A stretch of 64,000 nt of DNA, from positions 248,001 through 312,000 of the forward strand of contig QPGO01000107.1 in NCBI GenBank assembly GCA_008632985.1. Direction: 5' to 3'. Below are positions 1 through 64,000 of this stretch, piece by piece. The DNA is from Psammoneis japonica. Lineage: Eukaryota. A program made the translations under genes and the position numbers. The notes beneath the pieces were generated by a model. The model saw only the letters and a list, made by a program, of their open reading frames with translations, did no database searches and had not been told where the DNA came from. Positions within the stretch are counted from its first letter, which is position 1, and every line of letters starts with the position of its first letter.

Positions 1-2440
1 CCAAAGCATGCCAATTGTGACAGCCAAGTACCCTCGAATATACTTGTCGTCTATAGGATCGCTGTTGCTCTTGTCGTTGACAATAATCTCCATCCAAACG
101 AGTCCGCCAATAGTCATGCCTATCGAGAGCCAATCAATAAACAAATCCCCAACCGGAAATTGTTTGCCAGAAAGGCACTGCGGCTAATCTTAATCATGGA
201 TGCCATTTGCGCCAATTTCCAACCAACACGAAAGATGATACATACGAGACTCACGTAAAAGGTCACGAGATAGCGATTTCCGTATTGGCCTCCTCCAGAA
301 AGTAATTGGTAGCAACCGTAAAGCCCACCAAAAGCATAATGTGAAACCACAAATCAAAAAAGGCCATGAGCAGAGTCTGTCTCTGCACCAACTCTTGGTC
401 CTGAATATGACGCATCAAGTGGGTCTTGGCAACCCGATCGACCATCTCGACATTTTCCAATGCCAAGACGGCCGGCAAGAGGTAGTCGAGACGAGACACC
501 TTTTTGTATAGTCGTAGCCGCTGCTGCGACGTGGGCACGCCCTTGTTGGGAAATCCCTTGAAGGTTGCGTCGCCATAGGGGTCGGCGGTCTCGGGGTTGG
601 ACGAGAGCATTTCGAGAAACTGCACTCCCCGTTCGGCAACATCGCTGTCAATGGCTTCGAGCATGTACACGAGCCAATTGCCAATGGTGTGTGGGTTATA
701 AATCATGCGCTTGACAATCGTGAGATTGAAGAGCCTCTGTTTGGCGGGATTGGAGTCTTCCAGCAACAAGAGTGTCTTCATGAGCGAGGGAATGGACGAT
801 ACGGCCGAAACAAGCGTATGGGCAATCCACTCGGCATCGTCGTGGGTATTTCCAAAGACACGAGTATCAGCTCCCGGCGTTGGCGGGCGTTCTCGGTGTC
901 GCTGTTGAGCCTGCCACGCGCCCAAGACGGTACCATCCTCTTCGTCTTCGTCGCTTGCGTCTTGTGCTCCATTCTCAAAATACTCAACCATGTTGCTCAA
1001 CATTTTGAGACACCACTCCACAACGGGCGGGACGGGAATGTCTTGTGGAAAAATATCATCGAAACTGGCGCCGTCTGGAGCCGACGAGAAGGATCCCAAG
1101 GACATGTCATCTCGCGCAAAAAACACTTGCTGCTGCTTGGTTCCATCCCGAGACGTCCTTGTCGAGGTGGTTTGCGGCTCCTTTCTGCGCTTTTCTGGCT
1201 TGGCTTCTTCATCTTCCTCCAAATCGGTGTGTTCTCCGTCTTCCATGCTGGAGAGACTGGTGCCTCGATACAAGGCACGAGTACCATTGCCGGCAGCAGC
1301 TGCACCGCCGTGGTCACTTACAATACTGGTGGAGTAGACCGACTTGAAGGCGGACGGAAGGGACACATTGGTAATGTTGGTCCATACACTGCGAGATCCA
1401 ACCGTCCCCTCATCGTCTGAAGGCTGCGATGATCGACGTTTCTGCCTTGACGATGCGGATGCGTCTTGCACAACACGCTCCATTCCCTCCACGGGGGAGA
1501 TGTTGCTGACAACATCAGGACGAGAATAAGCTTCTGCTGCCCTGCCTTCTTCCACGTTGTTCAAGACTTGATTCATGGCGCCATCCGCGTCAATGGGAAG
1601 AATCCCCTTGGAAGCTAAAACGACCCAATCCTTGAGGACTTTAGCAAAAGGAATTAATCCCTCCACGTCCGTCATGACACAAGCCTTGGGATTGGATTTC
1701 ACCAAATCCAAGACGAACTCGTCTAGTTCCATGGGAGGAATTGTGCCGTTGGAAGTACGACTCTTTTTGATATTGTAGGAAATGAGCAATTCGTTGCTTC
1801 CCAAAATATGAAGAGGCAAACGCCCATCGTCATCGACGGCACGAACGTCTGGCGTACCTTGAGCACACAACAAAATGGCTCGTAGCATTTCCGTCGATGC
1901 ATTGACCTTGGCACAAATCGCGTGCAAGTCGGTAGGGTATCCCAGGGGCAAATCGTTCGTGGTGGTCGTTGCGTTGTTGTTGTTGGAGGATGATGATGAC
2001 TCGTTCAAATCACCACCACGGCGACTAGACAGACAGCTGTTGGTAGAAGGATGCTCCTCTTGTCGTTGCGGTGACGGTGCGTCGGGTGGAACGACCGAGT
2101 TGCTGGGTAGCAACAAACTCATGCCGGGAGCATTGTCTGGAAAGTCCGAGTCGTAATCAATGCTCGAGTTGTTGCTGGGAAAACGCAAATTCCCGCGCTT
2201 GGCAGTCGATGGAGCATAGTCGTAGGAAGTGTTGTTGTTGTTATTGTTGTTCTCGGACGAATGCTCCGAATCGCTGTCTTCGTAAATAATGTGCTTTTGA
2301 CTGTCGGGAGAGACTGCGGGACTGTTTTCAAAGATACTACTACTCGCCTCACTCTTGGCGGCCGACGATGGAGGAGGACCCGACGACGAGTCCTTTGGAG
2401 TGCGGGGAGGCAAGCCTGAGAACAAACCTCTTACGCTCAT
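1..2440 (-). CDS. TRP-like cation channel (ankyrin-like N-terminal motif, then transmembrane region); runs off the window's left edge
   Basis: ORF 263-2602, likely start MSVRGLF at 2440, with an ankyrin-like DDDGRLPLHIL. The TM region continues through two 1-nt frameshifts (~298, ~148): FHIMLLVGF..YLVTFYVSLVCIIF..FIDWLSIGMTIGGLVW..RGYLAVTIGMLW. Confidence 0.6.
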
Positions 2441-2941
2441 GGCTTTGTATACAACTTGCCTGTTCTCCAAACTGTGAGGTGTTGTCAGCCAACAGCAGAT
2501 ATAGTTCTGCTGAGATTTGCGGCACAAAATGACACGGGACGGCGGCGGGGGGCGTTTGTTCCCGCCGAAAAGAAATTCAAATTTGAAACTAAAACTGTTC
2601 ATTTCTTTTGAATTTGAATGATTGTGAATAGCCGTTACTAAGAAGCAGGACTTTCAACGATATATTCATAATATAATATGAACAAAACATCTCAACGGAA
2701 TTCTAGAAAACGCGCGAAACACACGCATGCAATGCCCGTCGGCATGCACGCGTACGCGCGCAACCGACCGGCCCAGATTTCTGACGTCAGCCGACTTGAA
2801 AGTCGCGATCTTTTTCTTTGTCGTGCGCTGTTCGAGCGATAGATCGAGTTGTGGTGATGATGTCGTTGCGTCATCCATCATTACTCTAGAGCAGCCACAA
2901 CCATGAGAATCTCGTCGCCTACAAGCAAAAGGCCTTTAGAC

Positions 2942-4065
2942 ATGATATCAATCAAGAGAATACTGTTGATGGTGGGCTTGATTCTCTTGTTGCTAGACCC
3001 CGCAGTATGCTTTTCAACCCAGTCGACAAGAAGACGATCGTTTGTTTCGTGTCAGTCAATCAATCACCGATCATCGTTTCATGGCGACTGCGTGAAGAAT
3101 ACTGAGCCATGTTTTGATCCGTTGAACTTTTCTTCAAGAAATGACCATGTTTTAGAGACCTCTCAAGAATTACCGCAAAAGGATACAACAATTGCCACGT
3201 TGGCTATTGTTCCTCTGGTAGCAAGTCTCCCGAACGCTGCTCTCGCCGCCTCTTCTTCCATTTCATCGGGAGACTTTAATCCACAAAACTTTCAACCCAT
3301 TTGTTCCGCCTCGGATGGCTTTTACCGCTTCCTCCAGGGCACCACACAGGCCGTGGTGGGACCCGAAAACTTTGTCGAGTACGGTCCCTTGATTGCCGGT
3401 GGCTTGCTTCGTATTCGATTGGAACTTTGTGTCGTGGAATCCTTCTTCAATGAAGCCGTCGTTCCCTTTATTCGAGAAAACGGTATTTCCTGGATTTTAC
3501 CCCTCCACGAAACGGTGGAAACCTTTTTGGCGGGCGTCATTTTTTCCTTGGCCACCACCTTTATTCTGGTGGGATCCAGCAAGATTTTGGCCGTCATTAT
3601 TACCTATGCCGACGCGTTCGTCGGTGGACCGTGTCGCTTGTTTGGAGGATTTGCGTTTGACCGGGCTCTTGGCAAGCCGGTCACGCTGGATATTGGATTT
3701 GGGCCATTCAAGAAACGAATCGTCGGACCGCCGAGTGAAGGTGATGAGAAAAAGGACGACTCGCCATCGGATATTCTTGCCGATGTTCAAAGTGTGGAGC
3801 CGGCGGGGTTGCCTGTGGTTCTTGTGAGTGGATCCGTCAAGGCATTGGGAGAAACAAGCAAGGTATGTCATGCATGTTGTTTACCTTGTTGTGTTTTTAT
3901 GGAAGCAGCCTTCTCACAGCTTGCTACCCGTGACGCACCAATCAGTTCCTTCGAGAAGTCATTGAGGGCATTGATACGTTTGTGGGAAGATACCTTGTTC
4001 TATATGCCACGGCTTATATTGCTATCAAGTTCCTTCATTACAAGGTATTTCCCGACTTTCCTTGA
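2942..4065 (+). CDS. Hypothetical membrane protein, probably plastid-targeted; 2 exons (intron 3863-3945)
   Basis: Signal peptide ending AVC-F followed by an S/R-rich transit-like stretch. The GTATGT...CAG intron restores the C-terminus FLREVIEGIDTFVGRYLVLYATAYIAIKFLHYKVFPDFP*. Confidence 0.7.
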
Positions 4066-5139
4066 TTTAAGAAGGTGAAAGTTGCGATCCCTACCGGCTA
4101 ACTATTTTAACGAGGTTTTAGATTTTCTGTTCGTCTTGAAAGTTTCTTTTGTTTCGGTGCACTGCTCGCCACTGCTCTTGTCACATTGGTTGTCGCGCGT
4201 GTTGCTGGCTTTTGCCATAAAGTTCAAGAGGAAGGAACCCAATCCAGCCTTCAACTCCAGCAAACACAGAATCGAACATGCGTTTCTAATCTTCGTTCGT
4301 TGACCTCCAGGTTTATCTCTGCAAAAAGAAGCGAGAAGAATCCTTGAACAGATGGGCTTCCAGAATTTGTCTTTTTTGAGCAGGCTCAACTGTTGCTGAA
4401 TGGATGTCCTATGACTGCATCGGTTTGAGAGGCGATTTCGACCTGTGACTTTGCGAGCGCAGCTCGAGCCAAACATTGTCGACACAACGCCTCATCCAGA
4501 ATAGAAAGCAAGTCGTGAGCTTCTGTCAAATCCATCAATGTCCAGGCAGGTGACATGAACCGACTGCTTTTTCTATTGCACATTCGATTGATCTCCCGTT
4601 TTTGTATTCTTGTCGCCTTTTCATGCCGTTTTGCGTGATGTTGGATCTTGGATCAGAGCTCACAACAAGGGGAACTCGAATCTCCGGGTACGCTTGTGGT
4701 TCAAACTTTCAAACTTGGAGGATCGTTGGTCAGCTTTTATGTGATATCCGTATTTTAGAGGGAATATGACGACAACTGCCGTTCAACGAGTGATACCGAG
4801 AGGGCCCGTAGATTCTACCGGGATGTCTGTTCTTGGATAAGATAGAAACATCCATGGTTGAATGAGTTTTAAATTTGAACAAGTAACGATGGTTTTCGCA
4901 GATGCAACCGTGACTATTTTCGTACTTAAGTATATAATATGATGTTAAGTACATTGATTATCAGAACTACTTTTTTCTTGATATTAAACGTCATGTACGA
5001 ACTCCGAGAATTTTCGAGTTGCGTGTATTTTTGTATGTGTTTTGCATTTCTACCGTAGAAATTGTACCACCCGCTACGTTCATAGGCCCATTTGGCAAAG
5101 TGCCGCTCACACAACGTTTGCTCCACGTGCCTTCATGCC

Positions 5140-8100
5140 ATGAAGATGGGAAGGTATTTTCCCTTTCTACCGCTGCTCCTTGCTTCTACGCCGTCTTTTG
5201 ACAGTTGCTATGCAGAATCTCCTTCCAAGGGGCCTGGGGGTTCCGGTTGGTTCGATTCACGTGGATCCAGAAATCAAAGAGGAGCATCATCGGCAAACAT
5301 CGGAGGCAAGCCATCAAATGTACCGGGTTGGGTGGGTAGGAATCCTACGCGAGAATCCGACCCATCACATGGATCCGATTCCCGGGGATTTGAAGACGTC
5401 GACATGTACGGGACTCGGGGAGAGTCCAACTATGAAGATGAATTCGGTGAAGGTGGTCTGGGTAGCATTCTCAACGGCGACTTGGGGCTCGATGATGAAG
5501 ACAGATTATCCCTGTCAGAAGATGATTTGGACGAAGAGTTTAGTGAATTCGAGGCATCACGAAGGGAGGGAAAAGGTGCTCTTTACGACGCATATAACAC
5601 TCTTCACTCACTCGCTCAGGTAATAAAAAAATGTTGCACGGAAGTGGATTGTTACCATTTGCAAAAGTCCATTTTCTCACTTCCTTGTTCACTTATTCGT
5701 AGGACTATCGCAAGCCGTTCGATGCGCCTGCTGTTGTCGTGGTGGGTCACCAATCGTCCGGAAAATCTGCCCTCATTGAAGCACTCATGGGCTTTCAGTT
5801 CAATCAAGTAGGTGGAGGGACAAAGACAAGAAGACCTGTAGCTCTACGAATGCAGTACAATCCCAAGTGCTCGCATCCCAGGTGTTTCCTTGTTGGCGAA
5901 GACGGAGTGGAGAGACACATGACACTGAGTGAAATCCAAGCTTACATCACAAGAGAGAATAATCGTCTCGAGAAGGACCCGACAAGATGCTTTGACGCTC
6001 GCGAGATTAACGTCCGCATGGAATACAAGTACTGTCCCAATATGATTTTGATTGACACTCCCGGTCTCATCGCAGCTCCACGAGTTCCGCGCGGGCGGGG
6101 GGCAGGAGCGGCATTCAAGCAGCAACGTGCACTTCAGGCATCGGCAAAAGAAGCAGAACGCCTCGTTGTCGAGAAGATGGCCTGTCAAGACTACATTATC
6201 CTATGCGTAGAGGACACCTCTGATTGGAAGCATGGGGCAACCAGGGAAATCGTACAGAAGGCCGACCCTGATCTTTCTCGGACGGTAATTGTAAACACCA
6301 AGCTCGATACCAAGGTTCCACAGTTTGGAACTCCTGGAGATGTTGCGGATTTCCTCCGAGCTGAAATTATTGATCGGTTGTCGCCCCACAAGATGGGTGG
6401 ACCCTTCTTCACATCCGTCCCCAGCGGTCGTGTCGGTCGCAAAGAAGAAAATTCGCGTGCCAGTGCAGCTGAGTTTCTATTCCAGAGCGATGATGACTTC
6501 GTCTCCGCATGTGGTGTGACAGAGACCGGCGACAAAAATCTTGTTTCTGATAGACTCAAGCGCTTGGGAGGCGAAACCGGAAACTCGCACTTGATCAATC
6601 GAGTTGGTATAAGCAGTCTTCGGGATTTCCTTGAGAAGAGAGTCGATGAATGCTATCGTCGCAACGTCGCTAAGATAATTCCAATGCTTCAGGCCGAATA
6701 CTTGTCAACAGAACGCCGATTAGAGGCATGTGAGCGAGAGCTTGATGAGTTGTCAGTTGATAGGCTGAAAGCTGGGGCGGATGCATTCGCCGACGAGTTT
6801 TGTGTATATCTGCGAAAATCTCTTCAAGGTAGTGTCGTTGCTCCAGCGAGTCTCTTTGGTGAAACTCTTGCTCAGGAAACGAGTGCCGCTGGGTCATTTC
6901 ACGGTACGTTATTTCTGGTTTGAAGCTACATTCATTTTTGCTGTTGTGATAATTGTTTTGCTGACATGCCGAACAATCTACGTTCCTTTCTCTTTACAGA
7001 TGTGCAAGGCGCCCCAATGGCAGTCTCCGATCGAACCTGGGATCGCTTAGTGGAATCTGACGTTGGCAATCAAAATCATCGCTTATACGGCGGCTCTCAG
7101 TACCACCGAGCACTCCGAGAGTTCAGCTTGGCAGTCAAGTGTCTTCGTCTCCCGAGCATCTCGGAGGACGAGATTGCGAACGCAGCCGGAATCGGCACAA
7201 CGCACGACGGCGTCAACTTTCTTCATGCGGCTTGCACGATTGCCTTGGAGAAGGCCCGGGTCTCTTTTGAGCCCATGTTAGATGCACTCCGCTTCCGCGT
7301 CACTCATGTCATGGAACGCCTCTGTCCCGTGACAGAATACATGCTCCGAGAGACAAGAGAACGCCAACGCTCTAGCAAATTCCAGCAAAGTAGCAGTGCG
7401 GACGCCTCGACAGAATTCAACGGTGCTACGGACATTTCACAGAATCCTCAGTTTCGTCAACTGCTACGCAGCATTTTCGACAAGTTTGTGCAAAAATGTT
7501 CTGATGATGTAAGTGCAGTGCCAGCTTCGTTCTCTCTCTCTCTCTTTTGTTCGTGTGGATTCACTCATTTGCTCATCCTTTCTTCTTCGTTTTTCATGGT
7601 ACAGGCCATGACCAAGACTCGAGATGATCTCACTTCCATTACAAGATACGTGACATGGAATCTCGATGAAAGAAGTAGCGGTGCTCTTCATCGGTCACTC
7701 CCTGATCAGACTGATATGGTTGCTGTCTACCAAGTGGCCTTGAAGTCGCGAAGCAGACTCAAGGACGACGATGACAGGTCGAAGGAGGGATCACTTACAC
7801 AGGCACCACCAACCCTGACACCGCTTCCCGATGCCAACCGAAATGACGACCGTGACTACTACAATCTTCTTCAGCTGATCGAAGAAGCAGTATGCAGCAG
7901 AGACGCAAATCGAACAAACCTCGTCGTGAGCAGTCTTGCACAGCACATTGTGTCCGGATGGCGAGACACATTCAGTCGCAGCGTCACCACCAAGTTCAAC
8001 TGCTATTTCATGCTCCCGTTCACCGACGAGTTCCACAAGTTTCTGCGACACGAGTTGCAAAAGGTTTACTCGGGGGAAGGGGATAGTCTTTACGACGTAT

Positions 8101-8288
8101 TTGACCTTGCTGCAGCCCGGAGATCACTGCAACTTCAGAGACAAGAGCTTATTAACGAGTGCATGGCAAACAAGCGTCTTCAAGAAAAGTTTCAACGGTG
8201 CGCAAAGTTGATGAGTAAAAAGCAAGAGGAAACTCTATTCTCAGAACGAAAAGAAGCCTCGGTTTTGGAATCAACAGGGAATCCATAG
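5140..8288 (+). CDS. DRP5B: Dynamin-related protein of the DRP5B/ARC5 (plastid division) family; 4 exons (introns 5620-5702, 6904-6999, 7509-7604)
   Basis: Spliced LYDAYNTLHSLAQDYRKPFDAPAVVVVGHQSSGKSALIEALMGFQFNQVGGGTKTRRP matches the ARC5 signature. DTPG (G3), TKLD (G4), LYGGSQYHRALREF and KFNCYFMLPF are present. All introns are GT-AG. Confidence 0.93.
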
Positions 8289-9058
8289 GGATTGAACTAA
8301 GAGGGTTGCGCTCTCTTCCTTGAGAAACGCATCATGCATACTCGCTTACGTGCTTATTGTGGGGGCTAATTTTGTTTTATTTGAGAAATCAGCACGTGCG
8401 GGGAGTAAGTTGTTGCGTCTGCAAAGATTTGTATGTTTTGTTTGTACGCACTCGGTTCTTGAACGGGGGCGCATCACGACCAAACCGGATGGCTACTATG
8501 TTGTCTTGCGGATACGCTGGATGAGTCGGTTGATCTTGATGTCAAAAGTAACTCTGGCGTTCAGGCTAAACATGCAAGGAAAGAAAAAACAAGTGTAGCG
8601 GTTCTTAAGCAAAAAAGGAATAAAAACTACATAGAACCAACTTGTGTGGAAATATAAGCGAATCACAAGCTTGCTTTAGTACGATAGAGAGTCGTCGACT
8701 CGATTCCCAAAACGAAGCTTGAATGTTTCAGCACCTCCAATCCATTTCCCCCTTTCCCTACAGTGCCACTGTCTGCTCAAGAAGATGTAGGGCCTATGCA
8801 CTACAAACGGCATGCACTGCACGTACTAGAGTAAACCCACGTCGACTGAGCAAGTATACTGAGTGAATTCGTTGTGACACGTGTCGATCGCAAGAATGGC
8901 CCAAGACTGTCTGAATTGAACAATCCCAACCGTAGGTGGATGCATAGAAAATCGTTCGAAACAATACCAATACTTCTTCTCAACGTCAGTCTATTCCAGT
9001 CTTCTATCAAAAAAGGGCATACATACCGAAAAAGCGGCGTTGGAAGAAGCCATTATGA

Positions 9059-9657
9059 TCACGGAACAGCCGCAGCATCGGAGCCATCAGAGGACGTCCC
9101 GTCCGACCGGAGCCTACGTTCTGCCTCTGTCGCTCTGGCACGTTCCCAATCCTCCTCTGTCATGGTGGATGTGACATAGGAAAATCTCGAGCGAGTGAGT
9201 CCCATTCCATCCGTGACAGTTTTTCCAATGCGATCCGTAAAGTGTACCACACGCCCGAGAAACCCAACGATCCGATGCCACGTCTTTGTGCGCAGAGGCA
9301 AATCATAATTTCCCGTTTCCCAAAAGTATGCCTTGGGTATAGGAATCAACTTGCGCACGGTCCATTCCAGCGGATCCATGTCGGGATCGTTCATGTCAAC
9401 CTCCTCGAGCTGTAACTCGATTGGAATATCATCTTCGTTTCCTTCGGCAACCATTATTAATTCATCTCGTCTTCCTTCGATACTATTCAAATAATCTTGT
9501 GCTGCTTTTCTATAATAGACAAAGAAGAACGGATTATGAGGACGCCCTGATGGTCGTCGATAAATACCAACACGACTGAAGAATCACACTCTCTAGAGAC
9601 TTACGTGATGTCATCACCGCTTGCTTCGCAAGATTTGTGACATGATTCTTTAGCCAT
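9059..9657 (-). CDS. Small hypothetical protein, 2 exons (intron 9510-9604)
   Basis: ATG at 9657 (MAKESCHK...). A GTAAGT...TAG intron joins in frame to ORF 9059-9490. Confidence 0.7.
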
Positions 9658-11132
9658 CAACGATCCCGAATGAGTAACTGTTGACGATCCGGAAACAGTC
9701 TCCGTAGGCAATTTATCGACAGGGATTGACATGTCGGCGGGTTGTATGTGTGGCTAGAAAACCTCTGCCGTGCCAGCGGTGACAGCGGCCATGGTGTGTT
9801 TTGTTGTGTGCCGAGTTCGGTGTCAAAAACAAGCAATAGAAGTAAAAATTCAGAAAATGATGGAAAACCTGCGTAAACGAAGTAAAGTGCAAAAATCATT
9901 GAAAAAACAATAAAAGAATGCGGTTCTTGTACTCTACAAACGACAAACGGTTAAGGGGGACCGCCGACCCATTTTTTCCGCGTTTATCCTAAAATTAGCA
10001 ATGTGTTTGAATACGTTTATTTATAATTATTAATTTTAAATACAAGAATTGTTCGATCGCCCACGAAAACGAGAACATCAGGCACCGCGATCGAAGCACG
10101 ACGATGACGGCAATTACTCTATCTCTCAAAATTGGCCCAGTGGCACGAGGGGACGAAAGCATATAAATCAATCTGAACTATATGGCGATAATAAAACCAA
10201 TGAGTATCCCTCGTGAGGTGATACTTTGCAACTCACCGCTCGTCGCGAACATCATCATTGTCGCTCGTGCTTTTGTCGTGTTATTTTCTGTCGCGACCCG
10301 TCAAAAACGCGTAAAAACCCGGAAAAGACGTGCGAAAAAAATAAGCCGACGGCCCGCCTTAAGCTCGCATCGTTCGTGCATGTTGTGTGCATGCATTCAG
10401 CACTTGCATCTTTCAAAATCTCGAGCAGCTGCTGTGGCATGTAGAGCGTAAGGCCAGTCACTCTCTACTCTAGCAACGTGTTTACTCCAACTCTCTGCTC
10501 TATGTACATCAGAGGCCGCAACACAGTGTTGTTCACTTTCCTTTGGAAAATTTGGAACATTCAAATTTAACAAATGTGTGCCAAAATCAGTGACAGTTCA
10601 TTTTTTTTTTTGACAGTCAATTTACATTTGTTGTTGCCGTTTTATGTTGGCAATTGTTGCCGTTTTTTTTTGCTTTTAAGTCACCAAAGAATTTCAACAA
10701 GCCCTTCATTGTTGAACAATGCTTTTTGTTTTGATCAATTTTTCACATGTTTGTGAAATCGTCAACTTTGACAGTGCTTTTCAATGGCTTCACCACAGCC
10801 TTGCGTCACCACAGACAATGGCATTTCTCCCTCGCCCCAGTCGGCCACGCAATCACCCAGAGGAACACCATCTCATTGTCTCCACCTGCACGCTCCAGTT
10901 GTCCAGTCAACAGGCCCCTGCCTTCATTTTGGCACCTTTTCTATGTGCGTAGTTCTCCACCCATTTCACAACAGTGCACCCTCTCCCCAAAATGCTTTTG
11001 ACGAGAGGGTGCACTGTTGTGAATCCTGCACATTCCACGTGAATCGGCAACTGACTGTTGGCCATGGCATCTGACGACTTCACCCCATCTGACGACGAGG
11101 TCGACCCTGACCCTTCTTTCCAAATTACCGAG

Positions 11133-11490
11133 TGCACTATGCTCGAAGAACGAGTGTAAACGAAAGTAGAACGAAGTTCAAAAAGTGAAAATTGTGAGAA
11201 TTATTTCTGCGCAATCATTTTGGGTTTCTCCGAACGGGTTCTCAACAGCCTAAACCTTTTGCACTGCTCCTACAGACAAAAGGCCTTTCGGAGAATATGA
11301 TCGTGACAACAGATTGTCCGGATACGATTGACATTGACACATAAGATGTCAACATCATCGTACGATCGCATTTGCGATTCTCGACATCCGATCACTTCTG
11401 TGTGATCGATCTGTACTTCGTACGAACCCACGATTGACGTACGATTGAAATATAATTTTATATTTAATATATACATATACATATATAACA
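11133..11490 (-). repeat. Gypsy-1 3' LTR (inner end deleted)
   Basis: Aligns to 17052-~17410, retains TA dinucleotides, and abuts integrase C-terminal sequence with no PPT. Confidence 0.9.
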
Positions 11491-11491
11491 T

Positions 11492-14400
11492 GCCCTACTC
11501 TGTACGTGTAAGGAGTACGTCGAGCATTCTCTCGAGCGTTATTTTTATTTATGATTTCTTGTTTTCGCTGCTGGATTAATTTCCAATCTGCGACATGTTG
11601 GACGTTAAGAGGGCGGTCCAGAGATCGCCTGGTACACTTTTTACGTAAAAACTACCAGAGAGCCAATCACGTACATTCCTACACAGACGCAGTACAAAAC
11701 AGAAAGCATGGCACTCCATCACGCGACCTCACGACGACACCACCTGACGACAACGCATCAAAATGGCGTCGTCCGCATCTTTCTGCAGCTCCTCTTTCAC
11801 TTACCCGATTGCTCCAAAAGGGCCAGGGGAAGCTAACAAGCTTTCTCTTATAATAGAGCAATGTAAACAAAAGTTGTTTTTTATTCCAAAATCTCAGAAC
11901 ACAGTGCAACCGATTGTCAAGGCGAACTCGCACGTTGGCGGCAACAACACCAGTTGATGTTCACTCTAGAACAACAATGGAGACGTGACACCCCAATAAA
12001 ATAAAGTCTATACCCCCATGATAAATTTTAAAGCTAGCTCTTCTTGTTGGCATACAATCTTTAGCTGCTTTTTAGACTTGACAAAATGATCATCTGTCCC
12101 GGCTGTCACCCTCTGAGTTTGTTGCATTGGCTGACAAATTGGGCAAGTGAGCCACACATTTCTAGCTTGTGAACTACCTTGCAGCCAAAAGAAGCAATCT
12201 AAACCTTCAGAACAGCCATGATGCACTGGTCTGCCGAATCAAACTCCGCATCACCAAGTGGAGGCGGGGAGAACCATTGTCAAAAATGCACTGTGACGGA
12301 TCTGAGCTCTTGAGAGCTTGTCCAGCTTTTGACACCATGGCCCCAAGTCACCATGTTTATTGTGAAGTCAGCCTGATGCTGTGTCTGTGACTTTGCCTCG
12401 TTTTGGAATTGCCACGGCCATCGCATTGCAGAACTGACATTCTTGACGAGGAAAAGTGTTTCTGGGACACCTTGCGACGACGGAGACCCTGCAGAACAAA
12501 AGAACAATGTAGAAAGAGACAACACATGTAAGTCAAACGGGTGTTAATGTACAAAGCCTCAACGAAACACACAGCATGAATGGTGATGCATGAGGTCGGT
12601 CGTGATGCAACAGAAGCGATGCTGTCAACGCGAACCTTCAGTGAGAATTTTCGCCATCAGCCACCCATGTGAACCTGTGTGCTCTCGAGCTCATCACATG
12701 CCTTGTGCTGTGACGTAAGATGTTCCATTGAGAGTACACTGCAAAGCACCTCAGAAACAACCGCATTTTTGAAATCGGCGAAACGCCATTGTCCGTGTTA
12801 TTTTGCGTGTTGTTTTGCGTCGCGAGCCAGAAAACACTCCCAAAAACTGTTCTGCAGGGCAAAATGCACTGAATCTACACAGATTTGGGTTGTGCCAGGC
12901 CATGTAGAAAATGAACGGGCCGAGAACTGTGGCACGCCCACTCAAACATCATGTCTTCATTGAAGACCAGTTGTCCTGGTGTGGCTTGCGCAGCAGTGTG
13001 ATGCGCAGAACGCACCGCAAATGCCGCTGCTGATGGTGTTCCAGCGAAAGCATCCTCAGTGTCCAGAGGTGCATGTTGCAAATCAAATGTGCGGAGCATG
13101 TTCCCCAGCACTTGATGCATGCGTTCAACAATTGCGTTTGCTTGTGGATTTCGTGCAGTCACAGGCTTGACTTTAATGCCACAATCATCTTGCACCATTT
13201 CTCTAAATTGGTGTCCGATGAACTCACTTCCATGGTCATGTGCAATTGACGATGGCCAAGGACATCCACTTGACCATGTTCATTCTAGCAGTCCAGCTGC
13301 AGTCATGGATTCCTTGTTTGGGATTTCCACAACTTCAAACCATCCGGTTGCTGGATCGATCATTGTCAAACATTTCAGGACCAGGGGTTCTTTCTTTCCC
13401 TTGCGACGCATTTTGTATGGCCCAACAAGGTCCACACACAGTCGTTCCCATGGTGCGGATTCTGCGCACTCAGGAGGTAAATGTCCATGTTTCTTGTGTT
13501 TCTTTTTGAATTTTTGGCACGTCTCACATCTCAACACGTATTTTCGTATGTCTTCACGCAAGGTGGACCACCACAGGTGTTGTGAGATTGTTTCTTCTGT
13601 TTGATTTATGCCAGGGTGAAGAAGGTGCGCATGATGCCAATCTGTCACTGCCTTTTGCAACGTCCTTGGGATGACAATTTTGTCCTTGTGACACATGAGC
13701 AACCGGTCTCACTCGCCTCCACGAAAAGTCTTCGTGTGAAACGTTTTGTTTGACAATTGGGAGAGAATGTCTTTGTCCCGTTTTTGTCCACAATCAAGAA
13801 CTTTGTAATTTAACGGAAAGACATTGTCACAGGATTTTGGCAGGACCTTTTCAGCTGGCTCTTCTGTGCTGAGGGTTTCCACAGGTTCTATTTTTTTCAC
13901 AGCAATTCGGCTGATCGCATCTGCGACAACATTCGCCTTGCCCTCAAGGTGTGTTGTGTTGGGACTGCATTCTTCCATCATCAGACGCCAACGCATGACT
14001 CTGTCCGTTGTGAAATTTTCATGTGTGAGATTCTTGTGATCCGCACACATGTTCATCTGTTGGCCAAACAGCACATTTCGGAACTCTTTTAACGTCTCCA
14101 CTGTGGACAATGGCTCTTTTTCCGTTGTGGCACAATGCGTCTGTGCTCCATTCAGCTTGCGGCTGTAGAAGGCAATTGGTCGGTTTTTCTGTGTAACAAC
14201 CGCCCCCAATTGAGAATCACTCGCATCAGCACACATCTCAAAGGGCACATTGAAATTCGGGTGTGATGACAGCACATCTTTGGAGACAATGCGCTTCACA
14301 TTTTCGAAGGCTTTTTGTTCTGTTTCGGTCCATTGCCACTTAACTTGCGTAGAAGTGAGCTTGGCTAAAGGAGCTAAAACATGAGATCGTCGAGGCCACA

Positions 14401-15870
14401 TGTCTCAACAGTGGTTGATCACACCGACAAAGCGTCGCAATTCCTTGCGAGTTTTGGGAGTTGCGATCGCGTGAATCGCTTCCACCTTTTTTGGAATCGG
14501 ACTGATGCCCTTGCGGGTGATGTGAAAGCCCAGACAGTCTGCTTCGGGTTTAGCAAAAAAGGACTTCTCGGCATTGACCTTCAATCCGGCTTGTTCCAGG
14601 CGTAAAAACACCGTTTCAAGCTTCTTGAGATGGTCTTGAAAATCACCTTTTGTAAGACACAATGTGTCGTCAACATGAGTTCTGACGAACTCCAGACCTG
14701 CCATGAGCTCATTCATGTGCTCTTGGAAAACATCTGGAGCTCCACAGATTCCCATGGGGAGTCTACAGTGCTCACATTTGCCCCAAGGCATGACGATCAT
14801 GCACAAGCGACGTGCATGTGGCGTCAATTCGACATGATGGCATCCCATGTTTAAATCTGGGGATGTTGCATGCATGAAACCTTCAAGTTTCTGTGGCATG
14901 TCCTGAACATTGGGCAGAGGAAACGGAGCACGCATCAACCTCTCACTCAACTCTCGAAAGTCGGACAGAAATCGGACTCGACCATTTTTCTTTGGTTGAA
15001 TGAAGGTTGGAGCTGCCCATTCAGAACAATTTGTTTTTCTTAAGACCTTTAACTTGCATGGTCTTTCAACCTCTTTGCGAGCAGTTGCCTCCAAGGCTTG
15101 TGGTGCGGGAAATGGTTTGGCATGATGCGGACTCACGCCCGATTTCAACTTTAAATCCACCGGTTTCCCGGTCCATTTGCCCAGAGAACCATCGAAAAGG
15201 TTTTCAAATCTTTTTAAGAGGAAGTTCAGCTGCTTCTGTTCTTCAGGAGTTAGATGAGCAGCTGCTGCAGTCACATTGTTGAGGTTTGCAGCATGACAGT
15301 CTGAGTCAAGGATCCGATTGACCCTGTCAATGAGACCAATCACTGCATGAGATTCCTCAATGTGATCGGCAATCAACTTAAAAACATCGGCATCGAAGAG
15401 TGCATCGACATTCTTCATGGGAGCAGTTGCATCTTCCCATTTAATCTCTTCATTCGAGAAGTCCAACATTGTCCCAAGACTTGACATTAAGTCGCGTCCC
15501 ATGATCATGTCATGATGACTCAAAGAAGAAGGGGGGCTGTCAACATGCACCGTTGTTTCGATCATCTCATGTTTGTCAAATTCGGGTGAGGAGAATTGGA
15601 TTTTACATTGACCACCAGTCGTAAAGAGCCCTCCTTTGGTTTCCCAGAGTTTGGTGGCGGATTCTTTGGTTCTGAGTTTCCGTGTGAATTTGCGCAAAAT
15701 TGTGGTTGACGATGTTCCGCTGTCGAGGAGAACGCGCAGAGGCTCATTTTTCGCTTTGCCCAATGAAGTGTTCATGCAGGCGACGACCACTGGACTGGCA
15801 TGGATTGCTTTGGCCCTTTTTCTGGGCTTCCTAACATCCAGCAGAGCGCAAGACTCCTCTTGCGGTGCAA
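11492..15870 (-). pseudogene. pol: Gypsy-1 pol (protease, RT, RNase H, integrase)
   Basis: LLDSGTS, WAAPTF..KKNG..RF..DFR, HVDD (from YVDD), ADASD..LGAV..AFYSRKL, HLLHPG..CETCQ, VDLVGP, NPQANAIVERMH. In-frame stops present. Confidence 0.92.
11609..12943. mobile_element. ~1.3 kb non-autonomous insertion inside the Gypsy-1 integrase
   Basis: Removing it rejoins LVFNEDMMF|NVQHVADWKLIQQRKQ. Ends GAGGGCGGTCC / reverse complement GAGTGGGCGTGCC; AA is duplicated. Confidence 0.7.
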
Positions 15871-15871
15871 G

Positions 15872-17030
15872 TCATTCCTCAGAATCACTGCGCGTCATTT
15901 TTTCAAACTGATGATTCTCCTCATCAAGGGTGTCAGAATCACAATCTTTGCTCTTGCGCTTTTTGTCATTGTTCGAGGAACTCGCTTTGAGCATTTTTTG
16001 AACTGCTTGGATCGCCACAGCATTCAACTCTTCTTTGCGAGCAGCGTCATCGTTGTTGCGACGAGACCACGTGCGATTGCCATTTGAACAGTGCCATTTT
16101 GGGTCGGGTTCACAGTTCCCACGGCGTTCTTTTGCAAGTCTTTTGATCAACCAGCACTTGTCTGTGTTGTGAGTGGATTTCTTGCATGAAATGCACCACT
16201 TCTTGGACTGAGATTTTTTGGTGCCATGTTGGTGACCATTTTTGGAACCATGTTTGGAACCACTCTTGGCTTTTGATGCAGTGCCGCCACTGCCATCAGC
16301 CTTGGCATGAATGCCATCGAACATGTCCTCTGCGACCTCTGGGCGCTCCAAAAACTCAACCAACTCGTCACAAAATTTCGAAACCCTGGACGGTCGACTG
16401 ACGCTGCCACTTTCGAGGTGCAAGATTGAAGAGGATGTCCTTGAGCTCGTCCTCCTCGATCTTCTGTTCCTTCCCAAAGGGAGGATAGAACTTGAGATCT
16501 TTGTTGACTTCCTGGACCCAAGCAGCAATTTTGCGCACTTTCATGGACTCCGGCTTCTTGAGATCACGACGCAAATAACGTTTCTGCACCGAAAGTGCGT
16601 TCTTGGGAAACACATGCCTCGTGAGATGCTGCAGGCATTTCTCGAAGCTTCCTTCCACAGATTCGTCTTCAAGGTTCGCTGCCACATTCTCGAAAGCACG
16701 TAGAGCGTCTCCTTGGAGTGACACACGCATGAGGCGGAACTTGTCGGATTGCTTCCTGACATTCTGGCCCACTGGAAGTTGATCGTAGCTCTTGAGAAAT
16801 TCGATGAACTTGGGGACACCTTGCTTCTTGCAGTGCTCGACATTGATGGTGCAGGTGCGGCTGTCCTTCTTCTTGGGATGAAAACGTTGCTCCATCTTGA
16901 GGCACTGGCTCGGTTTGAGGCTCTTTGGCTCGGAACTCGATTCCAGCAGTTGAGGAACGATTTTCTCCTGCCTCAACAAAGTTTTGGCATTGGTTGCTTG
17001 AGGTGAAAGCTTCATCTTGAACTTGTTGCC
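15872..17030 (-). pseudogene. gag: Gypsy-1 gag
   Basis: ORFs 16368-17078 and 15872-16528 linked by a frameshift: VFPKNALSVQKRYLRR, zinc knuckle CISCKKSTHNTDKC. Confidence 0.85.
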
Positions 17031-17051
17031 TTCTGTGGTGTGCATGCACAA

Positions 17052-17430
17052 TGCACCATGCTCAAAGAACAAGTGCAAACGAAAGTAGAACGAAGTTCAA
17101 AAAGTGAAAATTGTGAGAATTATTTCTGCGCAATCATTTTGGGTTTCTCAGAACGGGTTCTCAATGGCCTAAACCTTTTGCACTGCTCCTGCAGACAAAA
17201 GGCCTTTTGGAGAATGTGATCGTGACAACAGATTGTCCAGATGCGATTGACATTGACACACAAGATGTCAACATCATCGCACGATTGCATTTGCGATTCT
17301 CGACATCCGATCACTTCTGTGTGATCGATCTGTGCTTCGTGCGAACCCACGATTGACGTACGATTGAAATGTGCTTTTGTTTAATGTGCAGATGTGCATG
17401 TGCGACACGTGCATGACAACGCACATTGCA
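17052..17430 (-). repeat. Gypsy-1 5' LTR (379 bp)
   Basis: TGCA...TGCA termini; homologous to 11133-11490 and to the Gypsy-2 LTRs. Confidence 0.92.
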
Positions 17431-20400
17431 CGAGGACTTAAATTTTGATGAAATAGAATGTTTCACCAACGGTTTCGGATTCGAATTGTTCCAACCCAAG
17501 CTCAAAAGCACAATTGCAACGCGTGCCTTGAAAAAGAAGTTTTTGGAGTCGACAAATTGGACCCCCTCTCCAGAATTCCTCGCTCTTCCCTTCCTTTGTC
17601 ACAAGCCGAAGTTGCGCCGTGTTCCTCATGTTGCCGAAGTTATCCGCACCAACAACATTGTAAGGAAAACCCTTGGCCATCCCGACATTTGGTCCCACAT
17701 CATGACTCGTGGTTGGTCCATTGAGAAATCCCGCCGTGCAAATGGCGAACATGTCCTGCGACATAAAAATCTCGAGGAGGCTTTGCATTTCTCCAAAATG
17801 TCCGGAGAGACAGAAAAAGAACAGCACAACCGTGTGCTTCTTCACCGCAACATCCAGGCGATGGTAGAATTTGTTCACACGATCATTGCCGGAGACGACC
17901 CAAACGATCCTTTATCCGGTGAGCCTTGTTTCTGATTTTTACGGTGCAAAAGTCTCCAAAGTTTGACCAACGATCGAGCCCAAGACCTCCACAGTGCCTG
18001 TTTTGTCACAGACATCGTCATGCGTTGCGTTCAGTGCAAGCCCAAGGACATGGACTGTTGGTTCTTGAAGATTTTCCGTCACGTCAAAACCCAAAAGGAA
18101 TGGCGCCTCTTTGTCAATGGCTTTCTGGTTGCATGCGATGCCAACGATCCTGGTGCCCAGGCAGAAAAGATCAAGGGTTTCCTTGACGACTCAACCGGTG
18201 ACACAAAGAACACGGTGATGGTGCAAGGCGATTCCCTTGCATGCCGTGAGGCTCATGAAGAAAAAATCAATTCCATGTTGAATCACGAATTTGGGAAGCA
18301 TTGTCCCAAGGAGCAAATTGGTGTCTGACCTGGGTGCAGCAAGCAGCTCACAATGCTCCGTTGCAGAATGCATGATCAGAGGGCCGACTGCTTGGAAGAC
18401 GATGACAAACGAATCTACAACTCCAAAACCAAACGCAAAATTAGGAGGACCCACAAGGATGGCACCTGTTTGTACGATGGTAAGAAACCCCCCCCACCTC
18501 CCACCTTCTACCTTTCTGCCTGCATCTGTCATCTCAATGTCTCTTCTCACACCCCATGATTGTTCACGACCCACCAGAGCCTTCCTTGACCGTTCCCAAC
18601 AAGAAGGCCAAGCCTGCATCTCGCAACAAACAAGCCCCTCCATCGCTTTCTGGCAATGTTCCGTCGTCCAGGGAGGCGCACCGGACTCTCACCGCCGACC
18701 TTCCGTCACTCTCAGAAATTGTGGAAAACCTAAAACCCACTTCCACCTCCAAAGGTCCTTTGTCCAAACCTCATTCTTCTCCTCCTTCTGTTTCAGCTAA
18801 TCCTCCCGCGGTTACGTCTCCTCCCAGTGACCCCAACGACATGTCGTGGCTGGACCTGTCCACACTCCGCGATCGCTTTGACCCATCCAAGTGTCGACCA
18901 GTCACCAACGAGGAAGTTTCTTCTCATTTGTCACACCTGCACATCATTGACAAAGCCACCGACACTGATCGGGTGCTTCATCATTCCGCCGCCGACTTTT
19001 GCCTGGCGGACAACTTGCGGGAAAACTGGCACACGTTCTCAAACAACACGCCATCATGTGATTCCGCCACCGCATCTCATGTTCGAACCGAGCACCCTCC
19101 CAACCTCGATCACTTCTCCAAGGAACTCTCCGTCGCCCGTCAGGCTAACTCTCTGTACAAAGGGCACTTTGGGTGCCTTCGTGCATGCATTCCTGCCCTT
19201 CTTCCATTTATTTTGTTGAAGGGAGTGTCCGATTTGACACGTGACGGACCGGTTGCAGTTCAAAACGGCGAAGCATGCAGGACAAAGTTCGGTTGTGCTG
19301 GGAGAGCGCATCACCCCAAGACGCCTGGTTCTGCCAAACTGGCCAAACCAAAGGCTGCTTGTGGACTTGATGTCTTTGAGCCCAATGACAACTTTGATGC
19401 CAACGAGACCTCCAAAATCAAGGTGATGGCAGCCGGCATCCTTGACTCGATTCAGCTTTGCGAAAATGAGGTAGAGCTGAAAAAACTGAGCAATCCACCA
19501 CCATTTAACTGGTCACTTTGGTGCAAGGAATGCTCGCAAAAGTTGGGCAACGAAATGGGCTGTCTGTTCTTCAAACGTGAGGACGTCACTGTGCAGGGAT
19601 TGTGCATTTCCTGGGGTCAAGACTGTGGTGGTCACTGTGACAATAAAAACTGCATCTGGCATCAACACAGGAAGACAGCTGCAGGTTGCTTCTTCATTGT
19701 GGATGCCTTTGGCGACATCTGGTCCTTCAAGGTTGTTGCCAACAGCAGAAGGACCATTGGTCAATGCTACGATGACCAGTGCGACATGAAGCCTGTGCTC
19801 ACTTGCACGCACCACAATTGAGCTCAGCTTGATTTTGCACTTAAAGACTTGGACTTGCAGCACAATGGTCCCACCCACCCCAATGTGTTGCTTTCCAGCA
19901 TTACATTCAAGCATCTTTCCCTCGATGACAACAGGCCGTGGGACAATGTTCTTGTTGGTGGAGGTGGCGACTCTTCACATGTCGAGGTGTGCATGGATCG
20001 ACTCAAGTTCCCGACTTTCCCAGTCAGGGACTTCCACTTGTCTGCCCCAGTCACAGTGATCTGCCGTTTCAAGAACATTGTGTGCCGATCGGGTCCCGAC
20101 CCAAAACGAGTCATTCGTTTGGCGATCCATGCTGGTTGTCCCACCGGACATCACCGATTTTACCACGTGGGGGACAAGTGTCTTCCTGGCCTTTGTTTCG
20201 AAGGTGCTGACCCATTTGTCCACTTTGCCAATTGCTTGCAGAACACATTTGGGGTGCCACACGGTGACCCACAGGTGGGTGGGATCAGCCCTGCCAATTT
20301 GACGTGCGAGAAATTTTGCGATGCATTTCTAGACCCTTGTTGCGTCAGAACCGCGAATGACCTAATTGACGCAATGGTGGAAGAAATCCATGCTGCACTT

Positions 20401-20997
20401 CTCTGGATAAACAACAACGTCGACACCAACGAGTTCTGTCCCAACTTAATGGAACAATGCTGCAAGGCAGCGTGTGATGCTTGGGCAGACCGGGGAGCAG
20501 ATTTCAGTGAGATTCGTCTCGTGTTGGTGCTGCAATGTCTGGTGCTGGCAGGTGTCGCAGTGAAAGACCATCCCAGACTCAACGACATTGTCCATCCTGT
20601 CTTCAATTCGGGAGCTGCTGCACAACTGGGGCACATCCAACCGGAAGAAAGGCCGCTCATGCACCAAAGGACATCATCCGAAACAGGAACCGAAGAGCAC
20701 GGTTGGAACGGAACCGAGCACAAACTTTGTGAGAATTCTGACAATCGCTGCACCCACATTTTTGATCATGTTTTCCGAGGACCCTGTTCAGGACAAGACC
20801 TGTTTGCCTTCTCTCCCTCTGGGCAGCATCTCCGTAAGCCATGTGGGTCAACCGAGCATGAAATTTTGGAGTGTGTTGACGACGACCCCAACCTTTGCCA
20901 ATCACAAGACAATGCTGAATCACGCACATTTGTGTGTGAATCAGCTGTGCAATCAGACGGTGCCAGTGCTTTCTCTGTTGTTGATGGACTGCCCGCG

Positions 20998-21177
20998 GAC
21001 AATGAACTTAGCTCATTGTCATCGGAGGAGTCTAGACTTGCCGCAAACAATGAACTTAGCTCATTGTCTTTGGAGGATTGTCGACTTGACGTGGAGAAAG
21101 AACTAAGTTCATTGGATTCGGAGGAGTCTCGACTCGCCGCAGACAATGAACTCAGCTCATTGTCTTTGGAGGAGTCT
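20998..21177 (+). repeat. 48-bp coding tandem repeat, ~4 units (NELSSLSxEESRLAAD)
   Basis: DNELSSLSSEESRLAA/NNELSSLSLEDCRLDV/EKELSSLDSEESRLAA/DNELSSLSLEES in ORF 19849-21537. Confidence 0.9.
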
Positions 21178-22409
21178 GTGTTGTCGGAGGACTGCTCGTG
21201 TCCTGATTCTGACTGCCGCGTTCCAATTGTCACGGTAGATTCTGTTGTCCTTCAGTCACAGGATCAAGAATCCAATGAAGATGACACAAGTGACGCAACC
21301 GCGTACGATCGACCCGAGCCACCGGTCCTTTTACAAGCACAAGATTTTGACATGGACAAATGTGTGAACACCATTTTTGCGCAAGTCTATCAACAGCCAA
21401 AGAACTCCTGCAATTGTTTGGTGTCATGTTTTTCACAAATCTTAACCCGCAACATGACTCCTCCTGTGCTTTTGTTTCACATTGTCATGTCATCCCCAGA
21501 CAAGACGGAGGTGCAAATGTCCTGTGGCTTTGCATGACAAGGCCCATCATGGCCAGAAACCTGACATTGGATGAGATGTGTTCAGACCGTGGCGTGGAGG
21601 CTATCCGATCCACTCAGCAAAGAAGAGATGAAGCAAGGTGTCAAGTCGTTCAGGATCTCCACACGAACTCAAAGGTTTGTGCATGCACTGTGTCCCTGCA
21701 GGATGGTGGCCCCGCTTGTCACTTGAATTGCAACACATCCGCCAAGAATTTTGCCCAAAGGGTCAAGATGCGGTTTGGAACAGTGATTGATTTTAAGAAA
21801 AGTGGCTTTGTTCAGATCTGCATGGACTGCTGCTGGATGCAAAAAGGGGAGTGGCTGCAGTCGACACTCGGAAATCGCTTTTTTGGCAAAAACCCAAGGG
21901 ATGTGATGGAAACGTTGTTTCATCCAAAGCTCCAGAGGTGCCACATCACAATCCCGCGCACCATTTGGTCACTGGCCCAAACCGTGCGCAATTTGGATGA
22001 CATTTCGGAATGCGCACTGGTGCAGGCCATGACACAGGACATGGCATGTGAAACAGCGACGCTCCACCAGGCTTCCCAGGAGATTGTGGAGGAGTGCCGT
22101 GTGGATTGGCTGGGAAAACCATCTGACCAGGAAGCATCACATTTGGGAGTCACGGAACAGGAAATTTGGGAAACGCTGCCACATGAAGAAGCCAATTCAG
22201 TCCTGGAGTTCCTGCGAGAGTGTGGAAATTGCAACCTGAAGGAACCGTTCCCGTTCCTGTCCTTCGAGAGGAGAATTCCCAATTTTGGGGATGAGTTAAC
22301 AAAATGGCCAAGGAGTCATTTGCTGTGCCAGTTCCCAGTCGGATTTGTGAGTGGATTGTCAAAGCAGGTGAGTGAACGTTGTCTCTGTTGTCCTTGTTGT
22401 CCCGATTGA

Positions 22410-25400
22410 GTTTTCTGCTGCTGTTGTTGGATGCTCACATGCTTTTCACCTGCTTTTGTGAAACAGCTCTCCCCATGTGTTTCTGCGGTCTTGAACTGCC
22501 CAAACATGCTTTGTCCTGTCGTGTGTCTCAGCAATGCCGGGTTGCTCCTCATGCACCAACAATTTGTCGCCAACAGCGTCGATGGGCACCAAGAAAAGCT
22601 TGGGTGAGTGCACTGTTTGTTCAGCAGAGGACAAGTTGTTGTTCTTTGCTTGGTCCAATTGCCAGCGACTGACCAGGTCGGTGTGTTGCATTCGTTCAAC
22701 CATGGTGCGCTTGTCAGGCTGGTGCGTGCAAGGGTGAACGACCGCATGCAAGTCACCGTCGCTTTCCCTTCGGAAGAAACAGTGAAGTCTTGACGGGAAG
22801 CACAATTCCCCCCAGTTGTGCCAAAGTTAACATTCGCCCAGTCGTGAACCGGTCCTTCACTGTTGCAGTCTGGGTGTGCGCGGTCAGTGTCTTTCCCATT
22901 CTTGTGGCGGAATTCGGTTTTGCAAACAAGGTTGACGGCGAGGTTGCCTCCTGCTCCAACGCATTCCCTCCACTTCTTTTGAAAGAAATGGGCAGGACCG
23001 GGTGAACCTGACATTGTTTTTGCTTTCCGTGCCAGAGAAAGCTTGCTGCATTGTTTGTCGCACTGCAGGTGATGGCAAAGGCACCACCACCCAGTGTGTG
23101 ACTGTCATCACCACATGTGACGTCCTTTCATCCAACTCTCGATGTGATCCATGGGTTGGCCGACAACGCACGGTGCACCGTCATTTGGTCTTGCATGCGC
23201 GACGCAATCTGACCCAGGAAGATGTCAAAGCTGCGTTGTTGTGCCGTGGCAGAGGGCAATTTGAAAAATCCTCAAGCAAAGATTCTCCAAGACCAGCGTC
23301 AAAGTTCATGGCATGATGGAAATGACATAGAAAGATTGGAAGGTGAAGAAGCTCGTGAAGTTTTTGCAGCTTCCACCCAGCCCCTTCGTGTCTTGGGGAG
23401 CAATGTGCGATGCGAGACACCAGCAACCGAATTTTCTTTGTGATTTTGGTCAGGTCAGTTGTGTCGGTCGGTGGGTCACCGAGTCGACACCAAGCATGGA
23501 AGGCAAGCAGGTCTTCCAGCAACTGGACGCATTGCCTGACACTGCAACTAAGGGGCTTTCTCTTTTTTTTCCTTTTCCGTTGATTGTGGCTGTTGCCTTC
23601 ATCCTCGGACTCGTCCGGTTGTTGTTCCACACTATCGTCTTCATCCGTTTCGTACGGATCATCTGTTCTGTTGTTGGAATGATGATCATTGCCATTGTCG
23701 CACTCTTCCGGCATGTGACAGCGATTGATTCGGAACCTGGGTGTCCCACGCCCTGATGGCAATGGAGGATTGTCTTGGTCTTCCTGGAGAAAACAAGATT
23801 CACAGACATCTCTGCCTTCCTTTGTCAGCAGCAACAAAAAAAACAAAGGCCATCCCCGCCCAATGATGTGAGTTGAGGCAGGTGAGTGATGTGGCCCCGC
23901 CCTTGAAATTGGTTTGTAAGAAAGAATTGCACGTGGATTGGTGATTGCCAAACATTTTTTCCACTGATCTGTCGACCTCGCTTCTCACTGAGTTTGTCAT
24001 GCTGTCGACAAAAACACCAACCTCCCTTTTTAAAGTTCCGTTTTCAAAAAGGTGCATCATGTCGCTTGCCGTGGAAAGGGTTGCTCCGAACGGCTGTTCT
24101 CCGAAATCTGCATTGAGCAAGCTGTTGGTGGGCACATTGTGCTGCTTCATGTGATGAAGCTGCTGCAGCCAGTGGTTCCTTTCTTGCTCGTCAAGACTGA
24201 GATCATTTGCGTGGTTCTGGACCAACAAAATGTCACCAGCCCTGACCAGTTCGCACTCCTTCCAAGGGTCGTCAAGCTCATTGCATCCGGTCATGCAAAA
24301 CCTGGAACAACGTTGGTGACAGTTCTTGGCGCCACACCTGCCCACAAGGCAGTCACCACTCTTCGCATCTCCGTTGATTGGGGTCATTGTTGGAATGACA
24401 TGAAGGAAACGCATCTCATCACCACGTCAAATGCAGCAGCGAAAGCCACCGTTTTCCATTGTGTCTGGCAGAGGCTGGAGCATTGTTGCCAACACCTTGT
24501 GACAATCCCGGATGCTTTGGCCCTTCTCTGACTTTCGAGCATTAGATTGCTGTTTGGCGGTGGAGGAGGACATTTTTTCTAGGTCGGGAATGCAACCAAG
24601 GACACGCCACTTTGCTCTGTCATGCCATTGGTTGCAGGCAACATGAGCCGACGTAACCGTGACGGGTTCTCCGCAGGAAGACAACATGGAGGCTGTCTTC
24701 CCAGTCTTGTCAACGTAAATTGTCAAACATTCAAGGAACTCTTTAAGAGGATCCGAGACCCTGGCTGTGCGTGCTTCTGTGCCACTCTCCTGCCAAAACA
24801 CACTTGTCGTGCTTTCCCTTTGAGACATGCATTCCGCATGGATCGGCAGTGTCGGCGAGATTGCTGGGGTTGGCCCATGTGCAAGCATCCAGCATGAACA
24901 ATTCCCACACATCTTTGAAATTCCATCGCGGAACTCTTGCTGTTGTCTCACGCGTTCCCCATTGACGCTTTCTAGGTTGACTGGAATCATCTCGCATTCC
25001 GGACCTGCAAAAGATTTTGTGTGGGTTCTCCATGTTTGGTCCGGCGAGGGATTTGCGTTCCAAGATGGAAGGCACTGCCACAGTGTCTTTCGATGAACTC
25101 GGCGATCTTGTCGCACAGGTGAAGCGGTGCTCTGCAGTCGTCTAAGAGCTTGCACAGCTCTGCACAAGCACCGTTGAGGTTGCCAAGAGATGGCATGCGC
25201 GCAAATGTGTCTTGGCTGGGCTGCGGCACACCTCACCCAATCGGCCATCTTCACTCCGCGAATCATCTTCGTCTGAGATGTTTGATTTGTCAGGATTTGC
25301 AACTTTGGAGCCCTCCATTGTGACATCTGGCAACGCATCAAATGAGTCATCTGGTGACAAGCTTGCTTCAGAAGACAAGTCCAGGGACATGCAATGAATT

Positions 25401-25833
25401 TCCTCGTGATGGGATCGCCACCCAAGAGCGGAAATGTCATCATCAAACGGTGGTGACCATGGTTCATCGCTTCTGTCATTTTTGTTGTTGGGGACCCAAG
25501 CCCAATGTTCGCTGCAGACGCACCTCGTCTGGACCGCCTCAGCCGTGGCTGTGACGAGTCATCTGATGAGGAGGAAATGTCGAGATCAACCGACCCACGT
25601 CTGCGAGAGAATTGGTTGCCAACATTGGAAGTTTTAGCCGCAACCCTTGCTGACAACTCTGGCATTGGGCAGTTTGTGACTGCCTCGCGATGTGACAAGT
25701 TGGACATCTCTTGAGCAAATGAAAAACACAGCGGGCAGTGATGGAAATGGGTGAGCATCCGTTTGAAGGATCGTTTGCAACGGGGACATGCCGCCACACC
25801 ATCCCCACCCTGCCAACCACCGTTTCCTTCCAT
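22410..25833 (-). pseudogene. Plavaka transposase
   Basis: TIYVDKT..GEPV..WRVLGCIPDL..CHKVLATMLQPL; INGDAKSGDCLVGRC; DMMHLFENG; GWKLQKLHELLH..NFDAGLGE. Broken by stops and frameshifts. Confidence 0.82.
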
Positions 25834-25892
25834 TCATTGCTGCAGCAGGTTTGTGGGCTACCCAAACACATGTGTGTTCAAAATGGCAGCAC

Positions 25893-27611
25893 CGGTTCAG
25901 TTCGTGAACAGTGAGACAGTTTGGGCGGCAAGGAAGGAAAAAACGACACAAATTGGCGCGAAAACATGGGTGCATTGTGCTCTTCCCATCAATGAAAACA
26001 TCAACAGGTGAGAATGAATCAAGGTGCGTTGGGATCATTGACAACTTTGAGCATGAACAACTGATTGCAAAGGTTGTTTTTCTACGGAAAGGAGAAAATA
26101 AGTTGTGACGTGATAAGCCGTGATGTGTTACAGCGAGAAGTCCAGGAGGGGTGCACCCACACCCACTGCAGCACCAGACACAAACGTTGCAATCAACAAT
26201 GAATGCTGTTGCACAAAATGACCGCTTGATGGCACATTGGCCAAACGACCACTGGAGGAGATTTGAAAGTTTGACAATCATGACGGCAGATGGAAGGCAA
26301 CAAATCATGGAATCGGAGCACGAGGCGGCTTTTGATGAATTGGATCATTTGACAGAAAGTTTGCCACAAGGTGGATGGTGCTTTCTGATGACACGGGCAC
26401 AGCTTTGATCGAGTTTGAGAGCGGCACACATGCGGTTGACCCGCACCTACGCCGTGACGCGATGGACCTGCATCGCATGATGAATGAGGACGACATCGAA
26501 GGGAGGTGGCAGGAACTGTGGAAGCAGAGGTGCAACTGCATGGTTTGGCTGCACGAACATGTGAGTGATTGGAGCACAGAAGCAATTGAGTGCATGCACG
26601 CCAGCACAGGCATGATCTCAATTCACGACAACCTGAACTGGTTGAATGGCATCGTCAACCGTGGGATTGATGCCCACCATTGCCCGGAGCATTGGGACTG
26701 CGTCGCGACTCACCAAGACAGGCAAGGAAGGATGTGCTGTGTCTGCAGTGCTCTGCACAATGAAGGAGAGAAAGAGCTGAGGGATGAATTTGCAGTGGGT
26801 GCGTGTGATGATGCAAAACTGGCCATTGACAGGGGAGACATTTCGAGATTGAGACGGAATTCGAGCGTCAGCATGCCGACCTGTGGCATGGACGAGACAG
26901 GCACTTGTGGACCGTTGGGAGAAACATCAGCAAGGGGAGGCACATGCGGACTTGTAATGGACAAGAAGGGAGTTGTTTACGATGCATTAAAATTGGCGAA
27001 GTGGTTCCAGCGTGACATCGTGCAAAGACAACCATGAAAGACTTTGGCTCTGTGAGCAAATGGAGTTCTTCAGGTCATCTCCAGGGACAGTCAATGAATG
27101 GATGCTGGACATCATCCGGAAGGAGGATGGTGAGCGGGAGAAATTTCAAAGCAGGAGAAAGGAAAAGCGTTGAGTGGAGAGACGTCGTCGCGTTGAAGTT
27201 AACGAATTCGTGAGAATGGTCGGAGCGGAGACGAGGGCTTTCACCCACATGACTGACTGTTCCGACAGCGGGCGACACATCAGGTTTCGAGTTACGAAGT
27301 TAGAGGGTGATGACCATTTGGACTGGAAAAAACGATTTGGCGCCAAAAAGGATGGATGTGCTTGGGCCCCAACAGCGAACCAGAGTGACGTTAAAGCAGG
27401 TGAGGGGTGTGTTCATTGCAGTGAAAACAACTTTTACAGGCACACGTTTCACAATGATGTTTTGAACAAAATGCTTTTGCAAGCAATTTGCACCATGGAA
27501 GTGGATTTCGAAATTGCAGCAAAAGAGAGGTTTGAACTGGAATTCGCAATGATTCAAAATTTTCACAAGACAACAAGGAGTGGCAAAATGAACAAATTGT
27601 GTGCCATTTAA
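25893..27611 (+). pseudogene. Further Plavaka cargo ORFs of unknown function
   Basis: Protein-like ORFs 26151-26408, 26375-27037 and 27174-27611, divergent from the transposase and inside the TIRs. Confidence 0.4.
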
Positions 27612-27762
27612 AAATTTGGTTAATTCTCCATTGTGTTGCATTGGAGAAAAAGGAATCATTGTTGGCAACTGTGAGATTTTTAGCATTAAAGAGAGGTTTG
27701 AAAATTTTCCAACGGCGAAAACAACTGGGACACAAGGCATGGAGCCACCCACAATTGGCAAC

Positions 27763-28994
27763 AATGGCAAGGAATGAGAAGAAAGGAACTGTGGGGGTGG
27801 CTGGAGATCAACCAACAAGCCCAAGGCCAGCTGCAGCATTGGTGCGGGTGGGAGCCACTGGCGATCACCAGTCTGTGAAGAGAGAGGTAGAAGAGGTGGC
27901 ACAGAAGGAACTTTTCCCAAAGGCAAAATTCCTTGTCAAGGCAGACATGGCAAGCAGTGGCAAAGTGTCGCGGCTCATCAGGAAAAAGATGGCCGGAGGC
28001 AATTGCAGCAAGCGAGAATGGGCGGGAGCGTGGGAAGACTGGGCAAAGAAGTGCGTCATGCATGCAATTGATGCAAAAAGGAGCACGGTCACTCAGGCGA
28101 TCAAGAACAATGCAACGGCTGGTGGCAAGTGTTTTGTGGTGCATGGCATGTTGAGTTTAGTTGCACTTGACACAGCTGCACCTTTGTTTGCTGAAGTCGT
28201 GTTGACAGAGAATGAAGCAGAGGAGATGCGCAGTCAGAAGGAGCCAGCAGCAAAGGGTGGACGTGGGAAGAAGAGCAAGAAGAGGAAGAAGAATGATTGC
28301 ACGGAAGAGGAAGAGCCGTTCCTGGTTGACTTGGGGGGAGGAGACAGTGACAACGATTGTGGAGGACAAGCGCAAGAACAAGGAAGCACATGCTTGGTTC
28401 TACGAAAACATCCTGAAATTCACAAAGAGCACCACCACATGGAGAAGGAAGGCAGAGTCGGGTGAGATGAAGGCAACCGGTCTGGCTGCAGCGAGCAACG
28501 AGGCTCTAGCGCTGTTGACATTGGAAAACTGCTGGAAGAGTTGGGAGCACAAGGCACGTCATGACAAGACTGTTGCAGCAGGGGGAGGTTCGGACGAAGA
28601 AGATGAGGAAGAGTCAGAACCAACACCCAAGTGCACGGACCCGTCGAGGCAACGAGACTCCTGGAAGGATGCAGGGATCAAGCGATTCAATGAACTGATG
28701 GCGGAAGTAAAGAAAGACAGGTTCAGTGAGGAGGGCATGCAGTTCAACACATGGTGCAGCGAAGGCAAGAAAAGGAAGAGTGACGAAAGAGGCAAGGGAT
28801 CAAAAAGAAAGAAAAAGCCGGTGGAGGAGGCAAGAACACAGGCAACGACAGAGCTTTCAAGTGACGATGAGGAGAAGGAGGAAGAGGTGACGGACGAGAA
28901 CAGAGGAGACAAGGACAGCGAGGAAGAGGAGGAGGAAAGTGATGCGGGCAGCGATGCGAATGTAGATGCAGAGGATGAGCGAGCTGCGGTGTGA
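27763..28994 (+). pseudogene. Plavaka-associated accessory protein with acidic tail
   Basis: KELFPKAKF..; EALALLTLENCWKSW..KCT..WKDAGIKRFNELMAEVKKDR, a motif set I associate with partner genes of these transposases. Confidence 0.65.
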
Positions 28995-29761
28995 AAAGGT
29001 GGCGGAGGCTTTTGTTGGTGTGACAATGGAAAGAGGACAAGCAATGCAGTGGGTTTCAATGCTGACAGTTATGAGGTTTAATGAAGTGTTTTGGGAATCG
29101 TTGGTTTGTGACATAACCTTTCGTTTGCCAACCAGTGCACACAATGGAACCAGTGCATGCAACACAAGGTTCTTAAACCAATGCAACGCAATGATGGCAT
29201 TAATTTGTCATCAACTAAAACATTGTGAACATCGCTTTCAAAAGGTAAAAAGTGACGGAATTCTGATGGTCAAGGGAGGGGTCCCACAGGTAAAGGAGGG
29301 GTCCCATGGTGAAAAATGGCACACTGTGACATGCAACAAAAAATCACGTTCTACACAACTCTCTCAAAAGGACACCTTTACATTTACACGTGCAATGGCA
29401 TTAAAAATTGCCCACAAGAAGGGTGGTCAGGATCACCATGTTTCGCGCTCTGATGTAGAGAGAAGAAGTGGGAGCTAGATTGGGGATTTGCAATGGGCAA
29501 GTCTGATCACAAGTGCTTTCTCTCTCTCTGGAGAGCTGCTGCACGAAGCGCAGTTGGACGCAGCAGGAACTGGCGCTGTTGGCCTCCAAGAGCATTGAAA
29601 AATGGCCCTGTTTTAGGATGGTTGCTGTCCAAACAGTTGCACTTTAATGAAAAAGGTGCAGCTTGTGCTCAAAAATGTTGCCCTGCAGTCTTCATCTTGG
29701 ATCGCACTCTGTTGCCCTGCCACAAGCTGCAGAAAGCAGTTTGTCCAGAGCACGAAAGAGC

Positions 29762-30460
29762 TCAATGGTGTGAGCCAACTGTTTCTCTGTTTCCCTCCCC
29801 TGAAACACAGAGTTGACATTTTAAGCTGTCTGACCACTCCTCCAAGCATGCTTGCGCAAGAGTCAGCAGTGGCTTGGGGCCCTTTCTTTGCCAGAGCATG
29901 AGGTTTGGGGTCAGAGCATTGGGGGCAGTCACTCCAGTGCTGTGTGAATTGCTTGTTGTGGAGCTGGGGGGTGTTTGCTTGTCACCCCCAACTTTGACTT
30001 TGATGTGTTGAAATGTTGTCACAAGGTCTTTGAGGAGCAGATGCCATTGGAGCATTTGTCGTGCATTTGGTGCTCTGAACATCACTTTTTTGTGTTTGGC
30101 ACAGACAGCAACATCAGCTCCAAGCAGCACAGATTGAAACTTCTTGAAACAAAGGACAACAGAGAGCATTTCTTTGTCCACAGTTGGGCAGTTCATTTGC
30201 ATGCTGTTGAGTTTGCGGACCAACACATGATCAACTTGCAGCTCTGTGGGCTGTTGCTGCTCCCCCAGTTGACAATCACTTGCATCTGCACAAATCTGAA
30301 CAGGAAGGTTGTGGTCAGGACTGGCAAGCAGCATGTCACCTTCACCTGTGCAGAAGTGCTTGTCCAATCACTTGGGCAAAATTGTGAGGCTGTTTTGTGC
30401 AGAACACATGCACATGCAATGGCAAGACATGTGAAGCTTGAAACCTTGTGCAGATTCAAT
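29762..30460 (-). pseudogene. Old Gypsy RT/RNase H relic
   Basis: LLASPDHNLPVQICADASDCQLG..RKLNSMQMNCPTVDKEMLSVV..LLGA. Confidence 0.8.
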
Positions 30461-31699
30461 CACAGGCAGTGCTGTGCAGCTCCGTCCCACACAGCCCCTT
30501 CATGCCTGATGTGTCAATCTCAAAATGGCCAGCTGAGTCATGACTCATTTGTGCACAAACTCAGAAAACCTGCCACAGGCTCACACCACAGGAAAAGTCA
30601 CATTGCTTCAGTGCAACATTGTGCTTGTGCACAATCAGCCATCAGCTGCAGACAGCCTGCAGATGCATGAAAGCACAGCATCACCAGTGGCTGCTGAAGA
30701 GATGCCTGCTGCATTTGCTCCCATGGCAAGGTCAGCTGAGTTGCAAAAGGTCCTGCCAAAGCAGGCTGCAACCTGATGCACACTTTGCACAACCACCCCA
30801 GTGCACCCTCTTGCACACAAAGGGTGCCATTGTCATCAACTTAAACAACTGCCACAGCCAGCCCTGCACAACTGCCAGTGCCACATTTTGTCTGTTGCCC
30901 CTGCTTGATGAGCAAAAGCTGTTCTTTCACTTGCTGGTGCTCCTTTTATTCAGAGTTTTTGCATTTGTCATTCAAGTGGATCCATTTCTGCACTCTGTTC
31001 TGTGCAAGCCTGCACTTTGTGTGATGGGCAATGGACAAAATTGCATCATGCATCAGGGGCCCAAAGCTGTTGGTCCTCCTGCCAACAGATGACCAGACTT
31101 CAGTCTCCACAAATGTGTGAGAGAAAAAGCACAAATCTGTTTCTTGACAAATCAGTCAGATTTGTGACAAATCCCCCCAATTCATGATGAACTGGGGGAT
31201 TTGAATGTGAACAAACATGTCCTTCATTTCCAACAAATGTCATGGGTTCAAATCAAGAACATGTCATCCCAGTGAGTTTCACATCACTCAACAAGTTGAT
31301 GACACAGCAGCACTCAATTGATGCCATCTGAAAAGCAACTGACATTCAACAGGTTGACTTGTTGATTCCTCAACTTCTGTTTTGGGGTGCATCTGTCAAA
31401 ATCATTTCCAATCTCTGGTTTGCATTGCAATTTTCCAATTGAGTTTTGCTCTCATTTTGCACAATGCTGCTGCTGCTGTGTGGTTTGCATCTGCCAAATC
31501 TCCATCAACTCCAGTTCATGTGCCTTGGTGCATTTAACCACATGATTGCATTCACTGTCAGACTTGTCATTCCCACCCTCCCATTGTTTTCTGTGGTTCG
31601 CCACAATCTTCTTGTGCAAATCCTCCCATCAGCCCAGCCACTCACTTGCAACATCTTGTTTGATTTCCATGACCAACTTTTCAAAGTCTTCTTTGCTTT

Positions 31700-32780
31700 T
31701 GGCAACCACCCCTGTTCTTCCTGGGTGTCTTGCTTCATCTCCTGGCTGTGCCTTCCTCTGCTGGTGCTCTGTTGGAGTTCCTTGCCATTGAGTGCTTGAG
31801 TCATCTCATGCACCTTGTCTCTTCTTGGTGCCACACTCCTTTCCTGGCAGTGCCTTGTTGCTCTCTAGTTCATTGGCAACTTCAATCAAAGTGAGCATGT
31901 GCTCCTGTGTCTTCTGCTCTGTTTGCACCTTCTTGATGTTCTCATTGCAACTTTTGTGAGACTTCCAACTCTCTTCCTTGAACTTGTTTGCTGGCTCCTG
32001 CACCATTCCTTGTTCTGCAGGCTCTTCTGGGTCTTTCTTGAACAATGTTTGTGTGCTCGAGTTGTTGTCTGCATTTTCATGCTCTGCAACAGCCAGTTCT
32101 GTCATGATGCATTCACAAAAGCAAGCCCTTCCTTCTGGTTGGGTTTTTTCATTGTCAATCTCCACGTTGCAGTCTGACATCAACATGCTGTCCATGTTGT
32201 TGCTCTTGCACTCTGCGTGCCACACATCAAAGTTGTTCTTCATCAGGAGCATGTGGGCAAACACTTTGGCACGCAACATGCCCATCCTTTTTGTGTCGTC
32301 ACATGGGCTCCTTTTCCAACAATTCTCTCCTGCAACAGGTCTCAACAGCCAGAGGTGGTTGCAGGATATCACGTGCAATGTTGGGTTTGACAAGCGCTCC
32401 TGGAATTGTTCTGTCAACGGCAAGATGCAATTTTTTTTTTCATCTGCCATGCACACTTGCTGTAACATCTGTCCTGCTTGCTGAGCCTCCTGACAAGCAT
32501 TGGATCACTTTAGCACCAGCCACTCCTGATGCAACCTGTTTTGTTTAATCTTCATCCACAGGAAATGCAGGTGTGAAGTTTGTTGCACCTCTGCAAGCTC
32601 TGAAAGCATCCCATCCATCAGCATCAGTCCACAGCTCTGGGCACAGTCTTTGCACAGCATTCCCGTTTCCTCTGACTGCCTTGCATCAAACACAAATGTG
32701 ATGCTGAGAAACACCTTTTCTTTCACATGGTCTCTCACCTTGATGACATCACGGCCCACCTTGTCCTTGTTGGCCATCCA
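31700..32780 (-). pseudogene. Degenerate second Plavaka accessory-gene relic
   Basis: DHVKEKVFLSITFV and VFAHMLLMKNNFDVW resemble 27763-28994. Confidence 0.4.
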
Positions 32781-32799
32781 TTGAGCTGGGTTGATTTCT

Positions 32800-33052
32800 T
32801 GTGATGCAAGACTTGGATCACAGTTCCGCTCCTGCCACCAAGAATGATGTTGCCAGCAGAAGACACGTCATTTCCGAAGAACACCTGATAAAATCCGTCT
32901 CCGTGGCGGCAGCAGCATCCATCACCGCACTTGTGTGTTAGATTCATTTGGCACTCTGAACCACATGCAACATGGAACGTTTCTGTAAGGAACTGAAGCT
33001 GGATGTTGTAAGTACCTTCTGCAACTGCGGCACACACTGGCATCAACAACAT
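32800..33052 (-). pseudogene. Fragment of an extracellular GDGxCC-type domain gene
   Basis: CGDGCCCRHGDGFYQV, consistent with YGDGxCCxYGxGxYxV after Tyr>Cys/His change. Confidence 0.45.
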
Positions 33053-33143
33053 TCATCGAAGGTCCTGCCTGTTAGCTAACACAAATTGTTGGTAAAACAA
33101 TTGGCAGACAATGTGCACGGATTTGTAAAGTAAATTTATGTTA

Positions 33144-34418
33144 TTAGTCACCAGCACCTTCATCGCTATCCTCCTCGTCGTCCTCCAAGGCATTTTCGAA
33201 TTGTTCTCTAAGATATCGCAGGTCAATCGACAAATCTTCAATCTCACCATCTTCAATCCCATCCAGCAAATACGGACGATTCCCGCCCACCTGTGTTTCC
33301 TTCGTGACCTTGTACAATACCCCTGCGTACGGAATGGTGATTGCATATGATGCCGGGGCGACACTCTCGTTAGCAGGGCAACGGCGCCACTGGTCGAGAT
33401 TGACACCCACGAGTCGGTCACAACGGTGCTCAAGAAAATCATTCTTGTGGTCATCAGAGAGATCAATGGACCCAAAACTGACGGCATCAACAACTGAAAT
33501 GTCGTTGGACGACGGACTTTCCTTTCCCCACAACACAATAGCAGCTTCATAGTCTTTGTTGTCATCTGGCTCATAAAACTTGGCCGCAAGAAACAATCTT
33601 GTGTAATTGTCACTCAGGTACTTTTTTCCGCGTTGGCGAACTTCAACCGGGTCTCTATTCTTGTATTCGACCTCCCAAATCAATCGTGAGTATGGCAGAC
33701 CCTTCTTGCACTTATCCATGTCTCGTCCTGCACGGTCCCTGAATTTCTTTCTCGGATAGATGGATTTGTCCGGCTGGAAGTGCCCGTAACCACCCGAGCT
33801 TTGCCCTGTGGCAAAGTATTTTTGTAAAATAGGAAACCGACGTCTCCAAACCCCAAAGAGATCAGCGAACGCCCCGTCGATACTTCCGTGTTCCGGTCCA
33901 GGCATGTACGTGATGAACAGAGCGGCACCGTTCTTGGAGTCCGCAAGTCCGCGAACGAGCAAAAATCGAGCAGGAACCATGTCCTCGGTTGGTTCCCAAT
34001 CCTCGCTTACTCCTGTAGCAACAAGTACCACCGAAGGTTCTACTGTGGTTGTTTTCGTTCCCGCTGTGGTAGCCTTGCCTCCTCGTGCTCTCCCTCCATA
34101 ACGATTACCGAATTCCACGAACGCCTCCTGAAACTGCTTGGGTGGTACCTTGCCGTTTTGTGAGACGTAGTGTTTGTAGCTTGGGCCAGGCGTCAAGTAG
34201 GACATTTTCGATCGCTCTTCTTCTTGCTGAACCCATTTCTTCGCTTCCTCTTGCAGCCCGAAGGCAGCGTCCGCCGAATTTTGCAGCACAGTACTTTCAC
34301 TTGCTCTGGTGTCGCAATGTCCATTCTCACCCCCGCATATCTGATTCTGTACCTTTTGACGCTTGTTCAAGTGAGATACTCCTGTTGACGTGGATTCTGG
34401 TTGAGCAAGCGAGGTCAT
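33144..34418 (-). CDS. Uma2-like PD-(D/E)XK restriction-endonuclease-fold protein, intact and intronless
   Basis: 424 aa: ITYMPGPEHG..FQPDKSIYP..PYSRLIWEVEYKN..KKYL. Normal Tyr content. Confidence 0.68.
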   Translation of the reverse strand: MTSLAQPESTSTGVSHLNKRQKVQNQICGGENGHCDTRASESTVLQNSADAAFGLQEEAKKWVQQEEERSKMSYLTPGPSYKHYVSQNGKVPPKQFQEAFVEFGNRYGGRARGGKATTAGTKTTTVEPSVVLVATGVSEDWEPTEDMVPARFLLVRGLADSKNGAALFITYMPGPEHGSIDGAFADLFGVWRRRFPILQKYFATGQSSGGYGHFQPDKSIYPRKKFRDRAGRDMDKCKKGLPYSRLIWEVEYKNRDPVEVRQRGKKYLSDNYTRLFLAAKFYEPDDNKDYEAAIVLWGKESPSSNDISVVDAVSFGSIDLSDDHKNDFLEHRCDRLVGVNLDQWRRCPANESVAPASYAITIPYAGVLYKVTKETQVGGNRPYLLDGIEDGEIEDLSIDLRYLREQFENALEDDEEDSDEGAGD

Positions 34419-35071
34419 TTTGGTGCTCTTGTTGCGCTACCAGCATTGCTTCTTCCATCTGTTTTGGTTTTGTCGATGATGATTTCTTTCGTTGCGAGTT
34501 GCGAAAGGAGAAAGGAGAGAGGAACCGCTTCCAGCTTTGTTTGTTGTCGAGCAGAACGGGGGATGGACAGACGGGTTCTCTCCCGTGCGCGCGCGCGGCG
34601 CTATCGCTGCTACCGGTAGCCATGCCATCCATGCAGCAGCGCAGCCACACTCTCCATCGTGAGTCTATGCGTCGACCGTTCTTCGCGCGCGCGCTCGCAC
34701 GCACCCGAAGGTCTCCTCATAGACTCTCGCGGAAGTAAGACGGACGATGTACCAGGGTCGTATGTAGGCCGTTTGTTACGGTGCCGTTTTTCCGGAATAG
34801 ATTTGGCAACTTTCAGAAGAAGTAACCCGAAAGTTCTGTGAAAGTTGATGCAAACATGGCATCACATGTCTGTGTGCACACACAACCTTGAACCGCGCCA
34901 GAATTTTTACATCATCAGATTCACCACCACCCGCAAGACTTCTGCGACACCGTGCTAAAGTTCGAGACTCTAGAGACACGGCACGGAGGAGACTGTCGTC
35001 TCACAAAAAAAGCAGACGCAGCCACACAGCTGTCACAGAAGCCACCCGCAACAACAGAGCAGCCGCGCAGC

Positions 35072-38000
35072 ATGCCCACTTCGACCCTTGAGGCACCAAT
35101 CATGAAGGCGTCTAGGGCGCCTTCTGCCATGAGTGGCGACAAGTCTGCAATCAAAACGTTTGACGCGTTTCAAGACAAAAAACAAGACAAGCCGTTTCAT
35201 GGATTGGAGGAACGTCATGTGGATGGATGCCACCTCAGGACACTTGTGATGCGCTCCAGCAAGTTCTTGTCGGGTGAGCCCATCTGTCGGCACGACAATC
35301 CCTCCAACGGGCTAGTGGGAATTGACGGAAAGCAGCGAATTTTTGGAAAGGTCAAAGAAGCGCTGAAAATGAAATTCCCCAAGCACCCTGATTGGGAAGA
35401 CGAGGACAAGTGGCACAAGCCTCTGTTCAAAGATGTGGCAAAGGCCACTGACAAAGCCAACCTCCTCAGCATGGAGCTGCACTGTGCTCGAAGAACGAGT
35501 GTAAACGAAAGTAGAGTGGTGCACGAAAAGTGGAAATTATAAGATTGAATTTTGCTCTGTGATTTTTGGTTTCTCCGAACGAGTTCTCAATGGCCCAAAG
35601 CTTCTGCACTGCTTCTACAGACAAAAGGCCTTTCGGAGAATACATTCGTGACAACAGATTGTCTGGATACGATTGCTGTTGACACGTAAGATGTCAACAT
35701 CGTCAATCGATCGTATTTGCAATTCTCGACATCCGATCAACTCTGTGTGATCGTTCTGTCCTTTGTGCGCATCCACGACTGTGGTGCGATTGACACGCAA
35801 ACAACACATGATCACAAATGTGTGTGCAACAGTCGCACGCTGCATTCGCCTCCCTGATTGCACATTAGAGTCATTTGTAAGTGGATTGTTCGACGGACAT
35901 CGACAGTGTCAACAATGTCTCCACTTTCACTGCATTGTGCCATTGGCAATGACTGTTGTTGTTTTGCATGGGCAATGTGGGGCCGTTCCAATTTCCGAAT
36001 GTCTTTTGAGAGTGACATTGTTTGTTTCTCACTTAACATGCATGTGCACAGCATTACGTCGAGCATTCTCATTGACGTTCTTGTTGACATGAACACAAGG
36101 ACTAATTGTCCTGGAGTGAGTGTTTTTCCTGACATCGATTGCACATGGCATCGTGCCCAGCACTTAATGTGCGCTCTTAATTGTGGCGTTCACTTGCTCA
36201 CTTGTGGATTTCATGTAGTTTGGCGGGCTCACTTTGTGTGCCGTGTTGCTCTGCTGCACTGCCACGTTTCATAAGCAATGACAAACGATGGTCAAAGATG
36301 TTGTGACCATTTCGTCTTGACAATCAATCCTGTGATGGTCACGAATTCCATTGTGGATTTTTTTTTTTTTTGTGCTTCAACCATCCATCAGTTGGATTTT
36401 AATCGTCATTTGGACGTTTCTTTCTGACATGCCGGTGTCATTTTGTCATTCCGAAGGCACTGGTTTCGTGCACTGAGTGGGTGAATGTCCATTTTTCTTT
36501 TCTTTTTCTAGATCTTTGGCACATCTCGTGTGTCGACATGATGCACATTTTAATGTCTTGCCTCGTACATTGTACAATGCAACCGCACGGGTGTTGTGAG
36601 ATTGTCTTTTGCCAGTGTGAAGTGGACACGTACAATGTGTGCCAATCTGTCACTGTTTTTTCCTAAATCGTCCTTTAAAAAGGCGATTTTATCCTTGTGA
36701 CATGAGCATTTTTTCGATCTCGCTCGCCTCCACGAAAAGTGTTCGTATGATGTGTCGCGTCCGACAATTTGGAGGGAATGTCTTTGTCCCGTTTTAACGG
36801 CAGGACATTGTCGTGGGATTCAATTTTCCACAGTGAGTCGGCTGATCGCGTCTGTCGCGACGATGTTCGCCTTGCCCTCGTTGTGCTCTAATTCGGGACT
36901 GAAGTTGTCAACGCATGACTTTGTCCGTTGTGTCTTGTGATCCGTGTGTGCACAAATCTGTTGGCCGAACAGCATGTTTCGGAATTTTATGAGTGTTTTC
37001 ACTGTGGACAGAAGTTCTTTTTTCCGTTGTAACGCACAACATTGAAATCCGTGCATGATGACAACATGGTTTTTGATTTGATGCGCTCCACATTTTCGGA
37101 GACTTTTCGTTCCGCACTTGTGCTTTTGCCGTTTGACCTTTGTTGAGGTGAATTTGGCCAGCATTGCACAGGAGATTGTTGAGACTGCATGTCTCGACAA
37201 CAGTGACGTATGACAACGAGATGTCGCAGTGTTCTTTACGTTTTTCTCGTGTTGCGATTGCTTGAATCGCCTCCATTTTCTCTGCAATCGATTGCATGTC
37301 GTTACGTGTGGAAGTCTTGACAGTTCATTTCAAGTTAAACAGTGAAGGACTTTTGTTGTTGGCCTTCCAAGCGACTGTTCTAGTCGTTTGAATGCCGCAC
37401 TGAGCTGTCACTTGCACAGGTGACATTTTGAAGTTGCTTTTGTCAGGCACAAACGATCACACACAGTCATTCTGACAACTTCAAACCTGTCATGAGTTCA
37501 CTCAAGTGTTGCACAAAAACATCTGGGGCTCCACAGATTCTCATTGGAAGTCCACAGTGCTCATTTTCTCCCCACGGCATGATTTTCGTGTGAGCACGAC
37601 GTGTGCTTTTTTATTTGACATGGTGGCATTCCATGTTTGAATCAAATGGATTGCACACATGAAACGTTCTTGCTTCAACAGCATTTCCTGAACATTGGGT
37701 AAAGGATGCACCACCTGCACGAACCTTGTGCCAAGCTTCTGAGTGTTGGATGCGGTCGAACTCGACCTGTTTTCTTTGGACAATGAGTCTCAGAGCAACT
37801 TGTTCAGAGCAACTTCATTCTTAAGACTTCAATCTTTCACAACAGGTCAAACTCCTTTTGATTGGACGCCTCCAAAGACTGTGACAGGAGAAGGTTCTCA
37901 TGCGTCGTGGAATCGCGTCAGATTTTCCACGATGAGATCCACTGATGCTTCCCATGCATTCGTCTGAGGAACTTTTCAAAACGATTTCAACCTCTTAAGA

Positions 38001-41000
38001 AGAAGATTGAGTTGGTTGTGTTCATTTGGGTCAGATGCATCGCCGCAGTTGTCACTTGATTGAGATCGATGGCGTGATGATGTGAGTCAAGGACCATTGG
38101 TTCCGTTGTCAACTCTGTTCACGGCGTCACATTTTTCAATGTGATCGGTTTTCAGCTTGAAAACATCGGCATCGAAGAGTGCATGAACATTCTTCATAAG
38201 GCAATTGCTTCTTCCCATTAGATTTCTTCATTTGCGTAGTCCAATGTGACTTGCAGGACTGGACATTAAGTTGCGTCCCATGATCATGTCATTTGAACCT
38301 GAAGAAAATTTGGTGTTTTCAACATGTGATGTTTGAATGTCAGCATGCCTTAAATTTTGCACAGTGAGAACTGAATTCGGTGTTTGCTGTCAGTCGTAAA
38401 GAGCTCACCCTTGGTTTCCCAAGTTTTTGGTGGCGGATTCTTGTGTTCTCAACTTTCGCACGAATTTGCGCAAAATTGTGGTTGACGATGTTCCGTCATC
38501 GACAGGAACACGTAGATGCTTTTTTTTTTCTCCTTTCCCAAGGAAGTGTTCATGTGAATGATGACTCCTGGACCAGTGTGAATTATTTCTGCCTTTTTTC
38601 TAGGCTTCCTAACATCCAGCAAAGCACATGATTCGTGAACAGACCAAAATTGTTCTTCGGATTCAGTCTGGATCATCCGATCAAATTGGCATTTTCCTTC
38701 ACTGAGGGCATCAGAATCTGATTCTTTGCCCTTGTGCTCTTTTTCTTTGTTCAAGGAACTCGCTTTGAGCATTTTTTGAACCACCTGATCAATCATGACG
38801 TTCATCTCTTTTTTTGCGAGCGGCATTTTCGTCATCGCGACGCGACCGCGTGCGATTGCCATTTGAACGGCGCATTTTTGGGTCTCTTTCAGAGTCACCC
38901 TTGCACTCTTTTGCTGGTTCATTTTTAGAACAGCTTCAATCCGTGATGCAGGTATTCTTTTTTCAAAGATGAGACCTTGCATTCACTTTGGATTGTTCTG
39001 GTGCCATGTGGGAGACCATTTTTGGAACCAAATTTGGAACCTTTTTTATTTTGGAACCAACTGCGCTGTCAGAGCCTGAGTTGACATGTTTTTTCGTCAC
39101 GGACGTCATGAACGACCTTTAGATGACTCAAAACTTAATCAGCTCATCAAGGATGAGTTGCAACAGTTGATTGTTTTGGACAGTAGACTGATGCTGCCAT
39201 CCTTGCGGTGCGAGTGACAGCTGATAAATCAGCGCTCGGTTTCCCGCTAGATTCGACTTAGAATCCATCTGAGGGTCGCACAGACTCTCATCGTTGACCT
39301 CTTGGGTCTAACAGAGGCTTTCTCGCTGTCAAGCAGCTCTGGTTTCTTCAGGTCGTCTCGAAAATAATTTCCCTGATTCTGAAGTGCATTTCCTCGGAGG
39401 ACATGAGTTGTGAGACGCTTGAGGCACTTTCCAACGATTCCCTCTTGCTCCTTGGACTCGAGGATCATCGATTCGGTCTCAAAAAACTCTCCAATAGTCT
39501 CTCCTTGCATGGTAGACGCATTTCTCGGATCTGATCGACTCGGAACTTGCATTCTCTGCAACCATGACTTGGTGTAGATTTTTTGACAATGCGGTGCACT
39601 TGAGAGCCCTTGATCCTTGGGTGCTTGGAATGGACCGTGTTAAAGCGAATCCTCTTGTCTGGTAGACGAAAAACAGCGTTCCATCTTGAGGCACTGCTCG
39701 GCTTGAGCTTCTTCTGCTCGGAAATCGATTCCAGCAGAACTGATGCGATTCGTTCCTGTTCATAGAAGAATTTGCAAAGGCACATTAGTTAAAATTTTCA
39801 TTTTCCGTGCTTTTTACCTTCTGTGGTGTGTATACACAATGCACCATGCTCGAAGAACGAGTGTAAACGAAAGTAGAATAGTGCACGAAAAGTGGAAATT
39901 ATAAGATTGAATTTTGCTCTGTGATTTTTGGTTTCTCCGAACGAGTTCTCAATGGCCTAAAGCTTCTGCACTGCTTCTACAGACAAAAGGCCTTTCGGAG
40001 AATATATTCGTGACAACAGATTGTCCGGATACGATTGCTATTGACACGTAAGATGTCAACATCGTCAATCGATCGTATTTGCAATTCTCGACATCCGATC
40101 AACTCTGTGTGATCGTTCTGTCCTTTGTACGCATCCACGACTGTGGTGCGATTGACATGTAAATAACATGTGGTCATAAATATGTATATAACAGTCGCAC
40201 ACTGCAGAGCATTCTGACAAAAGGACTTTGCCCCTGGTTCCAAACGTGTCTTCAGAACATGTTCGAGCCAAGCAGCGAAATGCCATTCTTACGTCAGATG
40301 GAAATTCAATGTTGAGACGCGAGAATGGTGCACTCGCAAACGACATCGAGACGTTGCTTCTTGCTCTTGTTCTGCAATGCAATTGTCCAATGATGAATGA
40401 TGGCCCTCTTCAGCAGCGTTGCTGGATTTTGATGGGTGCTGTGGCTGCTGGACGTGGAGGGGAAGTGAGGTGTCAACGATGTGATGAATGGTTCTGGGAT
40501 TTATTTTATGAGAATTTGGAAGCAACGTGGTGTGAGCCGAAGACTGTGGATTTGTGTGGACTCCTCTTCCCACCAAACAAAAAGTCTTGTCTCTTTGATC
40601 TCTGCCATGCTTTCGCGTGTTTCCATTCTTGTGAGAAAGGTCTCTGTCGTCCAGACGGCATGGAGAAGGAGCTCCACAAGTGCACTTTTCCAGACTTGTG
40701 GAGCGTGAGCGACAAGCATGTTGCCGCCAAGTTGACGTCTGTCATTCGAAGCAAGGTCAACCCGGTTCTGCAGAACGATTGTTCTTCCAAGTCCATTCGA
40801 GTTGGCATGGCTACATTCTTGAATTCGCATCGAGGAGTGTCAGTTGAAGAAGCGGACGCTCGAGTTGGATGGGCACCCGGAGCTGCCAATGGCAAGACAT
40901 GCAAACGAATTGCACCGCAGCTTGCTCTTCCAGCAGCAAACGCAATGATGGGCTGGGATGACACCGCCGGCAAAAAATTTGCGCCAAACTTGGAATGCCT

Positions 41001-42387
41001 TGGCAGCCATGTACAAGACGACGTTGAACGTCTCATTGAAAAATTACACATGATCTCTGACTCCCTTGCTCAATTTCTAAAAGGTGGGGAGCTGCGGCCC
41101 TTCTTGCGTTCCTGCACGGCTGCTGTGATTCGGCATCACGCTGAAGTTTCAAAGGAGCTTCGTCAGAACCATCAAATCGTGTGCACCTTGGAGCGTGCTG
41201 CGAAGGAAGCGAAGATTCGTGATGGCGACACCACTGACACGTCACAAGTTCTTCGAATCTGGGGATCGAGAATGGGCGCAAGCTTTCGAGACCGCAATCC
41301 AGACCTGTCGAGCGAGATGAACCTTGCTGCACAACTGAAACAGCAGAATGAACTGTTGACATGTGTGTTGTCGGCATGTGACGCTCAACGCACCGAGATT
41401 GCAGATCAGTCTCAGACCCTTCGTAACATGGAGATGGCTCAGCTTGAGGCCAACCGGTCCAGCAGGAAAAGGCCCATTGAACTCCTGTCATCAGATGAGG
41501 AGGAAGGCAGCACGATGGATTTGGCGGATGGGTCAAAATCCAATCAAGACGACATGATCGATGGTGACGTCATTGTTGATGCAAACGTCGCCTCCACTCC
41601 AAACGGTGCGGCTGCCAACTCTGTGAGAACACCAGATGCTGCTGATGACGCGCCGGCTGCTTCTCGACCTCGCATTGATTCTGACGAGTCAGCGGCTGCG
41701 ACTGAGCCTGTGGCGGCCTCGGCGCCAAAGCCAAAACCTCGCATTGCCGCAACGCCACTCTCAACACAGTTTGCAAGCACTGAGTCTTCAAAGAAGAAGA
41801 AGAAAAAGAAGCTGACACTGCAGGAGAAAGTGGATGGCTTGGTGAGTGGTGCAGGTGCAGGAGTGTCTTTGCATGTGTTGCTCACTTGGTTCAAGCAGCA
41901 TGGACACCTTTCATTGCCGTCCAAGGAGCGGCTTTTGCAGCTGCGGTTCCCGAACAAGGAGGCAGAGCCTCAGAAATTTAAAGCCGCTGTGAAGCTTCTG
42001 GAACACATTGTGACTGATGACCAGAGGCACACGATCCAACTTCATGACGACAAGTCCTTGGCTTTTCACAATGTTTGTCATGCCATGCAAAATGCATGCC
42101 TGGACACGACGAGGAAGATGGAAGTAGACGCCGGCATGAAAAAGCCACTGGAGAACAAGAAGAAGGAACGAACTCAGCCTCACTTTGTAGGTCTTGGTCT
42201 TCGAGTTATAACGTGCAAGAAAAAGCAGAACACATCATCCATCGGCAAGAAGCAAACGAGCGCCTTGGCAGGATTTGTGAAGAAGGTTGCATCCAAAGCC
42301 ACCGGCACCAGTCCCAAAAAACCCGTGAACCCATGTGCAAAGAAGCAGGCCAAAGTAAAACATGTGTCAAGTCATTGTGTGTCATAG
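35072..42387 (+). pseudogene. Tyrosine recombinase (Crypton-like), 860 aa when Gypsy-2 is removed
   Basis: ...LLSME|HSDKRTLPLVPN rejoins in frame (35072-35477 + 40211-42387). GRGGE, SSKSIRVGMAT, ARVGW..KTCKR (expected nucleophile Tyr reads Cys, TGC 40900-02). Confidence 0.8.
35478..40206 (-). mobile_element. Ty3/Gypsy LTR retrotransposon (Gypsy-2), internally degenerate
   Basis: 367-bp LTRs 35478-35844 and 39840-40206, 4-bp TSD GAGC, PPT-like AATCAGGGAGGCGAA next to the 3' LTR, and an interior collinear with Gypsy-1 (KELLSTV..HTDHK..GKANIV.DAISR). Confidence 0.95.
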
Positions 42388-42763
42388 TCCGAATAGAAGC
42401 TCACACTGCAGAAATGTCTGTTTCAAATTTAGCACCGTGCAACTGCTGTGCGTCCGGTCGATTCAGACGAAGCAAGTGTGCTTTTCTCTCTGACGACTCC
42501 AAAAATGTGCCAATCATCATGATGTAAGTAGACCAAGGTAAAATGCATGCACAGTGAAAGAAACTGTGCATTTCAAATTTGGTTTAGTGCAACGACCAGT
42601 CGATTCGGATGAACAAGTTGAAAGTGCTTTTTTTTGCTGACAACTCTAGAACTTGTCTTCATCACGACACAAGCAGGCCAAAGTAAAATGCAACTGGGTA
42701 AAGTAAAATGCACATCAAGTGATTGGGCGCTGCAGTGTGTTTGTAGAACCATCTGTTTCTGTT

Positions 42764-43507
42764 TCAAATTTCACTCAATGCAACGACTGTACATCCGGCA
42801 GATTCGGACGAAGCAAGCACCTTTTTCGCCAACAACTCTGACACTTGCCAATCATCTTGATGCAACATTGTGTTCAAGCTGTCCAAAACAAACTTGCAGA
42901 GATTGTCAACATCTCCTGCATCCTTGAGACTCTTCCCAGGAAAAGCAAATTCAATCCGAGCCTTCAACAAGACACCGTCACGGAACTTTGGTGCTGAATC
43001 TAGTCTGGATCGGCAGAGAGCTGATGCCACACTTGCAAACTCTTTCTCATCAGCTTGGTTTGGATTGCAAACATTTCCATTCCACCCACGCTTTGGTCTT
43101 GACTTTGGCATTGGCTTTCCGACAACGTCAAATTCAATCGAAGATCCGGTGCATGAAAATGGGGGGGTGTCCGACACGGAGAATTTGGGCGATCGGATCT
43201 TTCGAGGATGCCCTCGTTTCTTCTTCCTTGATGGTTCACCTTTGCCAGCACTGCCAAATCTTGATGACGCTGGCAGGTTTGGAGCAATGGCCACGCTCTC
43301 GAAGTCTTTTCCATCTTCGTCGTCACTTGCGCTGTCTGCAACTGTTGCGTCGTCGGCAGTTCCTCCCTCAAAACTTCGCTTCTTAACCATTCTGCCATCC
43401 ATTGCACTGTTGGCATTCAGGAAACATCTCCACAGCATCCTCCACAGTGCAGCAGGAGAAAAGGCCTTTCGCGTGAGGATTCGCGTGCGACGGTGACATG
43501 TTTCCAT
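42764..43507 (-). CDS. rusA: RusA-family Holliday junction resolvase with an AT-hook-like motif
   Basis: FDVVGKPMPKSRP..IEFAFP..GDVDNLCKFVLDSLN..DDWQVSELLAKK matches RusA DxDNxxK..DD.QV; KKRGHPRK lies upstream. Open but mutated. Confidence 0.85.
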   Translation of the reverse strand: METCHRRTRILTRKAFSPAALWRMLWRCFLNANSAMDGRMVKKRSFEGGTADDATVADSASDDEDGKDFESVAIAPNLPASSRFGSAGKGEPSRKKKRGHPRKIRSPKFSVSDTPPFSCTGSSIEFDVVGKPMPKSRPKRGWNGNVCNPNQADEKEFASVASALCRSRLDSAPKFRDGVLLKARIEFAFPGKSLKDAGDVDNLCKFVLDSLNTMLHQDDWQVSELLAKKVLASSESAGCTVVALSEI

Positions 43508-46500
43508 CGCTCATCGCGTGAGCTTTCGTGTTTCGATTGATTTTTGATTTTTTTCAAATTTCAAGACGACTCAACGCACGACTTGACGCATGACTTAACG
43601 CACTCTCACGATTCACAGCCAAGATTCAATGGACGAACTTTTTTTCCTCCGCGCGCCCCCTCCATTTCCCAACTTTCAGCCGAAAGTTGGAGCGCTTCGC
43701 GCTCCAAAAGGGGGCAACTTTCGCCGAAAGTTCGCGCTGCGTGCGAAAGTTCAATTTTTCTGGACACATGCCGCAAGCGCATCGTCTCATTGCTGTCATC
43801 GGCATGAACTGCTCCCAAGGCTGTCCAGCACTGTAGAATGAATCTTTCACAGCATTGGGACGTTTCGAGCACACCACAACAAAGCCTGTAGTTGCATGAC
43901 TGCCACACAGCTCCTCATTCCATCATTCACAATCGGGTGTGTTGATCCTTTTCTCTCGGCTCGATCGCGACAGCCACACATCGAACCACGACCTGTGAAC
44001 TGTCACGCCAGGTCATTGAGCTGGCAGTCGCCCACCAGCAGTTGCCGTAGGAGGCCGAAAAGAGAAAGGAGGATGCAAGAAGTGAGAACATCTGTGACAC
44101 AGGATTCAAGAGAGGCAACAAAATTGGAAACATCAACGCAAAAAATGGAAATGTTCTCACCGGCAATTGATGCCAAGGAAGAGACACGACAGCACCACTG
44201 AGCACCGAGAGGTGCGCCAAAGAATGCCACTGAATCCCCACCAAGCCCATTAATCAGCCTGTGTTTTTGATCCACGCTACGTCTTAAAGTGGGAGATCTT
44301 GCTGGAGGCGAAAACAAAAACTGCAATTGTTGAGTTACAGAAGCAAATTATGAGCAAAATCACAACACCAACTCACCCAATTAACCTTTGCACACATTCT
44401 TTTGTGTCTCCTGTGTGCATGTGCTTGTTGCTGCAACGGCATTTGTCTCATGCCATTGCCAGAGGCATTCATGCCATCGCGAACTGATGAAATCCTGCGC
44501 GAAGCACAAGCCCCATTGAGTGAGTTTGAATGCCAACAATTAACAACATTGTCACATGATCTTACCTCCATGACTCAGTGTCACTAAATGAGCACAGCCA
44601 ATGTGCTCAAATCCACCCAAGTGGCAAGAAATCGACACAACCGTCCAAAAATCTCCAAAATTGTCATAAAACAGCGACGCCCAACCGAAATGAGACCCCA
44701 GACTGTCTTTGCCTCGAATCTCAGAGCTGTGGTCAAACCACGCCTCACATGGACACCAATGAACAACACCAAGGCATTGTGTGGACTGAGAACCTGCGTG
44801 ATGACGAGGAAGAGCCCAGTCCGTGAGTGAGCACATTTCTGGCAAAAAACATGAAGCCATTTGTTACGAACGACAGAAACAATGGTTGTGCCACAAGAAA
44901 GACAATGCCATTGCAAGGCAACAACGAAAATGTGCGTGAGTTTCCATGTCATAACTTGCAGGGCGCAACGGAGCGGAACATGCGACGACAATCAACGACA
45001 CATGTCAGCACCTGCCGAAAAAGTGACGATTTTGCACTTGGTCAGTCTCGGGGATAAATCAATCAAACATCCACCAATTTTCTCCGTTCCAACACCATGG
45101 CACGCTTCAACAGCGAGCATCCGAACAACCACTGAACGGTGCAAGGCATGGCGGTCGATGTGCCGATGAAATCGATCATCGTCGGAACGGCCCATTTTCT
45201 GGTGTGTTTTGTGTGGAAAGCTCTGTAGAGCATTTCGCCAAATCCAGGGAGGCATGGCAACAAATTTTGAGCCACCGTCCGTCTCACTTCCGTGAGAGTC
45301 TATGAGGAGACCTTCGGGTGCGTGCGAGCGCGCGCGTGAAGAACGGTCGACGCATGGACTCACGATGGAGAGTGGCGCAGCCAGGGCAGTGTACGCTGCT
45401 TCATGAGCGTCTCAACCAAATGTCTGTGGGTCAAAATGTGCTGAGCTGAGCCATTCTTCTGAAGTTGCTGACAAAGAGAAATGACATGACAGTTTTGTGC
45501 AAAGAAATGTGTGGCCGAACACAAGAAAAACAACGATGAAAATGACAGCTGCATCACATGAGTCGAGCAGAGAAAAATGCCGGGACAAAACATTTTCTTG
45601 CCCAGCCTGTGCGGAAAAAATTGGCAAGATCTGTTTGGTCATGTGAACAGATTGCTGCTGATGCAGTGGCAGTTCTCATCATTTTTTTTGTTGTGGCATC
45701 ATTTGTCAGATGAGAAGACACACAACAAGGCAGCGAGCTGTCATGGAAAAGCAAAATGCCAAGATGCCAGCGGTGGCTCCCACTGAAAATCATGCAAGCA
45801 ATGAGGAGATGAGTGCCAATGAAGGCAGAGGAGCAGAGATTGCAGCCACTCCCAAGTCACTGGTTGTTGGATGCAGGACAAGCCATCAACTTTGTGGCCA
45901 GTTTGTTGGATGATCAAAAAAGGAGATTTGGAATGTCAAATTTGTTTGGGGCACCCAGAGACACAACCACGTGTCAAGCTGAGGGACAAGATGATGTCAA
46001 TTCAGGCAAAGGGAAGGATCTGACAAAAAAGATTTGAAAAGTGATTGAAGGCAGGAAAGAAGAAGAAGAAGAAGAAGAGCGCAAAGACAGTTGAATCCAA
46101 CAAGAGACCTTTTCAGTCAGAAGAGGCTCAGGAAAAACATGTGAAGTTGAGTGAATGTTTTGGTGAGTTGGCCACAACTCCAGATGTCAAGCAAGAGTTG
46201 TTGGTGTTTTTGTCAAATTTCCTGGATGATGTGGTTGTCAAAGATCATGTGTTGACACCAACAAACAGAGACAGCATTGTCGTGGGTTTTGTTGTCAACA
46301 AACTCAAATTGAAAGTTAGAGAAGAGCACAAACAGAATCTGGGTTGGGCAGAAGACACAAAGATGAAGAGTGTGAAGAAAAAGTCATCCCAAGTGGTGCC
46401 ATGCAAGAACCGCACTGGATGTTCATGCTCAAGAAAGAGGAAAGTTTTTCCCATTGGGGTGAGATGGTGGCAAGTTGGTTGAAAGAAAGCAAAGCAGTTT

Positions 46501-46899
46501 CAGAAGACATCCAGCTCCAAATGTGCTGTCATTTGTGCAAAGTGCACAAGTTGACAGCTTGTTTGAATCCTGAGAAGGATGAGATTGCTGCATCACTTCA
46601 TCAAGATGCAGCATCAGCTGGAAGTTTGGTGGGACCAAGGTGTGGTTGTTTGATGAGAAAGGATCAGACCATTGCTGAGTTGATTCTGTCAGCACATTTT
46701 TAGCTGGCACAACACAAATCTCACGTCAAAATGCAGCAAAGCAGCACAACACAACCACAGAAAAAGTGTTGGCGGGAAGTTGAGCAGGATTAAAATGTGA
46801 CCATCACATGAGAAAGGACCAGTGTTGAGTTGACTGTGTTGAAATTTTGTTGGCTGGTGTGACATCAATGCAACATCAAAACACAAAGTGGCACATCAC

Positions 46900-49000
46900 A
46901 GCTGCCAAAAATTGCTGAAACTTGTCCAGCATTGTTTCACAGTTGACATGTGCACATTGAACACAGAATGCAAGAAAACCAAATTGAGTGTTTGTCATCA
47001 AAAGAAAATCAATTGTGGGAATTGTGTGTTTCCCAACATTGTGCCTGGGTTGAGGAGTTCACATTGAAGGATGTCATTTTCATCTTTGTTTGCCTTTCAC
47101 ATGACATGAGTCAAGAGACTTGTGTTGTTTGACATCTGACTGTTGCAACTGCAAGGGTGAAATGGTGCCTCTTCTTGAGATTTGTGAGGTTGTCAATGAC
47201 AATGTCAAGCATGCACTGAAGGACAAAGGACTTTGCAAGTCTCATGAAACTGTCTGACTGACATGCAAGAAGGCTGGTGCATCATCTTTGATGTGCTTGC
47301 CATGGCTTTGACAAGTCTGGTCAAGTCTAAAGAGGTTTCTGTTGAACAAGAGGTTTGGCCAGCAAGCAGATGATTCCTGCAAGAGTTGTGACACCTGATT
47401 GCTCCAAAAGTGATCCAAACCTTGTCATCAAACCAGAAAGCAGGAAAATGAAACCAGCCCAAGGAACAGCATTCACAAGGCAAGTTTCTGCTGTCTGCAA
47501 CTGGACCCAACTGGAAGAAATGTCCTTTGAAGACAAGAGACAATCCACTGTGAGGGATCATCAAATTTTGTTTCAATGCATGCAAGACATTTCTTGCAGA
47601 CTGCATGATTTTGACATTCACAAATGACATTTCATCTGGAACAAACATTTTGACCATTGGAGTTTTCAATTGAACATGCAATGTTTGATCTTTTAACTTG
47701 GGTCTTGTGTGAGAAGAGGCTGCATTTGTCCATGAACAGCATCTGAGGAGAAAATCTGCACTGCACTGTGAGTTGATTAAACCAAAACAGCTGTTGACTG
47801 ACAATCAGATGTGTGCCAGTTGCAAATGTTGAGTCGCATGATTGCAGTTGCCTTTTGGTGCTTGTCATCACCACACCTGACAACTGCAAGACAACTCACA
47901 CAACAGTGCACATGTGTGTGTTTGGACTTAAATTGTTGTGCTTGCAGGTTGTCATTTAGATTCTGAGTTGCAGTGTGCAAATGTTCATTCTCAACCATTG
48001 CAACTGCAGATGAAATTGTTGCTGTTTTCTTTGCTCTTTCACTGTTAAAATTGGGGGCTGTTGAAAAAACAATTGCGACACTCATGAAACAAAGATGAGT
48101 GGGAAGGAATCAAAGTTGAGCAAAAAAGAAACAGGAAGTTCATCTTCCAAGAAATGCAAAATTGCTCCTTCTCCGCCAATGTTTCTTTGGGCAAAGAAAA
48201 ACAAAACTCAAGAGGCCATCAAGGACACAAGAGATGTGGCTGTTTGCATGTCTTGGAACCCCCTGTTGCATCAATGAACTCAATTGGTGTGCCCAACCTG
48301 GAGAGACACACTCCCTGAATCAGTTTGTTCTGGACAAAGACATTGTCAAGATTGTGAGAGAGCTCGTGGAACAGAGTCACTGAGGATTGGGTGAAGGAAA
48401 ACTCAAACCAAGCTGCCATGTTCTTCCACCCCAGCACACACTTGTGCCCTGCTGAGATTCTTGACTGTGGATGTGTGGGCCCAGCAGTTCATTTGGGAGA
48501 TGACCAAGATGAACAAATGACAGCTCCTTCTGACAATCCCCAAAAACTTTGAAAAAGCTTGATGAGAACAAGCCAAACAAGTTTCTTTAGTTTCTCCATG
48601 TGCACACAAATGAAGTCAATGAATGTCAAGCCTGTGAAAACCACTCATCAAACGATGTGAGTGTCAATGTCAAATGGCAATGTTGTTGGCATTTCCACCT
48701 CATGTGTTGTGGTTCAGCACAATGCTGGAAGTGTGTTTCTCTTGTGATTGAACCAATTCTTAAAGCACAATGTCTCTGCTCTGCTTCCAACATGACAGTG
48801 TCCAAGCATGCTGTCTTTTCAGATTTGCTCCTTTTTTCGGAACAACTCCATCCAAACAAAAAGGGAGCTCCAAAATGGAGTCACAGCCACTCTCCTCATC
48901 TAAGTCTTGAATGTGACCAAACTTCAAATCACTGTCAGTTTTAGAAGCCCCAGCACCAGGAAGCAATTTGTCTTTTTTTCTGCCAAGTTGATTGCTTTCT
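46900..49000 (-). pseudogene. PIF1-like helicase relic (probable Helitron)
   Basis: LLPGAGASKT (motif I-like, ~48950), TISSAVAMVENEHLHTA, FVPDEMSFV, PHSGLSLVFKGHFFQLGPV. Confidence 0.7.
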
Positions 49001-50399
49001 CCAGTTTTGACCCTTCTTTGATGATGCTGCAGTTGAGAACAGATGGCCGCTAAATTGAGTGATTTCATTTCTGTGCCAACATGGGGGACGTCTTCGGAAG
49101 TGAGACTGTCGAAGAAAGTTGCGTAGAATTTGCACTAAAACAGTCTGTTGGTCAGTGCAATTGGGTGTTTGGGACCTCTGGACAGATCCCACGTGTTTTC
49201 TTTTGCATGCAAACTGCACTGGGAAAACCCCCAAATGCACTGGGGATCAGACCGCCTTCAATGATCTCACTTCCAAAGATGCCCCCCAAACAATGGACAT
49301 GCAAGGAGCAGCTGAATCCGATTTGATGTAAATGTCAGACTCGTTGGTTTCACGATCATTGCCAATCTTTGTGTCAGTCATTGCCACACCTGCACCATGC
49401 TGCAATGTGAGAACAACACTTTGAGTGACAAGAAACAGGAAAGTCATGAATGGTTGCATCAGATGTTCTCAACACAAGAACAATGCATGCACCTGTTCTC
49501 AATTGATTGTCTTGATTCAAGAAGACTGCACAAACTTACAGCATGATGAGAGCTTTTAAAGAAACCACAACAAGGTGCACATTGTTTGACTTTTGTGTAA
49601 AAATGAACACAAGAATCCACACTTTGAAGGGCACAATGTGAAATGTGTGTGATTTGACTTTTGGATCAAACTGAGTGCAGGAAAGATTGTGATTGTCCGT
49701 CTTCACATTGACGCATCATGTGCATTTGTCAGCAAGACATCCTCTGAAACAGCATGCTGGTGATCACTTGCATGTTTGTCATGTCAAAACATTGTAAAAA
49801 CAAGACATGTTGCTGCAATGTGCAACCTCAGTGAAGAAATTCTCTTCAAACAACACAGTCACATCCTCACAATGCTGCAAAAAACCAGATGCATTTCTGC
49901 ACTGTTCAGTTGTGAGCACAATGGACAATGGTTGGTTGAAAACCACAGATGAGGTGCCATGTTTTGTGGTGCCAATGCACCACACACTCTAAATCACATG
50001 TCTGACACAACATCAAAGCACACACAATCTGTGTGGACAGAATTTGCAACCATGAAAATGAAGCGCAATGCTGAGGAGATCACCCTGTCAAGCAAACTGG
50101 AAACATGATGGAAGAAAAAAAAAAAGACAACGCAGCTCATGAAACAAAGCCATGTGCCATTCTGTGTCAAAGAGCAAATGGGGCACAAAGTGTGCATGGA
50201 AAACATTCCATTGTAGAAAGAGTTTATGAACACAAAAGGAGCACTGCTTGAAAATGAAGGAAAGCACCAATTGCAGTCAAATGAGTTCATGTGGTTCTGG
50301 AGGACGTGTTGCCAAAAACACAAGTTTGGCTGCAAAAAGAGAAAGTGAGACACATTGTGTCTGTTGTCCTTGTGAAGCATTGTTTGCAACTTGGCTGAT

Positions 50400-50900
50400 G
50401 CAGCAGAAAAGAGAAACAAGTTTGTTCACTCTGAGCACTTTAGAGTCAATGTTGGTGGCAGAAAACAAAGATGCCCAAAATCTTCAAAAGTTCTTCCTTG
50501 CAACTTGTGACTTCACAATGCTGCAAGTGGCATTAAAATCACTGCGTGCACTTTTAAAACCAGACAAAGTTTGTGGCAGTTGGAGATGCAGCATGGGTTT
50601 TGCCAATTTGATTTCTGGCAGGAGCAGAATTTGTCTTGGGCACCATGAACTGGGAGAATGGAGGAATGGTGCATCCAAGAATGTCTCAAGTTCAATTGGA
50701 TGGCAGCACTGAAATGACAGCTGTCACAGATGGTTTGTTGAGACTTCCAAGTCTTTCTTTCTTGTCCTTGCAGTGTTTGGGAACATTGCCCAAAACCAAA
50801 TCCAAGATCAACTTCAAGTTCAAAAATGTTTTGGCAGCCAACATCTTGGAAGACAAGTGAGTGTGAAGAAGCAATCTCATGCATGTCAAGGATGTTGTTC
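50400..50900 (-). pseudogene. Second helicase relic (C-terminal PIF1 motifs)
   Basis: SHKLQGRT followed by VLRVNKLVSLF (HKxQG / LSRV-like). Confidence 0.45.
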
Positions 50901-53900
50901 CTCAGGTTGGAAGGAAGGCATGCAAGTCAAGACAGTGACTGTGCTTGCAACAATGTCTTTTTGAAAAGACTCTCCTGCAATCCTGCCCAAAAATTTGGAC
51001 CTCCCAAACCAGTGCACGTGCACATGGATGAGAACAACATCAACACACTTGAGTTGGCCATTGTGGTGGCATGCAAAATTCCTGAAGAAGTTTTTGTTGT
51101 TGTTGATTTAGAAGAAAATCACAATGTGATGTGCTGCAACATTGACCCATCTGATGATGACCTCAAGCTGTGCATCATTGGACACAACTCTTAAAACAGC
51201 GCCACCATGGCAACATTTTTTGTCTGCACAATGATTTTGAAAGATTGTGTCCTCCTGATTCATGGATGACAAAAATTGCACCTCATGCAACAAAAACCAC
51301 CAAGGAGGAATGGTCGACCCACATGAAATGACAGCCACTGGACAAACAAAAATCTGTTTTGGACCAATTGCACAAACATGAAACCAAGTGAAACAACATT
51401 GGTTTGCACACGTTTGTCATTGTCGTTGCAACTTGTCTCAACAATTCTTGGAGAATCAACACAGGTTGGCCCATCCAGAATGACAAAAATGACTTGAACA
51501 ACCCCACTCCATTGAGTCCAGATCACACCATCAATTGTCAACATCCAGATGACAATGTGCTCTGGAGCTGCAACTTCATTTTCAAGCTGCAGAACACACA
51601 TCTCATTGTCATCATGAATGAAGTCATGCCCCTCATTTGCACGAATGAAGTCATGCTGGCTTTTTTGATGGTGATGAACAAAACTCTCAGCACATGCTTG
51701 GAGAACTCTCTTTTGTTTTCTTGTGAGCCTGTTTCCACCATGACAATGTGCCGCCAAAGCCATGACAACAACAAACCAACAAAACCACAACAAACTTCAA
51801 AATGGAAACAGTTGCACAATGCTTGCCAATGACTTCTTCCTCATGACCTTGTTGAATTGCACAGAACTTGACATGCAAGAGAGACCAGTCTTGCCAAACC
51901 AGAAAAAGATGTTCTTTTAAATGTCAGTTGTTGATGACATTGAAGAAAAACAACACAAATGCCTTGCCGAGATTTGTAAAAAAAAAAAAGCAAGTGAGCA
52001 CTCATTGTCCCACACATCACCAAAGGACACAAAAGACAAAAAACCCATTCAATCCAATGTGTGTGCCACAGACACAAACAAATCAAAATGTGTTTGAACT
52101 GTCTGCACTTTGACATCATGCAAAGCCCATTGGGATTTGTGTGAACACCTGCACAACCTGTGTGAGACCACAGAACAATCAGCGCCAAAATGACTGAAAA
52201 AAACCTTGACTCATTTCATCCAACCAGATCACCAGGTTTGGAAAACAAAAGCAAATCAATGCCAGTCATCATGCCAGGCACGATGCTCAAATCCCAACAA
52301 AAGAGCAAATCTGTCATTTTACAAATGTGTTTGACAATGAAAAAATTTCATTTGGGTGTTCTTGCCGAGCCATTGCAGATGGTCACACAAAGCAGAAAGC
52401 TCCTGTGGAACAAGTGCTGCACGCGTGCCATTGTTGAAGGTCATTTGAAAACTGGTTCCCCTTTGGAAACCTTGATTTGAGCAACAGCTGGAAGCTGTTG
52501 CAGAGCCTGTGACAACAAAGAAAACTGCAACAAAAACAAGCAATTCTTGCAAATGCAAAATGGGTGAAGTGCACCTTGCATGCGCAAGCTTGCCAACTGT
52601 CATGCTGCACTCTCACTCTCTGCTGCAGTGCAGAGCAGGTGCCAGCAGAGGCTCTCTGCTCTAAAGCCAGCACATGGAGAGGCACTGATGGCACTGCTGC
52701 ATCTCTTTGCATCTGACGTCCACTGCAACTTTGACCAAGACAACCTCGCTGCTGCAGCATGTGCCCCCCCCCCCCCCCCCCCCACTTCAAGATGCCATCT
52801 GGTGGTGCTGCAGCACTTTTCTTCAACACTTTGCTGCCCAGCCCCAACCCCTTCTGTTGTGAGAGCACTTCCACTGCACCGTGTCCCACAGTGTCAGCTG
52901 GCAGTGTTGGCCACCACACTCCATCTCTGCCAGTGCTGTCCCCCATTTCTGGTGTCACTCAGTTGGCTCACTCCACCAAATGCACAACCCCATGCCCTCA
53001 GCACCATGGGAGCAGGCAAGCCTCTCACCCTCCCACCTCCTTCTGTGCACATGCTCTCTGGCATGAACAGGGGCCACTCTTCCCACCAGTCATCTCTGCA
53101 TGCCTCCACTGGGTCCAACGACATTTTGGGCAAGCACAAGGCACTCCCCCCACCAAGTGGCATCTTGTCATGTGTGCGCTGCAGCCCTGCTGGGGGCTGC
53201 CAACAAGTCCCACGGTGCTGTCACAGTTTGGCAAAGCACCATGTTTTGCTGTGTGGGTGCTGCACCTGCTGGCCACACCCGCTGCTTGCTTCTTGTTGCT
53301 CTTTTTCGTGCATTTTCAAAAAAAATCAGCAGGTTCTTGTCAAGCACACAAAGGGAGCATGTCATCTGACAAACAGCATCATCCTCAGCAATCAGTGTCT
53401 TCCTCCAATCAGAGAAGAGGGCTCCCAAAGCTTTCATAGAATTTCATCAGATGACTGAGTTTTCTCAAAGGAACTCTAGGACAATGAAGAAATGATCCCC
53501 ACAGATTCTCGCTTTCAAATGACACTGTCAGTGAAACCTCACAATAGATTCTACATACATCTTCAGCAGCAGTTGCTGATGCTCATGAGTAATGACATTC
53601 ATTTTAGTGCCGTTAGTCAAGTCAATCCATTGAGGATGCGACTTTTGTCGCCGCGTCGGTGTTGTGGCTGGGTTGCCATTGTGGCTTCGCGCTTTGTTTT
53701 GATTTTGTGTGATTGGACGTTCGCTTGTTTCCGCCTTCCCTTTCCTCCATTTATCTCGTTGAAATCGCCATCGATTCCCGGTGCGACTTGCGTCAAGAGA
53801 ATCCTGCCGTCGACAACTGTTTCTCCTGCTTCATGGGTTGAAACCAAAGAAGACATCCTCCACGTAGATCCATTGACAAACAATGTTGTCCAGATTTCGA

Positions 53901-54156
53901 TGGACAAGTGCAGAGCCAAGGAATTCAAAGGACGCGCCTCAAGCGAGACCACCGTTAGCCGCCGTGCTCTTTGTGACCTCGAAAAGGGGATTGCCAAGGC
54001 GGAAGGAAAATCGTGAAAACCAAACTTACACTTGCGATGCAAAGGCGCGAGTATTTCCAAAAACAGCTTTCAATGAGCCAGATGCAGATTGAAGAGACGA
54101 ACTCAGACGTTTTGCAATGGGCGCAGGTATAAACAATACACAGCGAAAGCCGCATT

Positions 54157-55396
54157 TTACCAATCGGAACAACATTCACACACTTCTCTCGCAACAGCCG
54201 CAAAGTATCCTCCCTTGCACTTGCCATCCATTCGGGGACATGCCAAACAATGCGCCGCTGCAAACTCTCTCAGCGACAACAAAGTCTTTTGTTCAATATC
54301 TTTTATTCGCAAGTCGTCCAACTCTCTTGTGACGTTGGCGGTTACGGAAATGTTACCATCGATGTATTTTCTCACTCCGACTGGTTGATAATCCCATATA
54401 TATTCCTTGGCTTGAGATTTGGTCGTGTTGTCCCAAAGGACGCTGTTCAAACTCTGTGTGTAAGATCATGTTTCCGAGCAGAACACAACTCAAAACACAC
54501 ACCCAATCGACGACATTTACTCACCCATCCATCATGTCGGTTGCTTCTTCGTCCATGGCATTCATCACCGCTTGAGACGGAGGCAAAAACGGGACTATAT
54601 CCAAATAGTATTCGTACGAAGTTTGATTTACCTGTTTGTAAAAGGCCTTGGCAAATTTTGAATCTCCCGCCTTGGCCGAAGCAAACGTGACTACCTCCGT
54701 GACGTTGGGCAATTCCTCATCTTGATTTACCAGCATGGCAGCAATACTCGCCATGGCTCCACCCTTGCTGTGGCCCGTCATGAAAATCTTTATGGTATTA
54801 TTATTTGATTGCATGGCTTCCAAAATGTTGGACTTCATGGGTTTCCAAATGGATGTGACGGCCCGATAGAATCCCGAATGGAGTCTACCGGGCAAATTGG
54901 GAACGCGTTGCAATCGCAGCGCGGCATTTTGAAGCCAATCGAGTGGCGATACCGTCACTGTCCCACGAAAGGCCAATACTAGACCATCGCATGTTTCTCC
55001 CAGTAACACGGAATTGACACTCTTGGTGATACGTATCGTGGTAGTTTCAGGTAAGTAACCGGCGGCTTCAAAGTACGGAGGAACTGGATTGTAGGCACAT
55101 TGCGAGGCGCACAAGAGTCGGCCATCCAACGTCTTGGCGACAATTGAGTCGTCGTCGTCCGCGATTTCCTCCTGCACCATGAGGTGTGTCTCTACAATGC
55201 CGGTAGCGCCGGTGTCATTGACTACATCATCTACCCAAGTTTCGTTAGTGTTTAAAGACGACAACAATCGAGTTGGAAGAATGAATGGCGCTCTTCTAGT
55301 CGGAAGAATGCATGTCCTCCTCGATTTTTGTACACCGGAACATGTAAAAGCATCTGCTACAGCGACAACGGTTATAAAGTGGAATGCTCGAGTCAT
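54157..55396 (-). CDS. Class-3 lipase (alpha/beta hydrolase), 2 exons (intron 54443-54524)
   Basis: Signal peptide with ADAF, VLAFRGT, LHSGF, TGHSKGGA, VTFASAKAGD, DIVPFLPP. A GTGAGT...CAG intron joins MMDG|VLWDN. Confidence 0.9.
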
Positions 55397-56899
55397 TTTA
55401 CTTGTTTGACAAACGAAGCTTCAAGGAAGGCGTTGAGTGTTGATTGCTGCATGCCGGTTCCGGCACCACCGATGTGCAATGTGCAGCCAGAGTTCATTGC
55501 TCATCGGCCGGACCATACCTCCCAAGCCGGGAGTGGGACCATACCTACCCGTACCCGGGGAACGGATAAGCTGGCAAAAAAATGAGGATGACGTCACTCA
55601 CAGTGCTCGCAGAGCGAGCTACAGTCTGCTCGCGTTAACATATACTGGGGGTACATACGGTTTTTTAGTATATGTTATAGAGAGGGTATATTATGTTATT
55701 CCAGTCTCGTACAAAAGTACGTATATTTACCACGTACGTAGAATAAGTACCAAGATTTACGTAGCTTGAAATCTTGCGCTTCTCCCTCACGACTCACGAC
55801 GCTTTGGGGCCATGTTCGCGCGGCCACCACTGTATTTTTTGAAAAAACTCATGACCTGCCTTCATCAATTCTTTGGTCCTGCTAGGTACAAGGAAGCCCA
55901 GGACCACTTCTTAGAGTTAAATAATGGTCAACAAGGGTGTCTACAGTTGTTGTAAGTGTAGTCTTAATGGTTTCATCGCCTCAAACTAGTCGTATCACGG
56001 ATTCGCAAAATGGTCTGTCGGTCTGTCAGGCTGTCTGTTTACAGGAAAGTCTGACCTTCGTCCGAGGGGTCAGGCCGGATTTTTTAGTGTGCGTTATAGA
56101 GAGAGTATATGTTAAAAAGTGTGTGTTAGAGCGAGCAGACTGTACTCTCTACTCTAGAGCTAGAGAGGGCCCCACTCTCTAGAGTAGAGAGTAGAGTAGA
56201 GAGAGAATGGTGGCAGCTGCTCTCTGCTCCCTAGAGAGAGAGACTGCAGCTGCTGCAGTCTCTAGCATGACAGTGCGCGAACATGTTGTGTTGTCTGCCT
56301 GCGGGTTGGGGCATCGTCAACAAAATGTTTCAACTGTCATTTTCAGCGACAAGTTGTTGGTTGTTGAACCCATCTTCACTGGGCTCATTCTCTCCCAGAG
56401 TCGAGTGGGTGAAAGGTTGCAAGCAGGACCAAGTGGCTCTGGTGCCCCTGTGCTTTTTTGCCAAGCACTCCTGTCAACACCCATGCTGGTCATTTGGCTG
56501 GCCAGCTCCTCCATCAGCACCGTTGCACTGTGTCCATTGTGTGACTCCCCTCCCTTGTTGCCAAGGATGTCTCTCTTTGTTGGACAGTGCAGTTGTTGAT
56601 GGGTTGAAGATTGCTGTGTCCATTGCATGTGGTGGCAACAGCTTGTCCTCTGCCAGACATGAGCACATTTGGGAGCACAGCAATTGGTCAGAGTTTGTTG
56701 TGGGCTTGATGGACTGGGGTGTGTGCGCTCTGCAAGCAAGAGATGTGTGTCTGTGGTCACACTGGCTTGTGACTTGTTGTCAACAGACAAGACTGTTTGT
56801 TGGCATGGCCCAGCCAGCCTGTGCTTCTGTGTTTCTTGTCAGCACCCAGCCAATGGAGAATGAACAGGGCTGTGCAGCCAAATGCTTGCATTGCAAACC

Positions 56900-59800
56900 A
56901 TGGCAAAGGCCATTTCTCCAGGGGCTTTGAAAATGTTGTGACAAGTTGGGACAATGCCTCCTCCTCTTCATGGCTTTTTTCCTGCATTTTGGAAGCATGG
57001 TTTCATGGGCTGATGAGTTGTCTGTGGAGCTGCCTGCAAGGAGTCTGAGAGAGACAGAGCCCGCATTCAAAGAACTGCAGAGAGTGTGTGCAGAGAACAT
57101 CCAAGCTGTGGAGCATGCATCAGACTGCTCATTTGCATGAATCTAGCATCCTTTGGTGGTGCCAAGAAGGAAACAAGCCTGCCAAAAAGTGGGAACTTTC
57201 TCATCCGGAAATCTTGGTGGGGCCCATGGGATGACACAACCACAGGCCAAAGTTCACAGACATGATGGCATTGAGTCTGAGAAATCTGCTGAGCAACAAT
57301 GAAGCAGAGCTTGTGGCTGTGTGCAACAAGCTTCAAGAACATCAGGTCAAGGATCACAAGCAGAAGAACATCAATTGCACTCCACTGCCAAGGTCAGCAA
57401 TTGGGTGGCCATGGTGTGGCCCTGTCTGAAAGAAAGTGTCAATGAGGCCAGAAGTGCCAAAATTCTGGCTGACCCTCATCCCAGTCCCTTCTGCCATGCT
57501 GGCTGTCAGTGCACTGGAGAAGTGTGGTGGGTCAGCATTTGCTGGCTTTTGCGGAAAAAAGCGCAGTGGTGCCCATGGACTGGACTTTTTTTGTGTCCTT
57601 GTTGTCAGCTTTGAATGCAGTCTGATTGTCAGGCCTGGCCCTCACCAGGGAGAGATGCAGCTGCTTGTGGTGGTGAAACATGCACAAGCTGGCCCACTTT
57701 GTTCTTGCTCAACAATGGCATCAAGGCATCAATGGCAAAACAGGCTTTTTTTGGCAGGGTGTGCTGTGACACCCCTGACATTGCCTGGAACCCAATGGCC
57801 AATGGTGCACTGAAGAACACAGCCCTTCTTTGTGAATTTGACCCTGCCATCCCCAGAGAAATCAGTGGTCATTTGTGCAGCACTTTGCTCCAACATGCAG
57901 TGATGGGCACACTGTTTTCTACCTGCACTTGTTGTTGAGGGCCATGGCAATGTCCAGTGGCACCCACCATTTGATGTGAAATGGTTTCATTTCATCAGCA
58001 ACATGCCACATTGTGGCACAGTGCTTGCCACATTGATGGTCTTGTTGACCATGCACCAATCATGTGGGTTCCTTGACTTGAGTCCTGGGTCTCACCTGCA
58101 CAGGAATGAGGGCAGATTCATCCAGAGGAGAAGAGCTCCTTGGAGGATTCCATGTGTGGTCACTTTTTCAGCTCCATGAACAACACAGGTTTTCCCTTCT
58201 CTCCATTGCCACACACTTGTGGCACTTCCTTGCATCAACCCAGTGGAGCAACTCAGCCAGTCTTGTGTGTGTCAACCAGCCCATGATGTCACTGTGCATG
58301 AATGCACCTTGCAAGTTGGTGCTCATTGCTTGGCATTGCTCCTGTGGATCAATTGCAGAAGACAGAAATGAGGTGTGGGATTGCTTCTGTCAGTGCAGAG
58401 ATGTTTCCTCTTTGCTTTTGTGTGGTCGTTGTTTCTTCCTGTCAGTGCATCTCCTGCCCTTGATTGCGCTGTCGACGCGTTCCAGCCGTAGGTGGGACTC
58501 CGTGTGACATTGGGCCCGTAGAATTCTACGTGCGAGCTCCGTAGTACGAGAATTTAATTAATGGATACATTTATCTTCAACATCAAATAAACCGCCAAGT
58601 TTGTGGTACAATAGTGCCTCTCACCACTCGACTTTTTTGCAAATACGCCTGCCCTACGCGATTCTTAAGACATTATAGAATCGCGCTGTAACAAAAAATG
58701 TCAAAAGTTGTTGGACGGATCGCTCAATAAGTGTACTGTAAAATGACACAAAATATCGAAAAAATCACGTAGAAATCTACGTGCGCGACATACGACGTGA
58801 TTCAAAAAACTGTCGATGTCACAGTTCAGTAGTACGAGGTCCCACCTCTAGTAGACCTGGAACACGTCTGTCTTGCCTCTGCTTGAGACACATGAAATGC
58901 CTTTGTGTGTTTTTCTTTTGCTCCCTTGTTGTGTCTTTGGCAAACACCAGCTGGACAACATTGCAGAAGGATGGCTGCTTCATTTGCTTGACCACAGCAT
59001 CAGCTCTGGCTCTGCCAAGCCAACATCCACTTGGCAAGGAAAAGTGCCCCCCACCGGGCCTTCAAAGTGTTGGATGATTGGGCGCAGCAGCCAGCCCAGC
59101 TCATGATTGCATCTGTGGCTGCAGCCCTTCTCCTTGCAAGCTTGAAGGTTGCACACCTGGCGCTCCTCTTTCCACATCAGCACCTGTGGTCTGCCAGTGC
59201 CACCATCATTGTCTTCCTCTTTGTCACAGTCACAACCAGAGTTGGGGCCACACTCCACTTGGAGGGCAGGTGCTTGGTCATCCCAGTTTGCCCCCATGAC
59301 TTCAATTTTCATTGCTCATGTCTTTGGTCTGTCCCAACTGAGCTTGTCTGGGAATGAGTTCCAGCACCTGGTCTGAGTCAGTGCTGCCCACATCCGCTCC
59401 TGCATTTTCTGCTGGTTTGGTCTGTCACTCCCCACTCTGGCTTCTTGAGCAGCTTCTTCCACTCCAGTCATTGCACTGGGGCACAGAGTGTTTTCTGTTG
59501 AGGGGTCTTCCACTCTTGCTGTTGGCACCTCTCTCCAGCAAGTCTCCCACTCATGTGGTTGCCTTGGCTGTGGGCGACACATCTGCTCCACCAGCCAGTG
59601 CATCAGATCTCCATTGGAAGCCATTGTTGGTGGGTGCACTCCTGTGACCCAAGTGTGTCTGGACAAGGGTTGGGTCTGAAATCAGCATCATCTGAGGGAT
59701 CAGATGAGCAGCCACCATTGTCAAGGAGGAGTTGTCAGCAGAGTTGTCATTGTTGGGGTCACAGCTTGTGCTCTCATTGTGCACAGAGTTGGGGTGGTGG

Positions 59801-60850
59801 GGAAGTCAATGTCCACATCTGTCAGCAAAGGCAAGGGTTCAGCACATGTCTTGGCTGGCCCTGAGTTTGTCAACATGGTGAACAACATCAGACAGCATGG
59901 GCATGGCTGTCCAGTGGTTTTTGCAAATGACATCATGCTTGTTGCCAGTGGTGAGAAACATGAAATGGTGCCCCCCTTGTCCATTTCCTGCAAGTCTGAG
60001 GCAGACAGCACTGGTGGTTGTTGGGTGCACAGTGTTGTTGCACTCTTCATGGACCTGAGCACAGCTGCCAAACTCAAGGGTTGTGCATGTTTTTGACTGT
60101 CAATGTGCTGACCAGTGGTGACACAGCTCCCTGGTTGTGCTGCCAGGGTTCAGGAGCAGTGCATTGAGCCAGGAAGTGGAGCTGCAGACCAAATGAATGA
60201 GGATCATTTGCAAGGTTTGCTTGAAGGGAAGGGAGCTGAAGCCACTGTGCCTCCTGTCCTTGACTGTTCAGATGCGTTGCTCAACATCTGCCATGTGCAC
60301 TCATCCTGTGAGTGTGCAGGTTGAATGCTGCATTTGGCATGAGGTCCTCAAGGGCCTGGAATTCTGGGTCAGCATGAATGGTTGCTGTCAGGGTTTGTCA
60401 GTGCCAACACCTGAGGACCATGTGACCTTCTTGAGCATGGCAGCTGCAGCACTGCCCCTGCTGTGTGGTGGCACATGCACTGAGCTTGCTGCTCTTGTTG
60501 CCACCACCACATCCTTTTGGGCTTGTTGTGCTGCTCAATGTCCTGCACTTTGTCTGGCTCCTCTGTTGCACTGGTTGACAGCGACCCTTTCAGTTGTGAA
60601 GGCTGGCTCAGTTTTGTCACTGTGAGTGCCACCATTGTGGTGCTCAGGTGGCACACAGTTGAGGGTGCAGCTGCAGCAGGTTCCTCTGCAGACTTTGGGC
60701 CATTGTCCAAACCCCTTGAGCACTTGCTTCAATGTCTGCCACAAGGTTCCCACATCAATTGTGGTTGCTGTTGAGGAGGGGAAAACACCCCCAACAGATT
60801 GACTTTGTCCCCTCACAGATCAGTCACAAAATGGGAATCCCGGACTCAGC
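56900..60850 (-). mobile_element. Ty1/Copia pol relic (integrase-RT-RNase H)
   Basis: HMADVEQRI*TVKDR..LPF..WLNA; AVCLRLAGNGQGGHHFM..NHWTAMPM; KQMKQ..LKQRQDSAIKGRRCTD; NPHDWCMVNKTIN; TFSKPL. LTRs not identified. Confidence 0.8.
58474..58868. mobile_element. 395-bp MITE-like insertion in the Copia RT
   Basis: TSD TGTC (58470-73 / 58869-72); inverted ends GACGYGTTCCAG...AGGTGGGAC. Removal restores KQRQD|SAIKGR. Confidence 0.85.
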
Positions 60851-61019
60851 ATGGGTTCCATGTTGTTTGCAGGACTCCCCCCCCCCCCCCCAGTGGCCAG
60901 AGCTGGCATTGGGCAAAAGATTTAAAAGTTCACTTCAGCTGCAGCATGCTGCATCAATCCTCTTGCTGTCTCTCCCACCAGCATTTAATTTGCTGTGTTG
61001 TGTTGTTTGCTTCATCATT

Positions 61020-62035
61020 GACTGTGTCAAGTGTGGGTGGTGATGAGGTTTCTGAGCCAGTGCTGAAGTGCAAGAGAATCAAAAATGTCTTTGAGCTTGA
61101 CCCTTGGATCAACCCTGATGCAGGCAAGAGTGTCTTCACTGACAATGAGTTGGACAGTGCACTCTCCAAAATTGCACACAATGAGTGGTGTGGTGCATTC
61201 CTGCACAAGGAGACAAACTGTTTTGGAGATTCAAGAGGTGGGTGCCAAGGAAACTGAAGATTGGACAACAACAAGTGGCACGTTGTCCATTTCAATGTCA
61301 AAGCAAGTGCAACTGCCATGTGGAGATTGTTCAAAACCATCCAAACAACAACCAAATTTCCAAAGGATTGGTGCCTCATGCTGACTGCAATGTGTCTTTC
61401 TACAAGAGCCAACTGGCAAAACAAGTCTTGCAAGTCTTTGGCTTGCCATGGCATGCTGAGTTGCATCTGAGTCAATTGCTTCAAAAGGGCCTTGGACAGA
61501 ATTTGAATCTTGACAAGGGTGCACAGAGGAAAGCCCAGAGGATGCTTTCAAAACAAGCCAAGCAAGTGTTGAGGTTGTGCCCCACCAATGGAGAGAGTGG
61601 AGTGGGGTGGGGATGCATTGTGGATGCCCTTGAGAGATGCAAGCATGACTCCATGAGTCCTGACGCATTCAACAAGCACACAACATGGGTGCTTTTGTGG
61701 TGACAAGCATTTTTGTGACAGCAACGCAGAGCAACTGTGTTGTGCTTTTTCTGCAGAGAATCTGCTGCTGAAAAGATGTTGTCAACTTGCGCCAGGGCAG
61801 AATTTCTTTGCTGTCAACACATTGCACCCACAAAAAGGCTGGTTTAATGCCAATCAAGGTTGTCAGTTTTAAACGAGATGGCCACATTGTTGCATGTGGT
61901 GTTGCATCAAATGAAGATGAGGAAACATGCAAAATCATCTTTCAGAGCATCAAGAAGGCTGTGAAAGATGTTGTTGGTAGATGTGTTGCTTGTGGGGATC
62001 AGCATGCTTGGGATGCAGTGGAGAGAGCAAAGTGA
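61020..62035 (+). pseudogene. MULE transposase relic
   Basis: VFSAENLL..AGLMPIKVVSFKRDGHIVACGVASNEDEETCKIIFQSIK resembles the MULE core. Confidence 0.55.
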
Positions 62036-63915
62036 CAGTGGAATTTAAATGCTTGTCAACACAATGCAACACAGTGCAATGCAGTGAAATGTGGTGCAAC
62101 ATGCTCTGGCCACCACCAGCTGGTTTACACTCAATTTTGCAATGAAATCATGAGTTGATCATTTGATCTTGGAAATTGATTGTAAAGAAAATGTTGTGCA
62201 ATGCCATGCAATGCAGCACAACACATGCAATGCAACACAGAAACAGCTCATTGACTTGCATTCAATTTTGCACTCCAATCACAAATCTTTCATTTGGGCT
62301 TCATGAGTCAATCATCAGGGCTCCTCCATGCTTTGCAGTCTTGGGACAACTGAAAAACTCAATGTCATTTCTCAGTGCTTTGCCATGGCACATGAATGGC
62401 AGTGCTGTGCATGATGCTGGCAATCTTGCATGTGCCAGACATGAACCTGTGTTGATGCCTCATTCCAAAAGCTCTTTTGTTGGCATTGCTTGCAGCCCTT
62501 TGTGTGTGAGCATTGTGTGAAGCTCTTTTGTTGTGACTCAAGTCATGTCATCTGATGGTTGGATCAACCTCACAATGTGGAATGTCTTGATTCAATCCAC
62601 AGCCATTTCACAACTCATGTCACACTCAGTGATGGCTTTTTCAGGGTTCAGGAGCAGCGTCTTTGTCTTGTGTTGATGCAGCCATCAATTTGTTGCAAGG
62701 CCTTTTTTGCATGCATCAATGTCATCTGCATTGATGCCAAGGGCAACAAGGTCATTCTCATGAAATGCTGCCCCCAACAATGTGTGGCCCTTGCAGCAGC
62801 AGCCATTCCAAGATGCCCACGGCCCTGTGGATTTGCTTCAAGGGTCACACATTGTTGGGGGCAGCACTGCATGAATGATCTTGTTGTTGACCTTGGCGTT
62901 GATGCAGACCAACCCCAATGCAGGCAAGAGTGTCTTCACTGACAATGAGTTGGGCAATGCACTCTCCAAAATTGCACACAATGAGTGGTGGTGTGTTCCT
63001 GCACAAGGAAACAAAGTGTTTTGGAAGTTCAAGAGGGGTGGGATCCAAGGAAGCTGAAGGGTGGACAACAACAAGTGGCGTGTTGTCCATTTCAGTGTCA
63101 AAGCAAGAGCAACTGCCACATGGAGATTGTTCAAAACCATCCAAACAAGAATCAAATTTTCAAAGGATTGATGCCTCATGCTGACCACAATGTGTCTTCT
63201 TTCTACAATGGCCAACTGGCAAAACAAGTCTTGCAAGTCTTTGGCTTGCCATGGCATGCTCAGTTGCATCTGAGTCAATTGTTTCAGAAGGGCCTTGGAC
63301 AGAATCTGAATCTTGACAAAGGTGCACAGAGAAAAGCCCAGAGGATGCTTTCAAAACAAGCCAAGCAAGTGTTGAGGTTGCACCTCACCAACAGAGAGAG
63401 TGGAGTGGGGTGGGGATGCATTGTGGACAACAGGAAAACTCAATGTCATTTCTCAGTGCTTTGCCATGTGGCACATGAATGGCAGTGCCGTGCATGATGC
63501 TGGCAATCTTGCATGTGCAAGACAAGAGACCTGTGTTGATGCCTCATTTTCCAACAGCTCTTCTGTTGGCATTGCTTGCAGCCCATTGTGTGCAAGCATT
63601 GTGTGAAGCTCTTTTGTTGTGACTCAAGTCATGTCATCTGATGAAGGGATCAGCCTCACAATGTGGAATGTTTTGATCAAATCCACAGCCATTTCACAAC
63701 TCATGTTGAACCCAGTGATGGCATTTTTAGGGTTCTGGAGCAGTGTCTTGTGTTGGTGCAGCCGTCAATTTGTTGCAAGACATTTTTTGCACACATCAAG
63801 AATGTCACCTGCATCAATGCCAAGGTCAACAAGATCATTCATGCAGTGCCACCCCCAACAATGTGCGACCCTTGCAGTGCATCCACAGGGCCACGGGCAT
63901 CTTGGAATGGCTGCT
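61111..63915. repeat. Local duplication/foldback complex
   Basis: 61111-61625 matches 62911-63427; 62343-62795 matches 63425-63880; 62800-62907 is an inverted copy of 63810-63913. Confidence 0.85.
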
Positions 63916-64000
63916 GAAAAGAAAAAAGCGGCCCTCTTGTCAAATTGATGTGGAGTGAAATTTCATTGGTGGTTTTGCCAGCTGAAGCAGTTGAAAAAAA

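Follow-up and report, generated by a model that had tools for sequence, protein, structure and literature searches.

Probable TpA-specific A:T-to-G:C hypermutation of integrated mobile-element DNA in a putative diatom

Why is the dinucleotide TA nearly absent from transposon DNA and present at normal frequency in the host genes beside it? In the window, the whole stretch of 64,000 nucleotides analysed here, the observed/expected ratio is 0.23 for TA, 0.66 for CG, 1.50 for TG and 1.51 for CA. Counted in 2-kb bins, the gene block at 1-10 kb has TA ratios of 0.43-0.63 and CG ratios of 0.98-1.14. From 12 kb onward TA lies at 0.03-0.36, and TG and CA rise to 1.3-2.1 across most of 12-64 kb; the exception, bin 54001-56000 (TA 0.72), contains a Lipase_3 gene. 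The contrast described in the original prediction was thus found to be real. When a TE set of 46,802 nt was compared with a gene set of 15,902 nt by dinucleotide frequency, TA was reduced to 0.24x and CG to 0.47x, and TG and CA were both increased to 1.41x. The remaining 12 dinucleotides stayed within 0.94-1.08x (AA, TT and AG 1.05x, GA and AT 0.94x). Among YR steps, the share of TA plus CG is 39-48% in the gene block and two embedded gene islands, compared to 2-24% in the TE domains. As the probable explanation, a TpA-specific A:T-to-G:C hypermutation is proposed, acting on both strands of integrated mobile-element DNA after insertion.

The depletion had been predicted to cover positions 10507 to 64000. 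It is present there, and it begins at 10377; it is not continuous, being a mosaic with normal-composition islands at 11093-12073, 32866-34828, 39206-40196, 53545-56315 and 58467-58865. Domain-wise TA and CG counts bore out that it is restricted to mobile DNA and that embedded host genes are spared. The left border of a Crypton-like element is itself a switch of composition state, at 34828/34837. For the element classes named earlier, Gypsy was confirmed, a Crypton-like tyrosine recombinase is a lead, and the Helitron class has a weak PIF1/Helitron match (E 0.002). A Pfam scan of 59 long and 126 short ORFs of the window gave 0 matches to Copia, Plavaka or MULE. The features are as follows, with the strand given where one applies.

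2-10375: host gene block, normal in its YR steps (TA 367, CG 659, TG 745, CA 701)
5703-6923, plus strand: ARC5/DRP5B-like dynamin ORF inside the host gene block
10377-11090: older TA/CG-depleted repeat fragment, target of the Gypsy A insertion
11133-17430, minus strand: single insertion of Gypsy A, flanked by the duplicated target site CGAG (11129-11132 and 17431-17434)
13280-13708, 13709-14404 and 14405-15871, minus strand: Integrase_H2C2, RNase H and RT domains of Gypsy A
11093-12073: spared patch spanning the LTR at 11133 and about 620 bp of internal Gypsy A sequence (TA 61, CG 56)
17052-17430, minus strand: mutated LTR of Gypsy A (9 of 13 TA and 5 of 22 CG lost against the 11133 twin in 319 aligned bases)
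14405-15871, minus strand: RT ORF of 488 aa with 0 Tyr (YxDD reads HVDD; His or Cys stands in 11 of the 12 conserved Tyr columns)
12079-29645: domain with TA lost and CG mostly retained, including the Gypsy A interior (TA 154, CG 737, TG 1691, CA 1595)
18484-26344: long ORFs without assigned identity, within 12079-29645
29648-32864: domain with TA and CG both lost (TA 9, CG 18, TG 380, CA 380)
29762-30367, minus strand: RNase H fragment within 29648-32864
32866-34828: normal-composition island (ORF 33144-34436, minus strand, Tyr 4.4%, matching no Pfam family)
34892-35477, plus strand: N-terminal part of the Crypton-like recombinase gene, split by Gypsy B (residues 72-195 matching 4-125 of relative P0242)
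35478-40206, minus strand: single insertion of Gypsy B, flanked by the duplicated target site GAGC (35474-35477 and 40207-40210)
35478-35844 and 39840-40206: left, mutated LTR and right, spared LTR of Gypsy B
39206-40196: spared patch spanning the LTR at 39840 and about 630 bp of internal Gypsy B sequence (TA 37, CG 53)
40192-42387, plus strand: C-terminal 731-aa part of the Crypton-like protein, TA-depleted (Tyr 0.1%)
45413-53542: deeply mutated domain with TA and CG lost, broken by an 89-bp patch at 49048-49136
47205-47804, minus strand: weak PIF1-like match within 45413-53542
53545-56315: normal-composition island with the Lipase_3 gene (54521-55420, minus strand)
56318-63992: deeply mutated domain (TA/CG 2/9 in 56318-58465 and 11/22 in 58869-63992)
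58474-58868: unmutated MITE-like insertion with terminal inverted repeats inside saturated DNA (TGTC on both flanks)

The timing of the process was read from the LTRs. The 4-bp target-site duplications of Gypsy A and Gypsy B are both intact, and the empty site of Gypsy A is present in other repeat copies of read run X1, with 11128 joined to 17431 and four shared letters. The LTR pair of Gypsy A (11133 versus 17052) differs by 17 mismatches: nine sites are TA in the 11133 copy and TG or CA in the 17052 copy, five are CG versus TG or CA, both with 0 in the reverse direction, and the rest is one TG-versus-CA pair (two mismatches) and one transversion. The counts of nine and five given in the original prediction are exact. 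One-sided TA differences stand at 9:0 in Gypsy A and 12:0 in Gypsy B, so that 21 of 21 single TA differences are one-sided, and three sites in both pairs together have TG in one LTR and CA in its twin. In total, the 38 mismatches comprise 21 of TA type, six in TG/CA pairs, eight of CG type, two other A/G changes and one transversion. Since twin LTRs of single insertions with intact duplications have diverged, the hypermutation took place after insertion, on DNA in place, as had been predicted. In the mutated LTRs 21 of 34 TA sites were lost, compared to 7 of 45 CG sites and about 3 of 530 other sites; per site, TA has thus been lost at several times the pace of CpG decay. Between Gypsy A and Gypsy B, CA/TG pairs, taken as independent hits, account for 52 of the 136 double-transition pairs, the second most frequent class having 25.

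The direction of change was given by outgroups, with TA ancestral at eight of nine polarisable LTR sites. At the lone contrary site, column 40 of pair B, TG was favoured as ancestral, in a poorly conserved stretch. Alignment of the Gypsy RT to the Ty3 RT revealed YLDD changed to HVDD, GYH to GCH and KYEY to KCEH. At the 12 RT columns with at least 60% Tyr among 120 homologues, His is found seven times, Cys four times, Phe once and Tyr never, with other conserved residues kept (Pro 18/18, Phe 14/14, Trp 5/5). For the Crypton-like protein, six conserved Tyr columns now read Cys (four), His and Val (one each), and Tyr makes up 0.1% of the 731-aa part versus a median of 2.8% in 54 relatives. Taken together, 16 of these 18 columns have become Cys or His. 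The predicted polarity, TA to TG or CA and not a RIP-like CA to TA, is supported by the outgroups and by the Tyr columns of both proteins. It was considered that no hypermutation occurred, the families being intrinsically TA-poor through selection against UpA or foreign origin, or altered by GC-biased gene conversion among copies. The low TA of the host genes themselves (0.43-0.63) fits this; it is contradicted by the catalytic and conserved Tyr residues turned into His or Cys and by the spared LTRs and the RT homologues, which are normal for TA and Tyr, respectively. Gene conversion should also lower AA, AT and TT, found at 1.05, 0.94 and 1.05, so that this explanation has next to no probability.

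Both strands are affected. Sense-strand TG and CA number 443 and 485 in Gypsy A, and 213 and 188 in the Crypton-like ORF; with both strands hit and a DNA transposon affected, the process acts on DNA. It is strongly dependent on context. The TE/gene ratio is 0.05 for ATAT, 0.07 for ATAC, 0.13 for GTAC, 0.56 for CTAA and 1.2 for TTAA, so that RTAY has almost disappeared and TTAA escapes. At the TA steps which survive in saturated DNA, the two positions 5' of the T carry T in 58% and 69% of cases, compared to 21% and 30% in genes. On the 3' side G is the least favoured neighbour (a gain of 3.0 for ATGG versus 21.9 for ACAG). These results bear on A-to-I editing of transposon transcripts, of the ADAR or ADAT type, fixed through reverse transcription. 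A 5' U is the usual preference of these enzymes, as is also stated in bioRxiv 10.64898/2026.01.13.699255, and the best-documented elements of the window are retrotransposons. However, such editing is contradicted by the divergence of twin LTRs after integration, sense TG and CA are about equal, the Crypton-like DNA transposon is equally depleted, and the disfavoured 3' G is the opposite of the ADAR preference. RNA editing is therefore held to be extremely improbable. ADAR works on dsRNA with a preference for a 3' G, and APOBEC enzymes convert C to U on single-stranded DNA. Their editing of animal retroelements is likewise a deaminase-type hypermutation of mobile or viral nucleic acid; the changes in the window differ in being A:T to G:C at TpA, in affecting both strands of DNA that is already integrated and in favouring a 3' pyrimidine. 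ADAR-type editing fixed by retrotransposition, expected as sense-only, pre-integration A-to-G changes with a 3' G, was rejected.

The loss of CG follows a different rule. Its depletion is rather even across the 16 NCGN contexts (0.37-0.55x TE/gene). Within single flanking contexts, the combined loss of TA and CG about equals the gain of TG and CA (40.8 versus 42.6 for ATAC, 36.1 versus 38.7 for CTAC, 24.6 versus 24.0 for TTAA). TA and CG losses each balance such gains within the same context, in agreement with the earlier view that 5mC decay accounts for the CG loss only. Methylation of TEs by DNMT5a has been described for diatoms (Hoguin et al. 2023, PMC9998398). Deamination of 5mC at CpG explains the CG-to-TG/CA part and its co-location with TEs, but cannot remove TA. 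As a whole account it fails: among 128 bins of 500 bp, 12 have TA lost with CG kept, 34 have lost both and 0 have TA kept with CG lost. The two losses correlate per bin (Spearman 0.80, 128 bins), and CpG decay is nested inside the TA-depleted domains.

This nesting might be read as error-prone repair, in which T:G mismatches arising from 5mC deamination in methylated TEs recruit a Pol-eta-like polymerase that miscopies T in WA motifs, as in phase II of somatic hypermutation. TA and CG losses sharing the same domains, with 0 bins of CG loss without TA loss, and the effect on both strands agree with such repair. The WA motif of Pol-eta predicts A-to-G changes at both TA and AA, yet AA and AG both stand at 1.05x. 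Furthermore, CG is fully retained and TA lost in the patches 43470-43783 and 44952-45408 as well as in the 12 bins, and the RTAY/TTAA rule differs from the WA rule. Repair of this kind is considered quite improbable, and Pol-eta WA mutagenesis was rejected as a known system on the AA value.

The next question is whether the changes are present in the organism. A long-read assembly is the probable source of the window, the gene block of which departs by two letters and one gap in 4,950 bases from a contig of accurate reads. A modified TpA base in TEs might have been read as G, or polishing might have rewritten repeats; the spared patches of about 1 kb could then stem from polishing or chimeric assembly, the family being high-copy. 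Run X1, though from the same sample, has accurate reads, since they gave contigs reaching 315 kb at a word depth of 61. These reads contain 56% of sampled 31-mers of positions 8001-18000, and 1,267 pieces align at 99% or more on 5001-25000. In addition, a modified A on both strands of the palindrome should be read as TG from one strand and as CA from the other, with mixed calls including CG, yet CG is depleted. The loss is also partial, differs site by site between twin LTRs and obeys a flanking-base rule, and in Bigelowiella natans the same signature emerged from Illumina data on mutation-accumulation lines (bioRxiv 10.64898/2026.01.13.699255). An artefact is thus very improbable. A point against the favoured hypermutation comes from the differences that separate this copy from others in run X1: of the 40 with the best support, with 323 further places outside the count, only three are of TA type and 23 are of CG type.

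In each Gypsy about 1 kb at one end is unaffected, as is the MITE-like insert inside saturated DNA (within a 399-bp patch with TA 29 and CG 30). The spared patch at 11093-12073 is of the same age as the mutated remainder of Gypsy A. A simple domain-wide, continuous action does not explain this pattern, which is compatible with episodic action. The LTR family is high-copy, its summed word depth in run X1 being about 270x the single-copy depth, although one LTR of each Gypsy is fully spared. The term "reverse RIP" used earlier stands only as a formal analogy, no evidence for recognition of repeats as such having been found. Fungal RIP is mainly CpA to TpA and enriches TA. Like the process in the window, it is a mutational defence by dinucleotide-context transitions in mobile DNA that leaves genes alone. 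It is opposite in direction and base, being C to T (PMC7296669), whereas TA is destroyed here (0.24x, with CA and TG at 1.41x). RIP mutates all copies of a duplicated sequence, through homology recognition and a RID-type enzyme; in the window one LTR per Gypsy is unmutated at this depth. With TA depleted, CA and TG enriched and TA ancestral, fungal RIP was rejected. The fungal frame of the original prediction was also wrong, since the proteins nearest to the host ARC5-like dynamin are from diatoms and ochrophytes, which points to a host that is probably a diatom and not a fungus.

Deamination of A or 6mA and an oxidised T were the candidate chemistries of the original prediction. For the chemistry of the favoured TpA hypermutation, the known natural substrates of the TadA/ADAT2 family always carry U 5' of the target A. 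TadA, ADAT2-ADAT3 and engineered adenine base editors share an A-to-I chemistry read as A to G, with U or T 5' of the target A; we know of no TadA/ADAT member for which natural action on chromosomal dsDNA in kilobase tracts is established. A TadA/ADAT-like DNA adenine deaminase is the candidate enzyme. Adenine would be deaminated to hypoxanthine and read as G, TA becoming TG or CA with a preference for R-T-A-Y and with T-rich or A-rich flanks such as TTAA spared. Silent, CpG-methylated chromatin would be targeted. The hypermutation works in kilobase-scale tracts that end at host genes and sometimes within an element. Its pace per site exceeds several-fold that of CpG methyl-deamination, itself nested in the same domains, and Tyr codons are destroyed and TAA and TAG stops removed. 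Because TA is palindromic, deamination of A and a route through T look the same in sequence. In the latter, a TET/JBP-like dioxygenase would oxidise T in TpA to 5hmU or 5-formyl-U, and mispairing with G or faulty excision repair would lead to C. The context, mass-balance, LTR and strand results fit this equally, and 5-formyluracil is mutagenic towards A:T to G:C. However, no dioxygenase with TpA specificity is known to us, and the fixed 5' U or T of TadA/ADAT substrates would give the deaminase route a ready account of the dinucleotide; oxidation of T is considered unlikely.

The original prediction knew of no described mechanism, which has been superseded by a 2026 preprint of Mettrop et al. 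(bioRxiv 10.64898/2026.01.13.699255). De novo TpA-only A:T-to-G:C hypermutation was reported there in integrated viral DNA of B. natans, a type of process characterised by episodic occurrence at rates orders of magnitude over background. Mutation-accumulation lines yielded 231 mutations in two viral hypermutable regions, of which 230 were A>G or T>C; every such GC-biased mutation was on TpA, and TpA-poor CDS were enriched in RT and DDE domains. An ADAT2-like enzyme was proposed as candidate, citing DNA activity of ADAT2 in amphioxus and trypanosomes. So far, TpA-directed mutational genome defence has thus been reported once before, in an unrelated alga. In the window, too, the spectrum is almost only A>G/T>C, targets are TpA only and become TpG or CpA, TpA is depleted with CpA and TpG enriched, and the process is confined to foreign or mobile DNA, with RT genes among the TpA-poor sequences (in B. 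natans also DDE). This suggests a process of the same kind. The host is a probable diatom, a stramenopile, and not a chlorarachniophyte. The targets are Gypsy, Crypton-like and unclassified repeats near saturation (TA ratio 0.03), compared to a Rho of 0.45 in the NCLDV region of B. natans, and the window holds an accumulated footprint where de novo events were observed in B. natans. The flanking rule, the nesting of CpG decay and the sparing of about 1 kb within single elements are additions to that account, not found in the available part of the preprint.

A wider reading is possible and is put forward tentatively, as somewhat doubtful. Diatoms and chlorarachniophytes, and perhaps SAR more widely, may share a dedicated TadA/ADAT2-derived adenine base editor for dsDNA, which would be recruited to silenced invading DNA, read R-T-A-Y and act in kilobase bursts. 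If so, transposons and integrated viruses would lose their Tyr codons and catalytic sites faster than through the decay of CpG methylation, and the RTAY/TTAA rule would be the biochemical fingerprint of a shared SAR enzyme.

A TpA-specific A:T>G:C process was identified whose target is integrated DNA; both strands are hit, in tracts limited to mobile DNA. The underlying TA depletion is real and striking. For the window as a whole, the observed/expected (o/e) values are 0.23 for TA, 0.66 for CG, 1.50 for TG and 1.51 for CA. In the gene-bearing first 10 kb, including the Dynamin_N open reading frame (ORF), TA o/e is 0.43-0.63 and CG o/e about 1; beyond 12 kb, TA falls to 0.03-0.36 and TG/CA reach 1.3-2.1, with the exception of 54-56 kb, where a Lipase_3 gene is located. 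When the TE set (46,802 nt) was compared to the gene set (15,902 nt), just four dinucleotides were shifted, TA to 0.24x, CG to 0.47x, and TG and CA each to 1.41x, with the remaining 12 at 0.94-1.08x. For each flanking context in this comparison, the deficit of NTAN plus NCGN approximates the surplus of NTGN plus NCAN (loss versus gain per 10^4: ATAC, 40.8 versus 42.6; CTAC, 36.1 versus 38.7; TTAA, 24.6 versus 24.0), with a poorer fit for ATAG (41.6 versus 24.9) and GTAC (40.9 versus 66.4). Because losses and gains agree context by context, TA and CG were converted to TG/CA in place. The stop codons TAA and TAG drop from 6-10 to 2-4 per kb and TGA rises; long overlapping ORFs are abundant because TAA and TAG are scarcer. 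At 26001-30000, strand skew is strong, the plus strand being purine-rich (GC skew +0.23, AT skew +0.19).

Two Gypsy elements, A and B, and a gene split by one of them were located:

11133-17430, minus strand: Gypsy A, with a spared LTR at 11133 and a mutated LTR at 17052-17430
14405-15871, minus strand: reverse transcriptase (RT) ORF inside Gypsy A
35478-40206, minus strand: Gypsy B, with a mutated LTR at 35478-35844 and a spared LTR at 39840-40206
34892-35477 and 40192-42387, plus strand: Crypton-like gene, split by Gypsy B

Target-site duplications were identified on both sides of each element, CGAG for Gypsy A and GAGC for Gypsy B. A contig of run X1, a sequencing run of the same sample, joins 11128 to 17431 with four letters in common; this joint represents the unoccupied target as present in further copies of an older host repeat (the empty site). 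From the intact duplications and, for Gypsy A, the empty site, it follows that the twin LTRs were identical at insertion.

Mismatches between the twin LTRs of each Gypsy element
Pair A, 17 mismatches: TA versus TG/CA, one-sided, 9:0; CG versus TG/CA, 5:0; TG-versus-CA pairs, 1; other, 1 transversion
Pair B, 21 mismatches: TA versus TG/CA, one-sided, 12:0; CG versus TG/CA, 2:1; TG-versus-CA pairs, 2; other, 2 A/G

Each TG-versus-CA site needs two hits at an ancestral TA, one per strand. With the LTRs of the other element as outgroup, TA was ancestral at eight of the nine polarisable single TA differences, the sole contrary site being column 40 of pair B, where conservation is poor, and CG was ancestral at 5/5 CG differences of pair A. 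The mutated LTRs were changed at 21/34 TA sites, 7/45 CG sites and about 3/530 other sites. On a log scale, TA loss is about 5-9 times faster than CpG loss, and it is two orders of magnitude above the background rate in these LTRs. Between Gypsy A and Gypsy B, CA/TG pairs account for 52 of 136 double-transition dinucleotide pairs (next class, 25), and this excess is the signature left by separate, independent hits to a common ancestral TA. An intrinsically TA-poor composition of the elements is contradicted. Several contigs of run X1 omit about 1.35-1.4 kb, from 11565-11608 to 12940-12971; therefore this segment is either missing from other Gypsy A family members or extra in this copy.

A sequencing or base-calling artefact at TpA is likewise contradicted. 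A palindromic modified site would yield mixed calls including CG, but CG is depleted instead, and the loss is partial, depends on context and differs from site to site when twin LTRs are compared. The reads comprise three runs of a single sample, in the form of contigs and with an unrecorded library; run X1 is not sample-independent, and no platform is recorded for it. Its contigs extend up to 315 kb at a word depth of 61, and 5001-9950 is covered with two other letters and one gap. Of the sampled 31-mers of 8001-18000, 56% are present, and 1,267 pieces match 5001-25000 at 99% or more. Aligned to 5001-25000, the runs show a high-copy TE region, with transitions making up 330 of 363 variant places. 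Among the best-supported 40 of these 363 differences to other copies, the window has TG/CA against CG at 17 and the reverse at 6, TA is involved at 3, and the others are 9 transversions and 5 other transitions.

Sense-strand TG/CA counts are 443/485 in Gypsy A, 213/188 in the Crypton-like ORF and 366/365 in ORFs without a family. The process acts on DNA and on both strands; RNA editing, which would place the change in the transcript, is contradicted. A transcription-strand bias was suggested by o/e values and is absent in the raw counts.

The loss of TA depends on the flanking bases.

TE/gene survival of TA by flanking context
ATAT: 0.05
ATAC/GTAT: 0.07
ATAG/CTAT: 0.09
GTAC: 0.13
ATAA: 0.21
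CTAC: 0.25
GTAA: 0.30
CTAG: 0.42
CTAA: 0.56
TTAA: 1.2

Arithmetic on these ratios gave additive flank effects, in -ln units, of 1.5 for A, 1.0 for G, 0.4 for C and about 0 for T, and this additive model reproduced the mixed contexts within a factor of about 1.6. In saturated DNA, the remaining level is 0 for ATAC and GTAC and 0.69 for TTAA. There, the two bases 5' of the T of a surviving TA are themselves T at frequencies of 58% and 69%, versus 21% and 30% in genes. The products are asymmetric, ATAG giving ACAG (21.9) versus ATGG (3.0) and CTAC giving CTGC (24.5) versus CCAC (14.2). The product differences, which carry baseline noise, suggest that a pyrimidine is favoured and G disfavoured 3' of the mutated A.

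Translated, the RT ORF contains no Tyr among 488 residues. Compared to the Ty3 RT, YLDD has become HVDD, GYH has become GCH and KYEY has become KCEH. At the 12 columns with at least 60% Tyr in 120 homologues, the window has His at 7, Cys at 4, Phe at 1 and Tyr at 0, and conserved Pro (18/18), Phe (14/14) and Trp (5/5) columns are retained. Median contents in the homologues are 3.7% Tyr, 1.2% Cys and 2.5% His; the window RT has 0%, 2.9% and 4.5%. The direction given in the original prediction, TA to TG/CA, is thereby borne out by both LTR polarity and the replacement of conserved Tyr by His or Cys. RT relatives were found on four short sediment metagenome contigs (coverage about 1, identity up to 58%, TA o/e 0.53-0.65); pairwise spectra against them were too noisy to be used. 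The close RT relatives on sediment contigs L001 and L002, of coverage about 1, differ at the catalytic motif (YIDD versus HIDD) and at KPYH versus KPCH, which hints at a possible like change in another organism.

The Crypton-like ORF (40192-42387, plus strand, 731 aa) has 341 relatives; none of the seven scanned contained a Pfam family. By language-model features, one relative groups with NDC10_II/GCR1_C, DUF3435 and Phage_integrase clusters (score 0.97), and the clusters near it come from Bacillariophyta and Oomycota. As a lead only, the product may be a Crypton-type tyrosine recombinase. Its N-terminus (34892-35477, plus strand) was severed exactly where Gypsy B inserted with the GAGC duplication, so that the Crypton-like element predates Gypsy B. 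The protein has 0.1% Tyr versus a median of 2.8% in 54 relatives, with Cys or His at 5/6 conserved Tyr columns. Because of this loss, a DNA transposon, if the lead is correct, was hit like the retrotransposons. Copia, MULE and Plavaka sequences, also named in the original prediction, remain unconfirmed and without Pfam support: a Pfam search of 126 short ORFs gave no match, and most long ORFs also had none. At 18484-26344, about 8 kb of TA-depleted long ORFs without a Pfam family were identified on both strands:

18484-26344, plus strand: ORFs of 445, 571 and 352 aa
18484-26344, minus strand: ORFs of 262, 267, 208, 468 and 236 aa

The ORF at 19822-21537, also without a Pfam family, has a single database homologue; a lead from the latter to XPG_I/Pox_G5-type nucleases of giant viruses (Atlas score 0.85, recognition below threshold) is too weak to be relied on. 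A RusA Holliday-junction resolvase ORF (42764-43510, minus strand; PF05866, E 3.9e-9) is TA-depleted with CG kept. This phage/bacterial-type gene, located among eukaryotic repeats, may mark viral or bacterial DNA adjoining the Crypton-like element.

The window was segmented into three states scored on YR steps.

States along the window by YR-step segmentation
Normal: 2-10375, 11093-12073, 32866-34828, 39206-40196, 53545-56315, 58467-58865
TA lost, CG mostly kept: 10377-11090, 12079-29645, 34837-39204, 40198-43453, 43788-44950
TA and CG lost: 29648-32864, 45413-53542, 56318-58465, 58869-63992

The short patches 43470-43783 and 44952-45408, with TA counts of 1 and 5, were scored normal because of high CG and nothing else. 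Of 128 bins of 500 bp, 12 had lost TA and kept CG, 34 had lost both and none had lost CG and kept TA, so that CG decay is nested within TA loss. A 102-bp inverted repeat of 95% identity has one arm (34648-34749) in the normal patch 32866-34828 and the other (45273-45374) in the TA-poor (TA 5), CG-keeping patch 44952-45408. Within saturated DNA, 61107-63877 contains repeat blocks 88-91% identical (61107-61624 versus 62907-63427; 62341-62796 versus 63421-63877), possibly an old element arranged in tandem or nested.

In each Gypsy element, one LTR and about 620-630 bp of the interior were wholly spared (11093-12073 and 39206-40196), although they are of the same age as the rest; the spared end is the 3' end of Gypsy A and the 5' end of Gypsy B. 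The sparing may reflect action in tracts, subsequent gene conversion by copies free of mutation, or chimeras produced in assembly or polishing of a family which, in run X1, has a depth of roughly 100 times single-copy. A MITE-like insert of 395 bp (58474-58868), bounded by terminal inverted repeats and flanked by TGTC on either side, has normal TA and CG within saturated DNA, and no further copies were identified in the 64-kb window. This calls for a very recent insertion or, failing that, for an episodic or copy-directed process. The spared Gypsy ends and the untouched insert are unexplained by a simple model. A tRNA and Rfam search of the small spared patches gave no RNA gene accounting for the sparing.

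As a mechanism, adenine would be converted to hypoxanthine by a TadA/ADAT-like deaminase, which might be recruited via silent chromatin. In the known natural substrates of TadA/ADAT, U always precedes the target A. By sequence, mispairing of oxidised T is indistinguishable from adenine deamination. Repair errors of the Pol-eta type are disfavoured, since AA is not depleted in the TE set compared to the gene set.

An ARC5/DRP5B-like dynamin (5703-6923) is 73% identical to that of Chaetoceros neogracile, 68% to Triparma, 55% to brown-algal proteins and 83% to one further protein. These relatives point to a diatom or close ochrophyte as the probable host, and the fungal frame of the original prediction does not hold. 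The mutational genome defences known previously, such as fungal RIP and animal APOBEC, are C-directed; here, in contrast, the change is A:T>G:C at TpA. The view that no such mechanism had been described has also been superseded. In mutation-accumulation lines of Bigelowiella natans, according to the accessible text of a 2026 preprint (Mettrop et al., bioRxiv 10.64898/2026.01.13.699255), 231 of the 302 nuclear mutations were located in an integrated NCLDV region and a virophage region; 230 of the 231 in viral regions were A>G or T>C, the GC-biased ones all at TpA, and the TpA mutations were confined to some lines. The same text reports an enrichment of RT and DDE domains in TpA-poor CDS, names an ADAT2-like candidate, and makes no mention of diatoms or stramenopiles; data on flanking bases may already be included in Table S2 and Fig. 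2B of the preprint. In a full-text literature search, no diatom report of the TpA signature was found, the one matching preprint being that on B. natans. Compared to the process as described there, the targets here are ordinary retrotransposons and DNA transposons, not viral inserts alone. For the CG component, CpG methylation of diatom TEs via DNMT5a, as reported (PMC9998398), is consistent with the loss found here.

For annotation, mutated copies without Tyr codons and TAA/TAG stops produce long false ORFs and are missed by domain searches. The window adds features to a kind of process described in 2026 which constrain the enzyme: the flanking rule, with RTAY hit and TTAA spared, must be reproduced by any candidate. 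With the saturated footprint borne by transposons of what is probably a diatom, a TpA process is placed in a second major lineage, and a natural enzyme deaminating adenine in chromosomal DNA would, if true, be of biochemical and practical interest.

Follow-up and report, generated by a model that had tools for sequence, protein, structure and literature searches.

To our knowledge, no class of eukaryotic DNA transposons is less well understood than the Cryptons, whose mechanism has been inferred only by analogy. The closest described elements are the CryptonS of oomycetes and Phaeodactylum, which have 5-6-bp terminal repeats, mostly TATGG, and a conserved C-terminal region with GCR1_C absent (Kojima and Jurka 2011, PMC3212892). 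A C48 peptidase gene has also been reported in Cryptons (PMC3212892), and the statement in an earlier note on this DNA, that Cryptons encode a tyrosine recombinase (YR) alone or with DNA-binding domains, was too narrow in this respect. Starships are also YR-mobilised elements that carry further genes, and circular intermediates are reported for them in the abstract of a preprint (bioRxiv 10.64898/2026.09.21.753150).

The window analyzed here, a stretch of 64,000 nucleotides from Psammoneis japonica, contains at 34796-43765 a segment that we take, with a probability of roughly 0.7, to be one decayed 4.2-kb Crypton-type DNA transposon encoding a YR of ~850 aa and, convergent with it, a nuclear-type RusA Holliday-junction resolvase of ~210-250 aa. 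A two-gene eukaryotic transposon, as the earlier note had proposed, is supported by a discrete repeated unit with subterminal motifs at both ends, a terminal direct repeat and a form of the locus that lacks the unit. Set beside the published description of CryptonS, the unit is likewise a DNA element in which one large predicted YR is encoded and both reverse transcriptase and GCR1_C are lacking; it has short direct repeats at its ends, no inverted repeats of its own and a low-to-moderate copy number; some CryptonS also carry a second gene; and an intact relative of the YR has oomycete and diatom clusters as its nearest in the Atlas. It differs in that its second gene is a RusA resolvase where theirs is a C48 peptidase, in that its terminal repeat, TTTTTCYGGA, has 10 bp where theirs have 5-6 bp, with no TATGG, and in the heptamer arrays inside both ends, CryptonS being compared here by their published description. 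With these termini the unit does not fit the published description of the CryptonS subgroup, though GCR1_C is absent from it and a conserved C-terminal domain is present. From Starships it is set apart by its size (4.2 kb versus tens to hundreds of kb) and by one fixed companion gene in place of variable cargo; DUF3435, the captain YR found at the 5' end of Starships, gave no match among 10 proteins searched with an E limit of 1, the likeness to it being one of language-model score only (0.92).

Extent and ends of the unit

The unit spans 8,970 bp (34796-43765), or 4,237 bp with a nested retrotransposon removed, and these 4,237 bp contain only the YR and RusA ORFs; as in Cryptons, the unit has no reverse transcriptase, long terminal repeats or inverted repeats of its own, a difference from DIRS, Ngaro and PAT. 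The direct repeat at its ends reads TTTTTCCGGA on the left (34787-34796, plus strand, the unit proper running from ~34796) and TTTTTCTGGA on the right (43755-43764, plus strand, with the unit end at ~43765), the two being identical at 9/10 positions with the consensus core TTTTTCYGGA, in agreement with the ~4.2-kb unit bounded by a 10-bp direct repeat that the earlier note had described. A single contig of the public DNA run X1 joins 34766-34795 straight to 43766 onward, so that exactly the unit is missing; it reads ...TTTTTCCGG and then 43766 onward, with a single copy of the direct repeat at the junction (n=1 contig). This fusion shows that a unit-free form of the locus exists, in another copy of the surrounding repeat; lacking 34796-43765 and keeping one repeat copy, it has the form of an empty site, for which the earlier note had advised looking.

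Just within the two ends lie arrays of the heptamer GAAAGTT/AACTTTC, with three copies in the left subterminal array (34805-34846; heptamer cluster 34808-34846) and five in the right (43671-43751), where two of the five form near-palindromes AACTTTC-n3-GAAAGTT. The left array includes the exact 10-mers GGCAACTTTC and CCGAAAGTTC, both of which recur at the right end. Of 20 GAAAGTT matches counted over all 64 kb of the window, 8 fall inside these stretches of 39 bp and 81 bp. The heptamers and the 10-bp direct repeat are the only repeat pairs at the unit ends. A 10-mer match as good as that between TTTTTCCGGA and TTTTTCTGGA could be yielded by chance alone. The sequence CAACTTTCAG was considered as the terminal 10-bp repeat and rejected, being an internal heptamer site and not a terminus, and an Rfam search over 33-47 kb gave 0 matches.

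The unit is nested inside a larger inverted-repeat element, H (34648-45374). The left terminal inverted repeat (TIR) of H, 102 bp long (34648-34749), pairs with 45273-45374 at 95% identity; the right part of H (43766-45374) ends in this right inverted repeat, and the flanks, read directly, carry the 7-bp direct repeat GCGCAGC on the left (34641-34647) and on the right (45375-45381). The YR+RusA unit is itself repeated and diverged in the genome. When X1 contigs were placed on 40207-46500 at a likeness of at least 80%, 690 were found, only 158 of them at least 99% alike, and over the RusA ORF many diverged contigs add up to a depth of 667-1036. The summed depth is 356-3533 up to 45456 and 86-208 beyond, where two near-identical contigs have a depth of 70-73; this drop, together with 14 contigs that have loose ends at 45374, 45375 and 45440, places the stop of the repeated DNA at 45374-45440. 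Contigs of run X2 covered 19 of 30 bins, and those of run X3 none.

An alternative is that YR and RusA are genes of the larger H, and that the fused X1 contig is a non-autonomous internal deletion between TTTTTCYGGA microhomologies, in which case a lox-like YR site would arise at the circle junction TIR-GCGCAGC-TIR. The 102-bp TIRs do exist, as does the 7-bp repeat that flanks them, and classical YR sites consist of inverted arms around a 7-bp core; moreover, the summed depth is continuous across 43765 (444, 510 and 581 in successive bins), the 14 contigs end at the outer boundary, and among the 12 of 156 loose ends listed none at 43765 is shared by several contigs. We nevertheless regard membership in H as unlikely. 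A random deletion would hardly be expected to have GAAAGTT arrays and two identical 10-mers inside both of its breakpoints, and YR and RusA, with a leader of ~260 bp each, exactly fill the 4.2-kb unit. Furthermore, contigs with the H TIR run into differing interiors (with loose ends located before 45274 and also behind 43985), which shows that the TIR family occurs without the YR-RusA interior. The 4.2-kb segment is treated here as a Crypton-type element in its own right, and it may be that this element targets one site in the resident inverted-repeat element.

The predicted tyrosine recombinase and the decay of this copy

The ORFs at 34892-35542 and 40192-42387, both on the plus strand, are two halves of one predicted YR gene that is split by a degenerate LTR retrotransposon of Ty3/gypsy type (35478-40206, minus strand). 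This nested element of ~4.7 kb is foreign to the unit and is the source of the reverse transcriptase and RNase H remnants; its LTRs (35478-35844 and 39840-40206) are 367 bp long, 94.3% identical and have TG..CA ends, and the 4-bp target duplication GAGC lies on either side (35474-35477 and 40207-40210). The possibility that the 367-bp repeat is a duplication of the YR gene was rejected, the repeat being the LTR pair. Deletion in silico of the retrotransposon and one GAGC gives an open YR frame over 921 codons, which encodes 861 aa when counted from its first Met and ~850 aa when the Met aligned with relatives is taken as the start, and in the metagenome contig L001 the YR halves are encoded collinearly. 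The 860-aa YR reconstructed in the earlier note is thereby recovered, at 861 aa and in one frame after removal of the retrotransposon, with Cys in place of the catalytic Tyr. The first part of the gene (35102-35477, plus strand, with an earlier in-frame Met at 35072) encodes an N-terminal domain, the N-terminus of which aligns with the relatives P0159 and P0162, and the second (40211-42387, plus strand) encodes the catalytic region, a low-complexity linker and a conserved C-terminal domain.

Within the 731-aa frame of the second ORF, the motifs of the YR catalytic set R..[H/K]xxR..[H/W]..Y are RGGE at 88, KSIR at 200-203, GW at 227 and Cys 237 in the place of the nucleophile Tyr (GKTCKRI), which is Tyr in 14/14 aligned relatives. 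The spacing RxxE..111-116..[K/R]xxR..24..W..9-11..Y is found in 10/10 relatives and is nearly identical to that of Cre, for which the phage P1 sequence gives 116, 23 and 9. By hhalign the box SSKSIRVG..ARVGW falls on H289-R292..W315 of Cre, so that the box II region aligns while the overall similarity is not significant (E 0.11); a comparison with lambda Int by the same program gave nothing relevant. The YR is longer than Cre by a factor of 2.5 and has additional domains at both termini, and it has Lys or Arg where Cre has His289. By language-model likeness, the nearest Atlas clusters of the YR are oomycete and diatom hypothetical proteins and the Crypton-derived NDC10_II/GCR1_C, DUF3435 and DUF3504 families. 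Searches of 10 YR relatives against Pfam, PHROGs and NCBIfam gave nothing significant, the sole hint among the family-model searches being P0159 against Phage_int_SAM_5 at an E of 0.0052, under the cut-off; a PDB profile search with the YR returned coiled-coil noise only, and the AF2 model of the YR was poor (mean pLDDT 54.9), with no Foldseek match in the PDB at E <= 0.001. In view of these searches the assignment rests on motifs, spacing and language-model likeness, by which the split ORFs are a predicted tyrosine recombinase of Crypton type. The structural check suggested earlier for both proteins succeeded for RusA, by fold and PDB profile (see below), while for the YR the model was poor and Foldseek came back empty. 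Scans for the YR yielded 0 relatives among 22 pattern matches in viral contigs, 0 among 54 in prokaryote genome contigs and, in metagenomes, two short contigs only (2448 and 1751 bp), in which there is no room for an adjoining gene.

The loss of the catalytic residue is part of a wider pattern. There is one Tyr in the 861-aa YR and none in the RusA domain, and 9/10 of the conserved Tyr columns have a TGY or CAY codon (Cys or His); 37 TpA dinucleotides were observed against 266 expected. Judged from this composition, TpA-specific hypermutation (TpA to TpG or CpA) has evidently removed nearly all Tyr codons, the catalytic one included. Such hypermutation also destroys TAA and TAG stops, which explains why the YR and RusA frames are still open. 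The window copy, with its YR split by a retrotransposon, its catalytic Tyr replaced by Cys and its TpA dinucleotides hypermutated, is accordingly dead.

The RusA resolvase

Known RusA enzymes are structure-specific, dimeric, Mg-dependent nucleases that act on Holliday junctions. The ORF at 42764-43510 (minus strand, 248 codons) is convergent with the YR. Its product combines an N-terminus of acidic character with a degenerate AT-hook/NLS (KKKRGHPRK), and residues 124-247 form the RusA domain. It matches Pfam PF05866 with an E of 3.9e-9 and 37.6 bits (cut-off 22.8), and a profile built from 52 RusA sequences matches E. coli RusA (1q8r) with an E of 8.1e-8. The domain is modelled by AF2 mostly with pLDDT above 90, and the first seven Foldseek ranks in the PDB are all RusA chains (E 1.4e-5 to 2.9e-4; TM 0.64-0.75 on target). 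The motif DvDNlcK...DD is kept, and five positions (D200, N203, K206, D210 and D219) show no variation across the 52 sequences, while D202 and D220 show almost none. Residues D200, D202, K206 and D219/D220 align to RRRDLDNLQK..DD of 1q8r and correspond to the catalytic Asp70, Asp72, Lys76 and Asp91 of the E. coli enzyme. By Pfam, PDB profile and fold the ORF is a true RusA with all catalytic residues present, and the convergent RusA ORF with an intact DxDNxxK..DD motif had been recognized correctly from the letters alone. It shares Pfam family, fold and catalytic motif with the RusA proteins of E. coli and lambdoid prophages (1q8r, 2h8c and 2h8e) and differs from E. coli RusA in having ~120 extra N-terminal residues, with the acidic stretch and the AT-hook/NLS-like motif, in lying beside a YR in a eukaryotic nuclear repeat, and in an identity of only ~20%.

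The protein search for RusA relatives gave 0 matches from 520 candidates with a word-based method and 512 with an exhaustive one, and among the top 61 relatives an N-terminal extension is present in 47 and AT-hook-like motifs in 18; further contigs with a RusA measure 2.2-4.1 kb. Between the stop codons of YR and RusA is a spacer (42388-42763) of varying length among copies, which holds degenerate duplicates of the RusA 3' end: 42412-42530 resembles 42753-42870 (tblastn remnant 42438-42557).

It could be argued that RusA is an ordinary host gene beside a Crypton remnant, and one RusA-like cluster, P0153/P0155, does comprise an MMETSP transcript and 28 contigs, which implies that a marine protist expresses some RusA-like genes of this kind. 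We consider a host gene very improbable here, as the ORF lies inside the segment that is absent from the fused X1 contig, is covered by many diverged contigs at the high summed depth given above, and has a TpA observed/expected ratio of 0.06, like that of repeats, versus 0.53 in neighbouring host-like DNA.

Linkage of the two genes in other copies

Linkage of YR and RusA is indicated by sequence in one diverged copy and indirectly in two other sources. An X1 contig of 942 bp with a likeness of ~81% leads from the 3' end of the YR (41890-42401) through a shortened spacer to 42787 onward inside RusA. The longest contig is 3467 in length for both YR P0162 and RusA P0009, both from Logan, and a contig of 2703 is recorded for both YR P0170 and RusA P0020, both from JGI; the latter two proteins each lack their N-termini, as expected of a convergent pair running off a contig. 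These are the two exact coincidences of contig size among 688 YR/RusA pairs, where the chance of at least two is 0.011. If P0162 and P0009 do share the 3467-bp contig, 533 bp of it would be non-coding, into which no 1.7-kb arm of H fits, a further point against assigning the genes to H. In these two other sources the pairing apparently holds at a YR identity of 37-43%. The co-occurrence for which the earlier note had advised searching stands on the 942-bp contig and the two candidate pairs. In a literature search, no publication was found that connects RusA with Cryptons or with YR elements of eukaryotes, in keeping with the earlier suspicion that the pairing is undescribed.

A proposed mechanism

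We put forward a hypothetical mechanism in which the YR would bind the GAAAGTT arrays and recombine the two TTTTTCYGGA cores, releasing the unit as a circle. The YR would then insert this circle into a new target that carries a matching core, in line with the scheme put forward for Cryptons. RusA would cut the four-way junction left by the first strand exchange or, alternatively, branched molecules that arise when the circle recombines or replicates, and its cleavage would complete reactions that are poorly finished by the YR alone. Copies of the family are predicted to begin with AATAGATTTGG... and to end with ...GTTCAA, with one TTTTTCYGGA per side.

In its strongest form, which we offer tentatively and at well below even odds, the proposal is that a lineage of YR transposons in several marine protists recruited a phage-type RusA as a second enzyme without which transposition would not proceed. 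The YR would perform no more than the first strand exchange, at a core that is short and imperfectly matched, and RusA would resolve the resulting junction. If true, this would be the first two-enzyme recombinase-plus-resolvase transposition pathway in eukaryotes. It is also possible, though less likely than not, that the unit is a Crypton in which RusA is a passenger from a phage or bacterium with no role in transposition, for example a selfish nuclease or an aid to host repair. By the classical mechanism YRs resolve their own junctions, which counts for a passenger, and the nearest large Atlas clusters of the RusA ORF are phage RusA families (score 0.84, a lead only). Accessory genes of unclear role, such as the C48 peptidase, occur in other Cryptons (PMC3212892). 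On the other side, the apparent persistence of the pairing, the N-terminal extensions and AT-hook-like motifs of the RusA relatives and the invariant catalytic residues suggest that selection has long kept the nuclease active while it travelled with the YR.

A Crypton family with its own Holliday-junction resolvase would give a direct handle on the Crypton mechanism, with the prediction that junction resolution, not strand exchange, limits YR recombination of poorly matched sites. The RusA, equipped with nuclear DNA-binding motifs, would also show clearly how a eukaryotic mobile element can domesticate a nuclease of phage or bacterial origin. The presence of intact relatives in public metagenome and transcriptome data makes the idea testable, and a compact YR-plus-resolvase pair with defined ends is of possible interest for tool builders. 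The proposed recombination site, a 10-bp core with dispersed heptamers, differs from the 13-8-13 arrangement of loxP: a circle junction would set the innermost inverted heptamers 24 nt apart, while the spacer of classical YR sites is shorter, at 6-8 bp.

A two-gene unit and its nested retrotransposon

The window is eukaryotic nuclear DNA in which host-like genes, such as a dynamin-family ORF (5703–6923) and a class-3 lipase (54521–55420), lie amid retrotransposon remains, including reverse transcriptase and RNase H (13709–15871). Three long frames occur in the stretch from 34.8 to 43.8 kb, at 34892–35542 (+), 40192–42387 (+) and 42764–43510 (–). A 367-bp direct repeat (35478–35844 and 39840–40206, 94.3% identical) brackets the segment between the two plus-strand frames; both copies start with TG, end with CA and have GAGC at their outer side, and the interior shows likeness to the gypsy-type element at 11133–17370 along with a residual RNase H trace, which makes 35478–40206 a nested LTR retrotransposon whose insertion duplicated 4 bp of target. 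Excising it with one GAGC fuses the plus-strand frames in phase into 921 open codons, and a protein encoded on metagenome contig L001, 38% identical, spans both halves with their order kept. The earlier note, which had reconstructed a single tyrosine recombinase (YR) gene of about 860 aa, was therefore right. Because the retrotransposon sits within the YR gene, the Crypton insertion is the older of the two. The elements at 11133–17370 and 35478–40206 are related Ty3/gypsy-type LTR retrotransposons (LTR pairs 94.7% and 94.3% identical), the latter degenerate.

A unit of about 4.2 kb had been proposed with a 10-bp direct repeat as its bounds, TTTTTCCGGA at 34787–34796 and TTTTTCTGGA at 43755–43764, with which the element as first drawn began and ended. 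These boundaries are supported by a contig of X1, a public DNA run in which 41% of the words sampled from the stretch occur and whose contigs were aligned to 40207–46500. The alignment of this one contig starts at 43766 and runs to the right, while the part to the left, which does not align, has at its end a 30-mer unique in the window (34766–34795); this DNA, a candidate for the empty site that the note had suggested seeking, lacks exactly 34796–43765 and keeps a single copy of the repeat, showing that a form without the unit exists. The heptamer GAAAGTT is not enriched window-wide (20 matches, 15.9 expected) and has three matches in 34808–34846 and five in 43671–43751, just internal to both unit ends, and the identical 10-mers GGCAACTTTC and CCGAAAGTTC occur within the arrays of both ends. 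The unit is also repeated: 690 X1 contigs match the 6.3 kb at 80% likeness or more (158 at 99% or above, 192 at 95–99%, 201 at 90–95% and 139 under 90%), with summed depths of about 850–920 over the YR catalytic part, 667–1036 over RusA and 86–208 beyond 45457, where two near-identical contigs have depths of 70–73. Summed depth is not a copy number, but this contrast across 45457 shows a repeat family. The unit-less form, the arrays at the ends and the repetition together go beyond a chance match of the terminal repeat.

The unit sits within an outer element, H (34648–45374), which has 102-bp inverted ends (95% identical) and the 7-bp direct repeat GCGCAGC at both flanks. H is itself dispersed, since in 14 contigs the likeness breaks off at 45374, 45375 or 45440 and gives way to unlike sequences, where agreement is low (0.48–0.64). 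It could be argued that YR and RusA belong to H itself and that the unit-less contig is a deletion derivative, given that summed depth is continuous over 43765 and that no multi-contig loose end falls there among the loose ends listed (12 of 156). However, heptamer arrays that match each other lie directly inside both breakpoints and contigs with the same terminal inverted repeat (TIR) run on into other interiors, and we therefore rate this explanation lower than that of a separate YR–RusA unit within H. Without 34796–43765, H is about 1.76 kb long, has no evident ORF and has TIRs that begin CACTCTCC; it resembles a TIR transposon of the non-autonomous kind. Summed depth in the examined stretch peaks over its right arm and TIR, at up to 3533. 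About 200 bp beyond its left inverted repeat lies a 430-aa ORF (33144–34436, –), probably a host gene, that has no match in Pfam, a normal TpA content and a Tyr share of 4.4%.

Identity of the two proteins

Neither the YR protein nor ten of its relatives is recognised as a family in Pfam, PHROGs or NCBIfam. The profile and fold comparison that the note had recommended for both proteins failed for YR, as its profile against PDB sequences gave coiled-coil noise only and its AlphaFold model (mean pLDDT 54.9) was too poor for use. Sixteen relatives turned up when a profile was run against a large protein collection; several are full length (763–824 aa), none has a Pfam domain, and all originate from JGI, ENA or Logan. 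In 10 of 10 relatives examined the spacing is RxxE, 111–116 residues, [K/R]xxR, 24, W, 9–11, Y, compared with R173xxE176, 116, H289xxR292, 23, W315, 9, Y324 in Cre of phage P1, and hhalign placed SSKSIRVG...ARVGW of YR on SGHSARVG...AGGW of Cre (E 0.11, not significant). In a language-model search with an intact relative, P0162, the nearest clusters (scores 0.91–0.98, leads only) were oomycete and diatom hypothetical proteins, NDC10_II/GCR1_C, DUF3435, DUF3504 and a cluster with Phage_integrase in 13% of its members. Ndc10/Gcr1 and DUF3504 are Crypton-derived (Kojima and Jurka, PMC3212892), and CryptonS, described there from oomycetes and a diatom, has a conserved C-terminal region, as does YR both among its relatives and in the window copy. 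Based on motif, spacing and likeness, we call the window protein a putative Crypton-type YR, one with no statistically significant match to any known YR.

The minus-strand ORF (42764–43510) is RusA by both routes, as had been claimed, with every residue of the catalytic motif present. Its Pfam RusA score exceeds the curated threshold, and an exhaustive search gave 512 relatives at E ≤ 1e-3, of which 61 reach E ≤ 1e-10. A profile of 52 relatives matches E. coli RusA (1q8r, E 8.1e-8), aligning DiDNLcK...DD to DLDNLQK...DD; the domain is mostly above pLDDT 90 in the fold model, and the best seven PDB matches are all RusA chains. The nearest large clusters in the Atlas are phage RusA families (score 0.84, a lead only). 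An N-terminal extension is present in 47 of the 61 best relatives and an AT-hook-like motif, by pattern match, in 18; the closest relatives have an acidic stretch and, after it, hooks of the KRGRGRPRK type, the window counterpart being KKKRGHPRK. Together with a cluster that includes an MMETSP transcript and a sequence found on 28 contigs, these features indicate that a eukaryote-adapted RusA family exists. Two relatives, P0005 (435 aa) and P0024 (402 aa), each have two tandem RusA domains with their own basic linker before each domain, and could be a single-chain version of the homodimeric enzyme.

Linkage and a hypothetical mechanism

As to whether the pair occurs elsewhere, evidence comes from a diverged copy. 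A 942-bp X1 contig (~81% alike) runs from the YR 3' end (41890–42401) through a shortened, rearranged spacer to 42787 onward, the RusA 3' end, and so links the two genes. Further evidence is indirect: YR P0162 and RusA P0009 (both Logan) share a longest contig of 3467 bp, and YR P0170 and RusA P0020 (both JGI) one of 2703 bp, the latter two proteins lacking their N-termini as expected for convergent genes running off both contig ends. Two such coincidences among 43 × 16 = 688 pairs, with 0.16 expected from a jitter control (P(≥2) = 0.011), fit a pairing conserved down to 37–43% YR identity. Within 42388–42870, the spacer has tandem, degenerate repeats of the RusA 3' end, with spacings of about 150 and 340 bp between units, and other X1 copies differ there in skipping 160 and 308 bp and in stepping back by 149 bp.

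If the element behaves as modelled for Cryptons (PMC3212892), YR would recombine both cores to release a circle, with the right array, the core and the left array in succession at its junction, and would integrate it at a similar core elsewhere. We propose, with a probability of about 45%, that RusA would finish the Holliday junctions that YR makes but completes poorly when core sequences differ. Heterology stalls classical YRs, and the single-exchange reactions of Xer provide a further parallel. Alternatively, RusA may process branched circle multimers or be a passenger in the element.

That such an element might be undescribed, as had been suggested, agrees with the full-text literature open to search (outside subscription journals and Repbase Reports), where we found no paper that describes RusA in a eukaryotic YR element; matches were unrelated or mentioned YR/Crypton and RusA terms separately. 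The word "Resolvase" is absent from the main Crypton survey (PMC3212892).

Decay of the window copy

The window copy of YR has one Tyr in 861 residues, compared with 2.5–3.1% in relatives, and its RusA domain has none, compared with 2.3–3.8%. Ten alignment columns are Tyr in 60% of relatives or more, and of these the window copy reads TGY (Cys) at six, CAY (His) at three and Val at one; the nucleophile, Tyr in 14 of 14 relatives, is Cys (TGY). The unit has 37 TpA where 266 are expected. Across the window, repeat-rich blocks (12–33, 35–53 and 56–64 kb) have TpA observed/expected (O/E) ratios of 0.03–0.25 with TpG and CpA at 1.4–2.4, compared with TpA of about 0.5 in host-like blocks (1–11, 33–35 and 54–56 kb), and Tyr makes up 0–0.5% of transposon ORFs and 2.2–4.4% of host-like ones. 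This extreme depletion, confined to the repeats of the window, is the long-term mark of TpA-to-TpG/CpA hypermutation aimed at foreign DNA. The pattern agrees with the 2026 report from Bigelowiella natans (bioRxiv 10.64898/2026.01.13.699255) of A>G/T>C hypermutation that is specific to TpA in foreign DNA, and here ordinary transposons are affected. Since the process destroys TAA and TAG and makes neither, a dead YR gene split by a retrotransposon is still open, its YR part having 5 TAA, 3 TAG and 55 TGA over all frames.

CpG is nearly all lost (O/E 0.02–0.26) in the blocks at 30–32, 46–53 and 57–64 kb and is kept at 0.7–1.0 in the Crypton unit, both LTR elements and other repeats; two distinct decay processes seem to have acted on different repeats.

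Follow-up and report, generated by a model that had tools for sequence, protein, structure and literature searches.

Repeat-confined erasure of TpA in a 64-kb stretch of Psammoneis japonica DNA

The stretch analyzed here (the window) comprises 64,000 nt of Psammoneis japonica, positions 248,001–312,000 of contig QPGO01000107.1 (GCA_008632985.1) on the forward strand, along which a profile of observed/expected (o/e) dinucleotide ratios was computed. It contains genic stretches, two Gypsy retrotransposons (copies A and B) with paired LTRs, a reading frame of an unnamed repeat-protein family and several tracts of older relics (Table 1). A trace of Gypsy RNase H was also found at 29765–30367, within one of these relics, and another on the minus strand of copy B. 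In run X1, one contig runs directly from 35473 to 40207, showing that other copies of the repeat that hosts copy B have an empty site. GC content is 0.42–0.53 across the window.

Table 1. Features of the window, with o/e ratios for TA and CG
Feature	Position	Strand	Remarks
Genic comparison set	1–10500		TA o/e 0.36–0.64, CG about 1.05
ARC5-type dynamin gene	5703–8285		In genic set; GT..AG intron retains TAs
Gypsy copy A	11133–17430	-	Target duplication CGAG
Copy A, unconverted end	11133–12250		Left LTR and ~0.7 kb internal; TA o/e 0.69, CG o/e 1.09
Copy A, converted part	12251–17430		TA o/e 0.15
Copy A pol, integrase zinc domain	13283–13708	-	
Copy A pol, RNase H	13712–14404	-	
Copy A pol, RT (frame without tyrosine)	14408–15871	-	Tyr columns now His (CAY) or Cys (TGY)
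Copy A right LTR	17052–17430		5 TAs, o/e 0.17
TA-depleted repeat DNA, CpG partly kept	17431–29500		TA o/e 0.04–0.25, CG 0.6–1.0; contains ORF 19822–21534
ORF of unnamed repeat-protein family	19822–21534		Unrelated to Gypsy RT; Tyr 3/571
Old relic, TA and CG almost gone	29501–33000		Several 250-bp bins with 0 TA, 0 CG
Further genic stretches	33000–35000, 53500–56250		
Gypsy copy B, complete	35478–40206	-	Target duplication GAGC (4 bp); inside older high-copy repeat
Copy B left LTR	35478–35844		367 bp, TG..CA; 9 TAs, o/e 0.32; converted
Copy B right LTR	39840–40206		367 bp, TG..CA; 21 TAs, o/e 0.66; TA kept
Copy B host repeat and neighbours	40207–46000		TA o/e 0.06–0.27
Old relic	46001–53500		TA o/e 0.03–0.11, CG 0.02–0.26, CA/TG up to 2.4
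Old relics, TA and CG near zero	56250–64000		Broken by TA-normal island 58490–58847
Duplicate pairs	61086–61624/62882–63427, 62334–62837/63417–63912		11 CA-versus-TG sites

Repeat-derived DNA has a TpA o/e of 0.03–0.3 versus about 0.5 in genic DNA, a difference whose amount is circular, because genic and relic DNA were picked from the dinucleotide profile itself; the base context of the losses is free of this circularity. CA and TG reach 1.4–2.4 in the TA-depleted DNA (1.51 and 1.50, respectively, over the whole window), and AA/TT stays at 1.16–1.25 throughout. Totals of N-YR-N per kb are nearly equal in genic and relic DNA, and it is the shares that move, with CA and TG gaining what TA and CG lose. 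The borders of the depleted tracts are sharp (within 250 bp), and the genic stretches retain TAs in introns and intergenic DNA. In run X1, the converted DNA at 35–41 kb is high-copy (depth 580–39,000) and the TA-normal DNA at 33.0–34.6 kb is single-copy (depth 63–88). TpA o/e was 0.43–1.18 in 79 related Gypsy loci fetched from metagenomes with two patterns, a sample biased against converted copies because one of the patterns contained YY. Compared with these relatives, TA erasure is particular to this diatom-like genome. Literature searches for such a repeat-confined TpA erasure, which runs opposite to fungal RIP, found no report.

Between the twins of the two LTR pairs, whose target duplications are intact, there are 45 transitions and 3 transversions, with no transversion among the 21 differences of pair B. 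Of the 45 transitions, 29 lie at TA-type sites (29 sites) and a further 6 at three sites that read CA in one twin and TG in the other. Random placement of equally many transitions in 2000 simulations gave 5.9 and 4.8 expected TA-type differences in the two pairs versus the 17 and 12 observed, and 0 and 1 of the simulations, respectively, reached the observed values. Sorted by 5' neighbor, transitions at A occurred at 29/85 TA, 1/124 AA, 5/101 CA and 0/111 GA, and transitions at the C of CG at 6/88. The right LTR of copy A is the derived one at 16 of 16 one-sided TA-type and 5 of 5 CpG-type differences, and its left twin retains 29 TAs (o/e 0.83); in copy B, the derived CA or TG is in the left LTR at all 12 one-sided TA-type differences. 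Copy A switches abruptly from unconverted to converted DNA at about 12250, and copy B is partly hypermutated overall (94 TAs, TA o/e 0.26, CG o/e 0.94). Because LTR twins with intact target duplications have diverged by TA-type transitions, the hypermutation strikes chromosomal DNA after insertion. It is also patchy within an element, with one LTR per pair converted and its twin untouched. These 16:0 and 12:0 twins, together with the 1.1 kb of copy A left untouched, are unforeseen by a simple model in which all repeats are hit all the time.

The direction of change can be read from the reading frames. The RT of copy A is devoid of Tyr over its 488 aa, whereas 120 homologues contain it at a median of 3.7%, and overall this RT matches the majority residue in 196 of 266 majority columns. 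None of its 14 Tyr-majority columns keeps Tyr (7 His, 5 Cys, 2 Phe), and the catalytic YxDD, which aligns with YLDD of Ty3, is HVDD. The unnamed repeat protein has 3 Tyr in 571 aa versus 2.3–5.0% in 17 homologues, and its 10 Tyr-majority columns include 1 kept, 3 His and 2 Cys. These alignments, together with the TA ratios of the related Gypsy loci, give the direction as TA to CA/TG. The struck frames have lost their tyrosines and are inactivated.

The initial annotation had proposed that TAY and RTA are hit and YTAR is mostly spared, and had suggested counting NTAN tetramers and computing per-context rates from LTR alignments. With genic DNA as the baseline, a stand-in for the real ancestor of the repeats, equal depletion of all NTAN contexts, which the annotation had named as the refuting outcome, is rejected (chi2 156, df 3, p 1e-33), and the distribution over NTAN classes in relics departs from that in genic DNA (chi2 107.7 and 134.0, df 9, p 4e-19 and 2e-24). 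The share of YTAR among surviving TAs is 70/547 (13%) in genic DNA, 107/279 in younger relics and 40/60 (67%) in the oldest ones. Over ten NTAN classes, R2 0.98 is reached by a model in which each strand has a single loss term depending on the nucleotide 3' to A, with per-strand losses of 1.45 for TA-T, 0.94 for TA-C, 0.38 for TA-G and -0.07 for TA-A. The LTR rates have the same order (TAT 15/34, TAC 9/25, TAG 3/9, TAA 1/16), as does the weaker effect of the +2 base (T>C>G>A, chi2 51.5, df 3), and TTAA is practically immune, with a relic density 0.8–1.3 times the genic one. The proposed context preference is supported, but the sharp contrast lies between TAA and the rest more than between Y and R (TAY versus TAR in LTRs, Fisher p 0.04 only). 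The motifs of an exception pointed out in the annotation, CCTAAA to CCCAAA, were located: three LTRs carry CCTAAA, and CCCAAA lies at 35594. Context is unreliable as a predictor of the product, as YTAY in the Tyr codons of copy A became TG in 3 cases and CA in 4. The sequence fits an attack on A in TAY as well as one on T in RTA, and the enzyme-like character suggested in the annotation is putative.

Strand symmetry, which had also been claimed, holds in the polarized LTR events (17 to TG, 11 to CA), in the His and Cys of the Tyr columns of the RT and in the CA and TG ratios of the window. Copies in run X1 show 112 A>G and 122 T>C, and at 35798–35827 CA and TG products are intermixed inside one 30-bp tract. 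All motifs cited earlier for sites resolved in different ways were located: ACACATG (35804) and ACATGTG (40166) in the Gypsy LTRs; CACTATG (11135), CACTGTG (35480) and CACCATG (17054 and 39842) across the four LTRs; and TGTGTATACACA (39827–39838) and TGTGCATGCACA (17039–17050). The statement that sister copies resolve one site both ways is upheld above chance (same 2000-fold random placement) for LTR pair B (2 vs 0.21 expected, 32/2000) and for two old duplicates at 61–64 kb (6 vs 0.53 and 5 vs 0.38 expected, 0/2000 each), but LTR pair A alone is not significant (1 vs 0.2 expected, 377/2000).

CpG decay, the loss of CpG with gain of TpG and CpA in transposons, is found as well, with CG o/e of 0.02–0.3 at 29.5–33, 46–53 and 56–64 kb. 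This deamination of 5mC shares its products and domains with TA erasure, but acts on the C of CG and not on A:T pairs. Since both processes yield TG and CA, old relics are without TA or CG and have about twice the expected CA/TG. TA loss can proceed without CpG loss, as at 43001–44000, where TA is 0.08 and CG is 1.05; some of the related metagenome Gypsy loci have CG o/e of 0.04–0.3 with normal TA. CpG decay is a slower companion process that does not explain TA loss; TA erasure is faster, and the two are not always together.

We consider it highly probable that the window records a repeat-confined, post-insertion hypermutation of 5'-TA-3' to TG or CA that is context-ruled, sharp-edged and patchy. 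Whichever strand is hit, the A of a TA step undergoes an A:T-to-G:C transition, at a rate set by the base 3' of that A (T > C > G, near zero for A) with a weaker +2 effect of the same order. Repeats might be recognized through their homology, which is how RIP works, or else through small RNAs or chromatin state. As the agent we tentatively favor an enzyme that would deaminate adenine to hypoxanthine (read as G) in silenced-repeat DNA; the whole account including this step has, in our view, somewhat less than an even chance of being correct. TadA/ADAT2, fungal A-to-I mRNA editing and adenine base editors likewise convert A to I (read as G) with U or T directly 5'. Such a T is characteristic of the TadA/ADAT2 family, as its natural tRNA target, A34, comes directly after the invariant U33, and the LTR transitions by 5' neighbor given above follow the same rule, a likeness of mode only. 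However, the natural substrates of these enzymes are tRNA and mRNA, whereas chromosomal DNA is changed here, and we know of no natural member of this type that acts on chromosomal DNA.

RIP of Neurospora and other ascomycetes resembles the present case in dense transitions confined to repeats, a dinucleotide rule, action on both strands, sharp borders, destroyed transposon ORFs and skewed dinucleotide indices. RIP, however, changes C to T, turning CpA into TpA and enriching the DNA in A and T; in the present case A:T-to-G:C changes destroy TpA, GC content stays at 0.42–0.53, one LTR per pair is spared and the host is a diatom-like alga. In place of C:G to T:A, the polarized changes are T>C and A>G (7 His, 5 Cys; YxDD to HVDD), and in place of TpA gain and AT-richness we see the low TA and high CA/TG ratios described above. 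As for duplication as a trigger, which in RIP leads to mutation of both copies, the high-copy 35–41 kb is converted and its single-copy flank is spared; yet the LTR twins are 16:0 and 12:0, and a 360-bp island is TA-normal. RIP depends on a cytosine methyltransferase of the RID/Dim-2 type that acts before meiosis, and an enzyme of the cytosine-methyltransferase type is unable to make the TA to CA/TG change; excerpted text of PMC9998398 describes diatom DNMT4 as related to RID. It is possible, though we put it forward with considerable reserve, that diatoms of this lineage have a genome-defense mutator mirroring RIP, a natural enzyme system deaminating adenine at 5'-TAY on both strands of repeated or silenced duplex DNA. 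Such a mutator would erase TpA, and with it all tyrosine codons and the stops TAA and TAG, and would rank as the first adenine editor of chromosomal DNA found in nature. Two further observations count against our best explanation, besides the spared LTR twins and the unpredictable product at Tyr codons. One is the TA-normal island of ~360 bp at 58490–58847 within a fully converted relic. The other comes from the 652 places where run X1 has other letters at no less than 10% of depth: among the 40 best supported, which were inspected, 28 (34206–40806) differ from at least 94% of other copies, and only 6 of these 28 are TA-type (6 CpG-type, 3 CG in the window copy, 10 other transitions, 3 transversions).

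Instead of an enzyme, a modified base at the palindromic TpA of silenced repeats might miscode, either N6-methyladenine on both strands, which would parallel 5mC at CpG, or hydroxymethyl- or formyl-uracil derived from T, and decay or mispairing of that base would turn A:T into G:C; hydroxymethyluracil at TpA occurs in dinoflagellates. Erasure affects only TA and CG, the two YR steps that are self-complementary, both ending as CA/TG, and TA loss is restricted to CpG-loss domains, as this reading would have it; the excerpt of PMC9998398 documents CG methylation for diatom transposons. We nevertheless regard it as unlikely, as literature searches turned up no TpA modification in diatoms, TA is lost where CpG is intact (43001–44000), and spontaneous miscoding would have to far outpace 5mC decay (TA 29/85 vs CG 6/88). 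Error-prone repair of methylated repeats, in which deamination of 5mC leaves T:G mismatches and a polymerase-eta-like enzyme fills the patches opened there, placing G opposite T at WA, would account for changes in tract clusters, on both strands and in domains common with CpG decay, and A-to-G at TA belongs to the WA signature of polymerase eta, which produces such changes in tracts in somatic hypermutation. But WA includes AA, which is hardly hit here (1/124 vs 29/85 at TA), AA/TT o/e is 1.16–1.25 everywhere, TAA, a classical hotspot of somatic hypermutation, is the coldest context (1/16), and LTR pair B has no transversions (0/21), which makes such repair quite improbable.

Editing before integration, by an ADAR-like or APOBEC-like deaminase of RNA or cDNA with later insertion of the edited retrotransposon, would agree with the recognizable victims being retroelements; hyperedited retroelement copies occur in animals, and ADAR and APOBEC3 cause clustered hypermutation that cripples retroelements. 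Theirs, however, is pre-integration, on one strand and with other neighbor preferences, whereas the LTR twins here diverged after insertion and the sense strand shows both T>C and A>G (7 His, 5 Cys), also within 30 bp; an ADAR-type origin, with A>G on the transcribed strand only, was rejected on these grounds. Conversion also grows with relic age until TA is zero, the non-retroelement repeat protein and a RusA-like frame are equally TA-depleted, and ADAR is restricted to animals according to the excerpted text of PMC3239186. We therefore give pre-integration editing hardly any credence. An assembly artefact, in which modified bases led a long-read basecaller to G for A and T for C, is very improbable, even though run X1 may be from the same sample as the window. 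Run X1 contains 59% of the sampled 31-mers of 33001–41000, though only ~20% is single-copy, 970 of its 5083 placed contigs are at least 99% alike, and it has both the TA and the converted forms of the same LTR tail (loose end 35828). Its reads appear accurate, because a single-copy contig of depth 63 has 2 differing letters in 1647 bases. Finally, classical RIP or cytosine deamination might be read backwards, with CA/TG ancestral and the TA-rich LTRs mutated, and single-site CA/TG/TA patterns, such as alignment column 101, do permit either reading. This was refuted, as it calls for a functional ancestor in which His or Cys stood in 12 columns where Tyr is conserved, that of YxDD among them; moreover, TA should rise with age and instead drops to 0.03, and TA o/e in the (biased) set of relatives is 0.43–1.18. 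We assign it practically no probability.

To our knowledge, known repeat-directed hypermutation systems all work on cytosine, and base-editing technology had to engineer adenine activity on DNA. The preferred reading, adenine-directed hypermutation of repeats, would if true constitute a second kind of repeat-directed hypermutation, of independent chemistry and outside fungi, and would suggest a candidate natural enzyme that works on the adenine (or thymine) of chromosomal DNA. The shares of TA and CG among YR steps could serve as a simple index for dating and delimiting silenced DNA in this genome. Converted repeats are nearly without TAA and TAG and therefore have long false reading frames, and converted proteins lose Tyr and so escape homology detection. 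Of the long frames scanned, 135 of 144 had no Pfam match; 78 ORFs of at least 150 aa are listed in the 64 kb.

The depletion of TA in the window reflects an A:T-to-G:C transition at TpA that acts on both chromosomal strands, depends on context, is patchy and is confined to repeats. The observed/expected ratio (o/e) of TpA was 0.23 for the entire window; per kb, it was 0.36-0.64 in genic 1-10 kb versus 0.00-0.37 in repeat DNA, and the o/e of CA and TG rose to as much as 1.4-2.4. CpG was nearly lost too in three blocks (29.5-33, 46-53 and 56-64 kb; o/e 0.02-0.3). However, 43001-44000 combined a TA o/e of 0.08 with a CG o/e of 1.05, and thus the two losses are uncoupled. N-YR-N totals per kb (YR steps being TA, CG, CA and TG) hardly differed between genic and relic DNA; only the shares changed, with TA and CG giving way to CA and TG, as would be expected for transitions confined to YR steps.

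The window comes from the nuclear genome of a diatom or close relative. The closest match of its ARC5-type dynamin, an unnamed one, had 83% identity, and the closest named relatives were in Chaetoceros (73%) and Triparma (68%). Genic-looking DNA makes up about one quarter of the window (1-10500, 33000-35000 and 53500-56250), and the remainder is repeat-derived, including two Gypsy elements (copies A and B) that have their LTRs in common. Every motif quoted in the initial annotation was found where it had been reported, and the interval it singled out coincides exactly with copy B. This copy lies nested in a high-copy repeat of greater age; in run X1, a sequencing run that probably represents the same sample, one contig links 35473 to 40207, and 5083 contigs cover 33001-41000.

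Coordinates of the main features in the window
Feature	Position	Strand	Details
ARC5-type dynamin gene	5703-8285		ordinary GT..AG intron
Gypsy copy A	11133-17430	minus (integrase, RNase H, RT)	target duplication CGAG
Gypsy copy B	35478-40206		367-bp TG..CA LTRs; target duplication GAGC
Unnamed repeat-protein family	18484-22406, especially 19822-21534	plus	long frames

It had been proposed from the sequence that TAY/RTA sites are mutated and YTAR sites mostly spared. This preference was right in substance. The ten strand-symmetric NTAN classes were depleted very unequally, both in younger relics (repeat-derived DNA grouped by age; chi2 107.7, df 9, p 4e-19 against genic DNA) and in the oldest ones (chi2 134.0, df 9, p 2e-24). 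RTAY fell from 11.9 per kb in genic DNA to 1.15 in younger and 0.06 in oldest relics, and YTAR from 4.7 to 4.0 and 2.4, so that the YTAR share of all TAs rose from 13% (70/547) to 38% (107/279) and 67% (40/60). A per-strand loss term set by the base 3' of A (T 1.45, C 0.94, G 0.38, A -0.07) gave an R2 of 0.98 on younger relics. Equal depletion of the contexts was rejected, as this +1 term described hexamers better (chi2 156, df 3, p 1e-33), and an additional +2 term had the same order, T>C>G>A (chi2 51.5, df 3, p 4e-11). Rates from LTR pairs agreed in rank, with small numbers (TAT 15/34, TAC 9/25, TAG 3/9, TAA 1/16; TAY versus TAR, Fisher p 0.04). The sharpest contrast is between TAA and the remaining contexts, and TTAA is practically immune. 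The product formed at Tyr codons of copy A did not fit the context rule (YTAY, 3 TG and 4 CA; RTAY, 2 TG and 3 CA).

A full-length alignment of copies A and B was too diverged to serve as a source of the mutation spectrum (65% identity, 711 transversions), and therefore only LTR pairs were used. LTR twins are identical when inserted. Pair A differed by 24 transitions, 3 transversions and 2 gap columns, and pair B by 21 transitions and no transversions. TA-type differences numbered 17 and 12, respectively, versus 5.9 and 4.8 expected with random placement, counts that were reached in 0/2000 and 1/2000 simulations, whereas CpG-type differences showed no excess (5 vs 5.9 and 3 vs 6.1 expected). 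Classified by the 5' neighbor of A on either strand, transition rates were 29/85 for TA, 1/124 for AA, 5/101 for CA and 0/111 for GA; the rate for C in CG was 6/88. Thus, the TA process is faster than the CpG process in the LTRs. The LTR products were 17 TG and 11 CA, and both were interleaved inside 30 bp (35798-35827). Sites with CA in one copy and TG in the other numbered 3 in LTR pairs, and two old duplicates at 61-64 kb contained 11 (~0.4-0.5 expected per duplicate, 0/2000 simulations). RT codon 334 reads CAT in copy A but TGT in copy B. The process acts on chromosomal DNA, after insertion and on both strands. Where run X1 copies differed from the window, we counted 112 A>G, 122 T>C, 168 C>T and 143 G>A changes and 88 transversions.

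Since TA, CA and TG among sister copies can be read either way, polarity was tested on proteins. Among the 488 residues encoded by copy A's RT frame (14408-15871, minus strand) there was no Tyr (median 3.7% and minimum 0.9% in 120 homologs), and His and Cys were elevated relative to homologs. An alignment with 60 homologs had 266 columns in which one residue reached a majority of 60% or more, and copy A carried that residue in 196 of them; however, none of the 14 Tyr-majority columns was kept (7 His, encoded by CAY, 5 Cys, encoded by TGY, and 2 Phe). The catalytic YLDD of the solved Ty3 RT aligned with HVDD of copy A. A second, unrelated repeat protein (19822-21534) had 3 Tyr in 571 residues versus 2.3-5.0% in 17 homologs, and its ten Tyr-majority columns comprised 1 kept, 3 His, 2 Cys and 4 other residues. 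TA o/e was 0.43-1.18 in 79 related metagenome Gypsy loci, with none below, although YY was part of one of the two search patterns, which was thus biased against converted copies. Tyr loss, HVDD and the TA-normal Gypsy relatives together indicate that TA is ancestral and that CA and TG are derived. The direction is the reverse of repeat-induced point mutation (RIP).

It is possible that an enzyme deaminates adenine to hypoxanthine in silenced repeat DNA. We tentatively regard such deamination as the agent, with somewhat less than even confidence. The strict 5'-T would fit the TadA/ADAT2 family, whose natural target A comes after U33 of tRNA. We consider it unlikely that a modified base miscodes at the palindromic TpA step, and polymerase-eta-like repair synthesis is more doubtful still, as AA was untouched and TAA was cold. 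A basecalling artefact is very improbable: 59% of sampled words were present in run X1, for a stretch that is ~80% repeat, a single-copy contig of this run has the look of accurate reads, and one LTR tail occurs in the run both with TA and in converted form (TA already turned to CA/TG). Slightly less probable again is editing before integration, given that the changes postdate insertion. RIP read backwards has a negligible probability, since the tyrosine data refute it. Two further candidates, UV photoproducts and GC-biased gene conversion, were set aside on expectation, as a strict TA rule with sharp repeat borders would follow from neither.

Compared with known systems, the outcome is like that of RIP, whereas two testable defining features of RIP, the C-to-T change and the TpA gain, do not apply here; ordinary CpG decay accompanies the TA process. 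Full-text literature outside subscription journals and bioRxiv supplements yielded no account of TA-to-CA/TG hypermutation, whether in diatoms or in other organisms, and neither did passages of PMC9998398, PMC3239186, PMC2806351, bioRxiv 10.1101/2025.10.24.684338 and PMC12718438. The initial observation was confirmed and its interpretation supported, with refinements, among them the contrast of TAA with the rest and the lack of support for a product rule at Tyr codons. Judging from one 64-kb window and contigs probably from the same sample, this would seem to be a novel type of repeat-directed hypermutation.

Conversion was patchy. The left LTR of copy A kept TA at 16/16 TA-type and CG at 5/5 CpG-type differences, and the right LTR of copy B kept TA at 12/12 TA-type differences; TA counts between twins were 29 vs 5 (copy A) and 21 vs 9 (copy B). 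The converted LTR is the 5' LTR in copy A and the 3' LTR in copy B, and thus transcription polarity does not explain the asymmetry. In copy A, TA o/e switched sharply from 0.69 to 0.15 at ~12250, and borders at the 250-bp scale were sharp at ~33000, 35000, 53500, 56250, 58500 and 59000. Non-coding DNA of genic stretches (intron 6905-6999, intergenic 55500-56250) retained TAs; therefore, coding selection does not explain the contrast between genic and repeat DNA. Copy number was readable in one stretch, in which single-copy DNA (depth 63-88) was TA-normal and high-copy DNA (depth 580-39,000 in run X1) was mostly converted. In addition, 34603-34999 is still TA-normal (9 TAs in 34750-34999) though very high-copy (depth ~3100 at 34603-34869 in run X1), and it adjoins converted DNA beginning at ~35000. 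A small patch at 10500-11000, flanked by genic DNA on one side and by copy A's unconverted LTR on the other, was poor in both TA (6 and 2 per 250 bp) and CG (3 and 7 per 250 bp).

A 360-bp island (58490-58847) has imperfect inverted ends (58490-58503/58834-58847) and an inner inverted pair. It is TA-normal (28 TAs in 58500-58999) inside a fully converted, TA-free relic. The island looks like a miniature DNA transposon, of which a second copy was absent within the window, and would be either very young or too short for targeting.

A general transition background exists besides the TA process. Run X1 had 652 places with other letters at 10% of depth or more. Among the best-supported 40 of these, 28 places within 34206-40806 differed from at least 94% of other copies: only 6 TA-type, 6 CpG-type, 10 other transitions, 3 transversions and 3 at which the window reads CG and the other copies CA or TG. 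Subfamily structure, as in these last 3, makes it unsafe to take the majority as ancestral, and polarizing copy B against run X1 copies was abandoned.

Converted DNA has hardly any TAA or TAG and is therefore full of long spurious frames in both orientations; the list for the 64 kb has 78 frames of 150 aa or more. A Pfam scan of 144 long frames of 11.5-64 kb gave any family at E up to 0.01 in 9, and a looser scan of 8 frames added no family. Frame 40192-42384 had a single homolog, with no domain. The 19822-21534 family had 53 homologs in a representative library (best E 1e-118), with a Pfam domain in none of the 12 scanned. Strand skews are strong in the TA-depleted 26001-29000 (GC skew +0.21 to +0.36, AT skew up to +0.40). 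In an old relic, a weak PIF1-helicase trace (47208-47804, minus strand; E 0.002, under the Pfam cut-off) may be a Helitron-like remnant. Frame 42767-43510 (minus strand), within TA-depleted repeat DNA, contains a RusA Holliday-junction resolvase domain (Pfam E 3.9e-9), which is unusual for a eukaryotic repeat and may originate in a DNA element or virus.
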